Source: an uncultured bacterium | GTDB taxonomy: Bacteria; Babelota; Babeliae; Babelales; JABCYS01 | Direction of reading: 5' to 3' | Length of the DNA: 64,000 nt | NCBI GenBank assembly: GCA_963705705.1 | Contig: CAVPKK010000007.1 | Location: 96,001-160,000, forward strand | In this document: one piece after another, positions 1-64,000 of the stretch | Position numbering within the stretch: the first letter of the stretch is position 1 | Layout of the letters: each line of letters starts with the position of its first letter | Translations under genes and position numbers: made by a program | Notes under the pieces: generated by a model | The model's database searches: none | Told to the model about the DNA's origin: nothing | The model's input: the letters and a program-made list of their open reading frames with translations, nothing else

Positions 1-36
1 CGCAACAAAAAAAATACTAATAATTCTTTTCTTCAT
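1..36 (-). CDS. 5' end of a putative exported protein running off the window (MKKRIISIFFVA...)
   Basis: ATG at 36 on the minus strand, purine-rich RBS-like AGAGAG upstream, basic-then-hydrophobic N-terminus like neighbouring genes. Confidence 0.5.
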   Translation of the reverse strand, partial: MKKRIISIFFVA

Positions 37-66
37 AATACGTTCTCTCTTTTATTCGTTACATTT

Positions 67-819
67 TCACTGATGCGGATGCTGCGGCCCAGTTTTTACG
101 CCGGTTTCGCGAAGGATTCTTTCCCGACGAGCCACAGCTGGCGCTTGTATATGAGGATTTCCAGTACCAGCAGTACCTTCTTTCTTTACAATATTGGGAA
201 GAGGTTCCATCACACGGTGTTTCACAAGAGGTTTTGGTGCATTTTCTAACTTCGAAGCGCCAGCGGCAACATTTCTGCTTGCACGCACTTCTGTAGGAGT
301 ACCGTGTACTAACACTGCGCTCGTTACACTAGGTTTTACAGGAGTTGGTCGCTGAGTTACAACACCGGCGCGTTCTCGGCCTGGTCCTTCATATATAGCG
401 TGAGGTGTAGTTATCGGTTCTTCAAGAGCTGGTAGCGGCGTTAATGGGCTCGCCGGTCTTGGCGATGCCAATGGTGTACCACTTGGAGATGTAACTGGCG
501 TTGCTTCAATATGCATGTTTGGTTGGCCAGGAACCGGTTCGCTCACAGATCTTATTGGCATAGGAGCTTCGCCTCGCCCAATTGAGGTACGATGAAATAC
601 AACTTTTTTCGATTCAAAAGGATTTCGCTCACTCACTTCACTACGAGGCTGTTGTGTAAGACCTTCTCTTTGAACTGCTCGGCTCTCTTCACTTTCTTCA
701 TGCCTCGGCCGCGTTTGCCGCCTTTCCAGTTGCGGCACTTCTGCTACTTCACCCAAAGACAAGATATTTTGTGCAGACATGCCTAAAATAATCAGTAAAC
801 CATTATATCTATTCTTCAT
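67..819 (-). CDS. Putative exported low-complexity (Pro/Ser/Thr-rich) protein, KKVVxHR family
   Basis: Start placed at MKNRYNGLLIILGMSAQNILSLGE by homology to 5236-5832; KKVVFHR motif shared with two paralogues. Confidence 0.7.
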   Translation of the reverse strand: MKNRYNGLLIILGMSAQNILSLGEVAEVPQLERRQTRPRHEESEESRAVQREGLTQQPRSEVSERNPFESKKVVFHRTSIGRGEAPMPIRSVSEPVPGQPNMHIEATPVTSPSGTPLASPRPASPLTPLPALEEPITTPHAIYEGPGRERAGVVTQRPTPVKPSVTSAVLVHGTPTEVRASRNVAAGASKLENAPKPLVKHRVMEPLPNIVKKEGTAGTGNPHIQAPAVARRERILRETGVKTGPQHPHQ

Positions 820-881
820 TGTCTTCCTTTTATACTCACTCAGGCCCAAAACTCAGGCCGAATTCCATTTACTTCATTCAT

Positions 882-911
882 ACAATAACAGGTCAGAATT
901 ATAAAAAGCAA
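882..911 (-). promoter_or_regulatory. Putative sigma70-type promoter (TTGCTT-18-TATTGT)
   Basis: Hexamers and spacing are conserved in the duplicated copy at 5893-5922 upstream of the paralogue. Confidence 0.35.
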
Positions 912-1040
912 CGATATTTACCTCATTAAACAACTCTTTTTCATAATAAATTAATACGTAAGGCCTCTACCAAAACTGTTGCAAAACAACAGCTCATCTC
1001 ATTAATCTGGTAATAAATACAAACACGTGAAGCACTTAGG

Positions 1041-3914
1041 ATGAAAATGAAAGCCGCGATAAAAATATTTTTGGTATCAGCTCTTATATTAATTACGCCA
1101 TCAAGCAGCAAAGCTAATTTTTTGGATGATATGGAGAATTTGGGCAAGGAGATGGTTAACCCCGAAACGTATACGACTTTCGGACAAGGAACACAAACTA
1201 TAGGCAAGGGGATAGAAGAACAGGCGGTAAGTACGTATGAGACAACCAAAGAAACTCTTAAAAAATTTGGTGTGTGGGTAGAAGGTGCCCCTGATTGGTT
1301 TAAAGGAGCAGTAGGTTGCGCCGGCAATTTAGATTGTATACGTGATTGGGCCGCCCAGGGAATAGATCAAATTCAGAAACACGGGTTAGAACTTCTCACA
1401 GGTGCAGCTGAACAAGGTTTAATTGGCGCGGCCTCAGGTCTTCTTCAAGGTGGCCTTCCGGGCGTGATTGCAGGGTTTGGAAAAGGAGCGATAGCAGGCA
1501 TTACCATGGAAGAAATAGAGATTAATAAAGAAAAAATTCAAAAAGCTTTGGGCAGTGCCGGTCTTCAAGTCTTAAATGCGGCAATGCCCGCATTAGTTGA
1601 AGCTGCTGCGAGCAAGAGAAGCTTATTAAAGGCAGCAGTTGAGGGAGGAGTCTTCGGCTTGGGACAATATGAAACGCAGTTTGTTCCGAATGTAAATTTA
1701 CCAGGCGGAATTAACACACAGCAACTTGTCGTGGGCACGATGATGGGTGGCCTGATCGGCGGTCTTGCGGGAAGAGAAGGAGCGCTTGGGCGTGCCGCTA
1801 AAGGAATGGTACTTGGTACACTTGCAAGCGCTGGAGGCCAAGCGCTAACGAACCTAGCTCCACAAGGATCAGACGCTTCTCAATTTGCCAATCAAATCAC
1901 CCAGTTTGCAGGAAATTTTGCAATCGAAGCGTTAACTAAAGGACGTGGGAATGCACCGGTTGCAGAATTAGAAAAAAATCCAATAAACAGACTGACTCGA
2001 AGACAGCAAGAAGAGCTTGCAGCGGTGACAAGAAAAGCTCCTATTACCCGATCCGAATTACCAATTCATCCTGAACTTCAGGCTCAGTATGAGGAGGAAT
2101 TAGCTGCCAAACAAAAAGAAAAACCTGTCACTCGCGTAGCCAGCAAAAAAACCAAAGTTTCTCCGGTCGCAGAATTGGCCAAAAACACTGTAAAAGGAAT
2201 GGTAATTGGAGGTGCTATAGGAGCCGGTTTCCAAGGCCTGGAAATGACACGCCCAACACCAGAACCAAAAATTGATGATAGTGCTGTTGTCGATGCTGTA
2301 AATCAAACAGATTGGTCGCCGGTACCGGCTCTCATTTCTCCGGATACGATCGCGGCTGCTAATGCACTAGGCTATGATATTGATCCGGTGACAGGTGCAG
2401 TTACTTATAAACAAAATGCTATCGATGCAGCCGCAAATCAGGGATATGATATGACCCCTCAAGGAGATGTCACGTTAGATCCAGATTATATAACATCTGC
2501 ACAACAGCAACTTACGCAACAAATGGGCCATCCTGTTACACTTTCTCCTGAAGTAATTTATTTAGCTCAACTTCAGATCAGTGATATGATGCACAATCAA
2601 ATAGTGCTTTTTACAGATCGCAGTCCCAAAATTTTGGCACAGCAATCTGCATACGCCAAAGCAATACGAGATGAGGTGAAACGAGAGTGGCAGGAATATA
2701 GGGAAGAAGGTCTTATAGAGCAAAAAAAATATGAGGCTGAACAGGAAAAACTAAAAGAAGAAGCCGCTGCGCGAGAAGCAAAAGAAACTGCACAACGGAA
2801 TGCTGAATGGTTTAAAAAAGTTGCTGAACAAAAAATGGCTGCCGAAAAACAAAATGAAGAAAATCAAAAATTAAATGCTGAGATCGATGAAGAAAACAAA
2901 CGAATAGCAGAAAAAAATTTGGAAGATACCTATCAAATCGCTAAAAAAGCTGCCGAGCAGCGTGCTCATTTAGATAGATGGGGGCGTAAAATCTACGACC
3001 AATCGGATTCGAATTATAATGCCAAGCTTAAAGAACTTATGCTTGCAGTAAACATGGCTTTTATGGGGAAAGTAAAAGAGCTGCCATTGCCAAAACCAGT
3101 TCAGGATGCATTTAAAACAAGAGCAAAAGCAGATGTACAAACATCACATGGCCAACTACTTATAGATCTTGCTCATAAAACGCCAAAGATAATGCAAGAG
3201 GCTAAAGCTAAACAAAAGCAGAAAATTCCACTTACTCAAGTGCAAGAAAAGAAAAGAAATACTATACAAAAATCAATACAAGCGGCAGCAGCGAAAATTA
3301 ATCTTGGAACCTTGAAACCATCTCCATTCATTACACCTCAGCCAATCAAGCAGGTTGCAAAACCGATTGTAACAAGAAAGAAGTTAACGCCGACACCGGT
3401 AGTGAAGCCTCCAGTTCCGACACCATCACCTGCGCCGATAGTAGAAACGGTTCATACTTTAGTTCCTACGCCAAAACCTATTGCAGAAACAAAGATTGAA
3501 AAACAAGCGATGAAGCCTCCTGCACCTTCGCCAAAGCCAGTAATAAAACCTGCTCCTGTACCGACGCCTATACCGGTCTCAGTATCGAAAGTTGAAAAGC
3601 CAAAACCAATACATGAAACTACCGGCCACGTCACGGCAGCTGAGCATAAAGAATTACAAGCGCAACGAGAAGCTCAAATGAAGCGGCCGGTTAATACTTT
3701 GCCGGTAGTAATACTCGGAGAAAACAAGAATATAAAACGAGCTACTGCTAAGCCAATGCCAAAACGCGCGGCAAAAACCCAAGCAAAGGCTCGAGCTGCA
3801 ACATCAGTGACTCCTCATCCTCAACCAAGGCAAGTTGCAAGGCCTGTTGTTACGCATGCGCTTATGATTCATGAAGCACCAAAATCGCATCCGGAATCGT
3901 CAGAGCATCAATAA
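1041..3914 (+). CDS. Large exported protein: signal peptide, glycine-zipper hydrophobic segments, coiled coil, Pro/Lys-rich tail
   Basis: 957-aa ORF; GxxxG repeats (GLIGAASGLLQGG, GGLIGGLAG, GGAIGAG); E/K/A-rich heptads; PKP/PTP tail. Confidence 0.75.
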   Translation: MKMKAAIKIFLVSALILITPSSSKANFLDDMENLGKEMVNPETYTTFGQGTQTIGKGIEEQAVSTYETTKETLKKFGVWVEGAPDWFKGAVGCAGNLDCIRDWAAQGIDQIQKHGLELLTGAAEQGLIGAASGLLQGGLPGVIAGFGKGAIAGITMEEIEINKEKIQKALGSAGLQVLNAAMPALVEAAASKRSLLKAAVEGGVFGLGQYETQFVPNVNLPGGINTQQLVVGTMMGGLIGGLAGREGALGRAAKGMVLGTLASAGGQALTNLAPQGSDASQFANQITQFAGNFAIEALTKGRGNAPVAELEKNPINRLTRRQQEELAAVTRKAPITRSELPIHPELQAQYEEELAAKQKEKPVTRVASKKTKVSPVAELAKNTVKGMVIGGAIGAGFQGLEMTRPTPEPKIDDSAVVDAVNQTDWSPVPALISPDTIAAANALGYDIDPVTGAVTYKQNAIDAAANQGYDMTPQGDVTLDPDYITSAQQQLTQQMGHPVTLSPEVIYLAQLQISDMMHNQIVLFTDRSPKILAQQSAYAKAIRDEVKREWQEYREEGLIEQKKYEAEQEKLKEEAAAREAKETAQRNAEWFKKVAEQKMAAEKQNEENQKLNAEIDEENKRIAEKNLEDTYQIAKKAAEQRAHLDRWGRKIYDQSDSNYNAKLKELMLAVNMAFMGKVKELPLPKPVQDAFKTRAKADVQTSHGQLLIDLAHKTPKIMQEAKAKQKQKIPLTQVQEKKRNTIQKSIQAAAAKINLGTLKPSPFITPQPIKQVAKPIVTRKKLTPTPVVKPPVPTPSPAPIVETVHTLVPTPKPIAETKIEKQAMKPPAPSPKPVIKPAPVPTPIPVSVSKVEKPKPIHETTGHVTAAEHKELQAQREAQMKRPVNTLPVVILGENKNIKRATAKPMPKRAAKTQAKARAATSVTPHPQPRQVARPVVTHALMIHEAPKSHPESSEHQ

Positions 3915-3955
3915 TTAAAGATTTAGGGATGCCGATATTTATTAGAAAGAGCGAG

Positions 3956-5029
3956 ATGAAGAATCAATATATTATATTTGTTGCATGTATAACTGCGCAA
4001 ACTATGCTGGCTATGGGAGAACTAGAAGAAGTTCAACAATTTCAGCATCATCAACGGGAAGAGCCGCAACATGGTACTCAAAATGAAGAAGGTTTTCAAA
4101 GAACTTACAGGGCACAGACTGGCGAACAAGTTGGCCCAGCAAATCCTTACGCATCAAAAAAAGTTGTATATCACAGGAGAACTCCAGCTCGGACTGAATT
4201 TATAAATATTCCAACGCCAGTTAGTTCCACGAAACCATTAGGGCAACTTGAAGCTCCAGCAACTAATTTAAGACCGAGGCTGCAATCAGAAGCAACATTA
4301 AAAGTTCCATCTTCGGATATAATGAGAAGAGGTAGCGTGGGAGGAAATATTGAAAAACTATCAGGTGTTGCCACTACAGCTTCAGGCGCAACAGCATTGC
4401 AAAAGCCAGGTATTACCCCAAAACCAGAAATTGCGGTATTAATTCCTGGTCGTGAACCTGATATACAAACGAAAATTCGCCGACGCTTGAGCAGTCTCAA
4501 TGAAGAGGTTGCCTCAAAAAAATCAGTTATTGAAAGTACGAACAAACAGATTATTGAAAATACGAACAAAAAAATTAGCGAAAGTACGAACAAAAAAATA
4601 CCACCAGAAGAGTTGACGAAAGCTGCCAAGACTATGGAAGAATTTAAAAAAGCAGAGGGGAAATTTCAGAGTAAACTGAGCGATTTAAAATCAGATATGG
4701 AAAAAGCTGGGCTTCATTCAATTCAAGAGCTACCGCCAAAGCAACAAAGCAAGCTGCAAAAACTGGAAACTCAACATCAACAATTAGTGAGTAAGCATCA
4801 AGAAACGCAATTGAATACAATAAACAAACTTTCGCAGCTGATTCCACCACATGAACCACCAGCATCTCATCATCCTCCTATGCGAAAATCCACGACCGGA
4901 GCACTCGCTGTGCCGGGAGAGCATTCAAGCTTTAGTGGTTCTCGAAGAGCCAGTACAGGTGCAATGATGATGAAACCTCACAATCCTTCTGCTCATCCTA
5001 ACCCTCTCCATCCCCAATTCATTAAATAG
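3956..5029 (+). CDS. Putative exported protein, KKVVxHR family
   Basis: MKNQYIIFVACITAQTMLAMGE signal-like start; NPYASKKVVYHR motif; coiled-coil middle; His/Pro-rich end. Confidence 0.7.
   Translation: MKNQYIIFVACITAQTMLAMGELEEVQQFQHHQREEPQHGTQNEEGFQRTYRAQTGEQVGPANPYASKKVVYHRRTPARTEFINIPTPVSSTKPLGQLEAPATNLRPRLQSEATLKVPSSDIMRRGSVGGNIEKLSGVATTASGATALQKPGITPKPEIAVLIPGREPDIQTKIRRRLSSLNEEVASKKSVIESTNKQIIENTNKKISESTNKKIPPEELTKAAKTMEEFKKAEGKFQSKLSDLKSDMEKAGLHSIQELPPKQQSKLQKLETQHQQLVSKHQETQLNTINKLSQLIPPHEPPASHHPPMRKSTTGALAVPGEHSSFSGSRRASTGAMMMKPHNPSAHPNPLHPQFIK
4527..4598 (+). repeat. 3 x 24-bp in-frame tandem repeat (IESTNKQI / IENTNKKI / SESTNKKI)
   Basis: ttattgaaagtacgaacaaacaga / ttattgaaaatacgaacaaaaaaa / ttagcgaaagtacgaacaaaaaaa. 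Confidence 0.9.
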
Positions 5030-5235
5030 CGTTAGCCAAATTAGGCAGAAGATAATGCAGTTATTTATTGAAAGATCTGAAATTAGGCAAATATGCCCAC
5101 GATTTATGGCAATGGAATGCCACTTAATGACGGACGTGCCTTTATCTCGATGGAAGGTTAGTGGGGCCAAGAATTGGTTCATGACCCCCAAAAACTGAAT
5201 TGAATTCCATTTATTCGTCTGTTTAAAAAAAACAG

Positions 5236-5832
5236 CTATTTTGGAGCTGATGGAGTTCTTTCCCTTTGAAAATTTTTCGGTTGATGGACCCAATTAGAAA
5301 GTTCAGTTTCAGAAAAGCGACGCCTTATATTTTTTTTAGGAGCTCGTTCTGGATTCTGTGTAACATGCTGAAGTATTCTCTCATTAGTTACTGCAGGATG
5401 TTGAGATCTAAATTCTTTCGCCCACTTTGCAAGATCCCCCCATGCTGGAGATGTCTTTTTTCCTGACATTTTTAAATTAACGAAGGTCCGCCATTTCTTT
5501 TGGTCCTCAATTATTTGTTTATTTCGTTCCAAACCAATTTTTTCGGGAATCGTTGAAACAGCTCCTGCTCGGGGCCGAGTATCAATATGTTCCAATTCTT
5601 CGGTTGTTAGAAGGGCTTGCTTAGTTGGGGCCTCTCGATGATATACAATCTTATTGAGGTGACGAGGTTGTGTTGCGATGCCACTTGCAACTGGGCTTTG
5701 CGACGTTGCTTCATTATATGGGGACCGCCGCAACTCAGCTTCTTCCCCTACGACAGCCGATTCTCCCAAAGCAAATATATTTTGTGCAAACATGCCTATA
5801 ATAAGCAGTAAACCACTATATCTTTTTTTCAT
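5236..5832 (-). CDS. Putative exported protein, KKVVxHR family
   Basis: MKKRYSGLLLIIGMFAQNIFALGE closely matches the N-terminus of 67-819; KIVYHR motif. Confidence 0.7.
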   Translation of the reverse strand: MKKRYSGLLLIIGMFAQNIFALGESAVVGEEAELRRSPYNEATSQSPVASGIATQPRHLNKIVYHREAPTKQALLTTEELEHIDTRPRAGAVSTIPEKIGLERNKQIIEDQKKWRTFVNLKMSGKKTSPAWGDLAKWAKEFRSQHPAVTNERILQHVTQNPERAPKKNIRRRFSETELSNWVHQPKNFQRERTPSAPK

Positions 5833-5892
5833 TATCTTCCTTTATTGTTTATGGCTCCAAAACTTGGGCCAAATTTCATTTACTACATGTCC

Positions 5893-5922
5893 ACAATAAC
5901 AGGCTAGAGTTATAAAAAGCAA
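5893..5922 (-). promoter_or_regulatory. Putative sigma70-type promoter, duplicate of 882-911
   Basis: TTGCTT-18-TATTGT conserved between the duplicated upstream regions. Confidence 0.35.
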
Positions 5923-5970
5923 GAGTATTTGAATTATCTAATCACTCTTTTTCATAATAAATTAAGCGAC

Positions 5971-6068
5971 CCTCCTAATCACAACCCATTCCGTACCCAA
6001 TCCATCAAATAGAGATAGCCAACGGAAATGAATTTGTTATTGAAAGGGTCTGAAATAGGCAAAGCTGC
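5971..6068 (+). pseudogene. Remnant 3' end and downstream flank of a paralogue of 3956-5029
   Basis: Encodes PPNHNPFRTQSIK* versus HPNPLHPQFIK*; the following tagccaa...ttattgaaag..tctgaaa.taggcaaa matches 5034-5098. Confidence 0.6.
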
Positions 6069-6138
6069 CTATGGATTCTTTGTATTTTTTTCTGAGCTAA
6101 CCAGACGTCGGCAGCTATAAAGATAGGATCATTAGAAA

Positions 6139-6215
6139 TGGCGGGGCTGGCGAGACTCGAACTCGTGACCTTTCGCGTGACAGGCGAACGCTCTAACCAA
6201 CTGAGCTACAGCCCC
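6139..6215 (-). tRNA. tRNA-Asp(GTC)
   Basis: Cloverleaf with anticodon arm TTCGC-CTGTCAC-GCGAA, TTCGA T-loop, encoded CCA. Confidence 0.97.
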
Positions 6216-6219
6216 TAAA

Positions 6220-6294
6220 TGGCTCCCCGGGCAGGGATCGAACCTGCGACCTAACGATTAACAGTCGTTTGCTCTGCCGCTGAGCTACCGAGGA
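6220..6294 (-). tRNA. tRNA-Asn(GTT)
   Basis: Anticodon arm AACGA-CTGTTAA-TCGTT, T-loop, CCA. Confidence 0.97.
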
Positions 6295-6315
6295 ATAATA
6301 TATCAAAAAATTTTA

Positions 6316-6390
6316 TGGTGGGCGATACAGGGCTCGAACCTGTGACCCCCAGTTTGTAAGACTGATGCTCTACCGCTGAGCTAATCGCCC
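6316..6390 (-). tRNA. tRNA-Val(TAC)
   Basis: Anticodon arm TCAGT-CTTACAA-ACTGG, T-loop, CCA. Confidence 0.97.
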
Positions 6391-6596
6391 ATATATTCTT
6401 CTAAAAAGAGGCCTAAAAGGTACTCAAAATGCTTGGCAAAGTCAAAGGCGACTTTGAAAAGCCCGAATTGCTCGCCCAGCATCTACAACTACGGATTTAT
6501 CGTTCGATCAAAATGATAGCTTGGCTGATTTTAACAGCCTCAAGAAACTTGCGTTCCGGTCCTTTCTTTCATACTATGCCAATAAATAAAAAAAAC

Positions 6597-6648
6597 CCGT
6601 TCGTCCTGAGTGTTTTGCGCAGCAAAATGTATCGAAGGATGCGAACGG
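6597..6648 (+). repeat. Palindromic repeat family A, long variant with an extra internal hairpin
   Basis: ccgttcgtcctgagtg-ttttgc-gca-gcaaaa-tgtatcgaaggatgcgaacgg. Confidence 0.8.
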
Positions 6649-6681
6649 CGGCCTTAATTCCTCAGCATTTCCGGAGAGCTC

Positions 6682-7614
6682 ATGACCCACCAAAAGACCA
6701 CCCTTTCAGACATTTTGCGCAATGTTTTCTATATCTTTTTAATCATTGCTATTGCCCCGCCCATCGTCCAACAGATATGGGGCTCATTTACGCGCGTGGC
6801 CGAAACCCGGACTAAAGTCGCCTGGGTCGAAATCGATGATTTAGTAGAAGATTCAGGGCCCTATGTGAGCCAGCTCAAAAAATATTTTGGCGATAAAGAA
6901 ATCAAAGCAATTTTACTTAAAATGGAGTCTCCAGGAGCGGTGGCGGGTTCTGCCCAAGCGTTATTTAATGAAATTATGCACTTCAAAAAGGAACATCCAA
7001 AACCGGTGATTACCCTAGTAGAAAATACCTGTGCAAGTGGCGGCTATTGGATAGCGTGCTCAGCAGATCACATTATTGCTTCATCAGTGGCTAAGATTGG
7101 TAGTATCGGTGTGGTAATTCGGGCATTCACCGTAAAAGATTTGCTTGACCAATATAAGATTCATTACACGCCAGTTACCGCAGGCGCCTATAAAACTGCC
7201 GGCGATCCATTTACCACGATGACCGAAGCGCAAAAGAAGATGTTGGATGAAATGACACATCAAACATATGAGCAGTTTACGGCTTCAATCGCAAGTCGCC
7301 GACCGAAATTATCTCTTAAGGATTTAAACACCTGGGCCGATGGCAAAATTTTTATCGGGGCTGAAGCATTAAAGCTTGGTCTGATTGATGAGTTAGGTTC
7401 AATTTCTACTGCCGAGGCGTGGCTGCGCAAACATGCATCGATCGAAGGAAAAATTGAATGGGTAAGAATGGAAGGCCCATCGCTTTGGGAACGATTCACG
7501 GGCAAAGCACACAGCTATTATTCTTCCGATACCTCGATGAATGAAGCCATGGTTGAAAAAATAGCTTCAAAAATAATGACGCAGCTTTCTGCTCACGGTT
7601 TCATGTTTGTTTAA
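6682..7614 (+). CDS. sppA: Signal peptide peptidase SppA (36K type, peptidase S49)
   Basis: ESPG, CASGGYWIA, GSIGV, YKTAG, ADGKIF, GLIDELG motifs; N-terminal TM helix. Confidence 0.93.
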   Translation: MTHQKTTLSDILRNVFYIFLIIAIAPPIVQQIWGSFTRVAETRTKVAWVEIDDLVEDSGPYVSQLKKYFGDKEIKAILLKMESPGAVAGSAQALFNEIMHFKKEHPKPVITLVENTCASGGYWIACSADHIIASSVAKIGSIGVVIRAFTVKDLLDQYKIHYTPVTAGAYKTAGDPFTTMTEAQKKMLDEMTHQTYEQFTASIASRRPKLSLKDLNTWADGKIFIGAEALKLGLIDELGSISTAEAWLRKHASIEGKIEWVRMEGPSLWERFTGKAHSYYSSDTSMNEAMVEKIASKIMTQLSAHGFMFV

Positions 7615-8558
7615 GACGACATACCAGATGCTTTGGCTGACAAAATTGCAACAGCAGTAATTGCGCGCATATCGATTAACGGCTTCACACTGATTTCGTA
7701 ATTAACACCAACTCGTTCGGCTTGCGTTATGCGGCCCAGAATAAATCCACGTGGGAATAATAGTCCTTCACCGCTTGTAATTACCACATCATCCGGCTGC
7801 ACTTCAAATAGATGGCTTATATGGCAGAGCTTGCCATTGTCGGTGGTATTATTGCCTTCATAGATGCCATATACCTGATGTTGCGTACAAATGGCTGAAA
7901 CTTTGCATGAGCGATCGGTGACCAGCAAAACTTTGCTCAGGTGCTCATATACTTCGGTGATGCGGCCAATTAAATTATTTTGGTAGACGCACACCATATC
8001 AACTTCCAGGCCTTGGTCTTTTCCGCCTTCAATGATGAGGAAGTGAGCGTCGGGGGAGATGTTTCTGAGGATTACGGGGGCGAGTAGGTTGTTTGAGGAA
8101 TTATCTATTTGTTTAAAATTCCGGTTCAAGTCGCTCTCGCGCTTCGATTCTTCGATTAACTCAGAATGAGCGCGGTTTAAATTATTTACGATTTTTTGGT
8201 CGTCAGCAATGTCATCCAAATTTGTAATAACATCATGTGTAATTGTTTCGTAGTGCAACGCAGCATGTGCATTTGCCAATGCAGATTGTGTCCAAGCAAG
8301 TTCTTGTTGTACGTTGTCGAGTTGTTGTAGTGCCTGTGCCACGCTCATGCGTTGTCGTTTTTTTTCTTTCCAATAACTAACCCATGAAGATTGCATAGAA
8401 AGGATTGGCTGCATAATGCGCGAAGCGTATTGCTCAGCAGTGCCAGGTTGGTGTGAAAAGAAACGATTGGCAACAAAAAATACTAAAATGGCGATTATAA
8501 GAAAATTAAGAAGCGGTTCCTTGTGCAGATTCTTTATGTTCTTCACGCGACTTGCCAT
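7611..8558 (-). CDS. mreC: Rod shape-determining protein MreC
   Basis: N-terminal TM, coiled coil, GKDQGL..DM, LIGRI.EV....SKVLLVTD, VITSGEGLLFPRG motifs. Confidence 0.9.
   Translation of the reverse strand: MASRVKNIKNLHKEPLLNFLIIAILVFFVANRFFSHQPGTAEQYASRIMQPILSMQSSWVSYWKEKKRQRMSVAQALQQLDNVQQELAWTQSALANAHAALHYETITHDVITNLDDIADDQKIVNNLNRAHSELIEESKRESDLNRNFKQIDNSSNNLLAPVILRNISPDAHFLIIEGGKDQGLEVDMVCVYQNNLIGRITEVYEHLSKVLLVTDRSCKVSAICTQHQVYGIYEGNNTTDNGKLCHISHLFEVQPDDVVITSGEGLLFPRGFILGRITQAERVGVNYEISVKPLIDMRAITAVAILSAKASGMSS
8138..8174 (-). repeat. Family A palindrome inside mreC, read in-frame as RAHSELIEESKR
   Basis: cgcgcttcgattcttcgattaactcagaatgagcgcg, nearly identical to intergenic copy 63177-63213. 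Confidence 0.9.
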
Positions 8559-11118
8559 TTACAATACGAAGATACAAACGTTTGGCAGATTCGATTGCCA
8601 CTAGATAAACAATGCAGAAGATACCAAAGTATCGCAGAAGTTGCCAATTCAATGGCACAAATTGGAAAAATTCTTGGCCCCAAGAGGTAAACGGAAGCCC
8701 AAGTGTTATGATTACCGAAAGTATCAATGGTGTGAGTAATGTGCGTGAAGGCGGTACTGCACGCCAGAATGGTTTATTAGAACGCACAACCAATAAGAAG
8801 ATCCCTTCTGAAAGCATACTTCCTACAAACCAACACGTACGCAATGTGGCAACGCCAAATTGGCTGAACCAAAGGAATAAAGAAAAATCGAATAATGAAC
8901 TGAACATACCCATGCCGGTCGTAAACATAGCAATATCTTTGAGGCTATACTGCTTTGGCTCTTTCAATTCAGAGGGTTCAACATAGTCAGTCGACAAAGC
9001 CAATAATGGGATATCAGAAAGAATGTTAAGCAATAAAATTTGGATAGGCAGTATTGGCAAATAGTCTACGAATAATGAAACGATAGCCATCGCATAGAAG
9101 TTGCCAAAACTACCCGAGAGACTCACCTTGATATATTTAATAGTGTTTGCGAAAATCGTGCGCCCATGATGAATGCCATCAATAATTACATGCAAACTTT
9201 TTTTGAGCAATACGATATCGGCGGCTTCGCGTGCAATGTCGGCAGCGCCCTCAACCACCATCGCCACGTGCGCGGCATGTAATGCAGGTGCGTCATTGAT
9301 GCCATCGCCCATAAACCCAACATGCTTACCATGGCTCTGCAACAATTTAATGATTTCATATTTTTGGTGCGGAGAAACACGAGCAAAAATGGCATAATCT
9401 TGTACCGCCTCGGTCTTTTCACGTTCACTCAGTTCAGCAAAAATATCGCCCATCATCACATCTTGAATAGATTTGCATAAACCAACCTGCACGCCCACAT
9501 AGCCGGCAACCTCAGGGCTATCACCGGTAAGGATTTTAATTTTTATACCAAGCTCTTGCGCAGATTTAATCGCAGAGAAGGTGCTGCTCTTGATTGGATC
9601 GACGAATGAAAGCAAACCAACAAAGGTAAGTGATTCCTCAGCTGCGCGCACATCGTCTGGTTTTGTTGCAAATTCACGTATCGCTATACCTATCACGCGG
9701 CGCCCTTCTTCTCCCTGATGAAACACAAATCGTTGAATGTCTTCACTTTGTTGTTGAGAAATATTATTTGTATGTTTAAGTAGCTCTTCGTGGCCACCCC
9801 ATACAATGAGAATGTATGAATCAGTAACTGGGTTATGAAATAGCTCACTGCTCCGTCTACGGTCAGGCTCAAATGGAATGAAAGCAACCGGCTGATGTGT
9901 GCACGCGAATTCTTTTGATGCATTGGCAGCGTGTGCCATAATTGCATCATCGAATGGCGATGCATTGGATGATTGACCTTCAGTACTACGGCCTGCACAG
10001 GAATGGTTGGCAAATAAGCAGGCGTAATTAAGTAATGAGTTTTGGGTAGAACCGACCTCATACTTATCAACCAATGTCAGTTTATTTTCCGTCAGCGTAC
10101 CGGTTTTATCCGTGCACAAAATATCAATACTTCCCAGATCTTCGATGGCGGTCAGTCGTTTTACGATTACTTTACGGCGTGCTAATTCCATTGCCCCTTG
10201 CGACAACGAAAGCGCGACAACCGTTGGCAATAATTCCGGCACAATAACAACTGCCAATGCGAGCACATAAATCCAATATTCAGGATCAAACAGCGGTGCA
10301 CCGCGCACAACAACGTGCATACCAATGGTGAGAATGCTGGCAACTATTACCATCCAGGCAATAAATCGTGAAAAGCGATTTATATTTTGCGTAAACAAAC
10401 TCTCTCTTTTTGATTCACTCAGCGTCTTCGCAATAGTGCCAAGCTCCATACGAGAGCCGGTTGCTAACACAACGGCATGGGCAGAACCAGATATCACGGT
10501 TGTAGAAGCAAAACAGAGATTAACTGCTTGATATGGTTGTTTGGGTTCTTGTTGCATAGCCGCATTTGTTTTTGCAACTGCAATTGTTTCGCCCGTGAGC
10601 GCTGATTCATCAACCTGAAAACCATGGCTTTGTATGATGCGCACATCGGCGGGAATGATATCCCCAGCTTCAAGGATAATAATATCGCCCGGCACAAGCT
10701 CGCGGGTAGGTATAACAATGACTGTTTCATCGCGAAGCGCATGGGTTTTGCTCACAATAAAATTTTTTAAATATAATAATGCGCGTGATGCTTTGTATTC
10801 CTGAAAAAAACCAAGCAATGCATTGATGGCAACGATCACAAGAATAATGCCTGCTTCAAGCATGTCTCGCGTCACAAAAAAGGCGATGGCAGCGGCACCT
10901 AAAAGTAGATAGACAAAAGAACAGTTAAATTGGCGCAAAGCTAGTTGGAACCATCCTTCTGTCTTTTGCACAATTTCGTTATAGCCATATTGCTTGAGAC
11001 GTTTTGTTACGTCTGCATCCTTAAGGCCCTCGCGCTGCGTCTCTAGGTCAGATAAAACTTGCTCTATGGATTGGGTGGCATACTTTGACAACATTTCGAA
11101 CTCCAACATTCTGCACAT
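8506..11118 (-). CDS. mgtA: P-type ATPase, MgtA-like (probable Mg2+ importer); true start may be 11094
   Basis: DESALTGE, PELLP, DKTGTLT phosphorylation site, TGD, GDGINDAPAL; multiple TM helices. Confidence 0.8.
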   Translation of the reverse strand: MCRMLEFEMLSKYATQSIEQVLSDLETQREGLKDADVTKRLKQYGYNEIVQKTEGWFQLALRQFNCSFVYLLLGAAAIAFFVTRDMLEAGIILVIVAINALLGFFQEYKASRALLYLKNFIVSKTHALRDETVIVIPTRELVPGDIIILEAGDIIPADVRIIQSHGFQVDESALTGETIAVAKTNAAMQQEPKQPYQAVNLCFASTTVISGSAHAVVLATGSRMELGTIAKTLSESKRESLFTQNINRFSRFIAWMVIVASILTIGMHVVVRGAPLFDPEYWIYVLALAVVIVPELLPTVVALSLSQGAMELARRKVIVKRLTAIEDLGSIDILCTDKTGTLTENKLTLVDKYEVGSTQNSLLNYACLFANHSCAGRSTEGQSSNASPFDDAIMAHAANASKEFACTHQPVAFIPFEPDRRRSSELFHNPVTDSYILIVWGGHEELLKHTNNISQQQSEDIQRFVFHQGEEGRRVIGIAIREFATKPDDVRAAEESLTFVGLLSFVDPIKSSTFSAIKSAQELGIKIKILTGDSPEVAGYVGVQVGLCKSIQDVMMGDIFAELSEREKTEAVQDYAIFARVSPHQKYEIIKLLQSHGKHVGFMGDGINDAPALHAAHVAMVVEGAADIAREAADIVLLKKSLHVIIDGIHHGRTIFANTIKYIKVSLSGSFGNFYAMAIVSLFVDYLPILPIQILLLNILSDIPLLALSTDYVEPSELKEPKQYSLKDIAMFTTGMGMFSSLFDFSLFLWFSQFGVATLRTCWFVGSMLSEGIFLLVVRSNKPFWRAVPPSRTLLTPLILSVIITLGLPFTSWGQEFFQFVPLNWQLLRYFGIFCIVYLVAIESAKRLYLRIVNGKSREEHKESAQGTAS

Positions 11119-12134
11119 ATGTGCTTGCTTGCATCTTCTGGCAACCTCTCAGCTGATCCTGGTACAGAACAAACATAGTTCCAGGCAGCAAGTGCTGCCA
11201 TGCAACCGCTGCCGGCCGCTGAAAGTGCTAAGGTATATGGTCTGCCACCAGGCAATGTGGCTACCGTGCCTGCTACAAAAACTCCCGGGACAGCAGTCGT
11301 TGTGGGGCCATTAATAAGCAGATAGCCATTTTCATCACGTTCTAATTGTGGTCCACACCAATCTGATCGCCCTTGTTCGCCGAGAGCAAGGAAAATTCCT
11401 GCTACAGGAATGGTATCGGTTTGGGCATCGACGCGTACGCCTGTGACTTTGGTACCATCACCGACTATCTCCGTTACATTTGTATTAAAGAGTACCGTTA
11501 TACCCTGCTGTGAGGTTAATTTTTTGCACAGTGAAGGGCATACGCCGAAATCTGATTCGCTGCAAATCATGGTGATATTGGAGGTGTATTGCTGCATAAA
11601 CATGGCTCTAGTTATTGCAAGGTCACCGCAGCCCACCACAACGATCGCTTTATTTTTAAATAAAGGCCCATCACAAATAGGGCAGACCGCTACACCGCGG
11701 CCCCAATACTTTTCCTCTCCGGGGCAATGGAGCTTTTGCGGTTCAGTTCCGGAAGCAATAATGATCGCCCAGGTGGTAACTGTGATACCATCGTCAAAAG
11801 TAAGAACGTATGGTGTTTCAGAGAAATCAACGGCAGTAACCGTTCCCGACATAAAACGCGCGCCTTGCGAAACTGCATGTTCTTGCATTCGCTCAATAAG
11901 TTCAGGCCCTGTAATTGATGGCTCACCTGGCCAGTTTTCTATAATACCGGCATAAATCAGGTTGCCTCCTGGATCATCCCCATCAATGACCAAAGGAGAA
12001 AGCTGCATGCGAGCGGCACATAATGCCGCTGATAAACCAGCAGGCCCAGAGCCGACAATTACCACATTATTAATGTCTTCAGCAGTGGCGAACAAGGGCA
12101 AACTTAATATGAGCAATAAACGTTTTAATCTCAT
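11064..12134 (-). CDS. trxB: Thioredoxin reductase-like flavoprotein with N-terminal signal peptide
   Basis: VVIVGSGPAGLSAA, IENWPG, GRGVAVCPICDG redox CxxC. Confidence 0.8.
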   Translation of the reverse strand: MRLKRLLLILSLPLFATAEDINNVVIVGSGPAGLSAALCAARMQLSPLVIDGDDPGGNLIYAGIIENWPGEPSITGPELIERMQEHAVSQGARFMSGTVTAVDFSETPYVLTFDDGITVTTWAIIIASGTEPQKLHCPGEEKYWGRGVAVCPICDGPLFKNKAIVVVGCGDLAITRAMFMQQYTSNITMICSESDFGVCPSLCKKLTSQQGITVLFNTNVTEIVGDGTKVTGVRVDAQTDTIPVAGIFLALGEQGRSDWCGPQLERDENGYLLINGPTTTAVPGVFVAGTVATLPGGRPYTLALSAAGSGCMAALAAWNYVCSVPGSAERLPEDASKHICAECWSSKCCQSMPPNP

Positions 12135-12301
12135 CGATATCTCCGCAATTCCTATTTCTGTTGTAACAAGAACAAATTAATGCACGCAAGACTTTGCAGC
12201 CGGTCGCGAAATGATTGTTATACAGCCACCAATTCTTGAAACAATTTAGTCAATAATATGAAAATATATCTAATAAACCGTGGCTTAATTTGAGGATCAA
12301 G

Positions 12302-13135
12302 ATGGCTAAAACAATCTGGAAAGGCTCAATATCTTTGGGCCTACTGAATATTCCCATCGAACTGTATACCGCAGTCCGCGAGCATGCGATAGGATTTAAA
12401 TTGTTGCACGCAAAGTGTCATACACCTATTCGTAATAAACGATGGTGTGATACATGCAATAAGGAAGTTTCATGGGATGAAACTATCAAAGCATTGCCGC
12501 TAGAACATAAAAATGGCAAGGAAGCATATTTTTTAATCACTCCTGATGCTCTCAAAAAACTGCGACCAGAAAAAACAGATACGATTGATATTGTTGAATT
12601 CTTAGAACATGAAAATATCCCGACGGTCTATTACGATAAGCATTATTATGCAGGGCCAAGCAGCAAAGCAAGTGAAAAGGCGTTTCTTTTATTTGTAACC
12701 GCATTGAGCAAAACAAAAAAGGTAGCCATCGGCCGCTTTGTGATGCGTGATAAAGAATATGCTGTTTGCATGGAACCATATAATGGCATTTTATTAATCA
12801 CCACGCTTAATTATGCGTATGAGGTGGTAGCCATTGATACTATTCCCGCATTAAAACGAGAGCACGGGCATCTAGAAGAAGTTAAAACGACTACACAAGA
12901 GATGGAAGTCGCTCAAAAACTGATCAGCCTGCAGACGGTTAAGAAGTTTGATATATCCGATTTCAAGGATACTTTTGCCGAAAAGTTAAAGGAAAAGATA
13001 AAGGAAGAGGCCAAAGGTCATGTGACAAAGCGTGTGCCTAAAGAAAAACCGAAGGCAGTAAAAGGCGAACAGCCTTCATTGCTTAAACTGTTGGAAGCTA
13101 GTATTCCAAAAGGCAGGAAAAGCAAAGTCAAATAA
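12302..13135 (+). CDS. ku: Non-homologous end joining protein Ku
   Basis: MAKTIWKGSISLGLLNIPI, TIDIVEF, YYDKHYY, GRFVMRDKE; basic C-terminal tail. Confidence 0.93.
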   Translation: MAKTIWKGSISLGLLNIPIELYTAVREHAIGFKLLHAKCHTPIRNKRWCDTCNKEVSWDETIKALPLEHKNGKEAYFLITPDALKKLRPEKTDTIDIVEFLEHENIPTVYYDKHYYAGPSSKASEKAFLLFVTALSKTKKVAIGRFVMRDKEYAVCMEPYNGILLITTLNYAYEVVAIDTIPALKREHGHLEEVKTTTQEMEVAQKLISLQTVKKFDISDFKDTFAEKLKEKIKEEAKGHVTKRVPKEKPKAVKGEQPSLLKLLEASIPKGRKSKVK

Positions 13136-13145
13136 AAGTCTTGCA

Positions 13146-13298
13146 CAAGCAACATAACGGAGACAGGCTCAGGATGAGCGGGGAGGGTTTAAATTGTCAG
13201 ATGATGTGTTGCCTACAAATTGAGAGGGTTTGGAGGGAGACTCTCTCCCTCCCGAGAACGATGGGGAGGGGTGTTAGGGGAGGGAACGGACCCTTAGC
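13146..13298 (+). repeat. G-rich intergenic element family C, copy 1 (contains a half family-A palindrome at 13162-13181)
   Basis: 5' block 20/22 and 3' block 35/36 identical to 24361-24444; internal hairpin ggagggaga-ctc-tctccctcc. Confidence 0.85.
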
Positions 13299-13377
13299 AC
13301 AAACCTAAATAACCAATTAAGGTGAATTAAGAAAATAGCCGTTCTTCTCAGTCCTTAAACTTCTCGATGAAATTGTT

Positions 13378-14283
13378 ATGGCTTATAAACTAAAACCAAT
13401 GCTCACCAAGCGCGGTGATAAGCATATACTTAAATCGCATGCTTATTTGTTTGAACCAAAACTTGATGGCTATCGCGCACTATGCGTAAAAAAAGATGGC
13501 AAGCTTCATTTCTACTCGCGCAACGGTCTTACTATGACCAAATACCCCGAACTGCAACATCCAAGCCTTATTAAAGCAAAATCAGCAATAGTTGATGGTG
13601 AAATTATTGCCTATGGACCAGACGGCATGCCGCACTTTCAAGCCTTGCAACAAGGCAATCGGGCCGTTTACATCATTTTTGATATTCTCGAGAAAAACGG
13701 CAAATCGCTGATTGATTTACCCTTAACTGAGCGCAAAAAGATATTGGCAAAGACAGTACGCGATGGTAAAGAAATTGAAAAAATATTTGATACTGCCGAC
13801 GGCGAAGCTCTGTGGAACCAAATGGTTAAGCATCATCTTGAAGGAGTTATGGCCAAGATACCGGACAGCAAATACTACCCAGGCGAACGGACGAGCGTCT
13901 GGCTCAAAGTTAAGATTCATGAAACAGTTGATGCGGTTATAGTTGGTTATACCAGTGAAAAAAGAAACATTTCTGCGCTCATATTAGGCCTGTATGATGG
14001 CAATCAATTGGTCTATATCGGCAAAGTTGGTACCGGGTTTAATGAAGAAAATATGGCCAAGTTGGAAAAAAAGTTTACAAACAAACACCGAGTAAAACCG
14101 CCAAAAGGCTTTGCGCCAAACAAAAAAGTTAAAGATGTACATTGGCTTTCACCGACCGTTGCCTGCGAAATCAAATATGCCAACGTAACAGGCGAAGGTA
14201 TCTTACGAGCACCTGTCTTTCTGCGCATACGCCATACCAAAACTGCAAAGCAATGCACAATCGACCAGATAAAAAAGGTTTAA
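13378..14283 (+). CDS. ATP-dependent DNA ligase (LigD ligase domain only / LigC-like)
   Basis: FEPKLDGYR adenylation motif, VDGEII, FDIL, EGVMAK, WLKVK, GKVGTGF, LRAPVF; next to Ku. Confidence 0.9.
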   Translation: MAYKLKPMLTKRGDKHILKSHAYLFEPKLDGYRALCVKKDGKLHFYSRNGLTMTKYPELQHPSLIKAKSAIVDGEIIAYGPDGMPHFQALQQGNRAVYIIFDILEKNGKSLIDLPLTERKKILAKTVRDGKEIEKIFDTADGEALWNQMVKHHLEGVMAKIPDSKYYPGERTSVWLKVKIHETVDAVIVGYTSEKRNISALILGLYDGNQLVYIGKVGTGFNEENMAKLEKKFTNKHRVKPPKGFAPNKKVKDVHWLSPTVACEIKYANVTGEGILRAPVFLRIRHTKTAKQCTIDQIKKV

Positions 14284-14299
14284 ATACCTTTTTTACAAT

Positions 14300-14331
14300 A
14301 AAAAAAAGGACCCCGAATTACCGAAGTCCTT
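14300..14331 (-). terminator. Intrinsic terminator of the DUF378-like gene
   Basis: Minus strand aaggacttcgg-taat-tcggggtcctt followed by a T run. Confidence 0.6.
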
Positions 14332-14352
14332 CTTATACAATAAATTGATTGG

Positions 14353-14628
14353 CTATCGATGAGAATGAGGTGGTGGGTTCATTTGGCATTCTTTGCCTGA
14401 CATACAGCGATAACTGTGTGCAAGTAAAGCGAATAAGCTTAATATACCGGCGATACCAATAAGATAGCCGAGGACAACCTTAGCGTGTGGGTGGTCCACC
14501 ATAAAATGAATATTATTAAAATCAAAAACATTAGCCGCTGCAAGCCCGATATTAATAGCAGCTAGTGCTACGATAAGCCACGTTAGTTTATAAACTAATC
14601 CGCCGCCTCTTGTCTGACACATACACAT
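14353..14628 (-). CDS. Small two-TM membrane protein, DUF378-like
   Basis: LVYKLTWLIVALAAINIGL ... YLIGIAG pattern. Confidence 0.65.
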   Translation of the reverse strand: MCMCQTRGGGLVYKLTWLIVALAAINIGLAAANVFDFNNIHFMVDHPHAKVVLGYLIGIAGILSLFALLAHSYRCMSGKECQMNPPPHSHR

Positions 14629-14766
14629 AGGGTCTCTCCTTTGTACAAAGTATTATAAAGACATTACATTATCACTCTACTTAACCTTTTGATGGTTTTG
14701 CAACAGTTTTTATCAAAGACAGACATAATGGCGTTATTACGCCACTTTTACGAGTAAAAATAACAT

Positions 14767-15888
14767 ATGAGTATCCAAGCGGGCCTCGTCGGCCTACCCA
14801 ATGTCGGTAAATCTACCCTCTTTAATGCGCTTACCAAATCGTGTGTACCAGCCGAAAATTACCCTTTTTGCACGATTGAACCTCATGTTGCCATAACACA
14901 GGTGCCGGATGAGCGTATCGACAAATTGGTCGGCATTTATGGCAGCCAGAAAGTAATACCGGCGACGGTAACCTTTGTAGATATAGCCGGTCTGGTAAAA
15001 GGAGCTGCGGCGGGCGAAGGGTTGGGCAACCAATTCTTGAACCATATTCGTGAAGTCGACCTGGTTTTGCATGTTCTTCGCTGCTTTGATGACGGAAATA
15101 TTATCCGCACTGGATCTGGTCCGGTTGAAGATTATGAAACAATTATGGCCGAGCTGATGCTCAAGGATGTGGAAACGATCGATAAGCGATTGGCAAAGCT
15201 CCAGCAGCTTATCAAGGCCGCCCGCATGAAGCCGGCTGAGCTCAAAGAGTTGCAACTTGAAGAAGTATTGGTGCAGAAAATTAAGGATGCCTTAGAACGT
15301 GGCGATGCAAAAGCTGTTCGCACATTAATGACTCCTGCCCAGGCTAAAATCACCCCACTGCTTTCAGCCAAAGAGTTTTTGATCCTTGCAAATATCTCCG
15401 AACATGAGCTTGAGGGTGATGCCTATAAAAATAATCCGAACGTACTGGAACTCATTAAGACCTTCGGAGTCGACCGCGTGATTCCTGTGTGCGCCAAAGC
15501 AGCTGGCGAACTAGTTCGCCTTACGGTTGAAGAAGCCGCCGAATTTGCCCAGATGCTTGGCATGAGTGAAGATTACCAACGCAATGCAGGTCTGAAAGGT
15601 ATCATTCGCAAAAGCTATGAATGGCTTGGCCTTATTACTTTCTTCACCTGCGGTCCTAAGGAAGTGCATGCGTGGCCAATCAAAAAAGGTCTTACGGTTC
15701 GTGCCGCAGCCGGCGAAATCCATTCCGATCTAGAACGTGGCTTTATTTGTGCTGAAGTATTCAATTGCAAAGATTTATTTGAAGCGGGCAGCGAAGCGAA
15801 GTTGCGTACGACTGGTAAGCTGCGCACCGAAGGCCAGGATTATATTGTCCAAGATGGCGATATATTGAACATTAAATTTAATGTGTAG
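14767..15888 (+). CDS. ychF: Redox-regulated ATPase YchF
   Basis: GLVGLPNVGKSTLFNALT, NYPFCTIEP, DIAGLV, GEGLGNQFL, C-terminal TGS domain. Confidence 0.97.
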   Translation: MSIQAGLVGLPNVGKSTLFNALTKSCVPAENYPFCTIEPHVAITQVPDERIDKLVGIYGSQKVIPATVTFVDIAGLVKGAAAGEGLGNQFLNHIREVDLVLHVLRCFDDGNIIRTGSGPVEDYETIMAELMLKDVETIDKRLAKLQQLIKAARMKPAELKELQLEEVLVQKIKDALERGDAKAVRTLMTPAQAKITPLLSAKEFLILANISEHELEGDAYKNNPNVLELIKTFGVDRVIPVCAKAAGELVRLTVEEAAEFAQMLGMSEDYQRNAGLKGIIRKSYEWLGLITFFTCGPKEVHAWPIKKGLTVRAAAGEIHSDLERGFICAEVFNCKDLFEAGSEAKLRTTGKLRTEGQDYIVQDGDILNIKFNV

Positions 15889-15891
15889 CAG

Positions 15892-16233
15892 ATGACCTCA
15901 ATTGCTCGTGGCATTACCAAATTCACTGAACGCGAAATCCAACACTTATTTGCTACCGCGCGTCCAGTTTTGCGCACACCAGCAATTGAAATCCGAACCG
16001 CGCCGGCGACATTGGCATATGGCCGCGTGCTTATCGTAATTCCACGCCGCGTTGGCACGGCGCCTGAACGCAACAAGATCAAACGATGGATTAAGGCATT
16101 GTTTTACCAAGAAAAATGGTACGCCGCCGGCCTTGATGCCATCATGCTCATCCGGCCCGCGGCTAAAGAATTGGATTATTATAAACTCAAGGCGCTACTG
16201 AGTAATATATATATTAGAATCAGAGCAAGTTAA
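15892..16233 (+). CDS. rnpA: Ribonuclease P protein component
   Basis: RRVGTAPERNKIKRWIK (RNR motif); size; yidD downstream. Confidence 0.8.
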   Translation: MTSIARGITKFTEREIQHLFATARPVLRTPAIEIRTAPATLAYGRVLIVIPRRVGTAPERNKIKRWIKALFYQEKWYAAGLDAIMLIRPAAKELDYYKLKALLSNIYIRIRAS

Positions 16234-16235
16234 GT

Positions 16236-16270
16236 CCGCTCATCCTGAGTTAATCGAAGGATCAAAGCGG
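16236..16270 (+). repeat. Family A palindrome
   Basis: ccgctcatcctgagttaatcgaaggatcaaagcgg immediately after the rnpA stop. Confidence 0.92.
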
Positions 16271-16289
16271 AAAAAAGACTAATAAATCA

Positions 16290-16466
16290 ATGCGAATGAT
16301 AAATACATGCCTTACAACCCTGCTCACCAACCTTCGCCCGCTCCTCGGCCCGGCTGCGTGCAAATATCAAATCTCGTGCGGCAACTACGCTGTCCTCTTA
16401 TTAAAAACAGAACCGTTCTATCGCGCATTGCCCAAAATTGTTATCCGTCTATTTAGATGTATTTAA
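16290..16466 (+). CDS. yidD: Membrane protein insertion efficiency factor YidD (58 aa, absent from the ORF track)
   Basis: LRPLLGPAACKYQISCGNYA...IRLFRC matches the YidD cysteine pattern; canonical position after rnpA. Confidence 0.75.
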   Translation: MRMINTCLTTLLTNLRPLLGPAACKYQISCGNYAVLLLKTEPFYRALPKIVIRLFRCI

Positions 16467-16469
16467 AAA

Positions 16470-16507
16470 AGAAAACGCCGTGAACAAATTTGCTCACGGC
16501 GTTTTCT
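16470..16507. terminator. Bidirectional intrinsic terminator
   Basis: agaaaacgccgtga-loop-tcacggcgttttct between convergent genes. Confidence 0.85.
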
Positions 16508-16540
16508 AAGCATTACAAAAGATTGTATGCGTTTCTGTCT

Positions 16541-18601
16541 TTATACAACTGATAGATTATCAAATGTATCAGGCGTCTGACCCAAATTATTAGTTACTTC
16601 TGGCGGGAAGCCCGTTGAATGGCTCCAAGTTCTTATTGGCGTATCGGCCGATAAGCCCCATGTCACTAAATTCTTGGTGTAATTTAATCGACCATTATTA
16701 TAGGCGATGTTGTTAAGAAACACATTGCCAAGTGTATTTACTGAGTTTGAGCCATCGTAGAAGCCGGCAACTGTATTATCATACGCAGTATTGCCGCGCA
16801 CAATGGCATTTCCAGATTGCAAAGTCGTTGTTGTTGTAATCGTTGACAATGCAACGCCTATACCATTGCCATAGCTCACGCAATCTAATACCGATGATTC
16901 AACTGCCCAATTAACCAAGAATCCGTACGCATGACTTTGCAACGGACAGAAAACGCTACCAGAGATACAATTTTCAAATACCACTTGATTAGGGAAATTG
17001 CGTGTCTGAAGGCCAGTATCAATGTCAGCCGCAAAGCCTGCAGCAATTATTGTGGTTGTTAGTGCATTAGAAGTATTTGCAATATTCAATGCAACACAAT
17101 TTTTGACGCTTGCAGCACTAGCTTCGTTAAAATTATATCCATTTACTAGGTTGGTAGAACCAAAAATATTTTGCACTACGCAATCTTCCACGCTTATCGT
17201 ATTAACAGCAGTACTTCCGCCAGTGACAGCAATACCTTCAACGACGTTAAGACTTGTAGTCAGACTTGCTGTGTATGTGCTTGTTAAATTTTGTACTACA
17301 CAATTACGCACGGCCACATTAGCACTTGCGAACAAATTAATTCCACCGCAAATTGTGCCGGAACCGCCACTCACACCCATAAAGTCAGTGGTCATATTTT
17401 GAAAAACGCAGTTGGAAATAGCTAAACTTTGGGCGAATGAACTCGTTAAGCCAATCGCTTGCTTAAATCCAGTGATCGCTGCCGCAATGCAATTATCAAT
17501 TGTTATCTGAGATGGATTTGAGGATAGATGAAAACCGTATGCAAATTCATTAGTCGATGTAATTGAATAGCTTTCGCAGTCTCTAATTGTTGCGTAGGTT
17601 AAATGTGTTGGGTTACCTTCACCAAAAAAAGATAATCCGGAACATAAGCCAACATTACTCAGATTGTAAAACGTACAGTTTTCAACCAAAGTATGTAATG
17701 TCTTATTAAAAACAGCACCATACACTTGATTATCGAGATTTACGCCATTCACAAATTGAGTGCTGAACGTAGAGAAATTATCGTGGAAGTTACTATTTTT
17801 TACTATTAGATCATTGCTTATTCCGTCAAGTGCCAATCCAGCTGTTTGAATAGCAGGTCCATTATGATTCAATGTTGCACCGAATGGCCCGTTGAACGAT
17901 CCGTCAATTGAATCAATCAATACGTGCAACGCGCCTTCGCGAATGAGTAACCCTATACCCCCATTGTAATTGAATTGAGAATTTTTCACTGAAATGTCTT
18001 GGGAATTTTGCTGGATTTCTGTACCAACAAATCCATTTGAATTAGCCGTCAGATGATCGAGTGTAATATTTGAGCAATTTGGGCTAACCAAAATTGCAGT
18101 ACTGAATGTGCCTATAACTGAACCATTTTGGATCGTTACATTTTGCATATTCGGATTTACTTGAATACCGATAAAACCATCATGACCACCACCATTGATT
18201 GTGCGATCATTCAGTTCCAATGTTACTTGACTGGCGTTGATGGTAATCGCGGTACCTAAGCTAAATGCAATATCTTGAGCTAATGAATATTTACCGGAAC
18301 AGTTAATTACCAGCGGTATGTCGCATTGGGTAATAATATAACCGCTACCAAGCCCGGCTGCTGCACGAACAATTTCATCTTTTATGCAGAATGACAGCGG
18401 GCAAAGTTCGATTTCGACCCTAGGGCAACCCGTTGTAGGATAGCAACAAGGGGTTACAGCCGAAAGTGATGCCGTAGCGAAAAGCACCATTAAACTAACT
18501 GCTTTGACTTTAGTTAGAAACGATTGAGCTATCGAGTGATCGAATGACCACGCGAATGCTGGTCGAATTGAATGATGGTTCATACCATGTCTCCTGCGCA
18601 C
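16541..18601 (-). CDS. Exported right-handed beta-helix repeat protein with a Cys-rich N-terminus (start uncertain)
   Basis: VINCSGKYSLAQDI, AITINASQVTLELN, many ..N.TI.NC repeats, N.A..N C-terminal turns. Confidence 0.75.
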   Translation of the reverse strand: MRRRHGMNHHSIRPAFAWSFDHSIAQSFLTKVKAVSLMVLFATASLSAVTPCCYPTTGCPRVEIELCPLSFCIKDEIVRAAAGLGSGYIITQCDIPLVINCSGKYSLAQDIAFSLGTAITINASQVTLELNDRTINGGGHDGFIGIQVNPNMQNVTIQNGSVIGTFSTAILVSPNCSNITLDHLTANSNGFVGTEIQQNSQDISVKNSQFNYNGGIGLLIREGALHVLIDSIDGSFNGPFGATLNHNGPAIQTAGLALDGISNDLIVKNSNFHDNFSTFSTQFVNGVNLDNQVYGAVFNKTLHTLVENCTFYNLSNVGLCSGLSFFGEGNPTHLTYATIRDCESYSITSTNEFAYGFHLSSNPSQITIDNCIAAAITGFKQAIGLTSSFAQSLAISNCVFQNMTTDFMGVSGGSGTICGGINLFASANVAVRNCVVQNLTSTYTASLTTSLNVVEGIAVTGGSTAVNTISVEDCVVQNIFGSTNLVNGYNFNEASAASVKNCVALNIANTSNALTTTIIAAGFAADIDTGLQTRNFPNQVVFENCISGSVFCPLQSHAYGFLVNWAVESSVLDCVSYGNGIGVALSTITTTTTLQSGNAIVRGNTAYDNTVAGFYDGSNSVNTLGNVFLNNIAYNNGRLNYTKNLVTWGLSADTPIRTWSHSTGFPPEVTNNLGQTPDTFDNLSVV

Positions 18602-18776
18602 ATAAGCGCAAACGTAGGGCCAAGAACATGCTACCCAATAACCCGTTGTTATTGGACATGCTCAAAAACTTATGAAGCTTGATCCTATGTGATTTGAAGC
18701 GAGATCATGGTGTGCGAATAGAAATCAACCTTTTATTTTGCTCTAAGATATAGCAAATCTAACAGCCTGCCACAAA

Positions 18777-20264
18777 CTACAACAGTTCGCCGGCCAATCT
18801 GCTCAATTCACTACGTTCACTAGTTTCTAGGAACACTGCACCGAAAAGTGGCTGGCCAATAAACTTATTGGTGGTTACCACAAGACCGTTAGTACTCACA
18901 TCCAAATATGGTGAGTCGATTTGGAATGGATCGCCAGCAAGAACGAGCTTCGTTCCTTCACCGGCTCGGCTGACCAAGGTTTTCACCTCGTGCGGCGTAA
19001 GATTTTGTACTTCGTCGATAAGAATATATTGGAATGGAATTGACCGGCCGCGCATATAGGTAATGGCCTCAAGGCTTACCTTGCCTGCATTAATCAGTTG
19101 GTCTAATGAAGCGAATCCTGAATTTTCTACCGGCCGCGGGCTCTGCTCCTTGCGCTTTTCACCTTTGCGGAAAGGGTGCTTAGAGCGTTCCTTGCTACCT
19201 GAACGGGTTTGTTCATGCACTTGTTCCATGTGTTGCCCAATGGATGAGGCATGGGCGAGGATATCAATCGAATCATACATCGGTTGCATCCAGCCACGAA
19301 GCTTTTCTTGGATATCACCCGGCAAATAGCCAATATCAGGGCCAAGCGGTACCACTGGCCGGGTAGCCAATACGCGGCGATATTCATCATTGATAACTTG
19401 TTGCAACCCAGATACTAAGGCCAAGAATGTTTTCCCGGTTCCTGCGGGCCCGATTAAACTTATAAGCTTCACATCCGGATCGAATAGAAGATCAAGCGTC
19501 ATCAGCTGTTGCGGATTTTTTGGCTTGATCGGCCATTGGAGTGTTGGCGCGGTTACCTCTTTAAACTTTTTATATCCGAGGTAGCGGAATAAACGGGAAT
19601 TCCATTCTGCATGCGGTGAGCGTAAGAAAACAAATTCATTGGGTACGAGCGGCGGGATTACAGTTTGGCGCTGATGTGAATTTTCTTCTTCTTCCTGTTC
19701 TGCGTTATGAGCCTGCTCATTCATATGGTCTTCGACAAGACTATGTACGGTTTCTAGCTTTACCTTTTTTAGCTCATTGGCAGAAACATCAATCGCCCGC
19801 CAACCACGGTAAATATGCTCTCGTGGCACGGCATCTTTGCTGTAATCCTGCGTTGGCACCCCGAGGGCATCAGCCTTTACCCGGGCATTTAAATCTTTAG
19901 TAATAAAGACAATGTCGAAACCCTTTTTTAGCATGCCAAGGGCAGTCAAAATAATTTCGTTGTCGGCAACATCGAGAAACAGGTTGGTATCTGGCAGTTC
20001 ATTGCGTGGGAAGAATACGATTTTTACCAGACCACCCTCCTCCAATGCCACGCCATCTTGTAGCGAGCCACGGTTGCGAAGGCTATCGAGCTCTCGCACT
20101 ACTGCGCGGGCGGCTTGGCCGCGCTCCGAGCTCTCGCTTTTAATGCCGTCAAGCTCCTCAAGCACCACCAGGGGTATGGCTACCGTATGATCACCAAAGT
20201 TGTAGATTGCTGAGGTATCATAGATCAGAACGTTGGTATCAAGTAAAAATATTTTGTTGGACAT
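18777..20264 (-). CDS. PIN-PhoH fusion protein (PhoH2/YlaK family)
   Basis: LLDTNVLI PIN start, VLEELD, TKDLNARVKA; GPAGTGKTFLA, GYLPG, YMRGRSI, DEVQNLT. Confidence 0.92.
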   Translation of the reverse strand: MSNKIFLLDTNVLIYDTSAIYNFGDHTVAIPLVVLEELDGIKSESSERGQAARAVVRELDSLRNRGSLQDGVALEEGGLVKIVFFPRNELPDTNLFLDVADNEIILTALGMLKKGFDIVFITKDLNARVKADALGVPTQDYSKDAVPREHIYRGWRAIDVSANELKKVKLETVHSLVEDHMNEQAHNAEQEEEENSHQRQTVIPPLVPNEFVFLRSPHAEWNSRLFRYLGYKKFKEVTAPTLQWPIKPKNPQQLMTLDLLFDPDVKLISLIGPAGTGKTFLALVSGLQQVINDEYRRVLATRPVVPLGPDIGYLPGDIQEKLRGWMQPMYDSIDILAHASSIGQHMEQVHEQTRSGSKERSKHPFRKGEKRKEQSPRPVENSGFASLDQLINAGKVSLEAITYMRGRSIPFQYILIDEVQNLTPHEVKTLVSRAGEGTKLVLAGDPFQIDSPYLDVSTNGLVVTTNKFIGQPLFGAVFLETSERSELSRLAGELL

Positions 20265-20380
20265 TGAGCTCTCCTAATGAGGGGATAATTTTTTTTCAAA
20301 CTATCTGAAGCTGAGCAAAAAACAACTTTTTTTGATATATTATCCCAAATAAGGCCCCTGGTTCGTTTTAGGATTTATCA

Positions 20381-22072
20381 ATGGACATCAACATTCTACG
20401 CCATTCTACAGCTCATTTGCTTGCTCACGCCGTGGTCGAATTATTCCCGGGCACTAAATTGACTATCGGACCGGCAACCGAGGATGGATTCTTTTACGAC
20501 TTCATAGCACCACGCTCGGTCAAGGAAGAAGATCTTGATCATATCCAAGCGCGCATGTGGGAGCTTTCGCAAAAGAATTTTCCAATCGAGCATAAACAGA
20601 TTTCCAAAGAAGAAGCCCGCAAGCTTTTCATTGATAATCCGTTTAAATTAGAGCTTATCAATGAGATACCCGAAGAAACGGTGGGTATTACCATCCAAGG
20701 TGATTGGATTGATCTCTGCCGCGGTGGCCACGTTAACTGCACGGGCGATATTAAGCACTTCAAATTATTAAACATTTCCGGCTCCTACTGGCGCGGCAAA
20801 CGAGATGGAACTGCCCTACAGCGTATTAGTGGAACGGCTTTTTTTTCCCGGGAAGATTTGGAAGAATTTGACCGGTTGCGCGAAGAAGCAGCACTATATG
20901 ATCACCGCAAGTTAGGTAAACAACTTGATCTATTTTCGTTTCATGAAGAAGGGGTTGGCTTTCCGTTTTATCATCCCAAAGGTAAGGCGATCATTAATGC
21001 TATGATCGATTACCTACGCAAGGAGCAAAACGCCGACGGCTATAAAGAAGTCCAGACTCCTATGATGTTGAGCGAGAGTTTATGGCATCGTTCAGGCCAC
21101 TGGAACTTTTACAAAGACAACATGTTCTTCTGTGGCATGGATCATGAAAATTATGCCGTTAAACCGATGAACTGCCCGGGCGCATTTCTCATCTATAATG
21201 AACGCCCCCGTTCTTACCGCGAACTCCCGCTGCGATTGTCAGAGTTTGGCCATGTGCACCGTAATGAATTATCTGGTGTTCTTCATGGGCTATTGCGTGT
21301 TCGGGCATTCACCGTAGACGATGCCCATGTGTTTATTACCCCTGACCATATTGAATCAGAAGTATTGGGTATGATTGCTCTACTCAAACGGGTACTCACC
21401 AAGTATGGGCTCACCAATATAAAAGCATTTTTGGCCACACGCCCAGAAAAGGCGATGGGCGACCAGCTTATTTGGGAAAAGGCGGAAGCAGCACTCAAGG
21501 CGGCACTCGATAAGGTTGGCATGCAATATGAAGTTGACGCCGGCGGCGGTGCTTTCTATGGGCCAAAGATTGATTTCAAATTCACTGACTCGCTCAAACG
21601 CGAATGGCAGTGCGGCACGGTGCAGCTCGATTTCTTCCAACCAGAAAATTTCGATCTGAACTATGTGGCTTCAACGGGCCAAAAGGAACGACCGGTTATT
21701 GTACACCGTGCTTTATATGGATCAGTTGAACGGTTTTTTGCTGTGCTCTTGGAACATTACAAAGGGGCACTTCCTTTCTGGTTATCGCCAGAACAAGTTC
21801 GTATTTTGACCATCACTGACGATGCATTAGGCTACGGTCAGCACATTATTGATCAGCTTAAGGCAATGAATGTACGTGCCGATCTAGACCGATCATCGGA
21901 TCAGATTTCGGCCAAGATTCGCAATGCACAAGTTGAGAAAATTCCAATGATGATTGTGCTCGGCAAAAAAGAATTGGAAAATAAAACAGTGAGCATACGA
22001 ACCTTGGATGGTAAGCAGGAGATGGGTGTTTCAATTGAACATCTCATGAAAAAAATAACTGAGTTGCAGTAA
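20381..22072 (+). CDS. thrS: Threonine--tRNA ligase (lacks the N-terminal TGS domain)
   Basis: RHSTAHLLA, DLCRGGH, DHRKLG, KPMNCP, GAFYGPKID, HRALYGSVERF. Confidence 0.98.
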   Translation: MDINILRHSTAHLLAHAVVELFPGTKLTIGPATEDGFFYDFIAPRSVKEEDLDHIQARMWELSQKNFPIEHKQISKEEARKLFIDNPFKLELINEIPEETVGITIQGDWIDLCRGGHVNCTGDIKHFKLLNISGSYWRGKRDGTALQRISGTAFFSREDLEEFDRLREEAALYDHRKLGKQLDLFSFHEEGVGFPFYHPKGKAIINAMIDYLRKEQNADGYKEVQTPMMLSESLWHRSGHWNFYKDNMFFCGMDHENYAVKPMNCPGAFLIYNERPRSYRELPLRLSEFGHVHRNELSGVLHGLLRVRAFTVDDAHVFITPDHIESEVLGMIALLKRVLTKYGLTNIKAFLATRPEKAMGDQLIWEKAEAALKAALDKVGMQYEVDAGGGAFYGPKIDFKFTDSLKREWQCGTVQLDFFQPENFDLNYVASTGQKERPVIVHRALYGSVERFFAVLLEHYKGALPFWLSPEQVRILTITDDALGYGQHIIDQLKAMNVRADLDRSSDQISAKIRNAQVEKIPMMIVLGKKELENKTVSIRTLDGKQEMGVSIEHLMKKITELQ

Positions 22073-22286
22073 TTTATTACTAAAAATGATCAATTTCTGC
22101 ACGACCTACAACACGTGAATTTTTGCTGTCCACCGGCGTTTTCAGATGTTCGCACAATTTTTTTGTTGCAAACTCTTGCATTTTCACTTTCTCTTTTTGT
22201 ATCATTGTGTTGTAAGTAAAGTGTGGTGTTACAAAAGGTAACCACTGCACTAGTATTATAAACACCTTTATTAAAAGGAGTCCGTA

Positions 22287-22469
22287 ATGGTAAAGAGACG
22301 TAAAGCCGCTGGAGCTAAAAAAGCTGCTGGTGCAAAGAAGAGCCCTGCTCGTCGTGTTAAGAAAACTGCGACAAAGAGAGCTGGCGCCAAGAAAACAGCT
22401 AAGCGTAAGACGCCAGCGCGTAAAAAGACCGCTGCTCGTTCAACGCGTACTAGCTATTTCTCGCTATAA
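22287..22469 (+). CDS. Histone H1-like basic protein (Hc1/Hc2-like composition)
   Basis: 60 aa K/A/R-rich (AKK repeats), AAGGAG RBS, own terminator. Confidence 0.75.
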   Translation: MVKRRKAAGAKKAAGAKKSPARRVKKTATKRAGAKKTAKRKTPARKKTAARSTRTSYFSL

Positions 22470-23153
22470 TCTACCGTAAAAGGGGCACTGTTTTTTACGA
22501 AACGGTGCTCTTTTTTTTGCCAAAATCTCAGATACCTGATTTTTCCGCGGGGCATTCTGGCCCCATTTTACAAATAAATGATTAACTTCCGACCAATATT
22601 TCTTCGGTAGTAATTCCATTAAAGCCACTTCAGTCTGATCCGCAGTCTTGGTATGTACCAAGCCAAATTGATTAGCTAACCGATGCACATGAGTATCTAC
22701 GCAGATGGCCGGCTTGCCAAAGGCAACGCTTAATACCAAGGCGGCTGTCTTGTGGCCAATGCCTTTGATAGAAAGTAATTCATCTTCGGTATTAGGCACC
22801 TTTTCATGAAACCGATCAATCAATTCTTTGCTCACACTTTTTAATGTCTTAGCCTTATTGTGATAAAAACCGATTGGCTTAATAATCCGCTCCAGCTCAC
22901 GCAGGGGAATCGCCAACATTTCTTGCGGCGTACGCGCCACTTCAAATAACTTTTTGGAAATTGGATACGTAACCGCATCACGCGCACGCAGACTAAGCAG
23001 ACAGCTTATGAGTATTAGATAGGGATCATTGTTATATTCATCCTTGATACGTTCCGACATCGGCTCGGGGAAGTTTTTCGTCTTCTTTCGCAGAATTTTG
23101 ATTATTTTAAGTGCATATGCACGACGAGTTTTTAAATCATTTTTTTTCAGCAT
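22464..23153 (-). CDS. nth: Endonuclease III (HhH-GPD glycosylase) lacking the C-terminal 4Fe-4S motif
   Basis: DPYLILISCLLS, GFYHNKAK, LLSIKGIGHKTA, VDTHVHRL. Confidence 0.9.
   Translation of the reverse strand: MLKKNDLKTRRAYALKIIKILRKKTKNFPEPMSERIKDEYNNDPYLILISCLLSLRARDAVTYPISKKLFEVARTPQEMLAIPLRELERIIKPIGFYHNKAKTLKSVSKELIDRFHEKVPNTEDELLSIKGIGHKTAALVLSVAFGKPAICVDTHVHRLANQFGLVHTKTADQTEVALMELLPKKYWSEVNHLFVKWGQNAPRKNQVSEILAKKRAPFRKKQCPFYGRL
22478..22518 (+). terminator. Intrinsic terminator of the histone-like gene, overlapped by the nth 3' end
   Basis: aaaaggggcactgttt-loop-aaacggtgctctttttttt. Confidence 0.75.
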
Positions 23154-23207
23154 GGTATTGAACACATATATTTTGATCTAGACCGTTTATCGTAACATGG
23201 CCCGAAT

Positions 23208-23242
23208 CCGCTCATCCTGAGTTTATCGAAGGATCAGAGCGG
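23208..23242 (+). repeat. Family A palindrome
   Basis: ccgctcatcctgagtttatcgaaggatcagagcgg. Confidence 0.92.
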
Positions 23243-23367
23243 GAAGTAAGCTCGGGTGAACAGAATAAAATGATCCTGTAGATCCGATTATGATGTAAAC
23301 ATAGAACAACTAATCTGCGCGCAGTATACTACCCACACTAAAAATTACCCGACTGGAGAAATGGTTC

Positions 23368-24285
23368 ATGGATTTGGCATCATTCAAACAGCATACCAAA
23401 AGTTTTCTGCAGCATATTGCTGTAGAGAAAAACTTGGCCGCCAATACCCGGCGGGCCTACACAAGCGATTTAGAACAGTTTATTGAGTTTTGGGACCGTA
23501 TAACACAAGATAATTCGCCCTTGCCCATGGCCACAGTGCTTGAACGCTTTTTTGTAAGTCTCTACCACCAAAAAATTAATAAGAGCTCCATCGCACGAAA
23601 GCTATCCTGCTTTAAATCATTCGAAAAATATCTTCGTATTGCGGGGGTGGAATTCAAAATAAACCTTGCCCGGCCACGGCTGGATAAAAAGTTGCCTGTG
23701 TATCTGAGCGTCGATGAAATATTTTACCTCCTTGATAGCATTAAGCATGAGGATCTTCCTACCAAAAAACCATTGCGCGATAAGGCCGTATTGGAATTAT
23801 TGTATGCCACGGGAGTGCGATGCGCTGAGTTAGTTGGTATTAAAATTGGCGACATTAATGTTGATCAAAAATGTGTGCGCGTTTATGGCAAAGGCCGCAA
23901 GGAACGAATGGCCTTATTCGGCGAACGGGCAAAGAAAAGTATTTTGGAATTCATCCAAAAAGAGCGGGGTCCAGTTACGTCGCTCAACGACCCACTTTTT
24001 AATAGCTTCAAAAACAAGCCGCTGACCACCCGTTCAGTCCAACGTATCATTGGGATGTTCCGAAATGTACTTAACACCGGCCGCCCTATTTCACCCCACA
24101 AAATCCGTCACTCATTTGCCACTCATATGCTACACCAAGGAGTTGATCTTCGGGTTGTGCAAGAACTATTGGGCCACGCTTCACTGTCCAGCACCGAGAA
24201 ATACACGCACGTCTCGAGCCAACAACTGGCAGCTATGTGCGATACCTTGCACCCTATTCATAAGATGATTAAAAATAATAAATGA
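23368..24285 (+). CDS. xerC: Tyrosine recombinase XerC/XerD family
   Basis: LELLYATGVRCAEL, GKGRKER, HKIRHSFATH, VQELLGH, TEKYTH. Confidence 0.88.
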   Translation: MDLASFKQHTKSFLQHIAVEKNLAANTRRAYTSDLEQFIEFWDRITQDNSPLPMATVLERFFVSLYHQKINKSSIARKLSCFKSFEKYLRIAGVEFKINLARPRLDKKLPVYLSVDEIFYLLDSIKHEDLPTKKPLRDKAVLELLYATGVRCAELVGIKIGDINVDQKCVRVYGKGRKERMALFGERAKKSILEFIQKERGPVTSLNDPLFNSFKNKPLTTRSVQRIIGMFRNVLNTGRPISPHKIRHSFATHMLHQGVDLRVVQELLGHASLSSTEKYTHVSSQQLAAMCDTLHPIHKMIKNNK

Positions 24286-24360
24286 GCTGAAACGAATCCA
24301 TTACCAATATTGCTTTATGAATTAAATTTAAAACTTCCAAGCAAATTAAAAAGCCTCGAA

Positions 24361-24444
24361 CAAGCAAGATAACGGAGGCAGGAGGCGGTAGCCTCCTGAT
24401 GGAGTGGAGGGGAGGGGTTTTAGGGGAGGGAACGGACCCTTAGC
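24361..24444 (+). repeat. G-rich intergenic element family C, copy 2
   Basis: Shares both blocks with 13146-13298; internal hairpin caggaggc-ggta-gcctcctg. Confidence 0.85.
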
Positions 24445-24516
24445 CCAGTGTCACAAAAAAATATTAGCCTGATTAAGAACCAATGATGAAGTCATCTAAA
24501 ATAAAATATTGAGCTT

Positions 24517-26229
24517 ATGCTACCCCATGTAAAGTGCGCCCAGAAAATCACCCTACTCACCGTAGGCTTCACTTTTTTATTTACCATCATCGTCGCACGC
24601 CTATTCGATCTCCAAATCCGCCATGGCAAACAGCTTGTTGAACTCAGCCAAAAAAATTTCTTGCGCTCAGAGAAAGTGCAGCCAACACGCGGGAACATAC
24701 TGGATGCTAATGGTAATTTATTAGCCACCAACCGCCCCGTCATTAAATTATTTTGGCATGGGCTTGGCACCCCAAAGATGCTCGAGTCTCAAACTAATAG
24801 TATCCGCCTGCTCGAACAGATCCTTGGCACTGAGTTATTAACAAGCCATTCCCTACAACGCGCTGAACGTTTTGGCCGCCGCGTGGAGCTAGCCGATGAT
24901 CTTTCGATGGAAACAGTAAGCCGCATTGTCGAACAATTACCAGCCCACTCACAAATACATATCACTTCTGGCGTTAAGCGCTTCTATCCCCATATGGAAA
25001 TGGCGAGCCACTTGCTCGGTTATCTAGGCCAAGGATTAGAAGTTGATAACGCTTTACACGGCAAAAGCGGTTTTGAAAAAATGCTTGAAGACTCGTTACG
25101 CGGTGAAGAGGGAGAGATACAAAAGATTATAAATTCGATTGGCAAAAGCATCGCCGAGCGAGAATTAAAACAAGCTAATGCCGGAACCGATATTAAAACC
25201 ACACTTGATTTTAATCTGCAGAATTTGGCCGAACAATCGTTCCCCAAAACCAATAACGGCTGCATGCTCATCATGGATCCACATACCGGCGCCTTGCGAG
25301 CATTGGTTTCACGACCTAACTTCGATCCCAATATTTTCTTAGATGCTATCGATCAAGATATGTGGCAAGATTTACAGGGAAAAAAAGCCTTTTTAAATCG
25401 CGCCTTCAATGCTGCGTATCCCCCTGCTTCTATCTTTAAACTAATAACTGTTGCGGCCGCGCTTGAGCAAGGAATTATTTCGCAAGAAGCCATGGTTAAT
25501 TGTTGCGGCTACTACCAATTTGGTAACTATCGCCATTGGTGCATGCAACATACCGGTCATGGGAAGCTAACAGTCAAACAGGCGGTGGCTAAATCATGTA
25601 ATATTTTGTTTTATCATATCGGCAAGCATATGCATGTTGATACATTGGCAGATTATGCCCAGCGTTTTGGCTTAGGCCAGAAAGTAGACATGCTCTTTCC
25701 CAACCTACCAGGATTGGTGCCCAACAGTAGCTGGAAAAAAGAGGTGAAAAAGGAACGCTGGTGGCCAGGTGAAACATTATCATTTGCCATCGGTCAGAGT
25801 TTTACCCTCGTTACCCCAATCCAAATCGCCCGCATGGTTGCTAGTATATTTACCGGCAAGCTTGTCTCACCCAGATTATTGGAAGACGATCTGATTGAAC
25901 AAACACCATTGAATATTAAGCCATCAACCCTTGAATTTATTCGGGATTCGATGCGCTCGGTAGTAAAAATCGGTACCGGTGCGCGCACAGGCAATATTGA
26001 AGGTATAGAAGTGTTTGCAAAAACCGGAACCGCCCAAGTAAGTAGCTTGGCATTGCGTGAAAAGGATACGAAGGACAATCGTTACAAAGAACACGGCTGG
26101 TTCGTGGCCTACTTCAAACAAGCCGGCAAAGAACCTTTTGTTATGGTAATCCTGATGGAACACGTAGAAACCTCGATCGCCGCCGCCCAGGTGGCCAAGA
26201 ACTTCTTGATTGGCTACAGAGAATTGTAA
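24517..26229 (+). CDS. mrdA: Penicillin-binding protein 2
   Basis: RGNILD, PASIFK (SxxK), SCN (SxN), KTGTAQ. Confidence 0.92.
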   Translation: MLPHVKCAQKITLLTVGFTFLFTIIVARLFDLQIRHGKQLVELSQKNFLRSEKVQPTRGNILDANGNLLATNRPVIKLFWHGLGTPKMLESQTNSIRLLEQILGTELLTSHSLQRAERFGRRVELADDLSMETVSRIVEQLPAHSQIHITSGVKRFYPHMEMASHLLGYLGQGLEVDNALHGKSGFEKMLEDSLRGEEGEIQKIINSIGKSIAERELKQANAGTDIKTTLDFNLQNLAEQSFPKTNNGCMLIMDPHTGALRALVSRPNFDPNIFLDAIDQDMWQDLQGKKAFLNRAFNAAYPPASIFKLITVAAALEQGIISQEAMVNCCGYYQFGNYRHWCMQHTGHGKLTVKQAVAKSCNILFYHIGKHMHVDTLADYAQRFGLGQKVDMLFPNLPGLVPNSSWKKEVKKERWWPGETLSFAIGQSFTLVTPIQIARMVASIFTGKLVSPRLLEDDLIEQTPLNIKPSTLEFIRDSMRSVVKIGTGARTGNIEGIEVFAKTGTAQVSSLALREKDTKDNRYKEHGWFVAYFKQAGKEPFVMVILMEHVETSIAAAQVAKNFLIGYREL

Positions 26230-26374
26230 TTTGCAACATAAGATCACTCTACCACATCACAACATTCATTTTTTAGCAGCCCTGCGCCAAAATCCTTGAT
26301 AATTCATCTTTCAATCCCATACAATCAGTAATGAAAATGGTTTTTAGCAATTCGGACTAAAAAGATGAGAGATT

Positions 26375-27640
26375 ATGCAATATCAGATGAATTATGCCTT
26401 AGGAATGCTCATCCTAGCCCTGTCCAGTTCAGCGCAGGGTGGTACCTCCTTCCGCGACTATTACTATGGCAATGAGAGATTGGGTATTCCTTCGCATGAG
26501 AAAAAGATCAATGATGACGTTGCAACAGGCATATTGAATTTAAACAACAAAGATCTTACCGATTTAACTGGATTCGACGAGGTACCTGGCCTAAATACTC
26601 TTCGAAAACTTACTCTTTGGCTTAACCTACTTACCACATTCCCAAATAACATTTTTCGTGGACTAACCAGCCTTGAAACTCTTGACCTCAATACCAACAG
26701 GCTCGCTATTCTTCCAAATAACATCTTCCATGGTCTTAGTGCGCTTCGAACGCTTATTCTTTCCAATAATCAACTCACTGCACTTCCAGAGGATATATTC
26801 CATGGACTCACTATGCTTCAAGAGCTTTATCTCACCAACAACCAAATCGCCACTCTTCCGGTTAACATCTTTCATGGCCTAACTGCGCTTCGATCGCTTT
26901 TTCTCAACGGCAACCGAATTCATGCGCTTCCGGAAAACGTCTTTCATGGACTAACCTCGCTACCCATAATCAATCTTTCATTTAACCAGCTCACGACGCT
27001 CCCGGAAAACATTTTTCATGGTCTAACTGGGCTTCGATATCTTTATCTCTACAATAATCCAATACCTTTAACCCAAGCACAGTTGTATAAGCAATTACAA
27101 TTGCCCGCAAATGCGCATCTTACCTTTAAAGATCCAGCGCAAGAAATCGCTGAGCAAAATCTGTTCGCGGCCATCGCCGATGCTGATACTTCCACAGTGC
27201 GCCACCAGCTGAATACCATCATGACTAAACAAGTTCGTGGTCCAGCGACTAGCGTCATAGACATCTCCAAAATTCGCAATGCCAAAGGCGATAATTTATT
27301 GCACGCCGCTATAAGAGAAGCAGCGGAAAGACTTGGTGTGGTAAAAGGCATGAGTGCTGGGATACCAGAAAATGAAAAGAAAGAAGTAAAAGAACTACAA
27401 GCTGAACAAAAGTCTGAGATAAACAACCGCTACATGAAAATAATAAGTGCCATTCTTTCTTGCGGCGAAATTTGTGTACAAGACATGCTCTTTACCCCAA
27501 ATGCTGAGGGGCAAATGACAATTGACGCAATGGTAGCAAAGCTTGGATTTGATAGCCCAATAATCCAGGCAATACTTTCAGGTTTAAGCGCCGAAGAAAA
27601 GGCTAAAGAAAAGAAGGAGCAGCATGAAGCTCAAAAATAA
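26375..27640 (+). CDS. Exported LRR protein, array member 1 (6 x 24-aa LRR)
   Basis: Signal peptide, SFRDYY N-cap, LP.NIFHGL repeats, conserved helical C-domain. Confidence 0.9.
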   Translation: MQYQMNYALGMLILALSSSAQGGTSFRDYYYGNERLGIPSHEKKINDDVATGILNLNNKDLTDLTGFDEVPGLNTLRKLTLWLNLLTTFPNNIFRGLTSLETLDLNTNRLAILPNNIFHGLSALRTLILSNNQLTALPEDIFHGLTMLQELYLTNNQIATLPVNIFHGLTALRSLFLNGNRIHALPENVFHGLTSLPIINLSFNQLTTLPENIFHGLTGLRYLYLYNNPIPLTQAQLYKQLQLPANAHLTFKDPAQEIAEQNLFAAIADADTSTVRHQLNTIMTKQVRGPATSVIDISKIRNAKGDNLLHAAIREAAERLGVVKGMSAGIPENEKKEVKELQAEQKSEINNRYMKIISAILSCGEICVQDMLFTPNAEGQMTIDAMVAKLGFDSPIIQAILSGLSAEEKAKEKKEQHEAQK

Positions 27641-28910
27641 TATATTTTTTATATTAATCGCCCTGGCCAGCTCGGCGCACGCTATTTCTTTCCGAGACTA
27701 TTACCATGGCAATGAGGAATTAGGTATCCGCCCGCATGAAAAAGAGGTCAATGCTGCGGTTGCAACAGGTATGTTGAATTTAAACAACATAGGCCTTACT
27801 GATTTAATTGGATTCGACGAGATTCCTAGACTAACTTCACTTAAAAAGCTTTATATCTCCGATAATTTGCTTACCGAACTGCCAGAGAATATTTTTCATG
27901 GATTAAATAGGCTACAAAGACTTGAGCTGGATAATAACCAACTTATCGAATTACCAGAGAATATCTTTCATGATCTGATCCAACTCAATCAGCTTGATCT
28001 TTCTCATAATCAATTCATCACATTTCCAAAAAATATTTTTAAAAGCTTGAAAGCAGTTCTCTGGATTTACCTTAATGATAATGAACTGATAACTTTGCCG
28101 CAAAATATTTTCCACGGCCTTCCATCGCTTCTAGGTGTTCACCTTCAAAATAATCAGATAACTACGCTACCCGAGAACATCTTCCCGTCGCGGCTTGAAA
28201 GAGTATTTCTTTACAACAATCCGCTTCCATTAACGCAGGTAAAAGAAGCGGGCATAGGACCAAACACCGTAGTTGTTTTTAAATCGCCACAAGAGGCACA
28301 AGCGGAGGATCAGCTATTTGCTGCAATCCGAAATGCTCAAAATGCGGAAGTTCGAAAAATAATTGATGCCATCATAGCCGAGAATATCCCTACCCGGGGG
28401 AACTATGCTATTAAAATTTCTAAAATTCGTGATGCGAGCGGCAACAACCTATTGCATGCAGCCATCCAAAGTGCAGCTGCGCGGCTTGGAACGATAGCTG
28501 GCTTAGGCGTCCAGTTATCGGAAGAAGAAAAGAAAGAGGCAAAAGAAGTCCTCGCGGAACAAAGATCAAAGATAAATGATCGCTATATGAAAATAATAGG
28601 CGCCATTCTTTCATGTGGTGATGAATGCGTCCAAGAAATGCTTTTCACCCCCAATCATGACGGACAAATGGTTATTGATGAGATGTTTGCCAAACTTGGC
28701 CCAACCAATCCAATAACCCAAGCAATACTTTCTATTTTAACGCCTGAGGAAGAAGCAGTACATCCGCGGCCTAAGCGGACTCTGGAACAATCAGGTCCAG
28801 AGGAAAAACCCGTCGAGACTATGGCAGATGCTGAAGCAATTGAGAAAGAGCAAGAAGAAGAGATCGAAGGTAGAAAACGACAGAAGCCTAATCAATCAGA
28901 AGAGCAGTAA
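27624..28910 (+). CDS. Exported LRR protein, array member 2 (5 LRR, NLS-like tail)
   Basis: Same architecture; ends RPKR...GRKRQK. Confidence 0.9.
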   Translation: MKLKNNIFFILIALASSAHAISFRDYYHGNEELGIRPHEKEVNAAVATGMLNLNNIGLTDLIGFDEIPRLTSLKKLYISDNLLTELPENIFHGLNRLQRLELDNNQLIELPENIFHDLIQLNQLDLSHNQFITFPKNIFKSLKAVLWIYLNDNELITLPQNIFHGLPSLLGVHLQNNQITTLPENIFPSRLERVFLYNNPLPLTQVKEAGIGPNTVVVFKSPQEAQAEDQLFAAIRNAQNAEVRKIIDAIIAENIPTRGNYAIKISKIRDASGNNLLHAAIQSAAARLGTIAGLGVQLSEEEKKEAKEVLAEQRSKINDRYMKIIGAILSCGDECVQEMLFTPNHDGQMVIDEMFAKLGPTNPITQAILSILTPEEEAVHPRPKRTLEQSGPEEKPVETMADAEAIEKEQEEEIEGRKRQKPNQSEEQ

Positions 28911-28929
28911 AAAGAGCGAGAGTAATCCG

Positions 28930-30438
28930 ATGAAGCACATAAATTATATAGCTGGAATATTGATGCTAGCCCTGGCCGATTCGTCGCAGGCTATTTCCTT
29001 CCATGACTATTATCATGGCAATGCGGAATTAGGTATCCCGCCTCATGAGAAAGAGGTCAATGCCGCCGTTGCAACCGGTCATTTGAGATTAAATGATAAA
29101 GGCCTCACTGATCTAATCGGTTTCGATGAGGTTCCTGGTTTGAATACACTTCGAATAGTTGATTTCTCTTATAACCGGCTCACTGAACTCCCCAATAATA
29201 TTTTTCATGGCCTGACTGCGCTTGAAAGGCTTTATCTCAATGCCAATCGGTTTAGCTCACTTCCACAGGATATCTTTCATGGCTTAATTGCACTTCAAGA
29301 ACTTTTTCTTTCCAACAATCGGTTCGCTGCACTCTCAGAAAATATTTTCCATGGTCTAACTGCGCTTCAAGACCTGTATCTCAATGACAATCAGCTTGCC
29401 ACGTTTCCGGTTAACATCTTTCATGGGCTCACGGCGCTTCGATTACTTTATCTCAGTAGCAATCGGATTGATGCACTTCCGGAAAACATCTTTCATGGAC
29501 TAACGGCGCTAACTTCAATTTATCTTTCATTTAACCAACTCATAGTACTTCCAGAAAATATATTCCACGGCTTAGCCGCACTTCAAGATCTACATCTCGG
29601 AGACAATCTGCTCTCCACGCTCCCTGCTAATATATTCAACGGAGCAGATGCCCTTATATTAATCTATCTCGAAAACAATCCAATTCCTTTTACAGAAGCA
29701 CAGTTACGCAAGAAATTGCATTATGCTGGGATGTTACATTTTAAAACTCCAGAGCAAAAACAAGCGGAAAAGAAATTATTTACTGCGATAAGAAACGCCG
29801 ACGCTTCTGTCGCGCGCAAGCAGCTTGATAATATTGAAACTGGAAAGGTCCGCACAGAGCTAGACGAGCAAATAGTCGTCTCGAAAATACTGGATGCCAA
29901 TGGCGATAATTTATTGCATGCGGCTATAAGAGATGCTGCAGAAAGAATTAAGGTTATAGACGGTATGAGTGTTGGCTTACCAGAAGACGAGAAGAAGGTA
30001 GTAAAACAACTACAAACCGAACAGAAAAAAGAGATCAATGATCGCTACATGAAAATCGTAAGCGCCATTCTTTCCTGTGGCGATGAATGCGTACAAAATA
30101 TGCTCTTTACTCGAAATGCTCAGGGGCAAATGGTAGTTGATGCAATGGTAGCCAAACTTGGTTTCGGTAGTCCAATAACTCAAGCAATACTTTCGGTTTT
30201 AACGCCAGAAGAATCCGCCGTCGATCATCCTGAACTTGGCGAAAGTCGGGAAAAGAAAATACGCATGGAAGAAACTGAAGAAATGACGCCTGTCCGACCA
30301 AAGCGGACATTAGAGCAAGTAGCTCCAGAAGAAAAACCCGCCGAGGCCATGGCAGATGTTGAAGCAATTGAAAAAGAACAAGAAGAAGAAACTGAAGGAA
30401 GAAAACGCCAAAAGCCTAATCAATCAGAAGAGCAGTAA
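28930..30438 (+). CDS. Exported LRR protein, array member 3 (7 LRR, NLS-like tail)
   Basis: Start reset to MKHINYIAG by homology to its paralogues. Confidence 0.9.
   Translation: MKHINYIAGILMLALADSSQAISFHDYYHGNAELGIPPHEKEVNAAVATGHLRLNDKGLTDLIGFDEVPGLNTLRIVDFSYNRLTELPNNIFHGLTALERLYLNANRFSSLPQDIFHGLIALQELFLSNNRFAALSENIFHGLTALQDLYLNDNQLATFPVNIFHGLTALRLLYLSSNRIDALPENIFHGLTALTSIYLSFNQLIVLPENIFHGLAALQDLHLGDNLLSTLPANIFNGADALILIYLENNPIPFTEAQLRKKLHYAGMLHFKTPEQKQAEKKLFTAIRNADASVARKQLDNIETGKVRTELDEQIVVSKILDANGDNLLHAAIRDAAERIKVIDGMSVGLPEDEKKVVKQLQTEQKKEINDRYMKIVSAILSCGDECVQNMLFTRNAQGQMVVDAMVAKLGFGSPITQAILSVLTPEESAVDHPELGESREKKIRMEETEEMTPVRPKRTLEQVAPEEKPAEAMADVEAIEKEQEEETEGRKRQKPNQSEEQ
30214..30249 (+). 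repeat. Degenerate family A palindrome as a 36-bp in-frame insertion (SAVDHPELGESR)
   Basis: cgatcatcctgaacttggcgaaag resembles 53584-53610; absent from the aligned site in paralogue 30454-32010. Confidence 0.65.
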
Positions 30439-30453
30439 AAAGGCGGGAGGAAT

Positions 30454-32010
30454 ATGATGAAGCGCATAAATTATATAGCAGTAATTTTCATTCTAGCCAT
30501 GGTTGGATCAGCGCAGGCTATTTCCTTCCATGACTATTACCACGGCAATGCGGAATTAGGAATTCCGCCGCATGAGAAAGAGATCAATGCCGCCATTGCA
30601 ACCCGTCATTTGAGATTAATTTCCAAAGGCCTCACTGATCTAATTGGTTTCAATGAAGTGCCTGGTGTGGCTGCACTTCGAGAAGTTGATTTCACTGATA
30701 ACCTGCTCACCGAACTTCCTAATAATATTTTTCATAATCTTCCTGCGCTTGTAATTCTTAATCTCAATGGTAACGAACTTAACTCACTGCCACGGAATAT
30801 TTTTCATGGTTTAACTAAGCTTGAATACCTTTATCTTCAGAGTAACAAGCTCACGGCTCTGCCAGAAAATATCTTTCATGGGCTAACTGCTCTGCTAGAT
30901 TTACATCTTGCAAGTAATCAGCTCACTACGCTCCCAACTAATATTTTCAGCGGCTTAACTGCTCTTGAAATGCTGGATCTTGGAAGAAACCCGCTCACAG
31001 AACTACCGGAAAATATCTTTCATAATTTAAAACGGCTTCAAATACTTTTATTAAATGATAATCAGCTCGCCACCCTTCCAGAGAATATTTTCCAGGGATT
31101 AACTGCACTTAGAGATCTTTATCTCTATGATAACGAACTTACTACACTTGCCGATAACATTTTTCACGGTCTAACTGCGCTTCAATCGCTTAATCTCAAC
31201 AACAACCAATTCACTGCCTTATCGGCTCATATTTTTAATGGACTAACGATCCTTGAAGATCTCCATCTCGAAAATAATCCAATACCTTTAACCCAAGCAC
31301 AATTGCGCAAGGAATTACAATTGCCCGGCAGTGTTGAATTATTGTTTAAAACCCCAGAACAACAACGTGCGGAGCAAGAGTTATTTACTGCTATTGAAAA
31401 TGCCGATGCTTTGGCGGTGCGCCAGCGGCTCGTTGATATTAGAGCCAGGTGGTCTCATACGGAACGCGGTTTTCGCACAATCATCTCCAAAATAAGGGAT
31501 GCTAATGGCGATAATATATTGCATGCGGCTATAAAAGATGCGGCAGAAAGAATTAGGCTTATAAATGGTATGAGTGCTGGATTACCAGAAGGTGAGAAGC
31601 AGCTAGTTAAACAAGTACAAGAGGAACAAAAAAGAGAGATTAATGACCGCTATATGAAAGTAATACGTGCCATTTTTTCTTGCGGCGAACTTTGCGTACA
31701 AGACATGCTCTTTACTCCCAATGCTGAAGGCCAACTGGTTATTGATTCAATGGTAGCCAAACTTGGTTTCGATAGCCCAATAACCCAGGCAATATTTTCT
31801 GTTTTAAACCCAGAAGAGGAAAAGAAAATACGCATGGAAGAAGCTGAAGCGTTAACACATGCCCGGCCAAAGCGAACGCTCGAGCAACCAGCACCAGAGA
31901 CGGAAAAACCGAAAGAATCCATGGCAGATGTTGCGGCAGTAGAAAAAGAACAAGAAGAAGAAGCTGAAGGTAGAAAACGACAAAGGCATAATGAGCCAGG
32001 CGCACAATAA
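30454..32010 (+). CDS. Exported LRR protein, array member 4 (8 LRR, NLS-like tail)
   Basis: Same architecture; ends RPKR...GRKRQR. Confidence 0.9.
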   Translation: MMKRINYIAVIFILAMVGSAQAISFHDYYHGNAELGIPPHEKEINAAIATRHLRLISKGLTDLIGFNEVPGVAALREVDFTDNLLTELPNNIFHNLPALVILNLNGNELNSLPRNIFHGLTKLEYLYLQSNKLTALPENIFHGLTALLDLHLASNQLTTLPTNIFSGLTALEMLDLGRNPLTELPENIFHNLKRLQILLLNDNQLATLPENIFQGLTALRDLYLYDNELTTLADNIFHGLTALQSLNLNNNQFTALSAHIFNGLTILEDLHLENNPIPLTQAQLRKELQLPGSVELLFKTPEQQRAEQELFTAIENADALAVRQRLVDIRARWSHTERGFRTIISKIRDANGDNILHAAIKDAAERIRLINGMSAGLPEGEKQLVKQVQEEQKREINDRYMKVIRAIFSCGELCVQDMLFTPNAEGQLVIDSMVAKLGFDSPITQAIFSVLNPEEEKKIRMEEAEALTHARPKRTLEQPAPETEKPKESMADVAAVEKEQEEEAEGRKRQRHNEPGAQ

Positions 32011-32058
32011 AAAACTCTCGCTGGGCAACAATATCACCTGGCATTACTGATAATTAGC

Positions 32059-33132
32059 TTAAAACTTACAAAGCGTTTTATTGCACACAATCTTATCAAT
32101 TTCAGAACGACATGAAGGTACGCCGGTAAAGAATGCGGCACGGGGCAAAAGTGATGCATCATCACTAAAATTCCCCTCGAAATTACACTTACCAATATAA
32201 TACGTGGTCACATTTGCCATGCAAAAACCAAACAAAAAGTTATTGAGACAATCTATACCAGCAATTACCATGCGATGTATGCGATTCTGTGTTAGTAAAC
32301 CGGCCATCTGAATAAATGGCGAAGGTCCCATGCCGAACATTGGGCTTTCGCCGATGCACAAGCCGCCTACACCAAATGGCAGGTCTCCTTCAGAAGTTGG
32401 CTTATAGTGTTTCGGTCGAAGATAGAAAGAGGCCAAGTTACCGCAGTTTTTAATGGTAATATCCAACATACAAATATCTGACGTATGGCCAAGTACGCGG
32501 ATACCATATTGGCTAAAGCCATCGATTACTGCAGAATTGCCAATGATATTGATTCCTTTAAGACCAATTTCCTCAGGATCTGTGCTTTCAAAAAGCACAT
32601 CGGGAATCAAAATGCCCGTGATGAATGGCGCCTGATTAGATGGTTTCCTTGCGCCCGAGTACCAAGGAATTTCTGATGCATCCGTAAAGCCAGCATGTGT
32701 CAGCTTATGAGCATTTAAAAACAAGGTAACATTGGATGCCTTAATGGTAATAGCAGCTCTTATCTGCCCCGCTTGAGGTGGTTCAGGGTTGAAGACAATG
32801 TCTTCTTTCAGATAATAGTCTCCAGGCGCATCGATCACCAATCCTTTGGAACCAATATCCTTTTGCCCAATGGCAATTGCATTTTTATCAATCGGCAAAG
32901 ACCGTAATTCTTCAATTTTTTGCAGATTCACAGCAAGGAAATTATCATCGATATCAAATAACAACAGCTCAGGATCAGGGCGGCCAATTCTTGAATCGAT
33001 AACATACATCTCCCGCCGAGGGCGTGTTAACGGCGAATTCAATCCATCAGGATGCTCGGAAGCTTGACGACTTATTAATGATAGGTTCATCGGTAAAGAA
33101 ATAAACAAAATGAGTTTTATGTAATTTTTCAT
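32059..33132 (-). CDS. Exported beta-helix-type protein related to 16541-18601
   Basis: LVIDAPGDYYLKEDI...AAITIKASNVTLFLN matches the entry motif of 16541-18601; signal-like N-terminus. Confidence 0.65.
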   Translation of the reverse strand: MKNYIKLILFISLPMNLSLISRQASEHPDGLNSPLTRPRREMYVIDSRIGRPDPELLLFDIDDNFLAVNLQKIEELRSLPIDKNAIAIGQKDIGSKGLVIDAPGDYYLKEDIVFNPEPPQAGQIRAAITIKASNVTLFLNAHKLTHAGFTDASEIPWYSGARKPSNQAPFITGILIPDVLFESTDPEEIGLKGINIIGNSAVIDGFSQYGIRVLGHTSDICMLDITIKNCGNLASFYLRPKHYKPTSEGDLPFGVGGLCIGESPMFGMGPSPFIQMAGLLTQNRIHRMVIAGIDCLNNFLFGFCMANVTTYYIGKCNFEGNFSDDASLLPRAAFFTGVPSCRSEIDKIVCNKTLCKF

Positions 33133-33141
33133 TTTTGGTAC

Positions 33142-33169
33142 AAAAAAACCGCCATCCGAAGACAGCGGT
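33142..33169 (-). terminator. Intrinsic terminator after rpsT
   Basis: accgctgtc-TTCG-gatggcgg followed by T7; cUUCGg tetraloop. Confidence 0.85.
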
Positions 33170-33193
33170 CCTAAAATTTATAACTTAAATAAA

Positions 33194-33460
33194 TTATTTT
33201 GAAGCTACTGCTACGCGGTGAGCCAGGCGGCCGATGCGGCGGGTAGCATTGCGCGGGTGCAATAGTTTTTTATTCTTTGCGCGCGCAAGTTGTGCTTCAG
33301 CATCACGCATTAAGCTTTGTGCTGCGGTAAAATCTTTTTTATCCAACGCATCCATTACTTTACGGATGGAAGTCTTAACCGCAGATTTGCGCGCGGTGTT
33401 AATCGAGCGACGGGTAACATTTTTACGAGCTTGTTTTTTTGACGAGGCTAAATTTGCCAT
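33194..33460 (-). CDS. rpsT: 30S ribosomal protein S20
   Basis: MANLASSKKQAR...N..RKSAVKT...LHPRNATRR. Confidence 0.95.
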   Translation of the reverse strand: MANLASSKKQARKNVTRRSINTARKSAVKTSIRKVMDALDKKDFTAAQSLMRDAEAQLARAKNKKLLHPRNATRRIGRLAHRVAVASK

Positions 33461-33465
33461 GTTGA

Positions 33466-33687
33466 TTATCCTGCTTGAGTCTTACCAGAAAGAACCTTTT
33501 GGACCTTGCCGGCTTTTACGCACTTAGTGCAAACAGCACCACGGTGCACTTTGTTTTCTTTGCCGGGAAGGGTATAGCGCATCGAATGGGTATTTGGATA
33601 AATCCAACGTTTTACCCTGTTGTTTGCATGGCTGACATAGTTGCCAACCGTTGGTCCTTTATCACAGATGTTACAAATGCGAGCCAT
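33466..33687 (-). CDS. rpmB: 50S ribosomal protein L28
   Basis: MARICNICDKGP..GNYVSHANNRVKR..YPN, CTKC. Confidence 0.95.
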   Translation of the reverse strand: MARICNICDKGPTVGNYVSHANNRVKRWIYPNTHSMRYTLPGKENKVHRGAVCTKCVKAGKVQKVLSGKTQAG

Positions 33688-33753
33688 GAGATTCCTTGTT
33701 ATTACTTAATAATGAGCTGACATCTTACTTAAATATCAGCTTTTTTCAATCAA

Positions 33754-36396
33754 TTACGATAGTTTGAACTGCTCACGAGGGGTAATACCGAGTAACTCGT
33801 ATATTTCCCCAGCGTAAAGGGTTTCTTTTTCCAAGAGTCTTTTGGCCAATACATCAAGCTTATCGCGGTTTGTATGCAATAGATCCTTAGCGCGATCATA
33901 GCACTGGTTAGTAATGCTACGGATCTCCTCATCAATCAGCTGGATAGTATGTTGTGAGAGGTAGCGGAAGTCTGAATATGATACCAGGCCAAGTTTTTCC
34001 GACATCCCATAGTTCACTACCATGTTACGAGCCACCGAAGTAGCTGCTTGGAAGTCACTTGCCGCACCCGTTTCAAGGCGCTTAAATACCAGCTCTTCCG
34101 CGGCACGACCGCCAAGGGCAGAAGCTATGCTAGCGAGCATATGCTCTTTATCCCTGGTATATGATTCCTTTTCCGGCAATGAGTGGGTAACACCCAGGGC
34201 TCGGCCACGCGGAATAATGGTAATTTTATACAGCGGATCTGAATGCTGAGGCAATAGAAGACGAACTAAGGCATGGCCCGCTTCATGGTATGCCGTCACT
34301 TCAAGCTCTTCTTTGGTGAGTATCTTAGATTTACTCTCTTTACCCAAGAGAATCCTATCGCGTGATTCTTCAAAATCAGACAACGTTGCCATATCTTTAT
34401 CAAGCTTGGATGCATTGATCACCGCTTCATTGATCAGGTTTGCAAGGTCAGCACCGGTAAATCCAGGAGTACCGCGCGCCATCGCATCGAAATCGATTGT
34501 CGGATCAATCTTCTTGTTTCGAGCATGCAACTCTAGAATCTGCTTACGAGAAATATAGTCCGGATACGGCACTTCAACTTGGCGATCGAAACGGCCAGGA
34601 CGAAGTAACGCCTTATCCAATACTTCTGGGCGGTTTGTTGCACCCATAATAATAATTGGTCCGGCGGTCATGGTATCAAAGCCATCAAGCTCGGTGAGTA
34701 ATTGGTTCAGGGTTTGAGAATGTTCTTGAGATCCACCACCCTCATACATACGTTTGCTTCCGATCGCATCAATTTCATCCATAAAGATGATGGCTGGCGC
34801 ATGACGCCGAGCGGTGACAAAGAGCTCACGAACGCGGGCTGCACCCACCCCAACGTATTTTTCTACAAATTCGGAACCACTGGCGTGGAAGAACGGCACG
34901 TTCGCTTCGCCAGCAACGGCTTTAGCTAATAAGGTTTTACCATTGCCCGGTTCACCGGTAAGCAATACACCTTTTGGCATCTGCGCGCCAAGCCGCTTAT
35001 ATTTCTCTGGGTTTTTCAAGAAATCAACGACGTCATGCAACTCTTCCTTAGCCTCGGTTGCACCGGCCACGGCATTAAAGTTCAATTTCATTTGCGCCGG
35101 CATGAGCATCTTTGGCGTATAAACGCTCTTTTCTGCAGATGTCTTGGTGCCATCGGTTGCATGTGATTGCAGGATATTTTTGTGCGCTTCTTCAAAATCT
35201 TCTTGCGTTACGGCCGAACGATTTGCTTTGGAGGCATTAATTGCCGCAATATTAACCAAATTGGCTAGATCACTACCACTAAAGCCAGCGGTAACTGCTG
35301 CCATTTTGCCTAGGTCAACTTCAGGATCAAGCATAATTGATGCAGCATGGATCCAAAGAATTTGTTCACGATCTTTAAGATCTGGAAACGGAACGGTTAC
35401 TCGTCGATCGAAACGACCAGGGCGGAGCAATGCTTTATCAAGCACATCCGGCATATTGGTAGCGGCAAGCACAATCAATGGTGGTGCCTCGCCGGTTTCA
35501 AAGCCATCCATTTCCGTCAAAAGTTGGTTTAGGGTTTGCTCACGTTCATCATGGCCACCGCCAAGACCACTGCCGCGCATGCGACCAATGGCATCAATTT
35601 CATCAATAAAGATTATGGCAGGAGCATATTTGCGTGCTTGAGCAAAGAGGTCGCGAACGCGAGATGCGCCAACGCCAACGAATACTTCTATAAAGTCGGA
35701 GCCTGTAATACTAAAGAAAGGAACCCCAGCTTCGCCGGCTACTGCCTTTGCCATGAGGGTTTTGCCGTTGCCCGGCTCCCCTACTAATAGTACGCCACGG
35801 GTAACCTTAGCTCCAAGGCGTCGGTATTTTTCAGGGTTTTTAAGATAATCGACCACATCCTTGAGCTGCTCTTTTGCCTCGCTTGCGCCGGCAATATCGC
35901 CAAATTTGGTCTTGATGGTGTGGGGCATAAAGATACGAGCTCGGCTTTTGCCCATGGAGAAAATAGTGCCGCCGCCACCGCCTGAATTGCGGGACTGGCG
36001 ATAGAGGAATATGCCTATGCTTATCATTGCCAATAGGGAGAATAGACCGCCTAATACCAGGCCGAGGCTCCATTGGGCGGCAGGAGAGCCAATATTTACT
36101 TCAACATTGTTGGTTTTGAAGAAATCCCAGTCGTGATAGCCTTCGGGCAATAGGGTCTCGAAATGTTCCCCGGTAGTGAGCTGGCCCCATACATCCTGGC
36201 CGGCTACCCTGATAGTCTTAATTTCGTGTTGCTCTACCTTTTTCAAGAAACTGGTATAGCTGAGCTGTTTGACCTGTGTTATTGATTCATTCAGCTTAAC
36301 AACAGCCAGTAGACCGACCATCATTAGGCCGATTATCAAGAGTAAGTTTCGTGGCGCGCCTTGGAAGAATGGTGGGCGTTTCGCTCGCTTTTTCAT
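33754..36396 (-). CDS. ftsH: FtsH zinc metalloprotease with two tandem AAA+ domains
   Basis: Start MKKRAKRPP; two TM helices; GEPGNGKT twice, DEID twice, RPGRFDR twice; one HEAGH M41 domain. Confidence 0.93.
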
Positions 36397-36504
36397 CTTT
36401 TGTACCTCATTTATATATTCTTTAGGAAGGTAAAGTATAGTACAATCTGGCAATCTTATAAACTGGTTGGACAAGCTTTGGCCACGGCCTAACCCTGGAT
36501 ACCC

Positions 36505-36870
36505 ATGGATCCAAACCCACTCAATACCCGGCAAAAAGGCGCAATTGGCGAACAGATCGTAGCCGACTGGCTGCAAGCCAAAGGGTTCAAGATCTTGGAT
36601 ATGAACTTCAATTGTAGAACCGGCGAACTTGATATTGTAGCCATAAAAGATGACCTGGTGGCCATGGTTGAAGTAAAATCCCGGGAAGAAGTGACTGCCC
36701 TACTAGCCGACTTGGTTCCCTGGCGGAAACAACAACGCATCATAAGCGCCGCTCGGTTTTGGTTAGCCAAAAACCAAATCGGGGATCGATCAATTCGCTT
36801 TGATGTTGCGATTGTTGAAGGCGACCTCCTAAAACAGTATATTCCTAATGCTTTTGCGCCGGACTATTAA
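36505..36870 (+). CDS. YraN / UPF0102 family putative endonuclease
   Basis: GAIGE..VA..L...G..I...N, GELDIVA, VEVKSR, RFDV. Confidence 0.9.
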   Translation: MDPNPLNTRQKGAIGEQIVADWLQAKGFKILDMNFNCRTGELDIVAIKDDLVAMVEVKSREEVTALLADLVPWRKQQRIISAARFWLAKNQIGDRSIRFDVAIVEGDLLKQYIPNAFAPDY

Positions 36871-36916
36871 ATCAAATCAAAATTGACGGACTTCTGCATC
36901 TGAAAATGACTTAGAA

Positions 36917-36953
36917 CGCGCTCATCCTGAGTTTATCGAAGGATCGTAGCGCG
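36917..36953 (+). repeat. Family A palindrome
   Basis: cgcgctcatcctgagtttatcgaaggatcgtagcgcg. Confidence 0.92.
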
Positions 36954-37035
36954 AATAAAATATCGAATTCGAGATGATCCAATTAATTTGCTAAAATCAA
37001 TTAAAACAATTAGTAGGACCAATTAGGACTAAACA

Positions 37036-37395
37036 ATGTCAGATCAAACAACAACAGTTGCTGAGTTAAAAGAAAAATTCAAAAAATTCGTCGATGAGCG
37101 CGATTGGAATCAATTCCATACGCCCAAAAATCTAAGTATGGGGCTTTCGTGCGAAGCGGCTGAGCTCATGGAACATTTTCTCTGGATTACGGATGAAGAA
37201 TCAAAAAATGTATTAGAGAAAAAGAGAGTTGAGATTGAGCATGAGTTGGCCGATGTTGTAATTTATGCCTTAGCATTTAGCAATCAAAGCAATATCGATT
37301 TATCGTCAGCGATTGATCGCAAACTCCAGCACAATGCAGAAAAATATCCGGTAGAAAAAAGCAAAGGCCGATCTACCAAATATACTGAGCTGTAA
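37036..37395 (+). CDS. MazG-like nucleotide pyrophosphohydrolase (dCTPase-like)
   Basis: ERDWNQFHTPKNL, EAAELME, ELADV, KYPVEK. Confidence 0.9.
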   Translation: MSDQTTTVAELKEKFKKFVDERDWNQFHTPKNLSMGLSCEAAELMEHFLWITDEESKNVLEKKRVEIEHELADVVIYALAFSNQSNIDLSSAIDRKLQHNAEKYPVEKSKGRSTKYTEL

Positions 37396-37397
37396 TA

Positions 37398-37955
37398 ATG
37401 CCGCGAGTACGCCTTTTTATTGCTATTGATGTGCCACCAGAAATCTGCCAACAGCTTGCACAGATTCAAGAGCAGATTAAACAGAGCAATATTATTGAAG
37501 GATCGTTCGCTCGCCCGGAGCAACTGCATGTGACGCTCAAATTTATTGGTGAAGCGGATGAAAATTTAGTCCCTGAAATCGTATCGCGATTGAACACAAT
37601 CACCCTGCCGTCGTTCACTACAGAGTTAAATAAACTTGGTTATTTTGTAACCCGCCACCGCGAGCCGATCCTTTGGGTTTCGCTCGAACCAAGTCAGATG
37701 CCAGTATTAGCTCAATACATCGAAAATGCACTGGCAGATATACTCCCCCGAACCACGCAAGCATTTGCAAATCATGTCACCTTAGTACGCGCAAAAAGAA
37801 TAATAGACCAAGATAAGTTCACTGATTTTGTGCGGGATTTTAAAATCGGACCGCAGATTCCATTCTGGGTCACCGAATTTGTGCTGAAATCTTCTATTAC
37901 GTATGCCGCAGGCGCTGAACATACCATAATTGAACGCTTTTCGCTGAACGTTTAA
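37398..37955 (+). CDS. thpR: RNA 2',3'-cyclic phosphodiesterase (2H phosphoesterase)
   Basis: RLFIAID start; two HVTL motifs. Confidence 0.88.
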   Translation: MPRVRLFIAIDVPPEICQQLAQIQEQIKQSNIIEGSFARPEQLHVTLKFIGEADENLVPEIVSRLNTITLPSFTTELNKLGYFVTRHREPILWVSLEPSQMPVLAQYIENALADILPRTTQAFANHVTLVRAKRIIDQDKFTDFVRDFKIGPQIPFWVTEFVLKSSITYAAGAEHTIIERFSLNV

Positions 37956-38076
37956 TCATTTAAAACATAATCATCCAGAATCACATCACGCAGCTCCAAT
38001 AATATCTTGATATTGTTGATCTATACATACTAGAATAAACAGTGGCACAAGCATCATAGTCAAACATTGGATTTGG

Positions 38077-40041
38077 ATGGATCAGTTAACAAAATTCTTA
38101 GCTTCACTTGCTGCGCTAGCAGGTGCCGGTAGCTATCAGCCTTTACCACCGGTAGGTAGCCAAGCTGGAGGTCAGCCAGTAGCTCCGCGCGTTTGCACAA
38201 CTGGATATGTCACAGATATATATGGCCGTTCTGGTGATGTTATTGATAATTTGGGCATGAAATGCAGTGATGGTACTGACTTAGGTACGATCGGGGGTGC
38301 TGGCGGAAACCCGTTTGCTATTCGAAATGCTGATGGCTTTTCAACTATTAACGTGCTGCCCGGCAACACTATGCTTAACCGAAATTCTTATGCATATACG
38401 TTACATCAAATAGCAGCCATTGCCGATGACGATACTACTATTAGGACTGGAAACAACCCAGCGCCGGGGCAAATTCTGACGTGCCCGTCAGGACAGAAGA
38501 TTGTGGGTTTTGCCGGTCGGAGCAGACAATATGTAGATTCACTTACAGTCCTCTGCGGCCATAGATTTGCCCGACGCCCTGCCTTCGATCAATCAGCACT
38601 ATTAAAAGCTTCATATGGGATCGGCTACCTCAAAAAAAATGTGTTAGGGATCATACGCCGTAGCATTGGAACTAGTTTCATAGTAAATGATCAATTATTC
38701 CAAGGTGATCCCGCACCTGGTCTCATAAAAGAACTATCAATTACCTATCTCGATGCTTCGGGCCAACAAAAAACTGCTACCTTTCAAGAAGGTCGTTTGA
38801 TTGCACTGAGTTCGCTGCATTCCCTAGATACTCAATCGGCGCCATTGGATGAGCGCGCGATCAAAAATAATGCTGAGAATCCAATGCCGGCATATAACTA
38901 CACAAAAGATGCTTATACAATCCAAGTCCGCCCAAATGAAATTAAATTTATAAGAAATAATGAACCTCCCATCCTAAAAGGCTCACCAGAGTTTGCTGAT
39001 CTAAAAAACAAAATGGGCACAGACACTATTCTGGATGCCGCAGAAAGAGGGTTGAATGAACCAATACTATTTTTACAAGCTGCCGGATTTCCTATTGATA
39101 TGAAAGGTGAGGATCATCAAACAGCACTCATGAAAGCAAGCGCCAAAGGTAATGCGAAAGCTGTAAAATTACTATTGAGCCTGGGCGCAGACCCACTCGC
39201 ACGAAATCAAAACGGCCAAACTGCCGTATCGTTAGTAAGCAATGAGGCAGTGAGAAAAATATTTGCTACATATGCCAAGCTTCAATCTGCCAAACATCAG
39301 CAGTCACTGCGAGGCGTAGCGCAAAAAATTATTTCTGGCGAGACGACGGTCACTGGCCAGGAACCAGCCGGGCAAACGATTAAAGAATTTAATGCCGCCA
39401 TTTCTCAACAGCCGATAGTATCGCAAGAAGTAGCAAAAAAAATGCTTTTCTCCGCAACCACAAACAATAGACCTGATCTGGTTGCAGCAGTGATTAATAG
39501 CAAAATACATCCGGATCTAGATGTTAAAGATAGCAATGATGATAATAATACGGCGTTAATGAAAGCAGCTATAAACGGCTACGTAGATATTGCTGATCCA
39601 CTCCTTAAGGCTGGTGCTAATGCGAATGAAAAAAATAAATTTGGCTATACCGCCCTGAGTTTTGCAGCTAAGGTTGGTCATGCAAGAATGGTGCAAAATC
39701 TTATTCAGGCTCATGCCGATCTTAATGCTGTGGCTCAAGATGGCACTACGCCACTCATGCTTGCCATCATAAGTGGCAATGGTTATCCGGAAATCGTGCG
39801 GCTACTGCTCAACGCGGGCGCACATCCAAATAGTAGAAATAGTATAACGAAGCGTACTGTGTTGATGGAAGCTGCGGCCCGCAACAACATGCCCGTCGTA
39901 CAGCAGCTTGTTGCAGCGGGGGCGGATGTAACTCTCGGCTCGTATGATTTGGCACCCGATAAGCACATCTTTCAAGGTACAGTTGCAGCTGGAGAGAAGG
40001 AAAGAAAAGAAAGAATGGCGATCTTATCACATATTGATTAG
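38077..40041 (+). CDS. Multi-domain protein: jacalin-like lectin, small GDP.PG..K.L domain, ankyrin repeats
   Basis: GRSGDVID.L / GGAGG / IVGF.GRS..YVDSL; GDPAPGLIKEL.ITY; about 7 TAL/TPL ankyrin units. Confidence 0.75.
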   Translation: MDQLTKFLASLAALAGAGSYQPLPPVGSQAGGQPVAPRVCTTGYVTDIYGRSGDVIDNLGMKCSDGTDLGTIGGAGGNPFAIRNADGFSTINVLPGNTMLNRNSYAYTLHQIAAIADDDTTIRTGNNPAPGQILTCPSGQKIVGFAGRSRQYVDSLTVLCGHRFARRPAFDQSALLKASYGIGYLKKNVLGIIRRSIGTSFIVNDQLFQGDPAPGLIKELSITYLDASGQQKTATFQEGRLIALSSLHSLDTQSAPLDERAIKNNAENPMPAYNYTKDAYTIQVRPNEIKFIRNNEPPILKGSPEFADLKNKMGTDTILDAAERGLNEPILFLQAAGFPIDMKGEDHQTALMKASAKGNAKAVKLLLSLGADPLARNQNGQTAVSLVSNEAVRKIFATYAKLQSAKHQQSLRGVAQKIISGETTVTGQEPAGQTIKEFNAAISQQPIVSQEVAKKMLFSATTNNRPDLVAAVINSKIHPDLDVKDSNDDNNTALMKAAINGYVDIADPLLKAGANANEKNKFGYTALSFAAKVGHARMVQNLIQAHADLNAVAQDGTTPLMLAIISGNGYPEIVRLLLNAGAHPNSRNSITKRTVLMEAAARNNMPVVQQLVAAGADVTLGSYDLAPDKHIFQGTVAAGEKERKERMAILSHID

Positions 40042-40049
40042 TTCGTTGT

Positions 40050-40781
40050 TCAGTCACGCGGCACGTCATAACCAACTTTAATTATATCACCACCTATTTT
40101 GAGGTTGCGCACAAGCATCCCGCCAATATCTCGAATATTATTTACATGCGTGCCGCCGCACGGGATGCCGAAATGACCATACATTACAATTCGTGCCGGT
40201 TTGCCGTCGGGAAGATTTTCAGGAACAGATCGGCAAATCTTCTTCATCTCTTCTTTGCTCATGAAATTCAATTTCACCTCTGCACCTTCTTGGATCAGTT
40301 TCTTCGCTTCTTCTTCAATTTTTTTTCTTAGCTCTTCTCTATCCCAACCTTCTAGGCTGCCAGTGTATTCAACATATGGCCCATCAGGAAAATGATATGC
40401 TTTGCCAGGTTTCCAATCCAACCCGAGCGCATCAACAGCCATATCAATCACATGGCCGGCGGCATGTAGTTTGCAGTTGAGTTCCCTGCGCGCTGCATCA
40501 ACCTCACATTGCACCACATCACCCTTTTTAAATTCACCATGATCAAATGAGCCAATGTGTTTTACTATGCCATCCGCAAAACGAACTTCGGCAACTATAA
40601 AACGACCCAGCGGCCCATAAATAACACCCTTATCATATGGCTGCCCACCGCCCTGGGGATAAAAAATTGTTTCGTTTAAAAGAACAACGGTGCGATTATT
40701 TTCCTGAAAAACATCTTCGACAATTGCAGGGCTTTGGAGGAGATTAAAATCTTCCATGTAGAGTAATTTTGTTGGTTGCAT
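40050..40781 (-). CDS. Free-standing alanyl-tRNA editing protein AlaX
   Basis: TIFYPQGGGQP.D.G, HAAGH, PCGGTHV. Confidence 0.9.
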   Translation of the reverse strand: MQPTKLLYMEDFNLLQSPAIVEDVFQENNRTVVLLNETIFYPQGGGQPYDKGVIYGPLGRFIVAEVRFADGIVKHIGSFDHGEFKKGDVVQCEVDAARRELNCKLHAAGHVIDMAVDALGLDWKPGKAYHFPDGPYVEYTGSLEGWDREELRKKIEEEAKKLIQEGAEVKLNFMSKEEMKKICRSVPENLPDGKPARIVMYGHFGIPCGGTHVNNIRDIGGMLVRNLKIGGDIIKVGYDVPRD

Positions 40782-40867
40782 ATTGATTCCAGTTAGAGGT
40801 AAAAGTTTTATGATAAGAATCTATCATCAGCTGAAAAATAAGTATGCCTATGGAATTTACCAGCGCA

Positions 40868-40900
40868 CAAAAAAAGGGAGGGGATTTTAGCTCCCTCCCC
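40868..40900 (-). terminator. Intrinsic terminator after the Vps62-like gene
   Basis: ggggaggga-loop-cccctccc followed by a T run. Confidence 0.6.
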
Positions 40901-40912
40901 CGTATCACTGTG

Positions 40913-42865
40913 TTAATCCCACTCTCCAGCTGGTGGTTTAGCCGCCGGCAATTTCTTAGCGATGCAAGAAATATATGCGCCGTCTTTTCCCTCAGTTGGG
41001 TTTTCGCAGAACTGAGCCGCCTCATATTTTTGCCCAATATCGCCAGAAACATTCATAAACCAACCTTGTTTTATTGGTGCACTCACGCCACGTCGGCCCA
41101 TTGAGCCTGGCATAACCACCCAACCCATGGTTTTTGGATTAAAGCGTGGGTCTTCAGGCGGATAGAAGCGCACAAGCTTTGGCGTCCAGCGAACATCTTT
41201 ACCGGTAATATCATTAGCAATACCAAAAATACGTACATAGGTACCAGACTTTGGATAATCGCCATGACCACCACGGGCCACAAAGGTTACAGGATGCGTT
41301 CCCTCATATTGAATATCTGGGTGGTGCGCATCAAGCCATAAGCCTTCCGTAGATCCATGCGCGGCATAGAAGATACGCTTAATGTTCTTTGTATTCTTAT
41401 CAATTTCAATGGTAACGTGCTCGTAGTCTGCCTCATGCGCATTTTGCACATCAAACACATCACCCGTGAATGGGCCAATGTCGTACGGACCATTAAATCC
41501 ATAGAAATAGGTGTAATAGATATAGATATTTCCGTTCTGCTCCGAGGTCGCTACATAGCATGGCGTGGTTAAATTACCTTCGGCATCCTTATTGAGCGCA
41601 GGATTTGAGCCATAATCTGCACAGCGCGGGTTATTAAAATAGACCTCTTCATAGTTAATTGAGCCAGTGACCGGCTGCGCACTCTTATAATCGATGACGC
41701 GATTTAAGAACGCCAGGCGTGCATTTGCTTTAGCGAGCTGTTCATTCGCCAATTTCTTGCCATTTATCTGCTCATCAAGTTTCTTCTTCTCGGCCGTAAA
41801 TGCTGGCAAGCGCGACTGACGGTAGAGTTCAAACACATTGTCGAATGTCACCTTACCTGCTGGAATGACGGTCTTGCCTGAACTGCGGTCAAGGATAGAT
41901 GTTTGCGGCCCTAGGCACCATTCGGTGATCCACATAGGGTAGTACAACTCTTCCTTTTCAATATAGGAAACTGGAGCATACTTTTTGATATAAGGAATAA
42001 GACCTTCAATATCCTCTTTTTGGACGTCAGGATCATCTACGGTTGCCACATCATGCAACGATGCTGGCACATTGGGGCAATATTCCGGCACTAATTTTTT
42101 ACCAAACCAATTTCTAAACGCTTGGGCACTAATTTTGCTAAAGAGCAACACCTCGCCGGCCGCTGGTACAATCCCTTTTTTAACGATTGTACCAACAATG
42201 CCTTTTTTCCAAACGGTACCTTTTAAACCTTCGTTATATAGTTTGTTTGCAACAAAATCCTGACTCGAGGATGCCATTTCTTTGAATACGTTGGCTGCTT
42301 TGTCTGCCGATTCTTTTACCTTGGCGCTTGCATCGGCAAAAGCCTTTTTAAGATCATCTGCTGCATCATTAAAACTGGACTTCATTTTTCCAGCAACTTC
42401 GGTGGCTTTCTTTGCAACCGTTTCAGCCGTCTCGGATACTTTTCTTGTAGCTCTTTTACCTGCCCAACTTGCGGCGTTATAGCCAACCAAGCTGTTACCT
42501 TCTTGGCCTATATAAAACTCATCACCTCTGGTGTTGCCAACATTTACAAAGGGAAGGGCAGAACTGCCTATCTGCTCTTTAAGATCATCTGATTTGAACG
42601 ACAGGTAGAGATTTCGATCGGCGTATTGCACACATTTGCCAACTACTTTTCTTTTGCATTCACGATCCGGACGAATTACTTTTACCGTATCATGCGGTGG
42701 GACATTATAGGCATAACCGAAACGTTTACCGGTACCATCAGGCACAATGTAGATGGCCAGGTATACCTTCTGATCTGTTTCATTGTGTACCGTAATGGTA
42801 TCGGCATGTAGGCTATAGGCCATAGCCAAAATACCTACAATAGTAATACGATTAAATATAGACAT
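40913..42865 (-). CDS. Exported protein with C-terminal Vps62-like domain
   Basis: Signal-like start MSIFNRITIVGILAMA; YTYFYGFNG, HEADYEHVTI, FYAAHG, HP.TFVARGGHG.YP. Confidence 0.7.
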   Translation of the reverse strand: MSIFNRITIVGILAMAYSLHADTITVHNETDQKVYLAIYIVPDGTGKRFGYAYNVPPHDTVKVIRPDRECKRKVVGKCVQYADRNLYLSFKSDDLKEQIGSSALPFVNVGNTRGDEFYIGQEGNSLVGYNAASWAGKRATRKVSETAETVAKKATEVAGKMKSSFNDAADDLKKAFADASAKVKESADKAANVFKEMASSSQDFVANKLYNEGLKGTVWKKGIVGTIVKKGIVPAAGEVLLFSKISAQAFRNWFGKKLVPEYCPNVPASLHDVATVDDPDVQKEDIEGLIPYIKKYAPVSYIEKEELYYPMWITEWCLGPQTSILDRSSGKTVIPAGKVTFDNVFELYRQSRLPAFTAEKKKLDEQINGKKLANEQLAKANARLAFLNRVIDYKSAQPVTGSINYEEVYFNNPRCADYGSNPALNKDAEGNLTTPCYVATSEQNGNIYIYYTYFYGFNGPYDIGPFTGDVFDVQNAHEADYEHVTIEIDKNTKNIKRIFYAAHGSTEGLWLDAHHPDIQYEGTHPVTFVARGGHGDYPKSGTYVRIFGIANDITGKDVRWTPKLVRFYPPEDPRFNPKTMGWVVMPGSMGRRGVSAPIKQGWFMNVSGDIGQKYEAAQFCENPTEGKDGAYISCIAKKLPAAKPPAGEWD

Positions 42866-43007
42866 ATCTCTCCAGCTGCTGTGCAATCTGTATGACAACA
42901 GATCTTTTATTTATTCTTCCTTTTTCAAGGCGTCATGTTAAGGGTATAACAAAAGCTAAAGCAGAAAAGCAAGATATATTTATTTTATTGCGCCCTGTCG
43001 ACAAAAA

Positions 43008-43880
43008 TCAGGTAAGCAACCGAGAAGCAATGAGTCTATTATGCAACATTGGATTTGCGACAACCATGGTATTGTAGGTTGGCGTAATAAGTGAGCCATC
43101 AAATTCCGTTGCAATGCCGCCCGCCTCGGTGACCAGTAAACAGCCGGCTGCAATATCCCACCAGTAGAGTTGCTCAAGAACAAGACCATCATATCTGCCG
43201 CATGCGACATAGGCTAAATCCAAGGCTGCCGCGCCAAATAATCTTAAGGAAGAAGCAGTTTGGCTGAGATCAGTGATGGTGCGCTCAAAAAAGCGGCGGG
43301 ATTCCGGATTCTTTTTGTAGGGAATACAAAAGACCATGAAGCTTTCTTCAATCGTTTTTGTTGCTGAAACCGAAACCTTCTGGCCATTCAAGAATGTGCC
43401 CTTGCCAAGCTCGGCCACAAATAACTCATCAAGCAATGGCTGATAGACCCAAGCCATGATCGGCTTATTCTGATCAACTAATGCAACGGAAATACAAAAG
43501 TGCGGAAGCCCATATGTAAAATTGGTTGTACCATCCAAGGGATCTATTACAAATCGATGATCGGTCGGCCCCCGCTGACCAGATTCCATTCGATCAGCAT
43601 GCATGTGCTCTTCAGCAACGAACCCAATGTTTGACACTAGCCTACTCAGCGCTTCAATCAAAAATTTCTCACTTGCAATATCGGCTTCTGTTACAAACCC
43701 TGCCTCTTTTTTGGCTATGTGTTTGAGTGGTTTAAAACGATAGCTTAAAACCACTCGCCCTGCTTGGCGCATAATGGTGGGCACAGAATCGCGCAGAAGC
43801 TGAATTTGTTCAGACGTTAATATCACCAAAAAGCTCCTTAATATTTGATCATGACTGCCGCCATCATACATTAACATCAT
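43008..43880 (-). CDS. suhB: Inositol monophosphatase family protein (start may be ~60 nt downstream)
   Basis: VTEAD, AEE, IDPLDGTTNF, GAAALDLAYVA.G, WDIAAG. Confidence 0.9.
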   Translation of the reverse strand: MMLMYDGGSHDQILRSFLVILTSEQIQLLRDSVPTIMRQAGRVVLSYRFKPLKHIAKKEAGFVTEADIASEKFLIEALSRLVSNIGFVAEEHMHADRMESGQRGPTDHRFVIDPLDGTTNFTYGLPHFCISVALVDQNKPIMAWVYQPLLDELFVAELGKGTFLNGQKVSVSATKTIEESFMVFCIPYKKNPESRRFFERTITDLSQTASSLRLFGAAALDLAYVACGRYDGLVLEQLYWWDIAAGCLLVTEAGGIATEFDGSLITPTYNTMVVANPMLHNRLIASRLLT

Positions 43881-44024
43881 AAGCTGGTCAGGAAATATTC
43901 AATATTTTATACCTAAATATAGACGAACTTCGCATAAACGGGTTATGTTTCCAACGAGACTAGGATTTGGTAATGTATACATCCCCCTACAAGGATAAAG
44001 CCACGTAATTTTTGGATTGAATAT

Positions 44025-45461
44025 ATGGCTATGATTTACACACTATTAATTGCCTCTGCACTTCTCATTTCAAATAACGCACTGTTTGCACAAACTGCAG
44101 CTCCTGAAGCTGGAGAGGTTCATGCCTCTGCGGAAGCGAAAAAAAAACGCAAAGTTGTTACGATCGCAACGAAGCTCGGCCATGCTCATGATTTAAGGGT
44201 GAGGCCCCAACCATTGCCCAGCGGAAAAGAATGGGTTGATTGGATATCTTCACTGCCCGACGATGAGAACATACTGAATCAAATAGCCATTGCCGCCAAA
44301 AAAAGTAAGCGGCCGTTTAGTGAATTACGTGAAAATGGCGATCTATATTTTACTGAAATTCATACCGATAAACGTTTTTTTGACAAAACTAATAGCTCAC
44401 TAGGAGCCCAATCTCGTACCTTAACCACACTATCTGAGATTAGGCGCTACCCATTACGATTATCACGAAGTGGGAGCTCGTTGAATATCGGATTGCTAAA
44501 CGAAACTACCGTGGGCCAAACAGCAGAACAAATACAGGATTCTATCACCAGGCAGGCATGTAAATTCCGCCCCTATGCAATAGCTCTGGTATTAGGGAAT
44601 TGCCTATGGCCCAAAGAGGACGAACGACATTGCGATGCACCATTATCAACAACGCGATTAGCGAAACTCTGGGCAATGAATCAACGCGAAGCATTTGAAC
44701 TACTGCTCGAAAAAGCCCGCTTTATAGAAAAGGCCTATGAGATTTATGTAGCGGTTAAAGAACAAGATATTGCTCTGCCTACAATTTCGGCCGAACAAAT
44801 ATTTTCTCTCAGATCAGAATTTTTTAATCTGCAGGTTACAGATATCAAATCCGTGGAATCACTCGGCAACGAATGCGCTTTCGATGATGTGATTCTCAGG
44901 ACCATTAAATCGCATATACATTGCCTGCGAAATGCACGAGATAATAAAAATGATAACGTTATTCGGTGTCACCAGCTCGCCGCTGCGCGGAAAGAGTTTA
45001 TGCAATTCTTGGAACAGAGAACACAAGAATTACAGGCCAATAAGAATCAACTAACCCGCTTAAAAAATCAGGCAAAAGATTGGATTGAATCGATAAAATT
45101 CGAGACATCTGAGAATTCCAAAGATGCAGAATTGGCCACGAAGAAAGCAGAAGTTCGTATGCTCACCCAGATGCTGAAGTATTTGGCCTTGCGGCGGTCA
45201 GAGTATTTGCAAGAAATGAGTAGGTTAGAGATTTCAGATATTCCCTCACCATCGCCTTCACCTTTCAGCGATTTTTCTCCTGCAATATCTACACAAACCG
45301 ATTTAACACCTACTCTTCCTGAAGCCCCTTCATTTGAGCCCCGGGCAAGTGTTAAAGTCAGTCATGAAAACGAGCCAGCCAATTCAAAAAAAAAGAATGA
45401 CCCTTCATCTAGGATAACAACCGGAAACATTAAGCGGAGTGCTTCAAGCCCGGTCCGTTAA
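44025..45461 (+). CDS. Exported hypothetical protein with coiled coil and Ser/Pro-rich tail
   Basis: Signal peptide, KKKRK basic patch, heptad region. Confidence 0.7.
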   Translation: MAMIYTLLIASALLISNNALFAQTAAPEAGEVHASAEAKKKRKVVTIATKLGHAHDLRVRPQPLPSGKEWVDWISSLPDDENILNQIAIAAKKSKRPFSELRENGDLYFTEIHTDKRFFDKTNSSLGAQSRTLTTLSEIRRYPLRLSRSGSSLNIGLLNETTVGQTAEQIQDSITRQACKFRPYAIALVLGNCLWPKEDERHCDAPLSTTRLAKLWAMNQREAFELLLEKARFIEKAYEIYVAVKEQDIALPTISAEQIFSLRSEFFNLQVTDIKSVESLGNECAFDDVILRTIKSHIHCLRNARDNKNDNVIRCHQLAAARKEFMQFLEQRTQELQANKNQLTRLKNQAKDWIESIKFETSENSKDAELATKKAEVRMLTQMLKYLALRRSEYLQEMSRLEISDIPSPSPSPFSDFSPAISTQTDLTPTLPEAPSFEPRASVKVSHENEPANSKKKNDPSSRITTGNIKRSASSPVR

Positions 45462-46712
45462 CTGACGCTTTTTCAACATGACCAATTTAAGATGTTGGCC
45501 CAATAGTGGTTGATCATCATCGCCGTTTTCATTGGGCTGAACAGCCACAGGCGCTGGTTGCAAATCCAAAATATATTGAGCGGTATCGGCAGGTAGAGGT
45601 TCAGCTGCCAAATAACCAAGAACAATTGATAAAGAATCAGGCAATGCACGATCAAGCGGTCTGTACACAAGTTGATAATTACGCACGTAATTCTTCAAAC
45701 GCGCAAGCAAACGCGGGTTTTTTTCAACATGCGAAAGCATACCCATTCCCATTTGAAAAACGATTGAACTAGGATCAGCGGCGGTGGTTAATAGAATTCC
45801 CAGCTTTTCGCCATTGATTGTTTTATGTACCATCTTTTCAAACGTACTTATATCTCGGCATGCAGGTCCAGGCAGCCATTGCCATCTATGTACAGCCGGG
45901 GTTTTTGCCAATTCTTCTGCAATCACCTGCATAATTTCTGGTGTGCCGTTGCATAAGGCTTGTTCAAGTAGATCAAACATGTCTTGGGTAGACGGAAGAG
46001 ATGAATTCTCATCTGGATGCTGTTGAAGATAATGAGCATCAACAGATGGCTGTATTTTCTTTAATGCTTGAATGAGCAAGTGTGCAATAATAGGATAATT
46101 TTCATATCTCCGCAGGACTGGCAAAGCAAAGTATCGGAATAATGGCGCGGCACTTTTGCGACCAGCAGATGATACGCACAGGCTCGAGCAGTCCATTAGT
46201 AAGCGCAGCGTATTTTTGAGAATCCCACATTGATTTTTAAGTTCGTCTATGGGCTTACCTTCTATTTGTGTCATCGGAACAAGTAACAACTCAACCATTT
46301 CGATGTCACCGTCGATTACACCCAATGCCAATGGACTCTTATCATAAATTAAATTCTCTATGCCATAACGATATTTATTCATCAGGGCATGAAAAATAAA
46401 AATTTTACCCGGCTTGTCATTGACGCAATTTAGGTATTGCGGACGGTCTTTTGTCAGCATAAATCCAAGAGCACGCGCATTGATTATATGCGCCGGATGA
46501 GCTGGCTTTGGTGCCGGTTTAGCTTTTTCTTGCTCCTTATGCTCTAATTTCTCGTCATCATCTCCGCCAGCATATGCCGCGTAACAGTAACTGCTAAAAC
46601 CTGTTAATGACGAACTTGCCGCCAGGGGGTGATGATTATTGGCAATTATAAAGCCGACTGACAGTGTTAATAGCAATGTAAGTGATACATATTTCAACAT
46701 TTTTAATTCCAT
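45444..46712 (-). CDS. Exported ankyrin-like effector family, member 1
   Basis: Signal peptide; INARAL, ENYP.I, GTPEI.Q.IAE, GEKLGILL, LLARLK.YVR motifs. Confidence 0.8.
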   Translation of the reverse strand: MELKMLKYVSLTLLLTLSVGFIIANNHHPLAASSSLTGFSSYCYAAYAGGDDDEKLEHKEQEKAKPAPKPAHPAHIINARALGFMLTKDRPQYLNCVNDKPGKIFIFHALMNKYRYGIENLIYDKSPLALGVIDGDIEMVELLLVPMTQIEGKPIDELKNQCGILKNTLRLLMDCSSLCVSSAGRKSAAPLFRYFALPVLRRYENYPIIAHLLIQALKKIQPSVDAHYLQQHPDENSSLPSTQDMFDLLEQALCNGTPEIMQVIAEELAKTPAVHRWQWLPGPACRDISTFEKMVHKTINGEKLGILLTTAADPSSIVFQMGMGMLSHVEKNPRLLARLKNYVRNYQLVYRPLDRALPDSLSIVLGYLAAEPLPADTAQYILDLQPAPVAVQPNENGDDDQPLLGQHLKLVMLKKRQLTDRA

Positions 46713-46719
46713 TTAAATC

Positions 46720-48477
46720 TTACTGATTATTTCGTTCCATATTTTGCAGATGCTGCAACAATCCTTGCTCGGCAGGTTCCGCCTCTGGCGCTGGTTCCAA
46801 CTGTCCCAGCAGTCGTTCTCGTTCCAAAAGACCAAGGCGCTGAACTAATTGATGTTCTGTTTCATTTCTATCCTCAGTCAATGGTTCCATTGCCAAAATA
46901 TGTCGTGCTATATCGACAGGTATTTGAGCTTCCTCATACCGTGAAATGAGATCTGATATAACTGGCAGATGGTGCTGACTAAGGAGGTTAAGCCGTGGCT
47001 GGTTGTTCGCTTGTTGAGCTCGTACATACGCCTTGAGCCGTGCAAGCAAGGTTGGATTTCGTTGAATGTGATTAAGCAACTCTCTGTTCATCCGATATCC
47101 CATCGAACCAGGATCAGATACATTTGAGAAGGTTGCCAGAAGAAAGCCAATTCTTTCGCCTGAAATGAATTGGCGGGCCATGGCCTCAGATAAACCACTG
47201 ACTTGAGGTAACCGCGCAAACAGCCCTGGAGACCCAACCCTCGCCGCTAAGCCTTCAGCCTGAACCATCCTGGTCGCAAAAGCTTCGGTCCAAAGATTAG
47301 ACAACTCGGGCGCCCCGTAGAGAGAAAAAGGCAATCCAGCACTAAAGGATGGTAGTTTTAGAAAGGGTCTATTATTTTGAATATGATCTTCGTCTAGAAC
47401 AGGCAAAATCTTGTTTTGAGCTGCCAAAAGCATTCTAAGTATGTCAGGATAATTTTCCTGGCTTGGTTTCTCTGGAAAACCTATGTGCGCAAACAGTTCA
47501 TCAGCAAAGCTTGTATCAACAACATGGCTACTAACAAAAATCCGATCTATTGCATCCCCAATAATAGATTTAGCATTTTTATATGCTTCAATATCATTGC
47601 GATCCAGTCTGGAAGTCATTGCATCCAATAATAGTTCGACAACATCAGCATGTCCGCCAACGGCCGCTAATGATAAAGCGGTTTGCCTTACCAAACTCAA
47701 TAAATTGCTCAGTTCATAGTTTGTGACAGCATCACGCAACAGAATTTGTTTTTCAGCTAGGTAAGGTCGTCTAAATTCTTTTGCACGAACCCTCTCAAAT
47801 AGCTGGCATATCGCCCGTGCATTAATTGTTGCTTCAGGATTTATCATGCCTGGCAGCAACCTATTGCAGAATTCAAGGCGGCCGCCATCTTCTGCTGCAA
47901 GAGATTGTCGAGCTAATTGCACATCTCCTGCCGCGGCCGCCCGCATTAATGGAGTCTCAAGAAAAGCATTCGGGCCTTGCTCAGGCTGCTTGCTTTCTTG
48001 ATCCGGCATTTGCCTTTGTTCCGGCCCATTTTGAACTTGAGGTCCAACGCCTATGGCATATGATCGAGATGCTGGTGAGCTGCTATTGCTTAGACTAGAT
48101 GAAGGCTTTCGAGCTGGTTCCTGCTTCTTTTCCTCTTCCCGATCGCCCTGAGGATTCGACAGGCTCATTGGTAAACGTCCTTCGATATTTGACGTCGAAT
48201 CGTTTACTCCTGAGTAGCCGATAGGCGTATCGAAGGATCGAAGGGGCTGCTCATTTTTTTCCGCCTTGAGCGTCGCGATCTCACGCAATAACTCTTGCTC
48301 TCGTGTTTCACGCTGCCGTTGCTCAGCTTGCATGGCCATCATTTGTTGCTGCATTGCCAACATCTGTTGTTGCATTGCGGCCAACAAATCAGGTGTAGGA
48401 TTATTATTAGTTGCTAGCGCACATACTGGCGCCAGTAATAAGGTGAATATTAATTTTTTCAACATTTTTAATTCCAT
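46720..48477 (-). CDS. Exported ankyrin-like effector family, member 2
   Basis: TPDLLAAMQQQM, SYAIG, TPLMRAAAAG, TALSLAAVGGH. Confidence 0.85.
   Translation of the reverse strand: MELKMLKKLIFTLLLAPVCALATNNNPTPDLLAAMQQQMLAMQQQMMAMQAEQRQRETREQELLREIATLKAEKNEQPLRSFDTPIGYSGVNDSTSNIEGRLPMSLSNPQGDREEEKKQEPARKPSSSLSNSSSPASRSYAIGVGPQVQNGPEQRQMPDQESKQPEQGPNAFLETPLMRAAAAGDVQLARQSLAAEDGGRLEFCNRLLPGMINPEATINARAICQLFERVRAKEFRRPYLAEKQILLRDAVTNYELSNLLSLVRQTALSLAAVGGHADVVELLLDAMTSRLDRNDIEAYKNAKSIIGDAIDRIFVSSHVVDTSFADELFAHIGFPEKPSQENYPDILRMLLAAQNKILPVLDEDHIQNNRPFLKLPSFSAGLPFSLYGAPELSNLWTEAFATRMVQAEGLAARVGSPGLFARLPQVSGLSEAMARQFISGERIGFLLATFSNVSDPGSMGYRMNRELLNHIQRNPTLLARLKAYVRAQQANNQPRLNLLSQHHLPVISDLISRYEEAQIPVDIARHILAMEPLTEDRNETEHQLVQRLGLLERERLLGQLEPAPEAEPAEQGLLQHLQNMERNNQ
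48155..48245. repeat. Cluster of family A palindrome pieces inside the member 2 coding linker
   Basis: + strand cgtttactcctgagta-gcc-gata-ggc-gtatcgaaggatcgaaggg (48201-48245); - strand cgtttaccaatgagcctgtcgaa. Confidence 0.7.
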
Positions 48478-48487
48478 TTAAATCTTA

Positions 48488-50266
48488 CTAATTGTTTTGT
48501 TCCATATTTTGCAGATGCTGCAACAAACCTTGCTCGGCAGGTTCCGCCTCTGGTGCTATCTCGGCATTATTGAGGCGTTGGTGAAGCTCTTGCCCAATGA
48601 AATTCCGATCTTCAGTCAATGGTTCCATCGCCAAGATCTGACGTGCAAGATCAGCGGGTATTGTTGGTTCTGCATAACAAGAAACGATATTTGATAAATC
48701 TGATATTCCGCTCATGTGTTCATTCAGTTGATTAGCAACTAACTGGCTGGTTGCCTGCTGCGTGCGTACATATGCTTTGAGCCGGGCAAGCAATTTTGGG
48801 TTTCGGGTCGCATATGCGAGCATTCCCCTGCTTAATTGATATACAGTGGAATCAGGAGAAGAATTCATGGAAAGCAACTTTCCAAGTTTTTCGCCGTTAT
48901 TGAACACACGGCCCATGCCTTCAAAGATGGCTTGTGACCCCGGCGGTGTTGGAACAATAAATCGTTTATTTGCATAAAATTCAGCCATAATTTGCAAACC
49001 TTCGGAAGAAGCAAGTAACATTCCACTCATAAACGGATTCCGAATGTTATCTATTCTGGCGTATGTAGACTCAAATGGCTCTAGTGCTTTCATATAAGCA
49101 ACAAATAGCTGTTTGAGGATCGCAGGATAATTTTCATACTTCGGTACAAATGGCAAACCTAAATTCTTTAAAAGTAATTCGCCAGCTTTTTTTACGACAA
49201 CCGGTGCCTTACCTATATTATGACTTTGATTCAACGCAGTGAATGCATTTAATATAATGTGGCAGATTTGATCAATAGATTCTTCATTCTTATCCATTAA
49301 TCCTTCTAATAACGTATTTAATAATGTCTCGACCACATTCTCATGGCCAGCTAGCGCAGCCAAAGATAATGCAGTTTGGTTCAACACAAACGCTTCGCAT
49401 GAATAAGCGTGCGGAGTTTCAACAAGGAACGGCAAGAGTAAATGAGCATCTGACGATTCCCAAGTACGGGGAATACAATCTGCGTTCGCATCCTTGGTTA
49501 TATATGAAGCAAGTGCGCGCGCATTGATAGCAGCATTGTGGTTCACAACAGTTGAAAACAAAGATTTGGTGACTTCCACACCTTTCGGATCATGTGCAAC
49601 TAAAAATTTAACTAAGCCATTCGCGCCCAATACCGCAGCTCGCATGAGTGTATGTTTTAAGAATGTTGCTACGCAATCTTGTTTTTGCCAAAATGCTGGC
49701 AATGTTTTTTCGATTGCAAGAAATTCTTCTGCAGCTTCAGGTGGCATGCCTGGTAATCCCGCCAATGCTGTAATGTCATATGCAGGTGAGTCATTATAAT
49801 TTTCTATGCTAAGCAATAGGGCACTCTTTTTTTCAACTTCAGGCCGTTTTTCTTCCTTTGGCTCAATCGTTACTTGTTTAGCCGGTTCACTTGGTTGGTT
49901 TACAACCGGAGCGCCGATTGCATAACTTTCCGAACGCCCCTCGATACTTTTTTGCTCTGCAAAAACACTCGGGGTGAGCGGGGCTGAGGAAGTCGACTCA
50001 ACGCGCAATGGGCCTGCTTTCTTTTCTTCATGTTCATCTCTTGATGGCTGACGTGCTGTACGCAATGTAACAATTTCGGTCTGCAATTCTTCCCGTTGTT
50101 TGCGTTCGGCCGCCAATTGACCTTGCATCGCCATCATCTGGCGTTGCATTTCCATCATCTGTTGTTGCATGGCTGCTAACAAATCAGGCGTTGGCGGATT
50201 GTTATTTGCTAGTACGCACACGGGCATAAGCAATAAAGTAAGGAATAAGTGTTTAATTAATTTCAT
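48488..50266 (-). CDS. Exported ankyrin-like effector family, member 3
   Basis: Start MKLIKHLFLTLLL; same motifs as the paralogues. Confidence 0.85.
   Translation of the reverse strand: MKLIKHLFLTLLLMPVCVLANNNPPTPDLLAAMQQQMMEMQRQMMAMQGQLAAERKQREELQTEIVTLRTARQPSRDEHEEKKAGPLRVESTSSAPLTPSVFAEQKSIEGRSESYAIGAPVVNQPSEPAKQVTIEPKEEKRPEVEKKSALLLSIENYNDSPAYDITALAGLPGMPPEAAEEFLAIEKTLPAFWQKQDCVATFLKHTLMRAAVLGANGLVKFLVAHDPKGVEVTKSLFSTVVNHNAAINARALASYITKDANADCIPRTWESSDAHLLLPFLVETPHAYSCEAFVLNQTALSLAALAGHENVVETLLNTLLEGLMDKNEESIDQICHIILNAFTALNQSHNIGKAPVVVKKAGELLLKNLGLPFVPKYENYPAILKQLFVAYMKALEPFESTYARIDNIRNPFMSGMLLASSEGLQIMAEFYANKRFIVPTPPGSQAIFEGMGRVFNNGEKLGKLLSMNSSPDSTVYQLSRGMLAYATRNPKLLARLKAYVRTQQATSQLVANQLNEHMSGISDLSNIVSCYAEPTIPADLARQILAMEPLTEDRNFIGQELHQRLNNAEIAPEAEPAEQGLLQHLQNMEQNN
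49937..49981 (-). repeat. Family A long-variant palindrome inside member 3, read as PLTPSVFAEQKSIEG
   Basis: ccgctcaccccgagtg-tttttgc-aga-gcaaaaa-agtatcgagggg matches intergenic 6597-6648. Confidence 0.8.
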
Positions 50267-50282
50267 GTTTTCCCCAGATGAA

Positions 50283-51605
50283 TTATATAACCGAGCGCAA
50301 GCGCTTAATTTCATTTTTGATATCGTTAATTATTGGTTGCGGTATATCGATTTAATCGGAAATTTCCAGAGCAATGGCAATACCCCCTGAGTTTGAGGGG
50401 ACCCATGTTCTTTCGCGGCCGAATACATCTTAAATAAATATTCATATCGAGATGTTTTTTTCAAACCCATCGCTAGTTTTGTGAGATTTATCAAGTTTAT
50501 CGCTCAGCTCTCCAGACTCATCAATTATTTCATGCACCTTCAAAAGCTTAGTTAGAATGGATCGATAATTATTGTATTTTGGCTTTTCTAGGATGCCCAT
50601 AGCTGCAAAGAATTCATCCACTAGTGTTGTTTTAACAATATTGGAAAGTTTGATGAGCGTAACCATCGCATCTTTTACTTGCGCTAAGATCGTTTCAGGC
50701 TCAATACCTTCTTGTTCAGTGCCTGCAAGCATCGCCTTTAATAATACATCGACCGTTTCTTCATGACCGCCAATTGTTGCTAAGGTTAAAGCGCCTATTT
50801 GCCGGGTTAAGAGAGGAAAGTGATGGTGAGAACAAATTGTTTCCTCATTGAGCATTGATCTCAAGGAGCATTCTGGTAGGTGGTTTCTCATAGCTATTAC
50901 GGCTTCAGGTGAATTATGCGGTTCCCTGAGATTATTTATGCAATCCTGTATATCTTTCAATCGGACTCGAGCATCATTTTTCGCCATCCATGGGCAAATA
51001 TTTGTGGTAGCAAGATAGTCTGCATTTTTTTCCAGGCATAATTCAGTGAGCTTTTTACTGCCAGTTGCTGCGGCCTTCATCAATGGGGTCAAGCCCTCAT
51101 CATTACTAATTAGGTCCAGACCAGATGATCGTTGATCACGTGCATTAACATTGGCTTTATGTACATCTAATAGTCGGCGGCATCTGTCTGTATCACCGCA
51201 ATCAATTGATGCAAACAACGCTGCATCGGCATCCGTTTGATCAAGTTCAATTTCCCGTTCTTTCTTCTCTGCTAGTTGAATACCTTTGGATTTCGGAGAT
51301 TGGCTGGCCAGAGGTAAGCCAATGGAAAAACTCTCCGATGGTCGCGGATTGCTGCCTGGTTCTTCGTCTTGCTGATTCTTTTTTTCTTCATCCTCAGATT
51401 GAGCAGACGATTTAGGAATACGCGATGCATGCAGTGCAGCTATTTCCTTCAGTAACGCTTCCTCGCGTTGGCGATGCTCATTTTGCATGACCAACATTTG
51501 TTGCTGCATTGCTGATAACAAATCAGGCGTAGCATTATTATTAGTTGCTAGCGTCCATATGGGCGCAAGCAATAATGTAAGAAATAAGTGTTTAATTAAT
51601 TTCAT
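50283..51605 (-). pseudogene. Effector family member 4, frameshifted and internally deleted
   Basis: ORF stops at 50442 just after an A7 run; the shifted frame continues paralogue-like (KTSRY..MY.A..HGS); 50283-50340 encodes QPIINDIKNEIKRLRSVI*. Confidence 0.7.
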
Positions 51606-51621
51606 GTTTTTCCCAGGTGCT

Positions 51622-53973
51622 TTATATAACCGAGCGAAGACGCTCAATTTCCTTTTTGATATCGTTAACTATTGGCTGCAGCAAGATTGAAATTTCTGTC
51701 GGCCCGCCAAAGTATTGAATCTTGGTTTTTGGATTTATTTGTGCAAGCATCTCAAGGGACATTGCCAGAGTATCAGCAGTGTACGGTTGGGTAGTATGCA
51801 AAAGCAAAACCTGATAGATTTGATCTGATTGACGTCTTAACTTCAAATCCATGCAAGCATTTAATAGTTCTTTCAATCGCGCCATGATTGTTTCCTTTTG
51901 TAGCCAACAGGCAAAAATACGCTGAATAACTTCTGCCGGCAGCTGTCTGTGATGTGCGGATGCATAACCTCGTACGAGGTCCGACAACACAGGAGGTAAT
52001 TCGGGATTAATCATATGATCCATCTGCAACTTGATCGACTGCTGTTCGCGAATAAACTCTTTCAAGCGATTTAGAAATATTGGATTCAATTGCTGATTGT
52101 GCTCAGTAGTTGTAAGCATAAATTCTCTCAATTGAGCAATTAATGATCCAGGTGCAGCATCAACGGTAAATAAAACAGCTAACTTTTCGCCGCAGGTAGA
52201 GTGTTGAATAAGATCTAGCCACTGAATTGAAAGACTGCCTGATAAGTCCGCCAATGACTCAGCAATTACTTGGAGCATATCAGTTGTGCCATGCTTTATC
52301 GCATTTTCAAATGTTTTTGAGATTTTTTCGCGATAATAAGCACCATTGCCGATCTGCACCTTTATTTCATATATAATGCGCGCCGCCTCAATAAGATTGC
52401 ATACTATTGCTTTGTATTGATCATGCGTTGGTTTTTCTCGTATGCCCATCGCTTCCAATAAACCATCGGCAACATCTGTTGAAATAAGATCAGAATACAA
52501 TATAAGCTTATGGATAGCTTCGTAAATGCTATTAATGCAATTTTGTTGCTCTTCATCATTCTTATTTGCAAATCCATCGAGTAGAGCTTCGGTTAGGAGT
52601 GCCACTGTTTCTTGATGTCCGCCAATCGCAGCGAGAGAAAGTGCATCAAGATCGCTTATTAGTTCGCCATGTCTAATCTCGCGGTTTTTACCAAGGACGG
52701 TATCACTGAGGATTGCAGTACCATCCTCACTAATACTCGATTCATACACGCGCGTGACCATTCTATGAAGCCATCGAGCCCCATTAGAGATTCCTACATT
52801 CCAATACGTTGACGGTACATTAATCGCATCTTTAAATAAGAGGCTCATAAGCTGCTTTATATTAATTTTAATTGTGCGATCTACCATCCAGGGGCAAAGT
52901 GCTACCTTTGCATAAAGATCAGCTTTTTTTGCGATGCAAAGTTCTACGCCCGCTGTATGGTTGGCAGCAGCAAATCGCATAAGTGGAGTAAATCCATTAT
53001 GAGAATTTGCAAACCAATCGAAAATGAATAGAAAAAGTTCACGAAGGGTTTGCCATTCGTGCGAATTCAAACTATCTACAGCTACGTCTAACCTTGACGC
53101 AATGGGTATAGCACCAGTTATTAAGCCTGGACGAACCTTTTTGAAAATCGCCAATGTCTTATTAAATAGTTGCATCAATGATTTAGGATTTATCAGAGTT
53201 AACCTTCTTCGATCTCGTTTATTGATGCTATCTGGATGCTGCTGAAAAAATTGGGCTATATCTTGAATATCTTGCGAATCTACGGCGTTAAATAAGGGAT
53301 CGCTGCTTATTGAATCATCAATTACATCCAGCAAGCGATCTATTTCGCGACCAACTAGGGCCACGATCATCTGGCGGGTAACAGGTTGCTGCTGTTGCGC
53401 CAAAAACTCATCTGGTAATTCCCCAACAATTTTTTGAAGAAGTTCGGCAGCATTTGATCGCAAGCCTGCTAAATATGCGCGGAACTCTTCAGGTGAAAGC
53501 TTTTGAAGATCTACAAGCGATTGCGGCAAATTGTTTTTTTCTTGTTCTTTTGCTTCTTCTGGCTTTGGCTTTTTACGCTCAACCCGATCATCCTGAGCGT
53601 GTCGAAGGATTGCTTCTTCACATTCCTTTTGCTCTTCACGTTGCGTGGGTTTGGCTAAAGGTTTTTTTTCTTCAGTTATTTGAGCAGATTGCTTTCTCGG
53701 CTGTTCAGGTTCTTTGCGGTCTTCTCTCTCCCCTTCCTGCTTGCTGTCTGGAATTTTGCTCTTATTTTCCGGAACGGGCAGATGAGCAGCAGGATCACCG
53801 ATAGCATATGAAGTTGACGGGCGAGGAACGCTACTATCGTTAGCATTATTTGCCGCAACCCTTTGCGCCGCCAATTCGCGACGGATTTGTTGCAGTGTTT
53901 TTGCGGGTTTGCCAGATGGCATAAGGGCAGCTGGCGTAAGTAATAAAATTAGAGATAAACGATTTAGTAGCAT
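51622..53973 (-). CDS. Exported ankyrin-like effector family, member 5
   Basis: SYAIG, GFTPLMRFAAA, ALSLAAIGGH, GEKLAVL. Confidence 0.85.
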   Translation of the reverse strand: MLLNRLSLILLLTPAALMPSGKPAKTLQQIRRELAAQRVAANNANDSSVPRPSTSYAIGDPAAHLPVPENKSKIPDSKQEGEREDRKEPEQPRKQSAQITEEKKPLAKPTQREEQKECEEAILRHAQDDRVERKKPKPEEAKEQEKNNLPQSLVDLQKLSPEEFRAYLAGLRSNAAELLQKIVGELPDEFLAQQQQPVTRQMIVALVGREIDRLLDVIDDSISSDPLFNAVDSQDIQDIAQFFQQHPDSINKRDRRRLTLINPKSLMQLFNKTLAIFKKVRPGLITGAIPIASRLDVAVDSLNSHEWQTLRELFLFIFDWFANSHNGFTPLMRFAAANHTAGVELCIAKKADLYAKVALCPWMVDRTIKINIKQLMSLLFKDAINVPSTYWNVGISNGARWLHRMVTRVYESSISEDGTAILSDTVLGKNREIRHGELISDLDALSLAAIGGHQETVALLTEALLDGFANKNDEEQQNCINSIYEAIHKLILYSDLISTDVADGLLEAMGIREKPTHDQYKAIVCNLIEAARIIYEIKVQIGNGAYYREKISKTFENAIKHGTTDMLQVIAESLADLSGSLSIQWLDLIQHSTCGEKLAVLFTVDAAPGSLIAQLREFMLTTTEHNQQLNPIFLNRLKEFIREQQSIKLQMDHMINPELPPVLSDLVRGYASAHHRQLPAEVIQRIFACWLQKETIMARLKELLNACMDLKLRRQSDQIYQVLLLHTTQPYTADTLAMSLEMLAQINPKTKIQYFGGPTEISILLQPIVNDIKKEIERLRSVI
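53584..53610 (+). repeat. Family A palindrome core inside member 5 (antisense, read as ILRHAQDDR)
   Basis: ccgatcatcctgagcgtgtcgaaggat. Confidence 0.75.
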
Positions 53974-54006
53974 GATTAACCTTCCATTTGATTATCTAAT
54001 TAAAAT

Positions 54007-55956
54007 TTATTGATATTGCGCCAGTAGCTCACGTTGCCGTGCAATTTCTAATGTTATCCGCGCCCGATTTCGCGCAACTAGATCAGAGATAAAGGGCGAT
54101 AGATCTGTGGGCCTCATAGTTGCAAGCTGCTCCGCCGCAAGCGATAACACATCGATGGTAAATGGTTGCGTTCGCACAATATCAAAAGCTTGTTGCGCTT
54201 GAGATTGCACTATGGCGCCCGCTTCCTTTTTTGCCGCTCGGGTTAATAGTTGCAATTGATCAACAAGCAATTTCTTGCCCGCACACAGCGGCATAATGCG
54301 CTCTATAAATTCTTGTCTTGGTAATGGATAGCGTTCGGCATATTCGCCAACAACACGTGATAAAACAGGCAGTAGGTGGTTGGCAGAAAGATGATCCATA
54401 GCCTTGCTGAGCATATGTTGTTCGCGAATAAAGTTTTGCATACGCTCAATGAATATTGGATAGGTTGCCGGAACCCATTCGAGGTCCTGAAGAATTGGTC
54501 TACTATCTAAATAGACTCTTGATTCTGGAATGGCATCAATTGCTAGCAATAGCGCCAACTTTTCGCCATCGTAGGTTTGTTTATAGAAACCAGACAAAAC
54601 TCCCTGATTCCCTACCACGGGTATTCGCGCAAGGAGTTCGGCTATAGGTTGCAGAATCTCAAGAGAACCTAATTCTAAAGCATAGACATACATATTGCCT
54701 AAATTGGTTGTGCTATATCTCGATATCTTTGAATAATGATCGTAGTCTCGAGCTCGTTCAAGATCCCTGTCGGCACAAAGCGTCTGCAGAAGTATTTCAT
54801 CAGGATCCATGGCTTGATGTGCTTTCAAAAGCTTGATCATGATGGATGAATAGTTATGATATTTTGGCTTTTCGGGGATGCCCATGGCGACAAAGAATTC
54901 ATCAACAAGATTTGTTTTTACAATTTTCGAAATTTTAATAAGGGTAACAATCGCAACTTTTATGCGACCTAATATTAATTCAGGTCTCACACCTTCTTGT
55001 TTACACTTCTCGAGCATCGCTTCTAGTAACAGATCAACTGCTTCCTCATGCCCACCAACCGTTGCGAGCGTTAAAGCATCTAACTCGCGAGTAAATAACG
55101 GAAAGTGCTGGTCTTTACAAATGGCAAGCGTGCCGAGCATCGATCTCAATGTACATTCAGGGATATGAAATCGCATATGACAGTATGGCGTAGGAGCATC
55201 ACTCGGTTCTTTAAGGTTGTCTATGCAATCATGTATTTCTTTTAATCGAACTCGTGCCTCCTCTTTTGCCATCCAAGGGCAAAGATTGGTGGTAGCGAGA
55301 TAATCTGCGTCTTTCTCAAGGCATAGCGCAATTAAGGCTTTGCTACCGGCAGCCGATGCCTTCATTAAAGATGTTAATCCCTCATCATTACTAATTGGAT
55401 CCAGACCAGATGCTCGTTGATCTCGTGCATTAACATTGGCTTTATGCACATCAAATAGGCGACGGCATGAGTCTATATCTCCGCCATCTATGGCTTCGAA
55501 TAATGCTGCATTGGCACCTGCTTGATCAAGTTGAATCTCAGGTTCTTTCTTTTCTACTGACTGAGGCGCTTTTGGTTTCGGAGCTTGGCTGACCACAGGT
55601 ACGCCAATTGCAAAACTTTCCGACGGGTGCGGATTGCTGCTCGGTTCTTCGTCTTGTTCAACATTCAAGGTTGGTTTTGAAGCAGCTGGCATAGGAATAC
55701 CTTCGCTGTTCTTTTTTTCTTCAAGCTCGGATTGAGCAGAGGATCTTGATGGAATATGCGATGCGCGAAGCGCAGCTATTTCTTTCAGGAATGCTTCCTC
55801 GCGCTGACGTTGCTCATTTTGCATGGACAACATTTGTTGCTGCATTGCTAAGATCTGCTGTTGCATTGCTGCCAATAAATCTGGTGTTGGTGGGTTATTG
55901 CTTGCGAGTGCTAAAGCTGGGGCAAGTAATAGGATAAGTGATACTTTTTTCATCAT
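54007..55956 (-). CDS. Exported ankyrin-like effector family, member 6
   Basis: ANVNARD, GLTSLMKASAAG, ALTLATVGGH; close paralogue of member 4. Confidence 0.85.
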   Translation of the reverse strand: MMKKVSLILLLAPALALASNNPPTPDLLAAMQQQILAMQQQMLSMQNEQRQREEAFLKEIAALRASHIPSRSSAQSELEEKKNSEGIPMPAASKPTLNVEQDEEPSSNPHPSESFAIGVPVVSQAPKPKAPQSVEKKEPEIQLDQAGANAALFEAIDGGDIDSCRRLFDVHKANVNARDQRASGLDPISNDEGLTSLMKASAAGSKALIALCLEKDADYLATTNLCPWMAKEEARVRLKEIHDCIDNLKEPSDAPTPYCHMRFHIPECTLRSMLGTLAICKDQHFPLFTRELDALTLATVGGHEEAVDLLLEAMLEKCKQEGVRPELILGRIKVAIVTLIKISKIVKTNLVDEFFVAMGIPEKPKYHNYSSIMIKLLKAHQAMDPDEILLQTLCADRDLERARDYDHYSKISRYSTTNLGNMYVYALELGSLEILQPIAELLARIPVVGNQGVLSGFYKQTYDGEKLALLLAIDAIPESRVYLDSRPILQDLEWVPATYPIFIERMQNFIREQHMLSKAMDHLSANHLLPVLSRVVGEYAERYPLPRQEFIERIMPLCAGKKLLVDQLQLLTRAAKKEAGAIVQSQAQQAFDIVRTQPFTIDVLSLAAEQLATMRPTDLSPFISDLVARNRARITLEIARQRELLAQYQ

Positions 55957-55990
55957 GATTAACCTTCCATCTAGTTAGTAATATTTAAAT

Positions 55991-57193
55991 TTATTTTAAG
56001 CCGGCACATACATTCTTATGCTCTTTCCAATGTTGTATTTGGCATTCTTTCTTGCAATACCAAATTTTTTTACATTGCGTACAGAATGGCATATTTGGTT
56101 GGCTTTTGCCGCAATTACCACATGCAATGGCCATCGACTGCAAAGATGAAGAAGATTTCTCATCTTGCTTACGTTCTGGATTTGATGGCGGCTGTGCGCT
56201 TTGTTTTTTTACAAAATCATCAAAACCTTTTTTGACATCGATTCCGCAAAAAAATGGCAGCTCCAACAGATCATCAAAGGATTCATCGGATAGGAGTTTT
56301 TGAGCGACATTTTCAGTCATACTAGCAATTTTCTCCAATGAGTTGCGGCCATTCGAAAAGATTACTTTATAGCCGACCTTTTCCAAATGAGGAATGACAT
56401 GCATTATATGATTATGCCCAAAGTGCAGGAAAATATGCTGAGTATTTCTGTGATCCCAAAACAGATGCAGTAACTTTGCATTAAGCATACCTGAGCAGAT
56501 GCCACGGTCATAATTCCTTGCTTGGCGCCCTGCATGAAATTGTTGTTGTGCAATTTCGAGCATCCTTCGGCTGTATGTAACAAATTCTTCTGGCGCGGTC
56601 GATGCAGAAACTTGTTTTTCGATGGCTTTATGCGCAGTAAAAAAATCCTCTGCCAATTCTTTCCAATCATCATCGCTTACAATCGGCTTTCCGGTAAGCA
56701 AATATCTAAATTCAGCATTAACTACCGGCAATTTGCTTTGTTTAAAACGTTGTGTGACGCGCGGAAGCAGCGACCCTGGCAATGCCTTCTGTAAACCCTC
56801 GATTTGTTTTTTATCCGGCCCATCGTAGTTGTAGATATCTTCATTAATAAGCAGCACCTGATTTGCAGGCAGCGAACAAGCATATTCCCTCAGTATGTCT
56901 GCTTGTTCGACTGACTTATCAGCCATTTTATACTTTAACAGTGTATCGAGGATCAGCTTGCGGTTACTTACTTCATCGATATCAAACGGTGGAAATTCCG
57001 ACGATCTGCTAGTAAGCAAACGCAATGCATGATGGGAAGCATATTCAGCGTGACAATCTGATAAGCAATACACATAATGAGGTTTGCCGTTTTCACCTTT
57101 GTTTTCCAAAATCGTCATCTCCAGCAAAATCGCATTGCTATAGCTTGCTGAAATGAGTGTCAGTAAAAACAACAATTTTTTAATTTGTATCAT
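55991..57193 (-). CDS. Exported protein with C-terminal MYND zinc finger
   Basis: CGNC...CTQCKKIWYCKKECQIQHWKEHKNVC; signal peptide. Confidence 0.85.
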   Translation of the reverse strand: MIQIKKLLFLLTLISASYSNAILLEMTILENKGENGKPHYVYCLSDCHAEYASHHALRLLTSRSSEFPPFDIDEVSNRKLILDTLLKYKMADKSVEQADILREYACSLPANQVLLINEDIYNYDGPDKKQIEGLQKALPGSLLPRVTQRFKQSKLPVVNAEFRYLLTGKPIVSDDDWKELAEDFFTAHKAIEKQVSASTAPEEFVTYSRRMLEIAQQQFHAGRQARNYDRGICSGMLNAKLLHLFWDHRNTQHIFLHFGHNHIMHVIPHLEKVGYKVIFSNGRNSLEKIASMTENVAQKLLSDESFDDLLELPFFCGIDVKKGFDDFVKKQSAQPPSNPERKQDEKSSSSLQSMAIACGNCGKSQPNMPFCTQCKKIWYCKKECQIQHWKEHKNVCAGLK

Positions 57194-57210
57194 GAGTATC
57201 CTTAAATAGA

Positions 57211-59394
57211 TTAACCGTGCTGCAAGCGATTAATTTCCCGATTAATGCCGCTCACTATTGGTTCCAATAAGAAGTTAACCGTAACCGGCTGGCCAAAGTA
57301 TTGGATTTTTGGCTTGGGATCAATTGCAGTGACCAACATTTTCACTAAAGCAACAATGTCTTTGGTATACGGTTGCGTTTTGATCAATTGTAGCGCATGC
57401 AAAATCGGCATTTTTGCGCGGTCCAATTTATGTTTGGTGGCAATCGTTTGAAGTTCGGTAAGTTGGTCAATAAGAATCTGTTTTTTAATTTGATCCAACT
57501 GAGCTGCCATTCTAGTTTGAACGGGGCTTGAAGATGGTGCCTGCTCGCGTTCTTTCTGCTCGACGGGCGGTTTTGGCGCCACTGGCCGATCAATAGCTAA
57601 AATGCGTTCAGCGATGTCTGCCGGTATGCGACGTGGATCTGCATAGTCATTCACAATCGCAGCGAGATCGGGAATTAACATTTGGCTAATTTCACCGTTC
57701 AACCCGATGAGCGCATTCTCTTGCTCATGCACAAAACCTTTTAAGCGGTAAAGGAATTCAGTATTAATTTTTGGATTCTTTTCCAAGTATGAAAGCATGC
57801 CGCGGCTTAACTGGAATACCAATGAATTTGGAACTGCATTTATTGATAAAAGAATTCCAAGCTTTTCGCCGCATTTAAGGCTATACACGAAATGTTCAAA
57901 AATCTTGTTGAACCGGCTCCCATGAGCATAGAATCCGAACGGATAGTTCCAATTAACATTAACTGGTGTTTGGGCAAATGCCTCAGCAATAACCCGTAAC
58001 ATTTCTGGCGTACCGTATTGCATTGCTGTCATGAGGAGTTGTTTCATTTGTTCATCGGATCCAAGTTGATATCTGCCATCATCAGGAAGACGAAATATTC
58101 TCGACGTTGCTTGGAACAGTTTTTTTGCAATCGCATCATACCGTTCAAGATTCGGCTTTTCTGGAATGCCAAAAAAATTCAAAAACTCATCAGCACAATT
58201 GGTTTTAATAAGATTGGAATACATAATGAGTTTGGTAAGCGCATTCTTAATTGAACTCACTATTCTATCAACATCTTGTTGAGTTCCTCGACTGTTATAA
58301 TGAAGATCACTGATCATTGCATCAAGTAAAAGATCGACAATCTCTTCATGACCACCAATTGTTGCTAATGATAATGGATCAATCATATCAGCTAAAGAAA
58401 CAAGCCATTCAGGGGAATGTCGAAGCCCGTCTAGTAACTGGCCAAACGGTTTGTTAGTTAAAGAATGGTACCAGAGATTTTCAACTAACTTATCTTTGTT
58501 CATCTGCGATTCTAGTGCTTGCTCATTAATGGTGATTTTTCTACTTACCGTCGTTGAGTCAAATCGTGGCTGAGTAAATAGAAAAGCTTTCTGGGCAAGG
58601 AGCAACTCGACGATCCTTTTGTCGCCACGTGCAGCGGCACGCATTAATGTGGTAAAGCCATTATTAGTAAAGCCATTATTTATACGACGATGCCACATCG
58701 ATATCAAATTATCCAATCGAGGGCCACACTTTCTCATAAATTTCGCGGCTTCAATACTTGCTTCGTTCATATAGGTAGATAATGTTGAACAATTCGCCCG
58801 TAGTTGCATTAATTGCGCATTAAGCTGACCTAATTTACTTTTAATTTCTTCTATGTCGGAAGCAAAAAGATTTCGTTCTATCAAATTAGGCACCAATGAA
58901 ACATAATCAGGTGCGTCAACTTGTACTAATTTTTTATCTAGCAGTTCTTTGTATTGGGCAGCAGTTAGTGTCCCTTTCTGAATACCAATGAAGGGTATGG
59001 AATCGATAGCATATGATGATGGGTCAATTATTTGGGCTAACAGATCGGCTATATTTCTTTGATGGTATTCATCATGACTAGGCCCCATTTCGATAAGGCG
59101 GCAGTCAACAACAAGTTTTCGGTACATAGCAACTGCGCGACTCGCTGCTGCTTCGCTTTCAGTTACTGGACGCGGCACGCTGCTCGCCTCGAGCTGTTTT
59201 TCTTCCTCTACTTTTGCAAAAGAACGTGGATCGCCAATGGCATAGCTAGGCGAGGAGCTCGCGGAAATTGATACCACAAAAAGAGTGGAAACGGCAAAAA
59301 TTGCTACGCTCACCAGTAATTTGAAAATAAATATGCCGACAAGAAGACCAAAAGAACAGCAAAAACGATTAGAAATACGACAACACGGATTCAT
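57211..59394 (-). CDS. Ankyrin-like effector family, member 7 (hydrophobic N-terminus)
   Basis: GGAGG RBS before MNPCC; SYAIG, GFTTLMRAAARG, LSLATIGGH; C-terminus like member 5. Confidence 0.85.
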   Translation of the reverse strand: MNPCCRISNRFCCSFGLLVGIFIFKLLVSVAIFAVSTLFVVSISASSSPSYAIGDPRSFAKVEEEKQLEASSVPRPVTESEAAASRAVAMYRKLVVDCRLIEMGPSHDEYHQRNIADLLAQIIDPSSYAIDSIPFIGIQKGTLTAAQYKELLDKKLVQVDAPDYVSLVPNLIERNLFASDIEEIKSKLGQLNAQLMQLRANCSTLSTYMNEASIEAAKFMRKCGPRLDNLISMWHRRINNGFTNNGFTTLMRAAARGDKRIVELLLAQKAFLFTQPRFDSTTVSRKITINEQALESQMNKDKLVENLWYHSLTNKPFGQLLDGLRHSPEWLVSLADMIDPLSLATIGGHEEIVDLLLDAMISDLHYNSRGTQQDVDRIVSSIKNALTKLIMYSNLIKTNCADEFLNFFGIPEKPNLERYDAIAKKLFQATSRIFRLPDDGRYQLGSDEQMKQLLMTAMQYGTPEMLRVIAEAFAQTPVNVNWNYPFGFYAHGSRFNKIFEHFVYSLKCGEKLGILLSINAVPNSLVFQLSRGMLSYLEKNPKINTEFLYRLKGFVHEQENALIGLNGEISQMLIPDLAAIVNDYADPRRIPADIAERILAIDRPVAPKPPVEQKEREQAPSSSPVQTRMAAQLDQIKKQILIDQLTELQTIATKHKLDRAKMPILHALQLIKTQPYTKDIVALVKMLVTAIDPKPKIQYFGQPVTVNFLLEPIVSGINREINRLQHG

Positions 59395-59431
59395 AATAAC
59401 CTCCATCAAGTCCGTTCTACGGACGAAGCCT

Positions 59432-59482
59432 CGCCGAAGCTCATTGCCTATAAGATCTAACCACAAGCAAAAGCGTAGGCGG
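59432..59482 (+). repeat. Palindromic element family B, stand-alone copy
   Basis: cgccgaagctcat...gcaaaagcgtaggcgg; ends match 62942-63046. Confidence 0.6.
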
Positions 59483-59995
59483 GCAAATTTTAGGCACGTA
59501 CCCATTCAAGGTACGTATTCCTTCGAAACATATTCCATTTGAATGACTTAAGTATTGTATTAGAGCATAATCTGGCCGTCAAAAGGCTGGAGGCGCATTT
59601 TTGGTCAAAAATGGACAGGCAAAGAGCTAACTATAGCCAGACTCAGAGCCAATATTGCCTATTTTTTACGAGCTCAGCTTTTTCGCAAAAAATCAATGGT
59701 TTCTTTTCTATATGTGCAAAATGGCCGGGTCAATGCGCTCTCTATTGTTACACGGTGGCAATTTTTGGACGTTTCGGCACTAGTTTTTAAGGAAAAAATG
59801 GGCTGATTTTTGATGTTTTCAATGGCATGGGGTCAAATTTCAATATGGTTATTCGCCCATATACTTACAGGCAACCAGTGAAAAAAGGTCCATAATTAAG
59901 GCCTATGATCGAGTTTGTTATCGAGCACTTTTATATACCGCGCAAATCCGGTACATTTAATAGTAATTAATAAGCCGGGTCTTGGGGGAATTTTA

Positions 59996-62191
59996 ATGGT
60001 TCACAGATTATCATGGTATCTAACAGCCATTGTGTTAGCCGTTCCATTAATCGCGATTGCGCCTGATACAGATATATCAACGGATGAGTCTGCTGCCGAT
60101 GATATTCCTTCGGCGGAACTGGTTGTCTCCTTCAATCAATCGGTAGATGAAAAATTTGTAGAAGATGCAGAAAATTCTCGAGCCCCAAAATCTAGAAATG
60201 CCATATTCTATGCGATAGCAGCCGGTGATTTGGAAGCGGTGCGACAAATTATTATTTTTGATGAGGATGCACTTAATAGAGCATATGAATATAAAGCGAC
60301 TGAAAAATCCTTCGATGGCTTTCATTCAAGCCCCTATAATGGCGATACGCCACTCATCTATTTAGTAAAGACCATCATTGATCTGCACAAAGCATATGAC
60401 TCAAGAAAATTCTCTGATGAATTCACTATCCAACTAGCATTCGAACATCGCTTTACTTTGGTATCTGAGATCTTATTTCATCCCAAAACAATCAGCTCTG
60501 GTGAAAATGCCGATGGACATACGGCTGTTACCTTGGCCGCCCAGGCCGGGCTTGTACGGTTGGCAAACTTGCTTAGCAGCGGAACTCATCCTGCACCCAA
60601 GCAAACTGACGTTAGCCAATTCAAAGCACGGTTAGCAAAATTGGATGTGTCAGCTGAAGTGCGCAAGCGCATTAATGCAGAAATTGATGTGCTCGGCCAA
60701 AAGCATCCGGCTGAACGTGGTTTGCAGATTAATTTCATCAATGCCTTATTGGATTTGCCCTGGGACAAAACAGCTGATACCGCCGTCGACATTGCTACTG
60801 TGCAAGAAGCGCTTGAATCCGAGCATTATGCGTTGAAGAAAGTTAAAGACGCGGTACTTGATTATCTTGCGGTCGCATCGGTGAGCCAATCTCTTGGGAA
60901 AAGCAAAATAATCTGCTTAGTCGGCCCGCCTGGAACGGGTAAAACATCGGTTGTGCAATCAATTGCTCGAGGGCTTAATCGACCATTGGCAAAAGTATGT
61001 CTTGGCGGTGCACATGATGAATCGGTAATTCGCGGGCACAATAAAAGTTATATCAGTGCCACGCCCGGTGAAATTATAAAAGGCATTATTCACGCCAAGG
61101 TAAGAAATCCGGTCATTCTCTTAGATGAAATAGATAAAATTGGGACCAGCCAATATAACGGCAACCCTTCATCTGCCCTACTCGAAGTGCTTGATCCCGA
61201 ACAAAATCATTCATTCATCGATCGCTTTGTCGAAGTACCATTCGATCTTTCAGAATGCCTCTTTATTGCTACTGCCAACTCTAAACGAGAAATTCCTCTG
61301 CCATTGTTGGATCGCTTAGAAATTATTGAAGTGCCTGGTTATTCTTTGGAAGAAAAGGTACAGATTGCGCAAAATTACTTGGTACCCAAAATAATACGGG
61401 AAGCAACATCGACTGAGCTAATTTTTGACATTGGCGAGGATGTAATTCGCTCGATCATAAAAAATTACACATTCGAATCTGGGGTGCGCAAATTGACGCA
61501 GCATCTGAAAACCTTATTTGCCAAGACGGCGCGGCAATATCTAGACAAGCGAACGGTGCCGATCATCACTCCGGAAAATCTTACGGAATATCTAGGACCT
61601 TCATTTAATTTCCCCCGCCTCTCACAGGCGCCGGCAGTGGGCATTGTTAATTGCTTATCAGTTTCACCTGGTTTCGGCGGAGCAACCAGCTTTTTGGAAG
61701 TGGTGTTGGTACCAAATGGAAAAGGTGATTTAAAGGTTTCCAAAGTGCTTGAAAATGATAGTGAAAATGCTGCTGCCATTGCACTGGCCTATGTTCGTTC
61801 ACATGCACAAGAATTAGGTATTTCAGCTTCGCAGCTTTCTTCAAACGATATTCATGTGCACAAACCTGGTATTGGACATGTCGACGGCCCTTCTGCCGGT
61901 ATCGCCAATGTTACAGCCATGGTATCTGCCTTCACCAATAAACTATGTGATCCAACTTATGCTATGACTGGAGAGCTGAGCTTGACCGGTAAGGTGATGG
62001 CCATTGGTGGATTGAAAGAAAAGATTTTGGCGGCCAAGCGTGAAGGCATTAAGAAAGTTATTATCCCGCGTGAGAATGAATCGGAATTATATGATTTTAA
62101 GCAGTTGCTCGATGGTATTGAGATTATACCAGTCAGTGATGTGCGCGAAGTATTAAGTAAAGTTTTGTTACCGAATTCAAGAAAAAGGTAA
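59996..62191 (+). CDS. lon: Lon-family ATP-dependent protease with signal peptide and ankyrin-like N-terminus
   Basis: GPPGTGKT, LLDEIDK, ALLEVLDPEQN, PLLDRLE, DGPSAG, AMTGEL.LTG, GGLKEK. Confidence 0.9.
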   Translation: MVHRLSWYLTAIVLAVPLIAIAPDTDISTDESAADDIPSAELVVSFNQSVDEKFVEDAENSRAPKSRNAIFYAIAAGDLEAVRQIIIFDEDALNRAYEYKATEKSFDGFHSSPYNGDTPLIYLVKTIIDLHKAYDSRKFSDEFTIQLAFEHRFTLVSEILFHPKTISSGENADGHTAVTLAAQAGLVRLANLLSSGTHPAPKQTDVSQFKARLAKLDVSAEVRKRINAEIDVLGQKHPAERGLQINFINALLDLPWDKTADTAVDIATVQEALESEHYALKKVKDAVLDYLAVASVSQSLGKSKIICLVGPPGTGKTSVVQSIARGLNRPLAKVCLGGAHDESVIRGHNKSYISATPGEIIKGIIHAKVRNPVILLDEIDKIGTSQYNGNPSSALLEVLDPEQNHSFIDRFVEVPFDLSECLFIATANSKREIPLPLLDRLEIIEVPGYSLEEKVQIAQNYLVPKIIREATSTELIFDIGEDVIRSIIKNYTFESGVRKLTQHLKTLFAKTARQYLDKRTVPIITPENLTEYLGPSFNFPRLSQAPAVGIVNCLSVSPGFGGATSFLEVVLVPNGKGDLKVSKVLENDSENAAAIALAYVRSHAQELGISASQLSSNDIHVHKPGIGHVDGPSAGIANVTAMVSAFTNKLCDPTYAMTGELSLTGKVMAIGGLKEKILAAKREGIKKVIIPRENESELYDFKQLLDGIEIIPVSDVREVLSKVLLPNSRKR

Positions 62192-62195
62192 GTCG

Positions 62196-62846
62196 ATGAT
62201 GATTACAAGAATAGCTTCTTTAGCCCTTCTGCTAAATATTTGGACCTTACAGGCATCTCCGGTGGTTGCACATAATTTACCGATTAGAAGTTCTAATCAA
62301 AAACTCACGCCAACGGAAATGCTGGCGGTCGGTATTATTACTGCATCACCAAGCTTGGTTGCAACGGCAATAAAGAAAGGCGCCTACTTGCGCGTGCAGA
62401 TAGATCAGTTTGGTGATACACCACTGATGCTTGCCATTCGTGTGTTTGGTCATTCATTGAAAACGCAATTGGAAGCAAAATCAAGCCGTTTACAGAGACT
62501 CTGCAGTTTTGCTTCTGGATTAGTTATTTCCCAATTGCTCATGTGGCAAGGCTCTAAATTTATACCAGACAGATGGCAATCGGCGTATAACATTTTCAAT
62601 CTTGCCGCGCTCGTCGGCCCTGTTGGCTATTATGCCCGTCAATCAATGAAACCCACAATCGCTACCCAACGCGCCGCACGCATTATTCTTATGCTGATGC
62701 AGCAAGATCCTCAGATGAGCCTTCGCAATCATGAAAGCCTCACACCAAAGGATATCCTTGAAGCGTTTTATCCTATCGCCCGTACGCTGCAAAGTGAAGA
62801 ATGGTTTACTTTGCGACGAATCTTCTCGCAGTTGAATGTTGGGTAA
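62196..62846 (+). CDS. Exported/membrane protein with a split ankyrin-like repeat
   Basis: Signal peptide, DQFGDTPLMLAI, two hydrophobic segments, RNHESLTP.D. Confidence 0.6.
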   Translation: MMITRIASLALLLNIWTLQASPVVAHNLPIRSSNQKLTPTEMLAVGIITASPSLVATAIKKGAYLRVQIDQFGDTPLMLAIRVFGHSLKTQLEAKSSRLQRLCSFASGLVISQLLMWQGSKFIPDRWQSAYNIFNLAALVGPVGYYARQSMKPTIATQRAARIILMLMQQDPQMSLRNHESLTPKDILEAFYPIARTLQSEEWFTLRRIFSQLNVG

Positions 62847-62907
62847 TCTAAAATTTAGTCACTTCAGTCTAAATTGAGTCTTGAAAGCTTTGATTCCTTA
62901 ATGTTGA

Positions 62908-63217
62908 TGATTAAGTCTCCTCAGCGCTCATCCTGCATGTCCGCCAAAGCTCATGGAGTTGTAGAAATTCTTACTGACGCAAGGAGACCGCGCTCATCCT
63001 GAGTTAATCGAAGGATATAGCGCGCGAAGGCAAAATGCATCGGCGGAAGTTTATCGAAGGATAAAAGCGCTACAGCGACATTGCCGACCCATAATAAATT
63101 TGTAGTTCCTTTAGTCCTTGAATAAATTTATTCAAAGGAGGAATGATTTTTTTATTGCCGCTTACTATGTCTTCCTCGCGCTCTGATTCTTCGATTAACT
63201 CAGAATGAGCGCGGCGT
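62908..63217. mobile_element. Internally deleted (non-autonomous) copy of the GIY-YIG cassette, with nested palindromes
   Basis: Both arms match 63337-63857; family A copies at 62923-63071 (split), 62989-63024 and 63177-63213. Confidence 0.7.
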
Positions 63218-63336
63218 GGGTATACTGATTCAATAGGTAGAGATGTAGCTAGCCGATGATAAATTAAATTGTAGACCCTTTAAAAGATTGCTATTTAGCC
63301 ATTAAGTAGCTGAAAAATTTATTATTCTTAAGATTT

Positions 63337-63857
63337 TGATTAAGTTTTTAGCGCTCATCCTGAGTTTATCGAAGGATAAAAGCGCTACAGTGATATTGTT
63401 AACCCATAACCAAATCATAAAATCCATCCTTTAACTTATGAATCATTTCTTCGTTTACATCCTTAAATGTAGCAACGGCAGATTTTACACCGGACACACC
63501 GACAACCTCGAACTCCGACTATCCGAACACAAACAAAGAAAAGACCCAAAATGCTATACCGCAACCCGCTTGCCGATCCAATTGGTTTTTCATGCCGTTT
63601 TTGAGTCCCGTGAAGCAGCCTTTAATGCTGAAATGAAGATCAAAGGATGGTCCAGGGAGAAAAAGGAAGCCTTAATTAATGGTGATTGGGAGGAACTGAA
63701 GCGGCTGTCCAATTTAAAAAATGATTTGGCCAATTCGCAATCATATTGGCGATCGATATCGTTTGAGATATTAAAGGATGTATGAATTCATTTATTACCG
63801 CTTACTGAGTCTTCCTCGCGCTTTTATCCTTCGATAAACTCAGGATGAGCGCGGCGT
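63337..63857. mobile_element. GIY-YIG nuclease cassette bracketed by inverted family A palindromes
   Basis: 63350-63386 (+) and 63817-63853 (-) flank a single gene. Confidence 0.7.
63438..63785 (+). CDS. GIY-YIG nuclease (UPF0213/YhbQ-like)
   Basis: FVYILKC...FYTGHT.NL..RL.EH, YT..R.P, A...E..IKGWSR.KKEAL. Confidence 0.93.
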   Translation: MNHFFVYILKCSNGRFYTGHTDNLELRLSEHKQRKDPKCYTATRLPIQLVFHAVFESREAAFNAEMKIKGWSREKKEALINGDWEELKRLSNLKNDLANSQSYWRSISFEILKDV

Positions 63858-63948
63858 TGTATTAGCAGTTTTTAAAATCAAATGAGCAATTAGATTCAAT
63901 ATCATATATACTAGGCGCCTCTAAAAATTATTGCGCACGGTATAAAAC

Positions 63949-64000
63949 ATGAGCGAAAAACTAAAAGATCTTTCCCCCTTTACACCCGATAAAATCCGCA
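63949..64000 (+). CDS. 5' end of a gene running off the window (MSEKLKDLSPFTPDKIR...), possibly a translational GTPase such as LepA
   Basis: Only 17 codons visible; ends at the start of a possible IRN motif. Confidence 0.35.
   Translation, partial: MSEKLKDLSPFTPDKIR

Follow-up and report, generated by a model that had tools for sequence, protein, structure and literature searches.

The palindromes dispersed over the 64-kb stretch of DNA analysed here (hereafter the window) constitute a family of small hairpin-forming DNA repeats, and one inverted copy lies on each side of a gene for a small GIY-YIG nuclease (63438-63785, + strand), gene and hairpins together making up a compact unit that has the layout of an insertion sequence. 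The hairpins are probably the cognate repeats of this enzyme, which, if it works as the Ssn nucleases do, would recognise and cut them and spread their copies. A sequence-only reading of the window had picked out the repeat family but had overlooked the gene that is its likely partner.

Architecture and distribution of the hairpin repeat

The basic repeat measures ~37 nt, and longer forms of 54 to ~130 nt contain additional or nested stems. Its parts are a 5′ tag (CGCTCA, CGCTCG or CGTTCG), a stem that varies with covariation, a T-GAG...TCGA-A core that does not vary and, in most cases, an outer stem. A regular expression requiring the core and a complementary 4-nt inner stem gave 12 matches in the window, compared with 0-1 in each of 20 dinucleotide shuffles. 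The whole genome (1.38 Mb) holds ~120 copies: a core regular expression matched 131 times (1-2 times in each of 10 shuffles), and a covariance model gave 116 full-length matches, where full-length denotes a match to the model built from copies in the genome. The near-invariance of GAG and TCGA that had been noticed in the window extends to these genomic copies, GAG being present in 112 and TCGA in 105 of the 116. A separate check of this invariance, which started from the tag and any complementary 4-mer, was uninformative because chance matches dominated it (of 628 candidates, 100 had both motifs).

The stem variants named in the sequence-only reading were all recovered, both for the inner stem (TCCT/AGGA, TTCT/AGAA, CCCC/GGGG) and for the outer stem (CCGCT, CGCGCT, AGCGCT, CCGTTCG). 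Among 134 distinct model matches, 85.3% of the paired cells were complementary versus 77.7% in shuffles, a value reached in none of 500 shuffles. Two-sided changes occurred in 9 of the 12 pairs of the genome alignment (slid controls were 31-53% paired), although covariation inside one genome represents a few subfamilies and not many independent events. A larger alignment, consisting of 150 hairpins from 80 loci of many phyla picked solely by their TGAG-N4-YCGAA core, also covaried, with 98.3% paired cells versus 70.8% in shuffles; three variable pairs showed 3 to 5 standard pair types each, and T-GAG/TCGA-A was invariant. The proposal that selection acts on a single strand in folded form, and that the fold includes a site recognised by its sequence, is thus supported by the covariation within the genome and far more strongly by that across phyla. 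In the cross-phylum set the 5′ tag is conserved and the 3′ flank is not, and the hairpin element is therefore asymmetric. Furthermore, no association was seen between copy orientation and GC skew (odds ratio 0.94; skew is a weak proxy for replication here), and the counts of G-T versus A-C mismatches (46 vs 82 overall, 44 vs 33 without one bulge-adjacent pair) indicated no strand, so that nothing in the genome points to one active strand.

All 15 sites originally listed for the window bear the motif: 10 are full copies, 2 are variants with an additional stem, 2 are halved or split, and 1 is a decayed relic. Full model matches lie between genes on the + strand at 16235-16271 (CCGCT/AGCGG outer stem), 23207-23243 and 36917-36953 (CGCGCT/AGCGCG outer stem). 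The intergenic copy at 6596-6649 (+) belongs to a long-loop class, with a CCGTTCG outer stem, a TCCT/AGGA inner stem and an extra GTTTTGC/GCAAAAT stem in the loop; as single-stranded DNA it folds at -12 kcal/mol (z -4.0), and the tolerance of the loop for an additional hairpin was borne out in that such extra stems are present and fold as single-stranded DNA. The copy at 13162-13183 (-) is truncated to its 5′ half. Other copies are located inside ORFs. That is, a TTCT/AGAA variant (8138-8174, -; full model match) sits in frame in the linker of an MreC ORF (7611-8558), where it reads ..RAHSELIEESKRE.., and a full model match devoid of the 3′ outer stem (53583-53619, +) reads ..ILRHAQDDR.. in an ORF on the opposite strand (51622-53973). 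One ankyrin-repeat ORF (46720-48477) contains, on the strand opposite to it, a composite nested element of ~110 nt (48139-48250, +) with an inner hairpin at 48208-48237, and another (48488-50314) contains a CCCC/GGGG variant with an extra stem (49937-49974, -). The decayed relic (GATCATCCTGA..GCGAAAG; 30214-30250, +) lies within a leucine-rich-repeat gene and was missed by the model.

A genome of the same genus (G102) has no copy at any of the 3 alignable orthologous sites (3/3). Its MreC ortholog lacks the copy seen at 8138-8174; the MreC regions on both sides of the linker are 71-73% identical between the two genomes and the copy-bearing linker itself is unaligned. Here, a copy resides in an ORF that is intact and is matched on either side by homologous sequence of a relative without the interruption. 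Likewise, the spacer orthologous to that around 23207-23243 carries no copy, and the intergenic stretch corresponding to 13162-13183 is missing altogether. Four soil DNA runs compared with positions 59900-64000 yielded short contigs only, at low depth and with one unsupported joint, and were uninformative on the presence or absence of copies.

Genome-wide, copies in spacers are distributed in proportion to spacer length, and about a fifth to a third of all copies are inside ORFs. By crude ORF calls made in this analysis, 23 copies are deep intragenic (100 codons or more away from both ends of the ORF), their commonest reading being RAHPEFIEGSKRE. No target-site duplication was apparent, identical 2-nt flanks being found in 10 of 73 cases versus 5 of 73 in a shifted control, with nothing notable at 3-5 nt.

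The nuclease cassette and its association with the hairpin

The 115-aa nuclease is recognised by Pfam PF01541 (E 1.3e-14, residues 4-76). The genome has two GIY-YIG matches, and as the second lies in a 433-aa frame, 63438-63785 is the only small GIY-YIG gene found. The left hairpin (63350-63386, +) lies 52 nt upstream of the start codon and the right hairpin (63817-63853, -) 32 nt after the stop codon; both are full model matches, and the layout is accordingly hairpin (+), 52 nt, ORF, 32 nt, hairpin (-). Adjoining the cassette is an ORF-less derivative (62923-63213), internally deleted but with both ends kept, which matches the full cassette over 55 nt at its left end and over ~90 nt at its right end. 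It is composed of a split left hairpin (62936 being the last position of its first part, 62923-62936, and 63047-63077 its second part), a ~100-nt spacer and a right hairpin (63177-63213, -) that is a full model match with the TTCT/AGAA inner stem attributed to it in the sequence-only reading. The two parts of the left hairpin are separated by a 110-nt element inserted after CATCCTG (62937-63046, +), which possesses a hairpin of its own (62989-63025, a full model match) and has a second copy elsewhere in the genome (C5:59561-59661, 84% identity over 101 nt). A family member of 110 nt is thus nested within a hairpin, and composite forms recur. The subterminal sequences of the cassette were found at this locus alone in the genome, and there is therefore no sign of recent cassette movement here.

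The AlphaFold model of the protein (pLDDT 82.7) has a beta-beta-alpha-beta-alpha-alpha core and one C-terminal helix, that is, a small single domain without an extra DNA-binding domain. Its best fold matches are UPF0213 proteins (Foldseek rank 1-2), Slx1 and UvrC, and the fold resembles that of the structure-specific nuclease Slx1. Y7, Y17 and E65 are invariant among 41 homologues. A profile of the clade scored 78 bits against the UPF0213 protein YazA and 55 bits against one Ssn exemplar flanked by SRM repeats (Azospirillum). In a small maximum-likelihood tree, however, two Ssn-type sequences grouped with the window clade, apart from six UPF0213-like sequences (YhbQ/YazA), with support of 94/95 but on a very long branch. 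The KGW..DW..L motif at the C-terminus is common to the window clade and the Ssn type, and the window-clade protein, ~39% identical to the SRM-flanked exemplar, forms a clade of its own. NCBIfam gave only a sub-threshold match to a group I intron endonuclease (18.5 vs 56 bits), and searches of PADLOC and PHROGs gave no match.

The association between gene and hairpin holds across phyla. Among 80 loci (240 kb) encoding homologues 43-62% identical to the nuclease, 73 contain an N3-TGAG..YCGAA-N3′ hairpin, compared with a mean of 3.2 in shuffles (243 vs 3.25 matches in total). A hairpin is present within 150 nt on both sides of the gene at 48 of the 80 loci, and 41 show the arrangement with a + copy upstream and a - copy downstream. 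Hairpins number 3.7 per kb close to the gene and ~0.2 per kb at distances above 450 nt. The stems of gene-adjacent hairpins differ between loci while core and tag are constant, and several annotated homologues end in C-terminal tails (LRQAQGER, STSSPR) that arise from reading on through the downstream hairpin. Moreover, in 150 other Dependentiae genomes, with the gene called present at E ≤ 1e-20 and at most 40 hairpin candidates scored per genome, 38 had both gene and model matches, 10 the gene only, 21 the hairpin only and 81 neither (odds ratio 14.7; the genomes are related, and the P value overstates the association). At least five hairpin matches were found in 32 of the 48 genomes with the gene versus 13 of the 102 without it. 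The gene is patchy, occurring in 48 of the 150 genomes at that threshold and not found in genomes of the same genus and family, among them G102, which has 10 hairpin matches; in relatives it is often multi-copy, with broken copies.

Possible mode of action and alternative explanations

On the model of the Ssn nucleases, the enzyme would read the hairpin on one strand once the DNA is single-stranded and would cut near its tagged 5′ side. As the flanking copies are inverted, the two tags are at the outer ends of the cassette. The nuclease activity, either directly or via repair and copying, would then spread solo hairpins and composite units over the genome, new copies landing mostly between genes, sometimes in frame within genes and sometimes in other copies. 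Stem complementarity would be kept because, as we propose, only a foldable copy is recognised. Should the enzyme cut at the hairpin, a repeat of very many phyla would be explained, along with spurious peptide tails on annotated proteins (LRQAQGER, RAHPEFIEGSKRE etc.), and site-specific single-stranded-DNA nucleases with a different recognition site would become available. For the Dependentiae, it would also mean that mobile hairpins are still remodelling the reduced genomes of these intracellular bacteria and adding loops to proteins, MreC among them.

A wider reading is possible, even if we would not call it probable. That is, the N3-TGAG...TCGAA-N3′ hairpin could form, together with a separate clade of GIY-YIG nucleases of 95-115 aa, an autonomous mobile family across many phyla, in which the GIY-YIG enzyme serves as the 'transposase' of hairpin-ended cassettes and of solo or nested miniature derivatives. 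The family would parallel REP/RAYT with a GIY-YIG enzyme and could introduce short peptide loops into proteins. Such a family of this hairpin and clade is not described in the open-access papers searched. If real, it would add to the hairpin-guided nucleases of single-stranded DNA a second set that is structurally distinct and recognises its target by a logic unlike that of the published SRM.

Alternatively, the hairpins may have come first and the GIY-YIG cassette may be a homing element that inserts beside or into them, in which case the gene-hairpin link would reflect target choice and the hairpins would spread by another process (through a different transposase, by gene conversion or by template switches at palindromes). 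The insertion of family members into hairpins (the 110-nt insert and the nested composites), the lack of a target duplication and the occurrence of hairpins in genomes that gave no hit for the gene (any hairpin match in 21 of 102, including G102) would suit such a history, which we nevertheless consider unlikely: both in the window and at the 41 loci the gene stands between two complete inverted hairpins and not between the halves of one, the locus-specific stems with their constant core and tag fit ends that travel with the gene, and a search of the genome for Y1/RAYT as another candidate enzyme gave no match. It is quite unlikely, too, that the system is domesticated, as proposed for NTS and SsnA in Neisseria, with the host cutting single-stranded DNA at marked places (incoming DNA, or recombination and replication intermediates) and keeping the repeats for that purpose. 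One intact gene accompanied by ~120 repeats in a reduced 1.38-Mb genome could be taken that way, and PMC11893778 reports both such a role in transformation and an enrichment of such repeats in symbionts; yet the gene is patchy and often multi-copy, with broken copies in relatives, copies are retained at none of the 3 orthologous sites, they follow spacer length and also sit inside ORFs, and a protein identity of 50-60% across phyla suggests horizontal spread. We find it more likely that the elements are selfish than that they are useful to the host.

With regard to the form in which the repeat acts, we favour single-stranded DNA; an RNA role is unlikely since copies show no bias in transcription direction, do not resemble terminators and occur in frame inside genes. 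In co-directional spacers, 21 copies lie along the genes and 16 against them, divergent (13) and convergent (12) spacers are occupied in proportion to their length, and copies inside ORFs are on both strands, 8 of the 23 deep intragenic ones being antisense. None of the 4 full copies in 5000-24900 is among the 29 sites there that resemble intrinsic terminators (a GC-rich stem with a T run, oriented with the upstream gene), and the repeat has no T-run. The conserved letters do not fit the hammerhead or other ribozyme cores. The comparison with Rfam suggested in the sequence-only reading left the repeat without a match: at the gathering score, Rfam 15 returned only 3 tRNAs in the window, and at E ≤ 1 it returned nothing or chance-level plant miRNA and snoRNA models far below threshold (38.7 vs 211 bits). 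The repeat junction, which may be k-turn-like, has conserved nucleotides and is accompanied by covarying stems and an optional third stem, features typical of structured RNAs, and the long-loop forms retain GAGT..GTATCGA or GAGG..GTCTCGA across phyla. A stabiliser, terminator, protein-binding motif or k-turn-like junction working in transcripts might look like this, but the orientation counts and the Rfam result speak against it, and only one of the two inverted copies at the nuclease gene could be sense. SsnA, in addition, does not bind RNA according to PMC11893778, and we regard action as RNA as very improbable.

Relation to known nuclease and repeat systems

Among solved structures, the UPF0213 proteins (YazA, YhbQ; structures 1zg2, 1ywl) are the best sequence and fold matches (E 5e-14) and have the same size. 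They differ in being without the KGW..DW..L motif and in falling on the other side of the 94/95 split from the window clade and the Ssn type; at the yazA locus examined, neither hairpin type was present within 800 nt of the gene, and to our knowledge no repeats are known for these proteins.

The window system has several traits in common with REP/REPIN sequences and their RAYT enzymes. In both, the palindromic repeats are short and number about a hundred, the enzyme is encoded by one single-copy gene with an inverted repeat copy on each side, clustered and composite forms occur, and recognition is presumably as single-stranded hairpins. The enzyme, however, is of the GIY-YIG class and not an HUH tyrosine transposase, the repeat is without the GTAG tag of REPs, and no Y1_Tnp/RAYT match (PF01797) was obtained in the 96.4%-complete genome by a search whose control gave matches in 6 of 14 known genomes. 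The palindromic elements of Rickettsia are much longer than the window repeats. These elements and intragenic REPs (Di Nocera et al. 2013, PMC3733652) resemble the window repeats in that palindromic copies interrupt genes of an intracellular bacterium without breaking the reading frame, so that the proteins gain short peptide loops, but unlike for the window family no cognate enzyme has been proposed there; the same paper states that a dedicated transposase is lacking for CGTC-tagged REPs.

The closest known system is Ssn/SRM, represented by SsnA of Neisseria meningitidis (Chenal et al. 2025, Nat Commun, PMC11893778), from which the window system differs in its hairpin and in its enzyme branch. 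The sequence-only reading had allowed for a match to a characterised REP class with a known cognate enzyme, and in kind such a class does exist, but the repeat fails the published SRM motif. HGTCWYN(0-2)YYVSBRHN(0-5)WNVSBRGN(0-2)RNCYNB matched once in the 1.38-Mb genome, at none of the repeat copies, and once in the 240 kb of the 80 loci, compared with four matches around the Azospirillum exemplar. The table of PMC11893778 gives SRM counts without enrichment for genomes that have the window clade (Legionella worsleiensis 8 vs 5.2, Sphingobium subterraneum 34 vs 33, Thalassolituus pacificus 16 vs 19). The Legionella worsleiensis genome has 15 GIY-YIG matches. Thalassolituus pacificus is entered in that table as positive for cd10448 by psiblast and negative both for a CDD score >100 and for tblastn to SsnA, and the only small GIY-YIG genes of this species are one of the window clade and one YhbQ-like. 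In the open-access literature searched, PMC11893778 alone joins Ssn, GIY-YIG, single-stranded and hairpin, GIY-YIG was not found together with repetitive extragenic palindromic, and four 16-nt core strings of the hairpin were absent.

As described in PMC11893778, Ssn nucleases bind an NTS hairpin only when it is single-stranded DNA and cleave immediately upstream of it, their genes are flanked by their repeats, and SsnA activity is abolished by changing Y6, Y17 and E64. The window system resembles this in having a single-domain GIY-YIG protein of ~95-115 aa with the conserved Tyr, Tyr and Glu at matching positions, a gene bracketed by hairpin repeats, about a hundred or more dispersed copies of the same hairpin, mostly between genes, an asymmetric repeat with a conserved 5′ tag (CGTCAT in NTS; CGCTCA, CGTTCG or GTCA in the window family) and an enrichment in intracellular bacteria. 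Unlike the SRM, the window repeat has a stem broken by the unvarying GAG/TCGA internal loop, tolerates extra stems and nests, and its share inside ORFs is about a fifth to a third versus the 2% given for NTS in the same paper. A search with the published SRM motif would leave the entire class undetected, and SRM-based surveys would therefore undercount such systems. If the enzyme does cut at the hairpin, the Ssn principle, a tiny nuclease reading a single-strand DNA hairpin, would extend to a second type of hairpin and to a second clade of enzymes.

A dispersed hairpin family and its probable partner, a nuclease cassette

The dispersed hairpin most likely forms, together with a nuclease gene at the end of the window, a pair resembling the published Ssn nuclease and its SRM hairpin repeats, in which the predicted nuclease would bind and cut the hairpin and the repeats, behaving as small mobile or copied elements, would have spread as such. 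The motif was found at every place named in the sequence-only reading, and its common form can be written as CGCGCTCA-TCCT-GAG-TTnA-TCGA-AGGA-TCAnAGCGCG. A regex search for cores enclosed by a complementary inner stem of 4 nt gave 12 matches in the window, versus 0-1 per shuffle (20 shuffles), and 131 matches across the genome (1.38 Mb, 43% GC, 96%-complete), versus 1-2 per shuffle (10 shuffles). With a covariance model built from an alignment of 82 short-loop copies from the genome, 151 genomic matches were obtained at E <= 1 and 116 full-length ones at E < 0.01, ten of the latter being located in the window. The copies comprise subfamily A (GCGCTCA..TTnA..), subfamily B (CCGCTCG..CCTG..), a long-loop class with an extra stem (CCGTTCG..GAGT[stem]GTATCGA..), a CCCC/GGGG class, and composite forms, ~110-130 nt long, made up of nested family members. 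A longer repeat unit is hinted at by the 3' flank GAAnATGAGCTATGnCGRGACTT, which several A-type copies have in common.

The nuclease gene (63438-63785, +) encodes a GIY-YIG protein of 115 aa (Pfam E 1.3e-14) and is bracketed by a + hairpin 52 nt upstream and a - hairpin 32 nt downstream. Only one other GIY-YIG match exists in the genome, in a 433-aa frame, and a search of this 96%-complete genome for Y1/RAYT gave zero matches. Directly upstream of the cassette lies an ORF-less unit whose left 55 nt and right ~90 nt are as in the cassette, and whose left hairpin is interrupted after CATCCTG by a 110-nt element carrying its own hairpin. The subterminal sequences of the cassette were found nowhere else in the genome. 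The 110-nt element occurs at least twice, at 62937-63046 and on another contig of the same genome (C5:59561-59661; 84% identity over 101 nt), with ends of the GTCCGCC..AGCTCAT type enclosing an A-type hairpin.

Association of gene and hairpin across phyla

A search with the 115-aa protein gave 487 relatives at E <= 1e-5, most of them 92-110 aa long, and several annotated relatives have C-terminal tails (LRQAQGER or STSSPR, for example) that are translations of a downstream hairpin. Eighty homologous loci (one genome scanned per species; 43-62% identity) were collected from Legionellales, other Gamma-, Beta- and Alphaproteobacteria, Thermodesulfobacteriota, Chloroflexota, Nitrospirota, Bacteroidota, Fibrobacterota, Cyanobacteria and Dependentiae. 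The motif N3-TGAG..YCGAA-N3' with complementary N3 was present at 73 of them, versus a shuffle mean of 3.2/80, with 243 matches in total versus 3.25 in shuffles. Hairpins lie within 150 nt on both sides of the gene at 48/80 loci, 41/80 show the '+ upstream and - downstream' arrangement, and the hairpins thin out from 3.7 per kb close to the gene to ~0.2 per kb past 450 nt. In Sphingobium subterraneum (L156) and on a Sphingomonas plasmid (L175), the homologues read through the downstream hairpin into the frame of the next gene, giving a 365-aa open frame with the tail ..RSERALRLRSGRTRE; that is, repeat read-through enlarges these annotated proteins. The Legionella worsleiensis genome (L078) has 15 GIY-YIG matches, of which ~12 fall in small frames and some are interrupted by internal stops, and its small GIY-YIG genes are a large multi-copy set.

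Among 150 other Dependentiae genomes, a homologue of the gene was detected in 48 at E <= 1e-20, and hairpin model matches in at least 59, with scoring limited to 40 candidates in each genome. On the same basis, 38 genomes have both, 10 the gene only, 21 the hairpin only and 81 neither (odds ratio 14.7), and five or more hairpin matches were found in 32/48 genomes with the gene versus 13/102 without. Several points run counter to this pairing: a genome of the same genus (G102) has at least 10 hairpins but no gene, the 10 gene-only genomes have no hairpin match among the candidates scored (up to 40 in each), the genomes compared are related to one another, and the hairpin counts are subject to the 40-candidate limit.

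Folding, placement and turnover of the copies

The covariation of the stems claimed from the sequence alone was seen within the genome and, independently, across phyla. Among 134 distinct genomic matches, 85.3% of cells were paired versus 77.7% in shuffles, with none of 500 shuffles as high, and sliding the partner column as a control left 31-53% paired. Both sides have changed in 9 of the 12 stem pairs (for example GC 56/CG 40, or CG 112/UA 15), and the pair just inside GAG/TCGA is UA 84/CG 33/GC 3. These within-genome counts are the product of a few amplified subfamilies, and independent evidence was therefore sought in other phyla. Selecting hairpins at the 80 loci by the TGAG-N4-YCGAA core alone gave 189 distinct sequences, 154 of them with perfectly complementary N3. 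For the first 150 of these, 98.3% of cells were paired versus 70.8% in shuffles, and the three variable pairs were UA 65/CG 46/GC 26, CG 78/GC 59 and CG 101/GC 39. Conservation across phyla extends to the 5' tag, CCGTTCG (GTCA in Bacteroidota), but not to the 3' flank; the hairpin element therefore has a direction. In the long-loop hairpins, also across phyla, the junction is either GAGT[stem]GTATCGA or GAGG[stem]GTCTCGA, and the letter 3' of GAG covaries with the letter 5' of TCGA; the junction may resemble tandem G-A pairs or a k-turn.

The core is kept while the stems covary (GAG in 112 and TCGA in 105 of the 116 full-length matches), in support of the earlier proposal that a single strand folds and carries a recognition site. 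That proposal had allowed for either DNA or RNA. In fold computations the short forms reached -8 to -12 kcal/mol as single-stranded DNA (z -2.8 to -4.0), on either strand. Based on our own crude calls (1124 ORFs, 89% of the genome), 65 of the 116 copies are intergenic, a strong excess in the non-coding 11%, 7 lie across ORF ends and 44 within ORFs. Copies in co-directional spacers run in the direction of the genes in 21 cases and opposite in 16, while convergent (12) and divergent (13) spacers hold copies close to their spacer-length shares. Twenty-three copies are deeply intragenic, at least 100 codons from both ORF ends, 15 in sense and 8 in antisense, the usual sense translation being RAHPEFIEGSKRE or ALILSLSKD. 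None of the 4 full repeat copies in 5000-24900 was among the 29 terminator-like sites. The Rfam comparison, which the sequence-only reading had proposed, returned three tRNAs as the only hits at gathering score and, when relaxed to E <= 1, no match of any significance. Together, copy orientation, placement, and the terminator and Rfam results are evidence against an RNA or terminator role, and a folded DNA strand is favoured over RNA.

Three tandem ankyrin-repeat paralogues of 585, 608 and 783 aa (46720-53973, -) each contain a repeat-derived segment ~75-130 codons from the start (a composite at 48139-48250, a CCCC variant at 49937 and a copy at 53583), reflecting either insertion before the gene duplications with later divergence in place, or a preferred landing site.

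Contig C2 of G102 is syntenic to 8.3-24.9 kb of the window at 71-77% identity, a divergence exceeding what the definition of insertion ends allows. The copies at 8138 (in the MreC linker), 13162 (a half copy) and 23207 (in a spacer), the three whose flanks could be aligned, are all missing from G102. No target duplication was seen around 73 repeat copies. In G102, the syntenic region (C2:30594-30865) lacks a 2.6-kb stretch of the window (16121-18774) that includes a 686-aa ORF (16541-18601, -). A strong terminator-like hairpin near the 16235 copy (16470-16507, -; 17 pairs followed by a T-run) is unrelated to the repeat family. Elsewhere in the window, an FtsH-like protease of 940 aa (33754-36576, -) has two AAA modules followed by an M41 peptidase domain.

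Relationship to Ssn/SRM and other systems

No description of the TGAG..TCGAA hairpin was found in the open-access literature searched. Di Nocera et al. (2013, PMC3733652) describe CGTC-tagged REPs as having no dedicated transposase. SsnA, a GIY-YIG protein of 94 aa that belongs to the cd10448 group, binds its NTS hairpin as single-stranded DNA only, cuts a few nucleotides upstream of it and requires Y6, Y17 and E64 for cutting; 42% of homologues have SRM hairpins on both sides (Chenal et al. 2025, PMC11893778). The layout of a gene between hairpins is common to Ssn and the present cassette, and Y7, Y17 and E65 do not vary among 41 homologues.

The hairpins differ, however: the published SRM motif has a single match in the genome and another in the 80 loci, but four around a bona fide Ssn exemplar, a plasmid gene of Azospirillum lipoferum 4B. 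With the clade profile, YazA (UPF0213) reaches 78 bits and the Azospirillum exemplar 55 bits; among solved structures and folds, UPF0213 proteins come closest to the predicted structure, followed by Slx1, HIGLE and UvrC. In a 25-sequence tree, six UPF0213-like sequences are split from this clade plus two Ssn-type sequences (94/95), the latter pair being on a very long branch and only 49% of bootstrap trees recovering the present clade as monophyletic. Species with the present clade show no SRM enrichment in the genome table of PMC11893778, where Thalassolituus pacificus, whose small GIY-YIG genes are of this clade and YhbQ-like only, is listed with a weak match to cd10448 and no similarity to SsnA. 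A contig from an uncultured member of the Coxiellaceae has a canonical NTS/SRM hairpin (L091:1328) ~170 nt upstream from a present-clade gene that itself has TGAG..TCGAA hairpins on its flanks; a single locus can therefore hold both classes of repeat. On the SRM-motif, profile, tree and genome-table comparisons, the nuclease is best placed in a clade of its own, probably a neighbour of Ssn, and the TGAG..TCGAA hairpin in a class distinct from SRM.

What the first reader, a model, noticed from the sequence alone, without database searches (positions are those of the whole stretch)
8138..8174. Palindrome sitting in-frame inside the housekeeping gene mreC
The copy is nearly identical to intergenic 63177-63213 yet is translated as RAHSELIEESKR. 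It lies in an apparently lengthened linker between the MreC coiled coil and beta domains. Established precedent: Rickettsia palindromic elements insert in-frame into conserved proteins. The high identity to the copy beside the GIY-YIG gene suggests a recent event.
Basis: partly seen in the sequence, partly recalled or inferred. Interest (0 to 1): 0.75.

Follow-up and report, generated by a model that had tools for sequence, protein, structure and literature searches.

The report
Mobile hairpin repeat translated inside mreC
A 40-base hairpin repeat that otherwise sits between genes in this Babeliales-like bacterium lies in frame in the flexible linker of the cell-shape protein MreC, adding about a dozen amino acids without breaking the gene.

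Summary
Window 8138-8174 matches 63177-63213 at 35 of 37 bases (38 of 40 over 8136-8175). It is one of 8 copies of a hairpin repeat in the window; 7 are intergenic, although only 9% of the window is non-coding. Compensatory changes keep the stem paired.

The copy lies inside an intact mreC (7611-8558, minus strand, 315 aa). It is read as RAHSELIEESKR (residues 129-140) in the only stop-free frame of that orientation. It sits between the coiled coil and the beta domain.

None of 42 MreC homologues carries this peptide. 40 of 43 MreC proteins have a 27-28-residue linker. The window's three-member clade has 63, 66 and 109 residues. One clade member carries two other hairpin-derived peptides in the same linker.

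No empty-site orthologue and no target duplication could be found.

The repeat is REP-like, not an RPE. Perfect 35-nt inverted copies bracket a small UPF0213 (Slx1-like) GIY-YIG gene, next to a gene-less inverted doublet. The same loop motif flanks GIY-YIG homologues in Sphingomonas and Methylobacterium. It is also translated into the tails of 31 of 120 homologues.

Mobilisation by the GIY-YIG nuclease is inferred, not shown.

The parts
8136..8175 (-). Hairpin repeat copy inside mreC (core palindrome 8138-8174). It is read as R129-R140, RAHSELIEESKR.
   Evidence: 68.9 bits; 40 nt, 95% to 63175-63214. Folds at -8.9 kcal/mol as DNA and -14.5 kcal/mol as RNA.
7611..8558 (-). mreC, an intact 315-aa ORF. 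It has N-terminal helices (model H13-36, H38-117), a linker that holds the repeat, and the MreC beta domain.
   Evidence: AlphaFold2 model of low confidence (mean pLDDT 53.4).
63175..63214 (-). Closest sister copy (38/40 identical). It forms the right arm of the gene-less inverted doublet.
62988..63214 (.). Gene-less inverted doublet (REPIN-like). It has 29-nt arms, 93% complementary, with 169 nt between them. The interior keeps remnants of both flanks of the GIY-YIG unit.
   Evidence: I3, D1, D3; folds at -53.1 kcal/mol, z -6.8, 0 of 200 shuffles as low.
63351..63385 (+). Left arm of the perfect 35-nt inverted repeat that brackets the GIY-YIG gene.
   Evidence: I1, 100% complementary.
63438..63785 (+). 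Small stand-alone GIY-YIG nuclease gene (115 aa) of the UPF0213 / Slx1-like type.
   Evidence: PF01541. (PDB 1zg2 E 5e-14, 1ywl E 2e-9, both named UPF0213). (487 homologues).
63818..63852 (-). Right arm of the perfect 35-nt inverted repeat that brackets the GIY-YIG gene.
   Evidence: I1.
16236..16262 (+). Solo intergenic copy. It starts 3 nt after the stop codon of rnpA (15892-16233).
   Evidence: 69.6 bits.
23208..23234 (+). Solo intergenic copy between the divergent genes nth-like (22464-23165, minus strand) and xerC/D-like (23368-24285, plus strand).
   Evidence: 63.4 bits.
36918..36944 (+). Solo intergenic copy downstream of the UPF0102 gene (36505-36870).
   Evidence: 69.0 bits.
6597..6648 (+). 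Diverged relative of the hairpin. It has the same CTGAG...TCGAAGGA loop ends but an extra inner stem. It is intergenic.
   Evidence: -12.0 kcal/mol.
48210..48237 (+). Probable old, decayed relative of the hairpin. It is read in frame (...RSFDTPIGYSG...) inside the 585-aa ORF 46720-48477 (minus strand).
   Evidence: The canonical fold is lost (z -0.47).
53593..53609 (+). Probable old, decayed relative of the hairpin. It is read in frame (...ILRHAQDDR...) inside the 783-aa ORF 51622-53973 (minus strand).

Best explanation
A roughly 40-nt REP-like hairpin repeat has been copied into the coding sequence of mreC. It belongs to a family that is otherwise almost confined to intergenic DNA in this Babeliales-like genome.

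The copy survives for three reasons. (a) It landed in the one reading frame of its orientation that has no stop codon. (b) It adds a whole number of codons, encoding a hydrophilic stretch (RAHSELIEESKR) that the low-confidence model draws as helix. (c) It lies in the linker between the MreC coiled coil and the beta domain, which in this clade is already long and free to vary. MreC is therefore made about 13-16 residues longer and is not disrupted.

Shown: the repeat family, its hairpin with compensatory changes, its intergenic bias, the intact reading frame, the position in a clade-specific expanded linker, and the absence of the peptide from homologues.

Inferred: that the event was an insertion rather than another kind of sequence transfer, that it is fairly recent, and that the insert is a neutral passenger.

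Further inferred, with lower confidence (about 0.35): the hairpins are non-autonomous copies of an element whose full form is the UPF0213 (Slx1-like, structure-specific-type) GIY-YIG gene bracketed by inverted hairpins, and that nuclease acts on the extruded hairpins to spread them. This would parallel the REP/RAYT arrangement.
For: Repeat identity. 35/37 and 38/40 to the 63186 copy. There are 8 copies against 0 expected. The covariance model separates these 8 from everything else.

Structure. 93.8% of pair cells are paired, and 3 pairs change on both sides (G-C to C-G, C-G to U-A, C-G to A-U or U-A). 0 of 500 shuffles reach the observed covariation score, and slid controls give 27-52% paired.

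Selection against genic copies. 7 of 8 copies fall in the 9% of the window that is non-coding (binomial P 3.6e-7). Counting the 62988-63854 cluster as one locus gives 4 of 5 (P 3e-4).

Frame. For copies with the TTAA loop, only 1 of 3 frames per orientation is open, and mreC uses the open one.

Gene integrity. The ORF is complete, with Pfam MreC profile positions 1-146 of 147. Both halves match the same orthologues.

Linker. Between fixed anchors there are 63 residues here, 66 and 109 in the two sister proteins, and 27-28 in the other 40 of 43. The three long-linker proteins form one group with 100/100 support.

No shared peptide. Hairpin-type peptide patterns hit only P0001 (once) and P0002 (twice) among the 43. 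P0002 carries LRLTQDERG. That is exactly the open reverse-frame reading of the window copy at 62990. It also carries ARPEPVEGY, of the forward-frame type. So the same linker took up hairpins independently in a sister lineage.

Two further relatives of the hairpin in the window are read in frame in other ORFs.

No terminator-like site lies in mreC.

GIY-YIG link. A perfect 35-nt inverted repeat surrounds the gene, with an adjacent gene-less doublet. The motif CTGAG-N(3-30)-TCGAAG flanks the homologous gene in inverted pairs in 2 of 3 plasmid/chromid loci, L009 Sphingomonas and L011 Methylobacterium. 31 of 120 best homologues end in hairpin-derived peptides. The control gave 1 hit in 45 window proteins (19,392 aa), and that hit is the mreC insert itself.
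Against: No orthologue closer than 59% identity was found. There is therefore no empty site, and the insertion boundaries are set only by where similarity to other copies ends.

No target-site duplication was found. The best flanking repeat at mreC is 7/8 nt, reached in 259 of 2000 shuffles, and the other 7 copies show none.

The hairpin accounts for under half of the roughly 35 extra linker residues. The rest has no match elsewhere in the window.

Only 64 kb of the genome can be seen. The database record of the window's own MreC gives a longest contig of 332 kb. A closer donor copy may lie elsewhere.

The structural model is poor: mean pLDDT 53.4, and below 50 at all but four (132-135) of the insert's twelve residues. 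'Helical and tolerated' is therefore weak.

Translation of the insert has not been observed.

Against the GIY-YIG step: 0 of 8 loci in other phyla that carry the exact 24-mer have a GIY-YIG homologue within 1.5 kb. One of three plasmid homologues (L010) has no flanking motif. No activity on hairpins is known to me for this family.
Confidence: 0.78

Rival explanations
1. The copy in mreC is old. It was inserted in the ancestor of the long-linker clade or earlier. It looks young only because gene conversion with other copies keeps it homogenised.
For: The linker expansion is shared by all three clade members. P0002 has a forward-frame hairpin peptide (ARPEPVEGY) about ten residues from the aligned position of the window's insert. 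The two arms around the GIY-YIG gene are 35/35 identical although other copies differ at 4-10 of 40 positions. This shows that some homogenising process acts on this family.
Against: P0002's peptide comes from a different loop variant, and P0003 has nothing hairpin-like there. The mreC copy shares a rare compensatory double change with exactly one other copy. Descent from a common copy explains that more simply.
Confidence: 0.12
2. The hairpin in mreC has been recruited for a function. It could act as an RNA structure that pauses translation or is cut between the two MreC modules. Alternatively, its peptide could serve as a functional spacer that sets the reach of the beta domain.
For: The stem is still largely intact: -14.5 kcal/mol as RNA, with 8 of 200 shuffles as stable. 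All 4 solo copies (mreC, rnpA 3' side, UPF0102 3' side, xerC/D 5' side) have the same orientation relative to the neighbouring transcript. The clade tolerates or favours long linkers.
Against: The linker sequences of the three clade members are unrelated to each other, which argues against a specific requirement. One outer-stem pair is already lost relative to the sister copy. Four of four in one orientation has P = 0.125 (my arithmetic, no call).
Confidence: 0.07
3. The hairpins are not mobile DNA. They are protein-binding, transcript-end or transcript-stabilising structures that spread by recombination. Their link to the GIY-YIG gene is incidental, or reflects regulation of that gene.
For: No target duplications were found. 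Three solo copies sit directly at gene ends or between genes. Solitary copies in other phyla have no GIY-YIG gene nearby. The loop sequence is conserved across phyla while the stems vary, as expected for a binding site.
Against: The copies are not intrinsic terminators: no T run follows them, and none was called around mreC. A copy inside an essential-type gene is hard to explain by function, as are a gene-less inverted doublet and perfect terminal inverted repeats around a nuclease gene. The GIY-YIG gene lies between conserved neighbours in the plasmid loci (nrdR and an RNA methyltransferase; rnc and era), which looks like an inserted gene.
Confidence: 0.2
4. The finding is an artefact: a chance similarity, or a metagenome assembly chimera joined at a repeat.
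For: The sequence appears to come from a metagenome-assembled contig, and short repeats can mislead assemblers.
Against: 0 of 100 shuffles gave any match. Both sides of the junction align with the same orthologues in the same order, with 53-59% identity over 97-98% of the protein.
Confidence: 0.02

Closest known systems
Rickettsia palindromic elements (RPEs)
   Same: Both are palindromic repeats found between genes and also inserted in frame into unrelated, conserved protein genes. The host protein gains a peptide and stays intact. The review passage read in PMC10969869 describes this and notes that the inserts are predicted to be compatible with protein fold and function.
   Different: RPEs are described there as about 150 bp, with their own conserved ORF peptide, in Rickettsia. 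Here the unit is 40 nt (12-16 residues), the host is Babeliales-like, and the element is linked to a GIY-YIG gene.
REP / REPIN elements with their RAYT transposase
   Same: Both are short imperfect palindromes, mostly extragenic. They occur as singlets and as inverted doublets that fold into a long hairpin. Inverted copies flank a single small enzyme gene. This rests on the abstracts seen in the listings for PMC3116915, PMC2817692 and PMC3337134, and for the window.
   Different: The flanked gene is a UPF0213 GIY-YIG nuclease, not a Y1 (IS200/IS605-like) transposase. None of the 45 window ORFs scanned lists a transposase family at E <= 1e-5. The GTAG or CGTC end tag reported for the large REP superfamilies (abstract of PMC3733652) is absent from the consensus. 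REPs are by definition extragenic, and this copy is genic.
Bacterial MITEs that make in-frame fusions (intragenic ERIC, Coxiella QMITE1, named in PMC10969869)
   Same: A non-autonomous repeat with inverted ends can be read through as part of a host ORF.
   Different: MITEs have terminal inverted repeats, target-site duplications and a cognate transposase. Here no duplication was detectable, and the solo unit is a single 40-nt hairpin.
Free-standing and intron-borne GIY-YIG homing endonucleases
   Same: A GIY-YIG nuclease gene behaves as an inserted, possibly selfish gene between conserved neighbours.
   Different: According to PMC1564403 (passages read), homing endonucleases belong to the UvrC-like lineage and carry DNA-binding modules. 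The prokaryotic Slx1-like proteins are minimal, were predicted to act in repair, and are not described there as mobile or repeat-associated. The window protein matches the UPF0213 structures that the paper assigns to the Slx1 family.

Membership tests
Rickettsia palindromic elements (RPE) | Palindromic, multi-copy repeat in the genome | tested here: met
   8 copies. The hairpin is supported by covariation.
Rickettsia palindromic elements (RPE) | Copies inserted in frame in conserved protein genes without disrupting them | tested here: met
   The mreC ORF is intact through the copy. Two further diverged copies are read in frame in other ORFs. Translation itself was not observed.
Rickettsia palindromic elements (RPE) | Element of about 150 bp with its own conserved peptide (as described in PMC10969869) | tested here: not met
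   Similarity to other copies ends after 40 nt. The model span is 49 nt.
Rickettsia palindromic elements (RPE) | Sequence relatedness to the ten RPE families | not tested
The host is Babeliales-like, not Rickettsia.
REP / REPIN-RAYT | Short (20-40 nt) imperfect palindrome, predominantly extragenic | tested here: met
   The core is 37-40 nt. 7 of 8 copies are intergenic.
REP / REPIN-RAYT | Inverted doublets (REPINs) that fold as one long hairpin | tested here: met
   The doublet 62988-63214 folds at -53.1 kcal/mol, z -6.8.
REP / REPIN-RAYT | Flank a RAYT (Y1 transposase) gene | tested here: not met
   The flanked gene is GIY-YIG. None of the 45 window ORFs scanned lists a transposase family at E <= 1e-5. 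The rest of the genome is unseen.
REP / REPIN-RAYT | GTAG or CGTC tetranucleotide at one end (feature taken from the abstract of PMC3733652) | tested here: not met
   Neither tetranucleotide, nor its complement, is present in the consensus of alignment A2.
REP / REPIN-RAYT | High copy number per genome | not testable with these tools
   Only 64 kb is visible (8 copies). The window's genome was not found in genome contigs.
MITE | Terminal inverted repeats plus target-site duplication | tested here: not met
   Inverted ends exist for the doublet and for the GIY-YIG unit. No flanking duplication exceeds shuffles at any of the 8 copies.
MreC (host gene) | MreC beta-barrel core domain, preceded by N-terminal helices | tested here: met
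   PF04085 covers residues 162-306 with E 2.5e-29. NCBIfam MreC models match below their cut-offs. The model has helices 13-36 and 38-117, at low confidence.
UPF0213 / prokaryotic Slx1-like GIY-YIG | Minimal stand-alone GIY-YIG domain related to the solved UPF0213 proteins | tested here: met
   PF01541 E 1.3e-14. 1zg2 E 5.1e-14 and 1ywl E 2e-9. Catalytic residues were not examined individually. There is no NCBIfam hit.
Intrinsic terminator | GC-rich stem followed by a T run | tested here: not met
   0 terminator-like sites in 7500-8700. The flanks of the copies show no T run.
Any Rfam family | Match at gathering score | tested here: not met
   Only 3 tRNAs were found in the window. Sub-threshold hits at 62850-64000 are long-hairpin miRNA models far below their cut-offs.

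The most novel reading that the evidence does not exclude
The small UPF0213 (Slx1-like) GIY-YIG genes, together with hairpins that carry the conserved loop CTGAG-N(4 or more)-TCGAAGG, form a REP/RAYT-like selfish or domesticated system found across bacterial phyla. In this system a structure-specific GIY-YIG nuclease, not a tyrosine transposase, recognises and spreads the hairpins. The hairpins have open reading frames that encode hydrophilic peptides. They are therefore a recurrent source of new protein segments, including repeated growth of the MreC linker in one Babeliales clade.
Probability: 0.3. Interest if true: 0.85.

Novelty: new variant of a known kind. Interest (0 to 1): 0.6.

Why it matters
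In-frame take-up of palindromic repeats by conserved proteins is best documented in Rickettsia. Finding it in mreC of a Babeliales-like genome suggests it is a more general route by which compact intracellular-type genomes lengthen protein linkers. An independent take-up in the same linker of a sister lineage, and two further probable cases within 64 kb, strengthen that.

The more consequential lead is the element itself. The hairpin loop is conserved across phyla, and inverted copies bracket a widespread nuclease gene that has no established function. If the GIY-YIG protein mobilises or maintains these hairpins, that would give the UPF0213 family a function. It would also add a second enzyme class to REP-type systems. 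My library searches found no paper linking GIY-YIG genes with REP-like repeats. The library lacks most subscription journals, so this is not proof that the link is unpublished.

Tried and rejected
- Target-site duplication. The direct repeat flanking the mreC copy (7/8 nt) looked attractive because insert plus repeat would be 48 nt, or 16 codons. It is reached in 259 of 2000 shuffles, and the other copies show nothing. Rejected as evidence.
- Rfam. No family matches at gathering score. The miRNA-precursor hits at 62987-63215 and 63176-63387 score 38.7 and 21.2 bits against cut-offs of 211 and 230, and only reflect the long inverted doublet.
- Terminator reading. Rejected.
- Hammerhead-like reading of the CTGAG...CGAA loop. 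Considered by eye and rejected: the core lacks the required conserved nucleotides. This rests on recalled knowledge; no call was made.
- Structure prediction of MreC. Mean pLDDT 53.4 and pTM 0.25. This is too poor to say more than that the insert lies in a low-confidence helical stretch, so no fold search was run.
- Whether P0002's two hairpin peptides are one in-frame doublet like 62988-63214. The window's doublet has stops in all three frames, and its spacer is unrelated to P0002's. Left open.
- Genome scan with the 24-mer. It did not find the window's own genome or any Babeliales relative, so no genome-wide census was possible. It found 8 loci on 7 contigs from other phyla instead.
- The match at 29437-29456 to the looser motif is treated as chance. 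The expectation was 0.49 matches, and there is no stem.
What they hold stayed unchecked.

Full report
**Observation**

The 37-nt string at 8138-8174 recurs at 63177-63213 with two mismatches. No shuffle of the window produced any match. BLASTN of the mreC linker against the window extends the similarity to 40 nt at 95% identity, 8136-8175 against 63175-63214.

Both sequences belong to a family of eight copies: 8147-, 16236+, 23208+, 36918+, 62990+, 63186-, 63351+ and 63826-. A covariance model built from them scores these eight at 61.7-70.5 bits. Nothing else scores above 13.3 bits.

The unit is an imperfect hairpin. It has an outer stem of GCGCT(C) with (G)AGCGC, an inner stem of ATCCT with AGGAT, and an 11-nt loop, GAGTT(A/T)ATCGA. 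Across the eight copies 93.8% of pair cells are paired. Three pairs change on both sides, and 0 of 500 shuffles reach the observed covariation score. Slid controls drop to 27-52% paired.

**The host gene**

ORF 7611-8558 (minus strand, 315 aa) is MreC. Pfam PF04085 covers residues 162-306 with E 2.5e-29, and NCBIfam MreC models match below their cut-offs.

The copy is read as R129-R140, RAHSELIEESKR. An AlphaFold2 model from a 7-sequence alignment is poor (mean pLDDT 53.4). It places long helices at 13-36 and 38-117. The insert falls in a low-confidence helix, 124-152, just before the beta domain.

No terminator-like site is present in or around the gene. The closest named relative is annotated as a Candidatus Babeliales protein. 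The window's other genes fit such a genome: ankyrin, LRR, MYND and Vps62-domain proteins.

**Orthologue test**

The closest MreC proteins in about 5.8 billion clusters are only 59% (P0003) and 53% (P0002) identical. No empty site can therefore be shown.

A profile search gave 48 homologues. I analysed 43 of them and left out the five weakest. Between two anchors that flank the linker, 40 of the 43 have 27-28 residues with a conserved motif. The window protein has 63, P0003 has 66 and P0002 has 109. These three form one group with 100/100 support.

Their linkers are unrelated in sequence, and none of the 42 other proteins carries the window's peptide.

P0002 contains LRLTQDERG. This is letter for letter the open reverse-frame reading of the window copy at 62990. 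It also contains ARPEPVEGY, of the forward-frame type. The same linker thus took up hairpins independently in a sister lineage.

**Why the copy is tolerated**

For the loop variant concerned, each orientation has only one stop-free frame, and mreC uses it.

Seven of the eight copies lie in the 9% of the window that is non-coding (P 3.6e-7). Treating the 62988-63854 cluster as one locus gives 4 of 5 (P 3e-4). Genic copies are evidently selected against. The exception sits in a linker that is free to vary in length.

A looser motif finds three more relatives of the hairpin. One is intergenic (6597-6648, with an extra inner stem). Two are read in frame in long lineage-specific ORFs...ILRHAQDDR... 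in ORF 51622-53973, and ...RSFDTPIGYSG... in ORF 46720-48477. These two have lost the canonical fold, as expected for old copies.

**Age and origin**

The mreC copy is closest to the 63186 copy (38/40, next best 35/40). These two alone share a compensatory C-G to T-A change in the inner stem. The two differences between them are one synonymous change and one Glu/Lys change in the mreC frame, and they cost one outer-stem pair.

This fits a fairly recent common origin. Gene conversion of an older copy cannot be excluded, and most of the genome is unseen.

No target duplication is detectable at any copy. The hairpin explains only about 13-16 of the roughly 35 extra linker residues.

**The element**

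The GIY-YIG gene (63438-63785) is bracketed by a perfect 35-nt inverted repeat, 63351-63385 and 63818-63852. Next to it lies a 227-bp gene-less doublet, 62988-63214. Its interior keeps remnants of both flanks of the gene unit. It folds into one long hairpin at -53.1 kcal/mol, z -6.8.

The protein matches the solved UPF0213 proteins 1zg2 and 1ywl. PMC1564403 assigns these to the prokaryotic Slx1-like family of minimal GIY-YIG nucleases, predicted to act in repair (passages read).

Its homologues are numerous, at 55-65% identity in many lineages, and many lie on very short contigs. Thirty-one of the best 120 end in hairpin-derived peptides. The control gave one hit in 45 window proteins, and that hit is the mreC insert itself.

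Among three homologues on plasmids or chromids, two are flanked by inverted pairs carrying the same CTGAG...TCGAAG motif: Sphingomonas parapaucimobilis L009 and Methylobacterium bullatum L011. The third (L010) is not. In the two annotated loci (L009, L010) the gene sits between conserved housekeeping neighbours.

The exact 24-mer of the window's loop and inner stem occurs at 8 loci on 7 contigs. The record titles name Dehalococcoidia, Chitinophagaceae, Planctomycetota, Bacteroidetes, a deltaproteobacterium and an unclassified bacterium. The outer stems differ. None of these loci has a GIY-YIG homologue within 1.5 kb.

**Interpretation**

The best-supported reading is a REP-like, non-autonomous hairpin copied into a permissive spot of mreC and read through as a passenger. 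That the GIY-YIG nuclease is the mobilising enzyme is an inference from architecture and co-occurrence only.

The outcome resembles RPEs (review passage in PMC10969869). The anatomy resembles REP/REPIN-RAYT systems (abstracts). Membership of either family fails on defining features: size for RPE, and the transposase type and end tag for REP.

Six library searches found no paper that links GIY-YIG genes with REP-like repeats. One further search for palindromic repeats in Dependentiae found nothing relevant. These searches cover open-access papers and bioRxiv only.

**What stayed unchecked**

- The rest of this genome.
- The DNA of the sister mreC genes.
- The metagenome and viral contig collections, which were closed.
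- Any expression or peptide evidence.

Noticed in passing
window 63351-63852 and 62988-63214: A small UPF0213 GIY-YIG gene is bracketed by a perfect 35-nt inverted repeat, with a gene-less inverted doublet of the same hairpins beside it. The layout resembles REP/RAYT but has a different enzyme class.
   Followed up: partly
window 48210-48237 (ORF 46720-48477, minus strand) and 53593-53609 (ORF 51622-53973, minus strand): Two diverged relatives of the hairpin are read in frame inside long lineage-specific ORFs (one with a weak ankyrin match, one with no Pfam family). They are probably older in-frame take-ups.
   Followed up: partly
window 6597-6648: A variant hairpin has the same loop ends but an extra inner stem. 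It lies between a cluster of three tRNA genes (6142-6390, minus strand) and the S49 peptidase gene. The spurious-looking ORF 6429-6815 reads through it.
   Followed up: partly
L001-L008 (genome contigs): The exact 24-mer of the loop plus inner stem occurs in genomes of several phyla (Dehalococcoidia, Chitinophagaceae, Planctomycetota, Bacteroidetes, a deltaproteobacterium). The outer stems differ. Several of these loci hold further CTGAG...TCGAAG motifs nearby.
   Followed up: partly
L009 495-815; L010 501-866: In Sphingomonas replicons the homologous GIY-YIG gene sits between nrdR and an RNA methyltransferase gene, and between rnc and era. The latter pair is usually adjacent (recalled). This suggests an inserted gene.
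   Followed up: no
window 8506-8558: The longest mreC ORF overlaps the 3' end of the P-type ATPase gene (8506-11118, minus strand) by 53 nt. The orthologues begin four residues later, so the true start may be the GTG a few codons downstream.
   Followed up: no
window 33754-36576 (minus strand): An FtsH-like protein of 940 aa has two AAA modules (two Pfam AAA stretches and two AAA-lid stretches) before the M41 peptidase domain.
   Followed up: no
window 12290-14283: A Ku gene and an ATP-dependent DNA ligase gene lie close together (243 nt apart), forming a possible end-joining pair in a small genome that also carries these repeats.
   Followed up: no
window 26375-32010; 38077-40041; 40913-42898; 55991-57193: A tandem array of four LRR proteins, together with ankyrin, Vps62-domain and MYND zinc-finger proteins. 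This eukaryote-like repertoire is typical of intracellular bacteria (recalled).
   Followed up: no
window 62987-63215: Rfam plant miRNA-precursor models give sub-threshold hits (38.7 bits against a cut-off of 211). The cause is simply that the doublet is a long hairpin. This is a possible source of false annotation.
   Followed up: yes

Follow-up and report, generated by a model that had tools for sequence, protein, structure and literature searches.

ATP-dependent proteases are machines of the cytoplasm, the matrix or the stroma, and ATP is generally assumed to be missing from the bacterial periplasm and from the outside of the cell. The locus described here raises the question of what a Lon protease would do, and where, when it begins with a signal-like peptide and an ankyrin-like head. 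The gene lies on the plus strand of a 64-kb window, the whole stretch of DNA analysed (64,000 nucleotides). Judged by protein similarity, the source is a Dependentiae (TM6) genome: the best named matches of the ThrRS encoded in the window come from Candidatus Babeliales/Dependentiae, at ~62% identity. The reading frame spans 59915..62191. Its ATG at 59996, the only ATG ahead of residue ~640, opens a protein of 731 residues, which we call P0001 (Table 1). Because homologues are found over its full length at E = 0, P0001 is not a chance open reading frame. Statements given below with a PMC number draw on excerpts of the papers cited.

Table 1. Features of the ankyrin-headed Lon locus, in window coordinates
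Feature	Position	Strand	Basis
Conserved upstream block CTTTTATATACC..CAAATC.GGTACATTTA	59928..59961	+	Alignment of two sequences only: window versus L001
Shine-Dalgarno-like GGGGGA, 6 nt 5' of the ATG	59984..59989	+	Read from the sequence
Whole CDS, ankyrin-headed LonA-like protease P0001, 731 aa	59996..62191	+	Pfam, TIGR00763, homologues, LonA structure alignment
Signal-peptide-like N-terminus, aa 1–22 (MVHR, hydrophobic core, AIA)	59996..60061	+	KD11 3.03; 19 uncharged residues
Acidic, predicted disordered linker, aa 23–67	60062..60196	+	Net charge −10 over 40 residues; pLDDT < 50
Ankyrin-like domain, three helix-hairpin repeats, aa 68–196	60197..60583	+	Pfam Ank in homologues, N-domain homology, model, PDB structural matches
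LonA-type helical subdomain ahead of the AAA+ module, aa 204–296	60605..60883	+	Aligns to LonA positions ~245–340; helices at 204–296
AAA+ ATPase module with lid, aa 300–533	60893..61594	+	Pfam, family alignment, LonA structures
Lon S16 protease domain, aa 545–724	61628..62167	+	Pfam, family alignment, LonA structures
216-aa ORF, 4 nt past the Lon stop codon	62196..62846	+	Signal-like start, one ankyrin-like GDTPL unit, later hydrophobic stretches

The LonA-like core and the ankyrin-like head

The preliminary description had read an intact AAA+ module and Ser-Lys dyad from short motifs, and this reading holds. All of the motifs quoted (GPPGTGKT, DEIDK, DGPSAG, GGLKEK, IFYAIAAGDLEAVRQII, GDTPL and DGHTAVTLAAQAG) are found in P0001, and Pfam identifies Lon_C (PF05362) at residues 524–724 (4e-49), AAA at residues 306–444, and Lon_lid. 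The match to TIGR00763 is limited to residues 202–724, equivalent to model positions 251–795, and its score of 547.7 bits lies below the curated equivalog cutoff of 608.05. Solved LonA structures align only from residue ~204, which corresponds to chain position ~245. By these alignments the LonA core of P0001, residues ~204–724, is complete.

Key residues of the AAA+ module are K316 in Walker A, D377 and E378 in Walker B, the pore-loop Y352, N428, R440 and R498. GPPGTGKT, DEID and the sensor, Arg-finger and pore-loop aromatic residues are invariant in the family described below and match solved Lon structures. The dyad consists of Ser633 (codon 61892–61894), within DGPSAG, and Lys676 (codon 62021–62023), within GGLKEK. 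Across the family little or no variation is seen in the Walker A and B residues, Y352, N428, R440, R498, S633 and K676. Since the catalytic residues are kept, we conclude from the alignment that ATP-dependent proteolysis is under selection in this family. For the serine motifs, LonA-type DGPSA versus [ED]GDSA[ST], we use the definitions in PMC2605481.

Ahead of the core, the preliminary description had proposed that ankyrin-like repeats replace the usual N-domain, and had named as its converse an N-terminus that folds as a standard LON domain. Pfam gives no match to PF02190 (LAN) in P0001 at E <= 0.1. The predicted model of residues 24–215 is all-helical, with no beta strands, and is ankyrin-like rather than LON-like: the head forms three helix pairs at pLDDT ~90, with unusually long helices in the middle repeat. 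The PDB matches listed for this model are all ankyrin-repeat proteins, mostly designed (DARPins); their Foldseek E-values are weak, 3.6e-3 to 2.3e-2 with none <= 1e-3, and their query-normalised TM-scores are 0.2–0.42. In an Atlas feature search, 28 of 30 matches fell in ankyrin clusters (score 0.97). The Pfam Ank_2 score of P0001, 18.6 bits, is under the gathering cutoff of 27.3, which is exceeded in 5 of the 12 family members (P0003, P0004, P0248, P0256 and P0279). For P0001 itself Pfam thus gives the ankyrin assignment little weight, and its homologues and the predicted fold lend it modest support.

The signal-like N-terminus, the family and the neighbourhood

Signal peptides were called with our own hydrophobicity and charge rules. 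A Sec signal was defined by a basic n-region, a hydrophobic h-region, small residues at −3 and −1, and no positive charge right after them. These features are all found in P0001, where the basic n-region MVHR leads into the uncharged core and then the acidic stretch of Table 1. A rule of KD11 >= 2.2 was replaced, having flagged many canonical Lons, whose LAN domain opens with a hydrophobic stretch. The stricter rule has at least one visible false positive, P0357. It flags 11 of the 12 family members, the remaining one, P0261, having no complete signal-like start, and it flags none of the cytoplasmic housekeeping enzymes of the window. The signal-like peptide noticed at the outset thus withstood the check. 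The six members found first all have a basic n-region, an uncharged core of 16–19 residues, Ala at −1 and a following acidic stretch with a net charge of −5 to −14. In 10 of the 11 other members an ordinary A-x-A-type site is followed by D, S, E, N or G. P0001 has Pro directly after AIA, and Pro at +1 is disfavoured by signal peptidase I; to judge from the residues present, the cut may lie two residues further towards the N-terminus, or there may be none, which would leave a membrane tether. Beyond the N-terminus, P0001 contains no window of KD19 > 1.6.

The N-domain of P0001 is homologous to those of 11 other proteins in public data (E <= 1.8e-10), and the 12 proteins form one clade (SH-aLRT 97). 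A separate clade of 62 rows (support 98) holds all 60 randomly sampled canonical Lons. Top matches of the profile search that carry two or three tandem AAA+ modules were excluded from the family, their scores being summed over modules. Signal-like peptide, acidic linker, ankyrin-like head and intact LonA core are together conserved in this small family, in line with the architecture first described. Between P0001 and P0002 the head is 50% and the core 73% identical; by this comparison the head is evolving faster than the core. Taken from its alignments, P0001 is a LonA-derived protease in which the LAN domain has given way to an ankyrin-like domain of three repeats, preceded by a signal-like peptide and an acidic linker.

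The Lon gene adjoins seven paralogues from a family with ankyrin repeats, mostly with signal-like N-termini, and a gene combining a signal peptide with MYND is also a neighbour. No T2SS genes were seen within the 64-kb window. Scanning a collection of genome contigs yielded a single orthologous locus, L001, together with 39 loci of canonical lon. The genes upstream at L001 (GyrA, DprA, GltX) are unlike those of the window, and the neighbourhood is not conserved at this single orthologous locus recovered, whose contig stops ~160 bp 3' of the Lon orthologue. The upstream block at 59928..59961 is common to both loci despite the differing neighbour genes, and from its conservation is possibly a promoter or operator. 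A promoter and terminator scan around the Lon gene found sites no more numerous than in shuffled sequence.

A second ankyrin-like gene a few bases downstream had also been reported, and it is there: the 216-aa ORF starts at 62196, with the signal-like start and GDTPL unit of Table 1, and hhalign aligns it to the first repeat of the Lon N-domain at a probability of 90.8% (E 1.2e-6). Pfam and NCBIfam give no match to it. Only two homologues were found, at ~60% identity, on contigs of 1.6–1.9 kb that are too short for linkage. The ORF may be co-transcribed with the Lon gene.

Where the protease might act

To judge from its sequence, the site of action of P0001 is probably not the bacterial cytoplasm. 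As obligate parasites of protists, Dependentiae take up ATP from the host, as described for C. destructans, in which 44% of coding sequences and 78% of ankyrin proteins have signal peptides (PMC6561590). A T2SS is the sole secretion system found in Babela massiliensis (PMC4378268), and both a T2SS and ATP/ADP translocases occur in 7 of the 7 TM6 genomes studied (PMC4776705). It is on the organism and on this published Dependentiae genomics that the suggestion of host delivery rests. We see an even prospect that P0001 is an ATP-dependent protease which is exported, is targeted through its ankyrin head and acts in a place supplied with host ATP, most probably the host cytosol. The signal peptide would carry the unfolded chain over the inner membrane, and exit would follow via the type II secretion system or outer-membrane vesicles, as the published genomes suggest. 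The Lon ring would assemble where host ATP is present, again most likely in the host cytosol. The ankyrin head would sit above the pore, at the usual position of the LAN domain, and bind particular host proteins, which the ATPase would unfold and the Ser-Lys chamber degrade. By our estimate six 731-aa chains make a Lon hexamer of ~480 kDa; counting against secretion, a hexamer of this size would need to assemble afterwards.

The same signal-peptide evidence would suit an ATP-dependent protease that resides in the periplasm, or faces it from a membrane tether, and turns over envelope or imported proteins. The Pro at +1 of P0001 could block cleavage and so provide the tether, and the conserved ATPase motifs fit as well. 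ATP/ADP translocases in 7 of 7 TM6 genomes (PMC4776705) and ATP import by C. destructans (PMC6561590) add to the case. On its way to translocases in the inner membrane, host ATP has to pass the outer membrane and the periplasm, and therefore a periplasmic Lon could be fuelled; the premise of a periplasm without ATP may fail when a bacterium draws host ATP in through its envelope. To our knowledge, the ATP concentration in the periplasm of such a parasite has never been measured. Because a host-ATP importer may have ATP there, we take a periplasmic site seriously, yet consider it unlikely: in 10 of the 11 other members the A-x-A-type site is ordinary, with none of the Pro seen at +1 in P0001, and the Dependentiae literature reads ankyrin heads and signal-peptide ankyrin genes as host-directed (PMC6561590, PMC4378268).

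The requirement for ATP would be trivially met if the peptide were an uncleaved N-out/C-in anchor that holds head and core on the cytoplasmic side of the membrane, like membrane-bound LonB or FtsH. Borderline transmembrane-like stretches, 19-residue windows with KD > 1.6, occur in three of the six members found first. The charges, however, are reversed for such an anchor, with K/R before the hydrophobic core and a net −5 to −14 after it; the 16–19 uncharged residues with a 10–12-residue core and a small-residue end are those of a typical cleavable signal, and the AAA+ module has no LonB-like hydrophobic insertion. We regard the anchor as decidedly unlikely. It is very unlikely, in our judgement, that P0001 is a Lon paralogue of the ordinary cytoplasmic kind to which an ankyrin adaptor has been added, its signal-like peptide being non-functional, mis-predicted or untranslated. 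P0261 does have no complete signal-like start, and the unusually high rate of signal-peptide prediction in Dependentiae, 44% of coding sequences (PMC6561590), might include false positives. Against this, 11 of the 12 members have a peptide of this kind, with a sequence that is not conserved, and the cytoplasmic housekeeping enzymes of the window have no such N-termini. The sole early ATG, at 59996, moreover has a Shine-Dalgarno-like site, as in the L001 orthologue, where GGGAG is read 7 nt ahead of its own ATG.

In a phylum that depends on ATP from its hosts, the family unites a signal for export with a binding head of eukaryotic style and with ATPase and protease residues that are fully conserved. 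If the protease is exported, energy-dependent targeted protein destruction would be exportable too, and the family would offer a testable case of a pathogen that supplies its own degradation machine rather than hijacking ubiquitin. The natural swap of the substrate-recognition domain is useful for understanding, and possibly redesigning, the specificity of Lon. Among the papers listed in literature searches, with subscription journals outside their scope, no description of an ankyrin-Lon or of an exported Lon was found, and the excerpt of PMC2605481, on Lon motifs, does not mention ankyrin. Tentatively, and with rather less than even confidence, we propose that P0001 is the first AAA+ unfoldase-protease built for work outside the bacterial cytoplasm. 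Whether Sec-exported into a eukaryotic host or placed in a host-ATP-flooded periplasm, it would select host proteins with its ankyrin head and destroy them at the cost of ATP, independently of ubiquitin. The wider signal-peptide Lons, whose heads are ankyrin, TPR-like, LAN or tandem-AAA, would in that case be one modular family of degradation machines that intracellular parasites export.

Comparison with known systems

P0001 shares with canonical LonA (E. coli, Thermus, Meiothermus; PDB 7p6u, 7fd4, 6u5z) the helical subdomain, the AAA+ module with its lid and an S16 domain with a DGPSAG-type Ser-Lys dyad. Matches to LonA structures in the PDB reach E = 2e-120 and are aligned over residues ~204–726, and database LonA proteins are ~40–47% identical to the P0001 core. 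Unlike them, P0001 has no LAN domain (PF02190), carries the signal-like peptide, acidic linker and ankyrin-like head instead, and belongs to a separate clade. Babela massiliensis has two canonical COG0466 Lon genes with a SignalP score of 0, and TM6SC1 has three COG0466 genes (both from supplement data); the cultured Babela appears to be without the ankyrin-headed form.

Eight metagenome proteins (P0287, P0283, P0269, P0266, P0247, P0010, P0265 and P0271) likewise have a Lon core behind canonical ankyrin repeats, a signal-like N-terminus or both, and fall outside the 62-row clade of sampled canonical Lons. Their N-domains differ, with no BLASTP similarity to the P0001 head detectable; P0010 retains a LAN domain behind its signal peptide.

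With the membrane-anchored LonB of archaea and bacteria, P0001 has in common a hydrophobic segment that targets a Lon protease to the membrane. In LonB this segment interrupts the AAA+ module, with the catalytic parts on the cytoplasmic side, whereas P0001 has it at the N-terminus in signal-like form and has the dyad motif DGPSAG, not [ED]GDSA[ST]. An assignment of P0001 to LonB was rejected on the serine motif and on the lack of a hydrophobic window outside the N-terminus.

Ankyrin-plus-enzyme effectors such as Legionella AnkX and Rickettsia RARP-2 also join an ankyrin module to a catalytic domain; host delivery is known for these effectors and suggested for P0001. AnkX and RARP-2 leave the bacterium by type IV secretion and have no Sec signal, and we know of no AAA+ unfoldase-protease among effectors of this kind.

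A parallel in architecture is found within the same phylum. The nine AAA-ATPase proteins with a Ulp1-like peptidase in Babela massiliensis (PMC4378268) differ from P0001 in that the peptidase is a cysteine protease of C48, not Lon S16, and in having no ankyrin head. They too carry a predicted signal peptide on an ATPase-peptidase fusion, and their authors propose that they act in the amoeba cytoplasm (PMC4378268).

The exchanged N-terminal domain

The enzymatic part of the ankyrin-headed Lon protease, P0001, is that of LonA. All motifs cited for 59996..62191 in the preliminary description were found in its translation, and the catalytic residues of both ATPase and protease are invariant or nearly so across its family. 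Pfam matches comprise AAA (aa 306–444), Lon_lid (477–519) and Lon_C (524–724, 4e-49), with no match to PF02190, the LON substrate-binding (LAN) domain; Ank_2 reaches a weak 18.6 bits, below its cutoff of 27.3. Residues 202–724 correspond to positions 251–795 of the NCBIfam Lon equivalog TIGR00763, and the score, 547.7 bits, lies under the cutoff of 608.05 because model positions 1–250 have no counterpart. The alignment with solved LonA structures begins at aa ~204, equivalent to chain residue ~245, and extends to aa ~726. The domain swap is therefore clean: P0001 keeps LonA from the helical subdomain onward, and only the globular N-domain is exchanged.

The new N-domain, or head, and the core behind it were modeled with AlphaFold, using family alignments that held 13 and 12 sequences. 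In the models, aa 1–64 are disordered (pLDDT < 50) and aa ~68–195 form a confident, all-helical domain of three helix pairs, the middle pair being unusually long (17 and 19 residues). C-terminal to the head are the LonA helical bundle, AAA+ module, lid and protease. Among the matches listed by Foldseek for the N-domain model against the PDB, there are only ankyrin-repeat proteins (DARPins, INK4 proteins, IkappaB-zeta and others), with probabilities of 0.8–1.0, weak E-values of 3.6e-3 to 2.3e-2 (none <= 1e-3) and query-normalised TM-scores of 0.2–0.42. A language-model feature search with aa 62–200 returned ankyrin clusters in 28 of 30 matches (score 0.97), and Ank_2 exceeds the Pfam cutoff in five of the 12 proteins with a homologous N-domain. 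The head is certainly not a LON domain, and from its predicted fold we conclude that it is a divergent three-repeat ankyrin-type domain. The lack of PF02190, the all-helical model and the listed PDB matches bear out the earlier proposal that ankyrin-like units replace the LON domain.

A family of Lons with signal-like N-termini

A word-indexed search of 5.8 billion proteins identified five relatives of the same layout (39–66% identity); the remaining matches listed are canonical LonA proteins aligned over the core only. Further members came from 1.84 billion cluster representatives searched with a profile, and BLASTP with aa 1–215 found the N-domain in 11 other proteins (E <= 1.8e-10). We built a Lon-core tree of 92 rows, consisting of the 12 family members, other ankyrin or signal-peptide Lons and 60 random canonical Lons from the collected hits, by a quick IQ-TREE search with a midpoint root for drawing only; P0357, a false positive, was left out. 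The family forms one clade (SH-aLRT 97). A second clade (support 98) takes in the 60 canonical Lons as well as P0249 and P0264; the other signal- or ankyrin-bearing Lons lie outside this canonical clade, without resolved placement. Between P0001 and the family member P0002, identity is 50% in the head and 73% in the core; by this comparison the head diverges faster.

At aa 1–22, P0001 has MVHR and then a 19-residue uncharged stretch ending in AIA; the following 40 residues carry a net charge of -10. This layout is common to its five closest relatives, which have one to five K/R in the n-region, an uncharged core of 16–19 residues, Ala at -1 and an acidic stretch beyond it (net charge -5 to -14). 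The residue directly after AIA in P0001 is proline, which is disfavoured by signal peptidase I at this position, and the cleavage site is therefore uncertain. Signal-like N-termini were called with a home-made stricter rule based on hydrophobicity and charge, not a dedicated predictor, and P0357 is visibly a false positive of it. The rule flags 31 of 269 collected Lon-like proteins. Eleven of these are from the family of 12, and the one member it misses, P0261, has a start that looks truncated. When applied to the 40 long ORFs of the window, it flags 11, none of them a cytoplasmic housekeeping enzyme.

Canonical ankyrin arrays occur on the Lons P0287, P0283, P0269, P0266 and P0247, other heads stand behind signal-like peptides in P0265 and P0271, and P0010 has a signal-like peptide before a normal LAN domain. 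Exported-looking Lons therefore extend beyond the family of P0001.

A separate group (P0241–P0245, P0249, P0251, P0252, P0254, P0255 and others) has two or three tandem AAA+/Lon_lid modules followed by a single Lon_C. These proteins are 889–1675 aa long, and several have signal-like N-termini by the stricter rule. In P0247, ankyrin repeats occur together with two AAA modules and Lon_C.

Genomic neighbourhood

Features of the window in and around the ankyrin-Lon gene
Feature	Position	Strand	Remarks
Thioredoxin-reductase homologue	11064-12134	-	first 22 residues signal-like, KD11 2.68; FAD-binding GSGPAG after
Ku + ATP-dependent LigD-type ligase	12290-14283	+	bacterial non-homologous end-joining pair in reduced parasite genome
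Four tandem leucine-rich-repeat (LRR) proteins	26375-32010	+	27624-28910 and 30454-32010 flagged signal-bearing
FtsH-like protein, 940 aa	33754-36576	-	extra CDC48-like AAA (aa 222-471), then FtsH AAA+protease (aa 488-924)
Seven tandem paralogous genes, ankyrin-containing family	45444-59505	-	26-65% pairwise identity; most with signal-like N-termini
Signal-like N-terminus + C-terminal eukaryote-type MYND zinc finger, 400 aa	55991-57193	-	PF01753, 9.6e-10
Conserved block, ~35 nt	59928-59961; ~9924-9957 in orthologous locus L001		~35-70 nt 5' of Lon start; TACC-N10-GGTA palindrome; two-locus comparison
Ankyrin-Lon ORF	59915..62191	+	ORF extent
Ankyrin-Lon start codon, ATG	59996	+	GGGGGA six bases 5'; gives 731-aa P0001
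Downstream ORF with signal-like start	62196..62846	+	begins 4 nt past Lon stop codon
Small stand-alone GIY-YIG nuclease-domain protein	63438-63785	+	PF01541, 1.3e-14

The seven paralogues, an expanded family of effector-like character, immediately adjoin the Lon gene, and the last of them runs divergently to it. The two paralogues scanned with Pfam (54007-55956 and 57211-59505) both contain ankyrin repeats. At the one orthologous locus recovered, the upstream genes differ from those in the window; the conserved block may be an operator or promoter.

Downstream, the preliminary description had noted a second exported-looking ankyrin-like gene, and its signal-like start, the 4-nt gap and an hhalign match to the head agree with this. 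One unit of the ORF is a relative of the head's first repeat (hhalign 90.8%, E 1.2e-6). Neither Pfam nor NCBIfam gave a match to the ORF; an Atlas search returned ankyrin-like features (0.94–0.95) with a low shared-feature count, a lead only. Two homologues were found, both on contigs of insufficient length to show linkage. The product is a possible partner of the ankyrin-Lon.

The window also encodes LRR proteins, an ankyrin protein, Ku, LigD, PBP2, MreC and SppA. Its threonyl-tRNA synthetase has its best named matches, at ~62% identity, in Candidatus Babeliales/Dependentiae. The likeness of all four LRR proteins to LRR effectors from other bacteria is confined to the repeats, and a signal-like motif ~35 residues into ORF 28828-30438 suggests that its true start lies later. 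ATP-dependent Zn proteases and CDC48-like ATPases are described as expanded in Dependentiae (PMC4378268). The thioredoxin-reductase homologue narrowly misses the stricter rule; if its signal is real, it would be another exported-looking, cofactor-dependent ‘cytoplasmic’ enzyme.

Site of action and relation to known systems

The most economical reading is that P0001 is an exported protease running on host ATP, with the ankyrin head in the role of the LAN domain. This reading draws on published Dependentiae genomics. C. destructans is reported to import host ATP and to carry signal peptides on 44% of CDS overall and on 78% of the ankyrin proteins, a Lon of this species being classed by the authors as cytoplasmic (PMC6561590). 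A T2SS is the sole secretion system reported for Babela, where a family of AAA-ATPase plus Ulp1-peptidase proteins also bears signal peptides (PMC4378268); T2SS components and ATP/ADP translocases are given for all seven TM6 genomes compared (PMC4776705). The ankyrin domain would take over the LAN domain's job, and the site may be the host cytosol, in keeping with the head and the effector-like neighbourhood. A periplasmic or tethered Lon is also feasible, since the periplasm of an energy parasite presumably must pass host ATP to the translocases. A Lon kept in the cytoplasm by an N-out/C-in anchor is at odds with the charge distribution. What the preliminary description proposed as a possible host-delivered protease has a real, conserved and unusual architecture, and that interpretation is supported in part; that its final location is outside the cytoplasm is something we infer. 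A protease that needs ATP and seems made for export goes against a textbook rule on compartments.

The annotation table of Babela lists two Lon genes, each canonical and with a SignalP score of 0; TM6SC1 carries three COG0466 genes. Given the canonical Lons of Babela, the putatively exported form is an addition in some lineages and not the only Lon of the phylum. Neither the openly accessible literature searched nor passages of a domain-architecture survey (PMC2605481) described a LonA with an ankyrin head or a signal peptide. Judged by its sequence, P0001 is a LonA descendant that should work like LonA, but it lacks two features of membership, the LAN domain and a score above the TIGR00763 equivalog cutoff; it is not a LonB. 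The nearest concepts are effectors that join ankyrin repeats to an enzyme, and the signal-peptide AAA-peptidase fusions of Babela.

Follow-up and report, generated by a model that had tools for sequence, protein, structure and literature searches.

The window considered here, that is, the whole stretch of 64,000 nucleotides that was analysed, carries a small nuclease gene enclosed by two inverted hairpins, with a second, gene-less cassette beside it (Table 1). The protein, referred to below as type A, has 115 aa and GIY-YIG as its sole Pfam family (residues 4-76, E 1.3e-14), no other NCBIfam model reaching its own cut-off against it, and its residues Y7, Y17, R27, H31, and E65 are invariant across 17 homologues. 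The gene is the only small GIY-YIG gene of the genome. A candidate decayed second copy beside a hairpin at 23256-23306 of the window was rejected as a chance match, being 17 aa long (E 1.2), intergenic, and devoid of a start codon.

Table 1. Features of the block containing the nuclease gene (positions in the window)
Feature	Position	Strand	Remarks
Block of about 1 kb with hairpins, gene-less cassette, and gene cassette	62850..63910		between a 216-aa open reading frame (ORF) and lepA; not in same-genus genome G002
Split left hairpin of the gene-less cassette, 5' half	62923..62935	+	13/13 identical to 63350-63362
Nested 112-bp repeat within the split-hairpin loop	62936..63047	+	own complete hairpin at ~62988-63024
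Split left hairpin, 3' half, with left subterminal segment	63048..63094	+	42/47 identical to 63363-63409
Perfect 18-nt palindrome, centre of the gene-less cassette	63118..63135		occupies the place of the gene in the other cassette
Right arm of the gene-less cassette	63129..63217	+	remnant of the gene 3' end, right subterminal segment, hairpin with the compensatory variant ATTCT/AGAAT
Left hairpin arm, gene cassette	63350..63386	+	+ strand reads CGCTCATCCTGAG...TCGAAGGAT
Left subterminal segment	63387..63437	+	weak promoter-like site; inner motif CATCCTTTAA
GIY-YIG nuclease gene, type A, single-domain, 115 aa	63438..63785	+	PF01541
Right subterminal segment	63786..63816	+	weak inverted alignment with the left subterminal segment
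Right hairpin arm, gene cassette	63817..63853	-	motif of the left arm on the - strand

The preliminary description of this DNA had reported two inverted 37-bp palindromes on either side of the gene. The gene and its inverted arms are as described, the 37-nt spans agreeing at 35/37 positions and their inner 35 nt (63351-63385 and 63818-63852, 432 nt apart) being 100% complementary, but the arms are not true palindromes: each of them is a stem-loop whose in-register self-complementarity amounts to just 14/37 positions. Folded as DNA, an arm yields -8.8 to -10.2 kcal/mol, with a GCGC(T) outer stem and an ATCCT/AGGAT inner stem, and both arms point inward. Beyond the perfect 35-nt inverted ends, a weaker similarity extends to approximately 85 nt, and the inner motif of the left subterminal segment is mirrored at the right end of the cassette. 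The promoter-like site of this segment (TTGTTA-16-TAAAAT, 63396-63423) is weak, with 9/12 matches, and such sites are not significant in the region (5 vs 2.9 +/- 1.6 in shuffles). Besides, an Rfam scan of 62800-64000 gave three far-sub-threshold matches to plant miRNA and snoRNA families, dismissed as artefacts of long hairpins.

The gene-less cassette had been placed directly upstream of the gene cassette, which is correct, the gap between it and the gene copy being 132 bp; its left end, however, had been set too far to the right, since the left hairpin is split and begins at 62923. The 112-bp repeat lodged in the loop of this split hairpin has a full-length second copy elsewhere in the genome (G000:C5:59550-59662, 83% over 114 nt) as well as a partial one (C4:37239-37308), and its own hairpin folds at -9.9 kcal/mol. 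The other details previously given for this cassette were all reproduced, namely the flank counts of 18/23 (63072-63094 vs 63387-63409) and 23/26 (63151-63176 vs 63791-63816), the perfect palindrome, and the apparent last codons of the gene. In addition, the left segment at 63048-63094 belongs to a direct-repeat family (D3, 89%), the right arm shares 80% identity over 89 nt with 63769-63857 (family D1), and most of the cassette (62986-63216) can be folded, with DNA parameters, into one long hairpin of -53.1 kcal/mol.

The arm belongs to a family dispersed over the whole genome. Within the window, the 35-mer arm has 3 matches at up to 3 mismatches, against 0 in 100 shuffles; genome-wide, 64 arm copies are found at up to 8 substitutions, 60 copies of a 24-nt degenerate core at up to 2 mismatches, and 95 copies by a generic core. 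Since the shuffles and a reversed control pattern of the degenerate core both give 0, this recurrence is not due to chance. The consensus of the 60 copies opens with CGCGCTCATCC, their 5' limit being sharply defined by the hairpin, and the inner stem alternates among copies between ATCCT/AGGAT and ATTCT/AGAAT. The two arms flanking the gene share a rare variant, being identical at 35/35 positions while 0 other copies match them at 0 mismatches. Hairpin elements are also found nested in the loops of other hairpins, just one two-armed gene-less unit exists in the genome, and the other copies are single hairpins of approximately 40 nt. Crude ORFs take up 90% of the genome, and 62 of the 95 generic copies are located outside them. 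A reading of the hairpins as intrinsic terminators was rejected, no terminator-like site being found and no T-run following the hairpins. There is also no sign of a replication-strand effect, the local GC skew, which may be a poor guide here, having no association with hairpin orientation (odds ratio 1.04, p = 1.0).

Related genomes were compared with the present one. In the same-genus genome G002, the type-A gene is missing and the specific repeat occurs once, vs 60 times here, and homologous anchors that stand 1,103 bp apart in the present genome (G000) are 71 bp apart in G002. The gene is absent from the three nearest relatives. In a survey of 41 relatives, in which the type-A gene was called at E <= 1e-20, at least 5 generic hairpins were counted in 8/14 genomes with the gene, the other 6/14 carriers having fewer than 5, and in 4/27 genomes without it, three of these four sharing a genus with a carrier. 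Repeat abundance and gene presence, whose relation the preliminary description had put forward for checking, do co-occur among relatives. One order-level relative with 6 matches to the type-A gene even contains 35 inward-facing hairpin doublets, reminiscent of REPINs. The empty site in G002, the gene-less derivative, the nested hairpins, and the lineage-specific burst are clean evidence for the insertion of a gene-plus-hairpin unit. Nevertheless, while repeat bursts and empty sites reveal that DNA has moved, they do not thereby identify the enzyme that moved it.

Small GIY-YIG proteins associated with flanking hairpins have a precedent. Chenal et al. (Nat Commun 2025, PMC11893778) describe the Ssn nucleases, whose genes are flanked by hairpin repeats (NTS/SRM) and which cut ssDNA next to these. 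N. meningitidis SsnA and three homologues bind the hairpin solely in its single-stranded form, the cut lying immediately upstream of it, and the SsnA residues that were mutated are Y6, Y17, and E64 (PMC11893778). Several traits are shared with the present locus: a single GIY-YIG domain of approximately 95-115 aa (<150 aa) with catalytic Tyr, Tyr, and Glu equivalently placed, Y7/Y17/E65 of type A aligning with Y6/Y17/E64 of an ORF flanked by NTS repeats and hereafter called type B; inverted, oriented hairpins of 20-50 nt that flank the gene and occur in many, mostly intergenic copies; and carriers that are patchy and widespread over many phyla, host-associated small genomes being over-represented. 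The preliminary description knew of no characterised mechanism of this kind, without vouching for its novelty; the arrangement is not unprecedented, both the Ssn architecture and the analogy with IS200/RAYT-REP, proposed in the Discussion itself, being present in PMC11893778.

Nonetheless, the present gene and its repeat differ from the published system in two respects. First, type A shares 32% identity (pairwise E 4e-11) with the NTS-flanked SsnA-type ORF, used as a stand-in for SsnA, and forms a separate clade with a support of 0.82; the branches were split by single-pass phmmer scores together with the tree, whereas an iterated jackhmmer profile absorbed both of them (21 ambiguous rows). 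Second, the core of the type-A hairpin is CTGAG-N4-TCGAAG, while the Ssn hairpin reads TTCCCGCG...GCGGGAA. The published SRM search sequence matches none of the four arms and occurs once in the entire genome, and its pattern was found on both sides at 0/71 homologue loci; the regular expression had been validated on an NTS instance. As the pattern fails on the arms, filing the present repeat as SRM by the published definition, which asks for matching repeats within 500 bp on either side of the gene, was rejected.

These two differences go together. Across 98 scored loci, selected as homologue-bearing and including a few duplicates (L008/L084, L103/L112), hairpin type strictly matches protein branch over many phyla: within 300 bp, the 76 type-A ORFs with usable flanks, a label assigned by score and extending to two or more rows that fall outside the principal A clade, have the CTGAG...TCGAAG hairpin on at least one side in 57 cases and on both sides in 36, 19 of them lacking it, and match the published SRM pattern on one side once and on both sides never, whereas the 22 type-B ORFs have 0 CTGAG-type hairpins and a relaxed SRM on one side in 6/22 and on both sides in 4/22. 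The enrichment of flanking hairpins at relatives of the gene, raised in the preliminary description, is thereby borne out, and the flanked share of type A (47% on both sides, 75% on at least one) resembles that of the Ssn homologues (42% and 71%, respectively, in PMC11893778). Hairpin orientation at type-A genes, counted at loci likewise selected as homologue-bearing, is biased, not fixed, with 48 '+' and 21 '-' upstream, and 43 '-' and 32 '+' downstream. Once 101 hairpins are aligned, the CTGAG / CGAAG core is invariant while the two sides of the stem change together, the 13:31 pair being CG in 46 hairpins, UA in 42, UG in 7, GC in 5, and unpaired in 1, and 112 stem cells are changed on both sides vs 49 +/- 14 in shuffled data, 0/500 shuffles being as high.

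The position of type A within the GIY-YIG proteins is less straightforward. By sequence, the best solved structures, 1zg2 (BH0048, E 5e-14) and 1ywl (EF2693, 2e-9), aligned over approximately 80-90 residues, both belong to UPF0213, and a Legionella UPF0213-like seed scores on type-A ORFs about as well as a type-B seed does. The type-A protein is thus roughly as near to proteins of the UPF0213/YhbQ kind as to the SsnA-type ORF. Type A has CYTATRLP where the UPF0213-like proteins examined have G-x-G-x-KYTR. Thalassolituus pacificus is informative in this regard: its small GIY-YIG genes are a type-A gene, whose product is 50% identical to the present protein, and a YhbQ-like one, with no type B, and Supplementary Data 4 of PMC11893778 lists this species as 'NO' for an SsnA homologue by tblastn (E < 1e-10). 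This entry and the 32% identity to the SsnA-type ORF, taken as proxies, suggest that type A would fall outside the published homologue criterion, a BLAST hit to N. meningitidis SsnA (CAX49033.1) at E < 1e-10 with 75% cover. For cd10448 (GIY-YIG_unchar_3), the top CDD assignment expected of an Ssn protein, the same source gives 'YES' by psiblast and 'NO' at a CDD score > 100, which would make type A, by this proxy, at most peripheral to cd10448. In Legionella worsleiensis, the attempt to identify by elimination the 'ssnA homologue' listed in the table of the paper was blocked by 15 PF01541 matches that fall into at least three branches. Finally, tblastn with the type-A protein returned nothing at E <= 0.1 at six sites with NTS-like repeats in relatives, an NTS-flanked gene at one of the six being recovered only through ORF listing and Pfam.

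In the light of these comparisons, the gene is likely to encode a stand-alone GIY-YIG nuclease of a sister branch of Ssn, the flanking hairpins and the 60-100 genomic ones being its cognate recognition repeats. By analogy with SsnA, the enzyme would bind the folded hairpin on one strand, in single-stranded DNA only, would read the invariant apical CTGAG-N4-TCGAAG on top of a stem of freely varying sequence, and would cleave on the 5' side of the hairpin, at a distance of a few bases. As both arms read inward, each strand would be cut once, immediately outside the cassette. The gene and its arms would then constitute an insertion-sequence-like cassette gained in the present lineage, a gain presumably accompanied by the burst of hairpin copies and by the one adjoining gene-less derivative. 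Such an enzyme may serve the control of recombination, the control of incoming DNA, or selfish spread. The idea, put forward in the preliminary description, that a GIY-YIG nuclease takes the position of a RAYT and recognises or nicks the hairpins stands at the level of the family, through the Ssn biochemistry (PMC11893778), the match of branch and hairpin, and the co-occurrence of gene and repeat, but not as an unprecedented arrangement.

Whether the nuclease also mobilises its hairpins, playing for them, with its GIY-YIG domain, the part that RAYT plays for REP/REPIN, is a rather doubtful extension of this reading. Hairpin cuts would here start the copying, or the excision and re-insertion, of single hairpins, doublets, or the gene cassette. 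The likeness to insertion sequences and MITEs is extensive, with terminal inverted repeats, a gene-less derivative alongside the gene, and insertion polymorphism all present, and the repeat burst relative to G002, the empty site in that genome, the hairpins nested in hairpin loops, the doublets of the order-level relative, and the sharp common 5' boundary of the 60 copies are all consistent with mobilisation. Likewise, a RAYT or IS200-type gene that might carry these ends elsewhere in the genome was looked for and none was found: no gene of Y1/RAYT (PF01797), IS110 (PF01548), TnpB (PF07282), rve (PF00665), or DDE_Tnp_1 (PF01609) was detected in the whole 96%-complete genome, PF01797 having no match even at E <= 1. 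Against this, four of the genomes without the type-A gene hold 11 to 20 hairpins, no clear target-site duplication was seen by eye in the inspected flanks, and the observed movement does not designate the enzyme responsible. The GIY-YIG domain, moreover, cuts DNA but is not known to rejoin strands, nor are GIY-YIG enzymes known to form a covalent DNA intermediate for strand transfer, so that completing the process would fall to the repair or replication machinery of the host. Besides, the sole function tested for Ssn is, in PMC11893778, the restriction of incoming ssDNA and not transposition.

The parallel with REP/REPIN-RAYT pairs is one of geometry, a dispersed extragenic hairpin bracketing, in inverted orientation, a single-copy nuclease gene and hairpin doublets occurring in a relative of the present genome, whereas the gene itself is a GIY-YIG and not an HUH/Y1 (IS200-like) transposase. 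The present hairpins also have no GTAG head, their consensus starting with CGCGCTCATCC, while such a head defines the RAYT-linked REPs (PMC3733652).

Free-standing and intron-borne GIY-YIG homing endonucleases form an established class, and the gene could alternatively be a selfish gene of the homing type, for which the two-armed palindromic element would be the target, the gene invading its centre, and the hairpins would be landing sites rather than ends. The gene-less cassette, with both arms and the perfect palindrome exactly at the position of the gene, 132 bp from the gene copy, does resemble a site of this kind. Yet it is the one two-armed gene-less unit in the genome, the rest being single hairpins, and the apparent last codons of the gene that it retains are more easily explained if the gene was deleted than if the site had always been empty. 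Unlike I-TevI and Seg, the present protein consists of one domain only, without a separate DNA-binding domain of the homing type, and its score of 18.5 bits with TIGR01453 (NCBIfam) lies below the cut-off of 56.05. Homing is accordingly regarded as improbable.

A mere chance neighbourhood, in which REP-like intergenic hairpins acting in transcript stability or termination would happen to surround a UPF0213/YhbQ-like housekeeping nuclease that has nothing to do with them, would agree with the 62/95 generic copies outside crude ORFs, the UPF0213 nature of the nearest solved structures, and the hairpins missing near some type-A genes, but is very improbable given the identical arms with a rare variant unmatched by other copies, a hairpin type that follows the protein branch across phyla, a gene absent from the three nearest relatives and lying within an inserted block, and hairpins without a terminator-like T-run behind them.

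The reading as an Ssn-like nuclease with its cognate repeats bears on two questions that the Ssn paper (PMC11893778) left open, namely how many enzyme-hairpin pairs there are and whether a gene and its hairpins can move as a unit. As far as can be judged from its sequence, the locus is a sister branch of Ssn with its own CTGAG...TCGAAG hairpin and not a new principle; it indicates a second protein branch and a different, very widespread hairpin, both missed by the SRM pattern and probably by the homologue criteria of the paper. If active, the type-A enzyme would bring a new specificity of ssDNA cutting. In a wider and unlikely scheme, type A would be a second family, spread over many phyla, of hairpin-specific ssDNA nucleases and perhaps also the missing mobiliser of the CCGyTC-stem-CTGAG-N4-TCGAAG-stem repeat, which ranks among the most widespread hairpin repeats of bacteria, cutting starting the copying and the host finishing it. 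Were the mobiliser part true, DNA would move without a transposase-type strand-transfer enzyme, and for this question of mobility the locus provides a test system that consists of one small gene and a 40-nt substrate. Neither the CTGAG...TCGAAG core nor its link to a GIY-YIG gene was found in the literature outside subscription journals, although the figures of PMC11893778 may already show the branch.

Other known repeats resemble the present hairpins in part. Rickettsia palindromic elements and Neisseria intergenic mosaic elements are comparable as nested, hairpin-forming short repeats of small host-associated genomes, a likeness restricted to the repeats alone, since the present hairpins have a partner gene. 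The CGTC-tagged REPs form another large group of palindromic repeats with a defined orientation, and no dedicated transposase was found for them (Di Nocera et al. 2013, PMC3733652). Neisseria NTS starts with CGTC, and some type-A hairpins of other phyla read GTCAT...ATC, in an NTS-like manner, whereas the head in the present genome is CGCGCTCAT.

The preliminary description of this locus reported a GIY-YIG gene between inverted arms with a gene-less cassette alongside, and this arrangement was confirmed (see the table). The arms agree at 35 of 37 positions over the 37-nt spans first assigned to them and, although they had been presented as palindromes, each one is a stem-loop in which an ATCCT/AGGAT stem lies inside a GCGC(T) stem, its DNA folding at -8.8 to -10.2 kcal/mol. 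Recounting reproduced the identities between the flanks of the two cassettes, namely 18/23 on the left (63072-63094 against 63387-63409) and 23/26 on the right (63151-63176 against 63791-63816), as well as the perfect 18-nt palindrome, whereas the start of the gene-less cassette had to be moved to 62923 from near 62988. The left hairpin of this cassette is split because of a 112-bp insert with its own hairpin, which recurs at G000:C5:59550-59662, G000 being the genome that holds the window. In G000, tblastn detects a single full copy of the gene, and besides this copy PF01541 matches one long ORF on a different contig. The right subterminal segment contains the final codons of the window gene. 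The C-terminal tails of many homologues (...STSSPRT..., ...AQGER...; alignment A1 columns 95-138) appear to be translated flanking hairpin, so that the annotated protein ends would extend into the repeat.

Features of the locus and of its surroundings in the window
Feature	Position	Strand	Description
GIY-YIG ORF, 115 aa	63438-63785	+	PF01541, E 1.3e-14, residues 4-76; sole Pfam family
Gene-cassette arms	63351-63385 and 63818-63852	inverted	35 nt each, perfectly complementary, spacing 432 nt
Split left hairpin of gene-less cassette	62923-62935 + 63048-63094		13/13 and 42/47 against gene-cassette arm
Insert in that hairpin	62936-63047		112 bp
Palindrome	63118-63135		18 nt, perfect
Extra block relative to G002	~62850-63910		~1 kb
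Lon-type protease, 758 aa	59915-62191	+	AAA + Lon_C
Nuclease-like stretch	23256-23306	-	17 aa, E 1.2
Hairpin adjoining that stretch	23208-23242		

The proposal that a nuclease acts here on its flanking hairpins is sound and partly supported, but it was already in print for another system (Chenal et al., Nat Commun 2025, PMC11893778). According to the sections of that paper considered here, SsnA of N. meningitidis, a 94-aa single-domain GIY-YIG protein (CDD cd10448), binds the Neisseria hairpin repeat NTS only as ssDNA and on one strand only, reads an apical sequence atop a stem whose bases can vary freely and cleaves a few bases upstream, while the Y6A, Y17A, and E64A variants keep binding and lose cleavage. 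Three homologues behave in the same way, each on its own repeats; Ssn-related motifs (SRM) lie on both sides of 42% of homologues, and the share rises to 71% when one or more in the vicinity is enough. The same sections report that SsnA reduces Neisseria transformation by NTS-bearing DNA, and the authors' Discussion likens NTS-ssnA-NTS to an insertion sequence, to IS200/RAYT and to REP. CGTC-headed REPs without a dedicated transposase are also described in the part of Di Nocera et al. 2013 (PMC3733652) considered here. The genome-wide RAYT search suggested in the preliminary description returned no Y1/RAYT (PF01797) match in G000 at E <= 1, and IS110, TnpB, rve, and DDE_Tnp_1 gave none at E <= 0.01, in an assembly of 9 contigs and 96% completeness (1.38 Mb), insertion sequences being often lost at contig ends.

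Relatives 43-62% identical to the window protein were fetched at 80 loci, their hosts including Legionella, Babeliales, Dehalococcoidia, Nitrospirota, cyanobacteria, Bacteroidota, and others. When labelled by single-pass phmmer score, the small GIY-YIG ORFs of all fetched loci comprise 85 of the window protein's branch (type A), 26 of the SsnA-like branch (type B) and 3 unassigned, the two types being 32% identical. In an unrooted FastTree phylogeny of 114 rows, fragments and identical rows having been removed, one split (support 0.82) unites 82 of the 84 A-labelled rows with three later ones and contains none labelled B. In Thalassolituus pacificus, PF01541 matches a type-A gene (50% identical to the window's), a YhbQ-like gene and a long ORF, three matches with no type B among them; in Supplementary Data 4 of PMC11893778, this species is entered as NO for a tblastn SsnA homologue (E < 1e-10), YES for cd10448 by psiblast and NO for a CDD score above 100. 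Sphingobium subterraneum, in which both branches are present, is entered there as YES on all criteria. By these entries, type A is peripheral to the Ssn family in the paper's definition or falls outside it. Among solved structures, UPF0213 proteins come closest to the window protein (1zg2, E 5e-14).

Concerning the hairpins, the published SRM search sequence, whose regex recovers an NTS instance, has a single match in the whole of G000 and no match in any of the four arms. Among the 71 homologue loci with at least 300 nt on each flank, none carries the SRM pattern on both sides, and 39 have an inverted repeat between their flanks at a score of at least 18, most of the repeats among those listed being of one kind, CCGyTCrnCCTGAG...TCGAAGGn. 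Hairpin type tracks protein branch: within 300 bp, CTGAG...TCGAAG is found on at least one side of 57 and on both sides of 36 of the 76 type-A loci, with SRM on one side of a single locus and on both sides of none, whereas the 22 type-B loci have no CTGAG...TCGAAG and carry SRM on at least one side in 3 cases and on both in 2 (6 and 4 with a relaxed pattern), for loci picked for holding a homologue, with 9 A and 4 B rows left out for short flanks, a few duplicates (L008/L084, L103/L112) and at least two A-labelled rows outside the main clade. In 101 distinct hairpins beside type-A genes, CTGAG and CGAAG show no variation and the stem beneath covaries, pair 13:31 being CG in 46, UA in 42, UG in 7, GC in 5 and unpaired in 1, and pair 14:30 CG in 85, GC in 12 and never unpaired. 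Doubly changed stem cells number 112 against 49 +/- 14 in shuffles (0/500 as high), and 74% of stem cells are paired against 36-51% with the partner column slid. Such an invariant core on a covarying stem fits a protein that would recognise the apex by its sequence and leave the stem free to vary, a pattern like that given for SsnA in PMC11893778. Besides, some type-A hairpins of other phyla start with GTCAT and end with ATC as NTS does, and the two repeat classes thereby look related. Because of the SRM mismatch and the separate branch, the locus is not a plain Ssn member by the paper's own criteria; we file it as an Ssn-like sister branch that has a hairpin class of its own.

The arm is dispersed in this genome. 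The 35-mer has 3 matches in the window at up to 3 mismatches, versus 0 in 100 shuffles, and 64 copies in G000 at up to 8 substitutions; a 24-nt degenerate core has 60 copies at up to 2 mismatches (reversed control 0), and the generic core CTGAG-N4-TCGAAG has 95 (control 0), 62 of which lie outside crude ORFs that make up 90% of the genome. Across the 60 copies, conservation spans ~40 nt and sets in abruptly on the 5' side, information per position being 0.15 bits 10-30 nt upstream, 1.81 in the core and 0.14 50-70 nt downstream, and variants in G000 preserve pairing (ATCCT/AGGAT to ATTCT/AGAAT; GCGC/GCGC to CCGC/GCGG). No terminator-like T-run was found 3' of the hairpins near the gene. Inward hairpin pairs within 500 nt number only two in G000, both at this locus, and inward doublets at ~57-nt spacing are absent from it. 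The order-level relative G025 (6 type-A gene matches, 134 generic hairpins) has 35 REPIN-like inward-facing CTGAG...TCGAAG doublets ~57 nt apart (e.g. L167, L168), with conserved inner arms (TGTGCGG ... CCGCACA) and a centre of ~25-30 nt that varies from copy to copy. In several copies, the hairpin loop also hosts another palindromic element, placed after CTG, after CTGAG or after ATCGAA, which suggests that the loops themselves are preferred insertion sites.

Among 41 genomes (G000 and 40 relatives, all of 0.8-1.9 Mb), at least 5 generic hairpins occur in 8 of the 14 with a type-A match (E <= 1e-20) and in 4 of the 27 without one (G002, G014, G020, G039), counts to which no p-value is attached because related genomes are non-independent samples. 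Three of these four have a carrier in their own genus, and one such carrier's gene has an in-frame stop. The G000-specific repeat is a lineage burst, with 60 copies versus 1 in the same-genus G002 and 0-5 in other relatives. Between G000 and G002, whose LepA proteins are 92% identical, the gap from the end of the orthologous 216-aa ORF to the lepA upstream region is 71 bp in G002 and 1,103 bp in G000, and the hairpin cluster together with the two cassettes, gene-less and gene-bearing, makes up exactly the extra ~1 kb. This speaks for an inserted block; gain in G000 or loss in G002 would fit equally. In two family-level relatives, the region upstream of the site is too diverged to read.

By homology with SsnA, the protein would bind the folded hairpin on the strand reading 5'-CGCTCATCCTGAG...TCGAAGGAT-3' and cut just 5' of it. 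Since both arms read inward, the predicted cuts lie at the two outer cassette edges, on opposite strands, which agrees with the abrupt 5' limit of conservation in the repeat. Such cuts could serve restriction or trimming of ssDNA as in Neisseria, or start the copying of hairpin and cassette.

Of 261 genomes from the class of G000, 17 contain near-exact NTS repeats. At L103 1192-1500 (minus strand), a locus on G152:C5, an inward-facing NTS pair surrounds a type-B ORF with Y6, Y17, and E64 at the residue numbers mutated in SsnA; the NTS core is strikingly conserved across phyla, between Neisseria and a distant small-genome lineage. Legionella worsleiensis has 15 PF01541 matches in one genome; the eight loci examined there (L083-L090) hold at least three small GIY-YIG branches (type A, type B, UPF0213-like), several matches have in-frame stop codons, and the published SRM pattern is absent near the loci examined. 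On a 1.7-kb contig binned as the archaeon Nitrososphaera (L057) lies a type-A gene with 57% identity to the window's, reflecting either cross-domain transfer or a binning error. In the window, the 17-aa stretch resembling the nuclease N-terminus, intergenic between an Nth-like and a XerC/D-like gene, was rejected as a second gene copy and is probably due to chance. Finally, the N-terminal part of the Lon-type protease gives a weak ankyrin-repeat match, and its gene is followed by the 216-aa ORF, which has no Pfam family.
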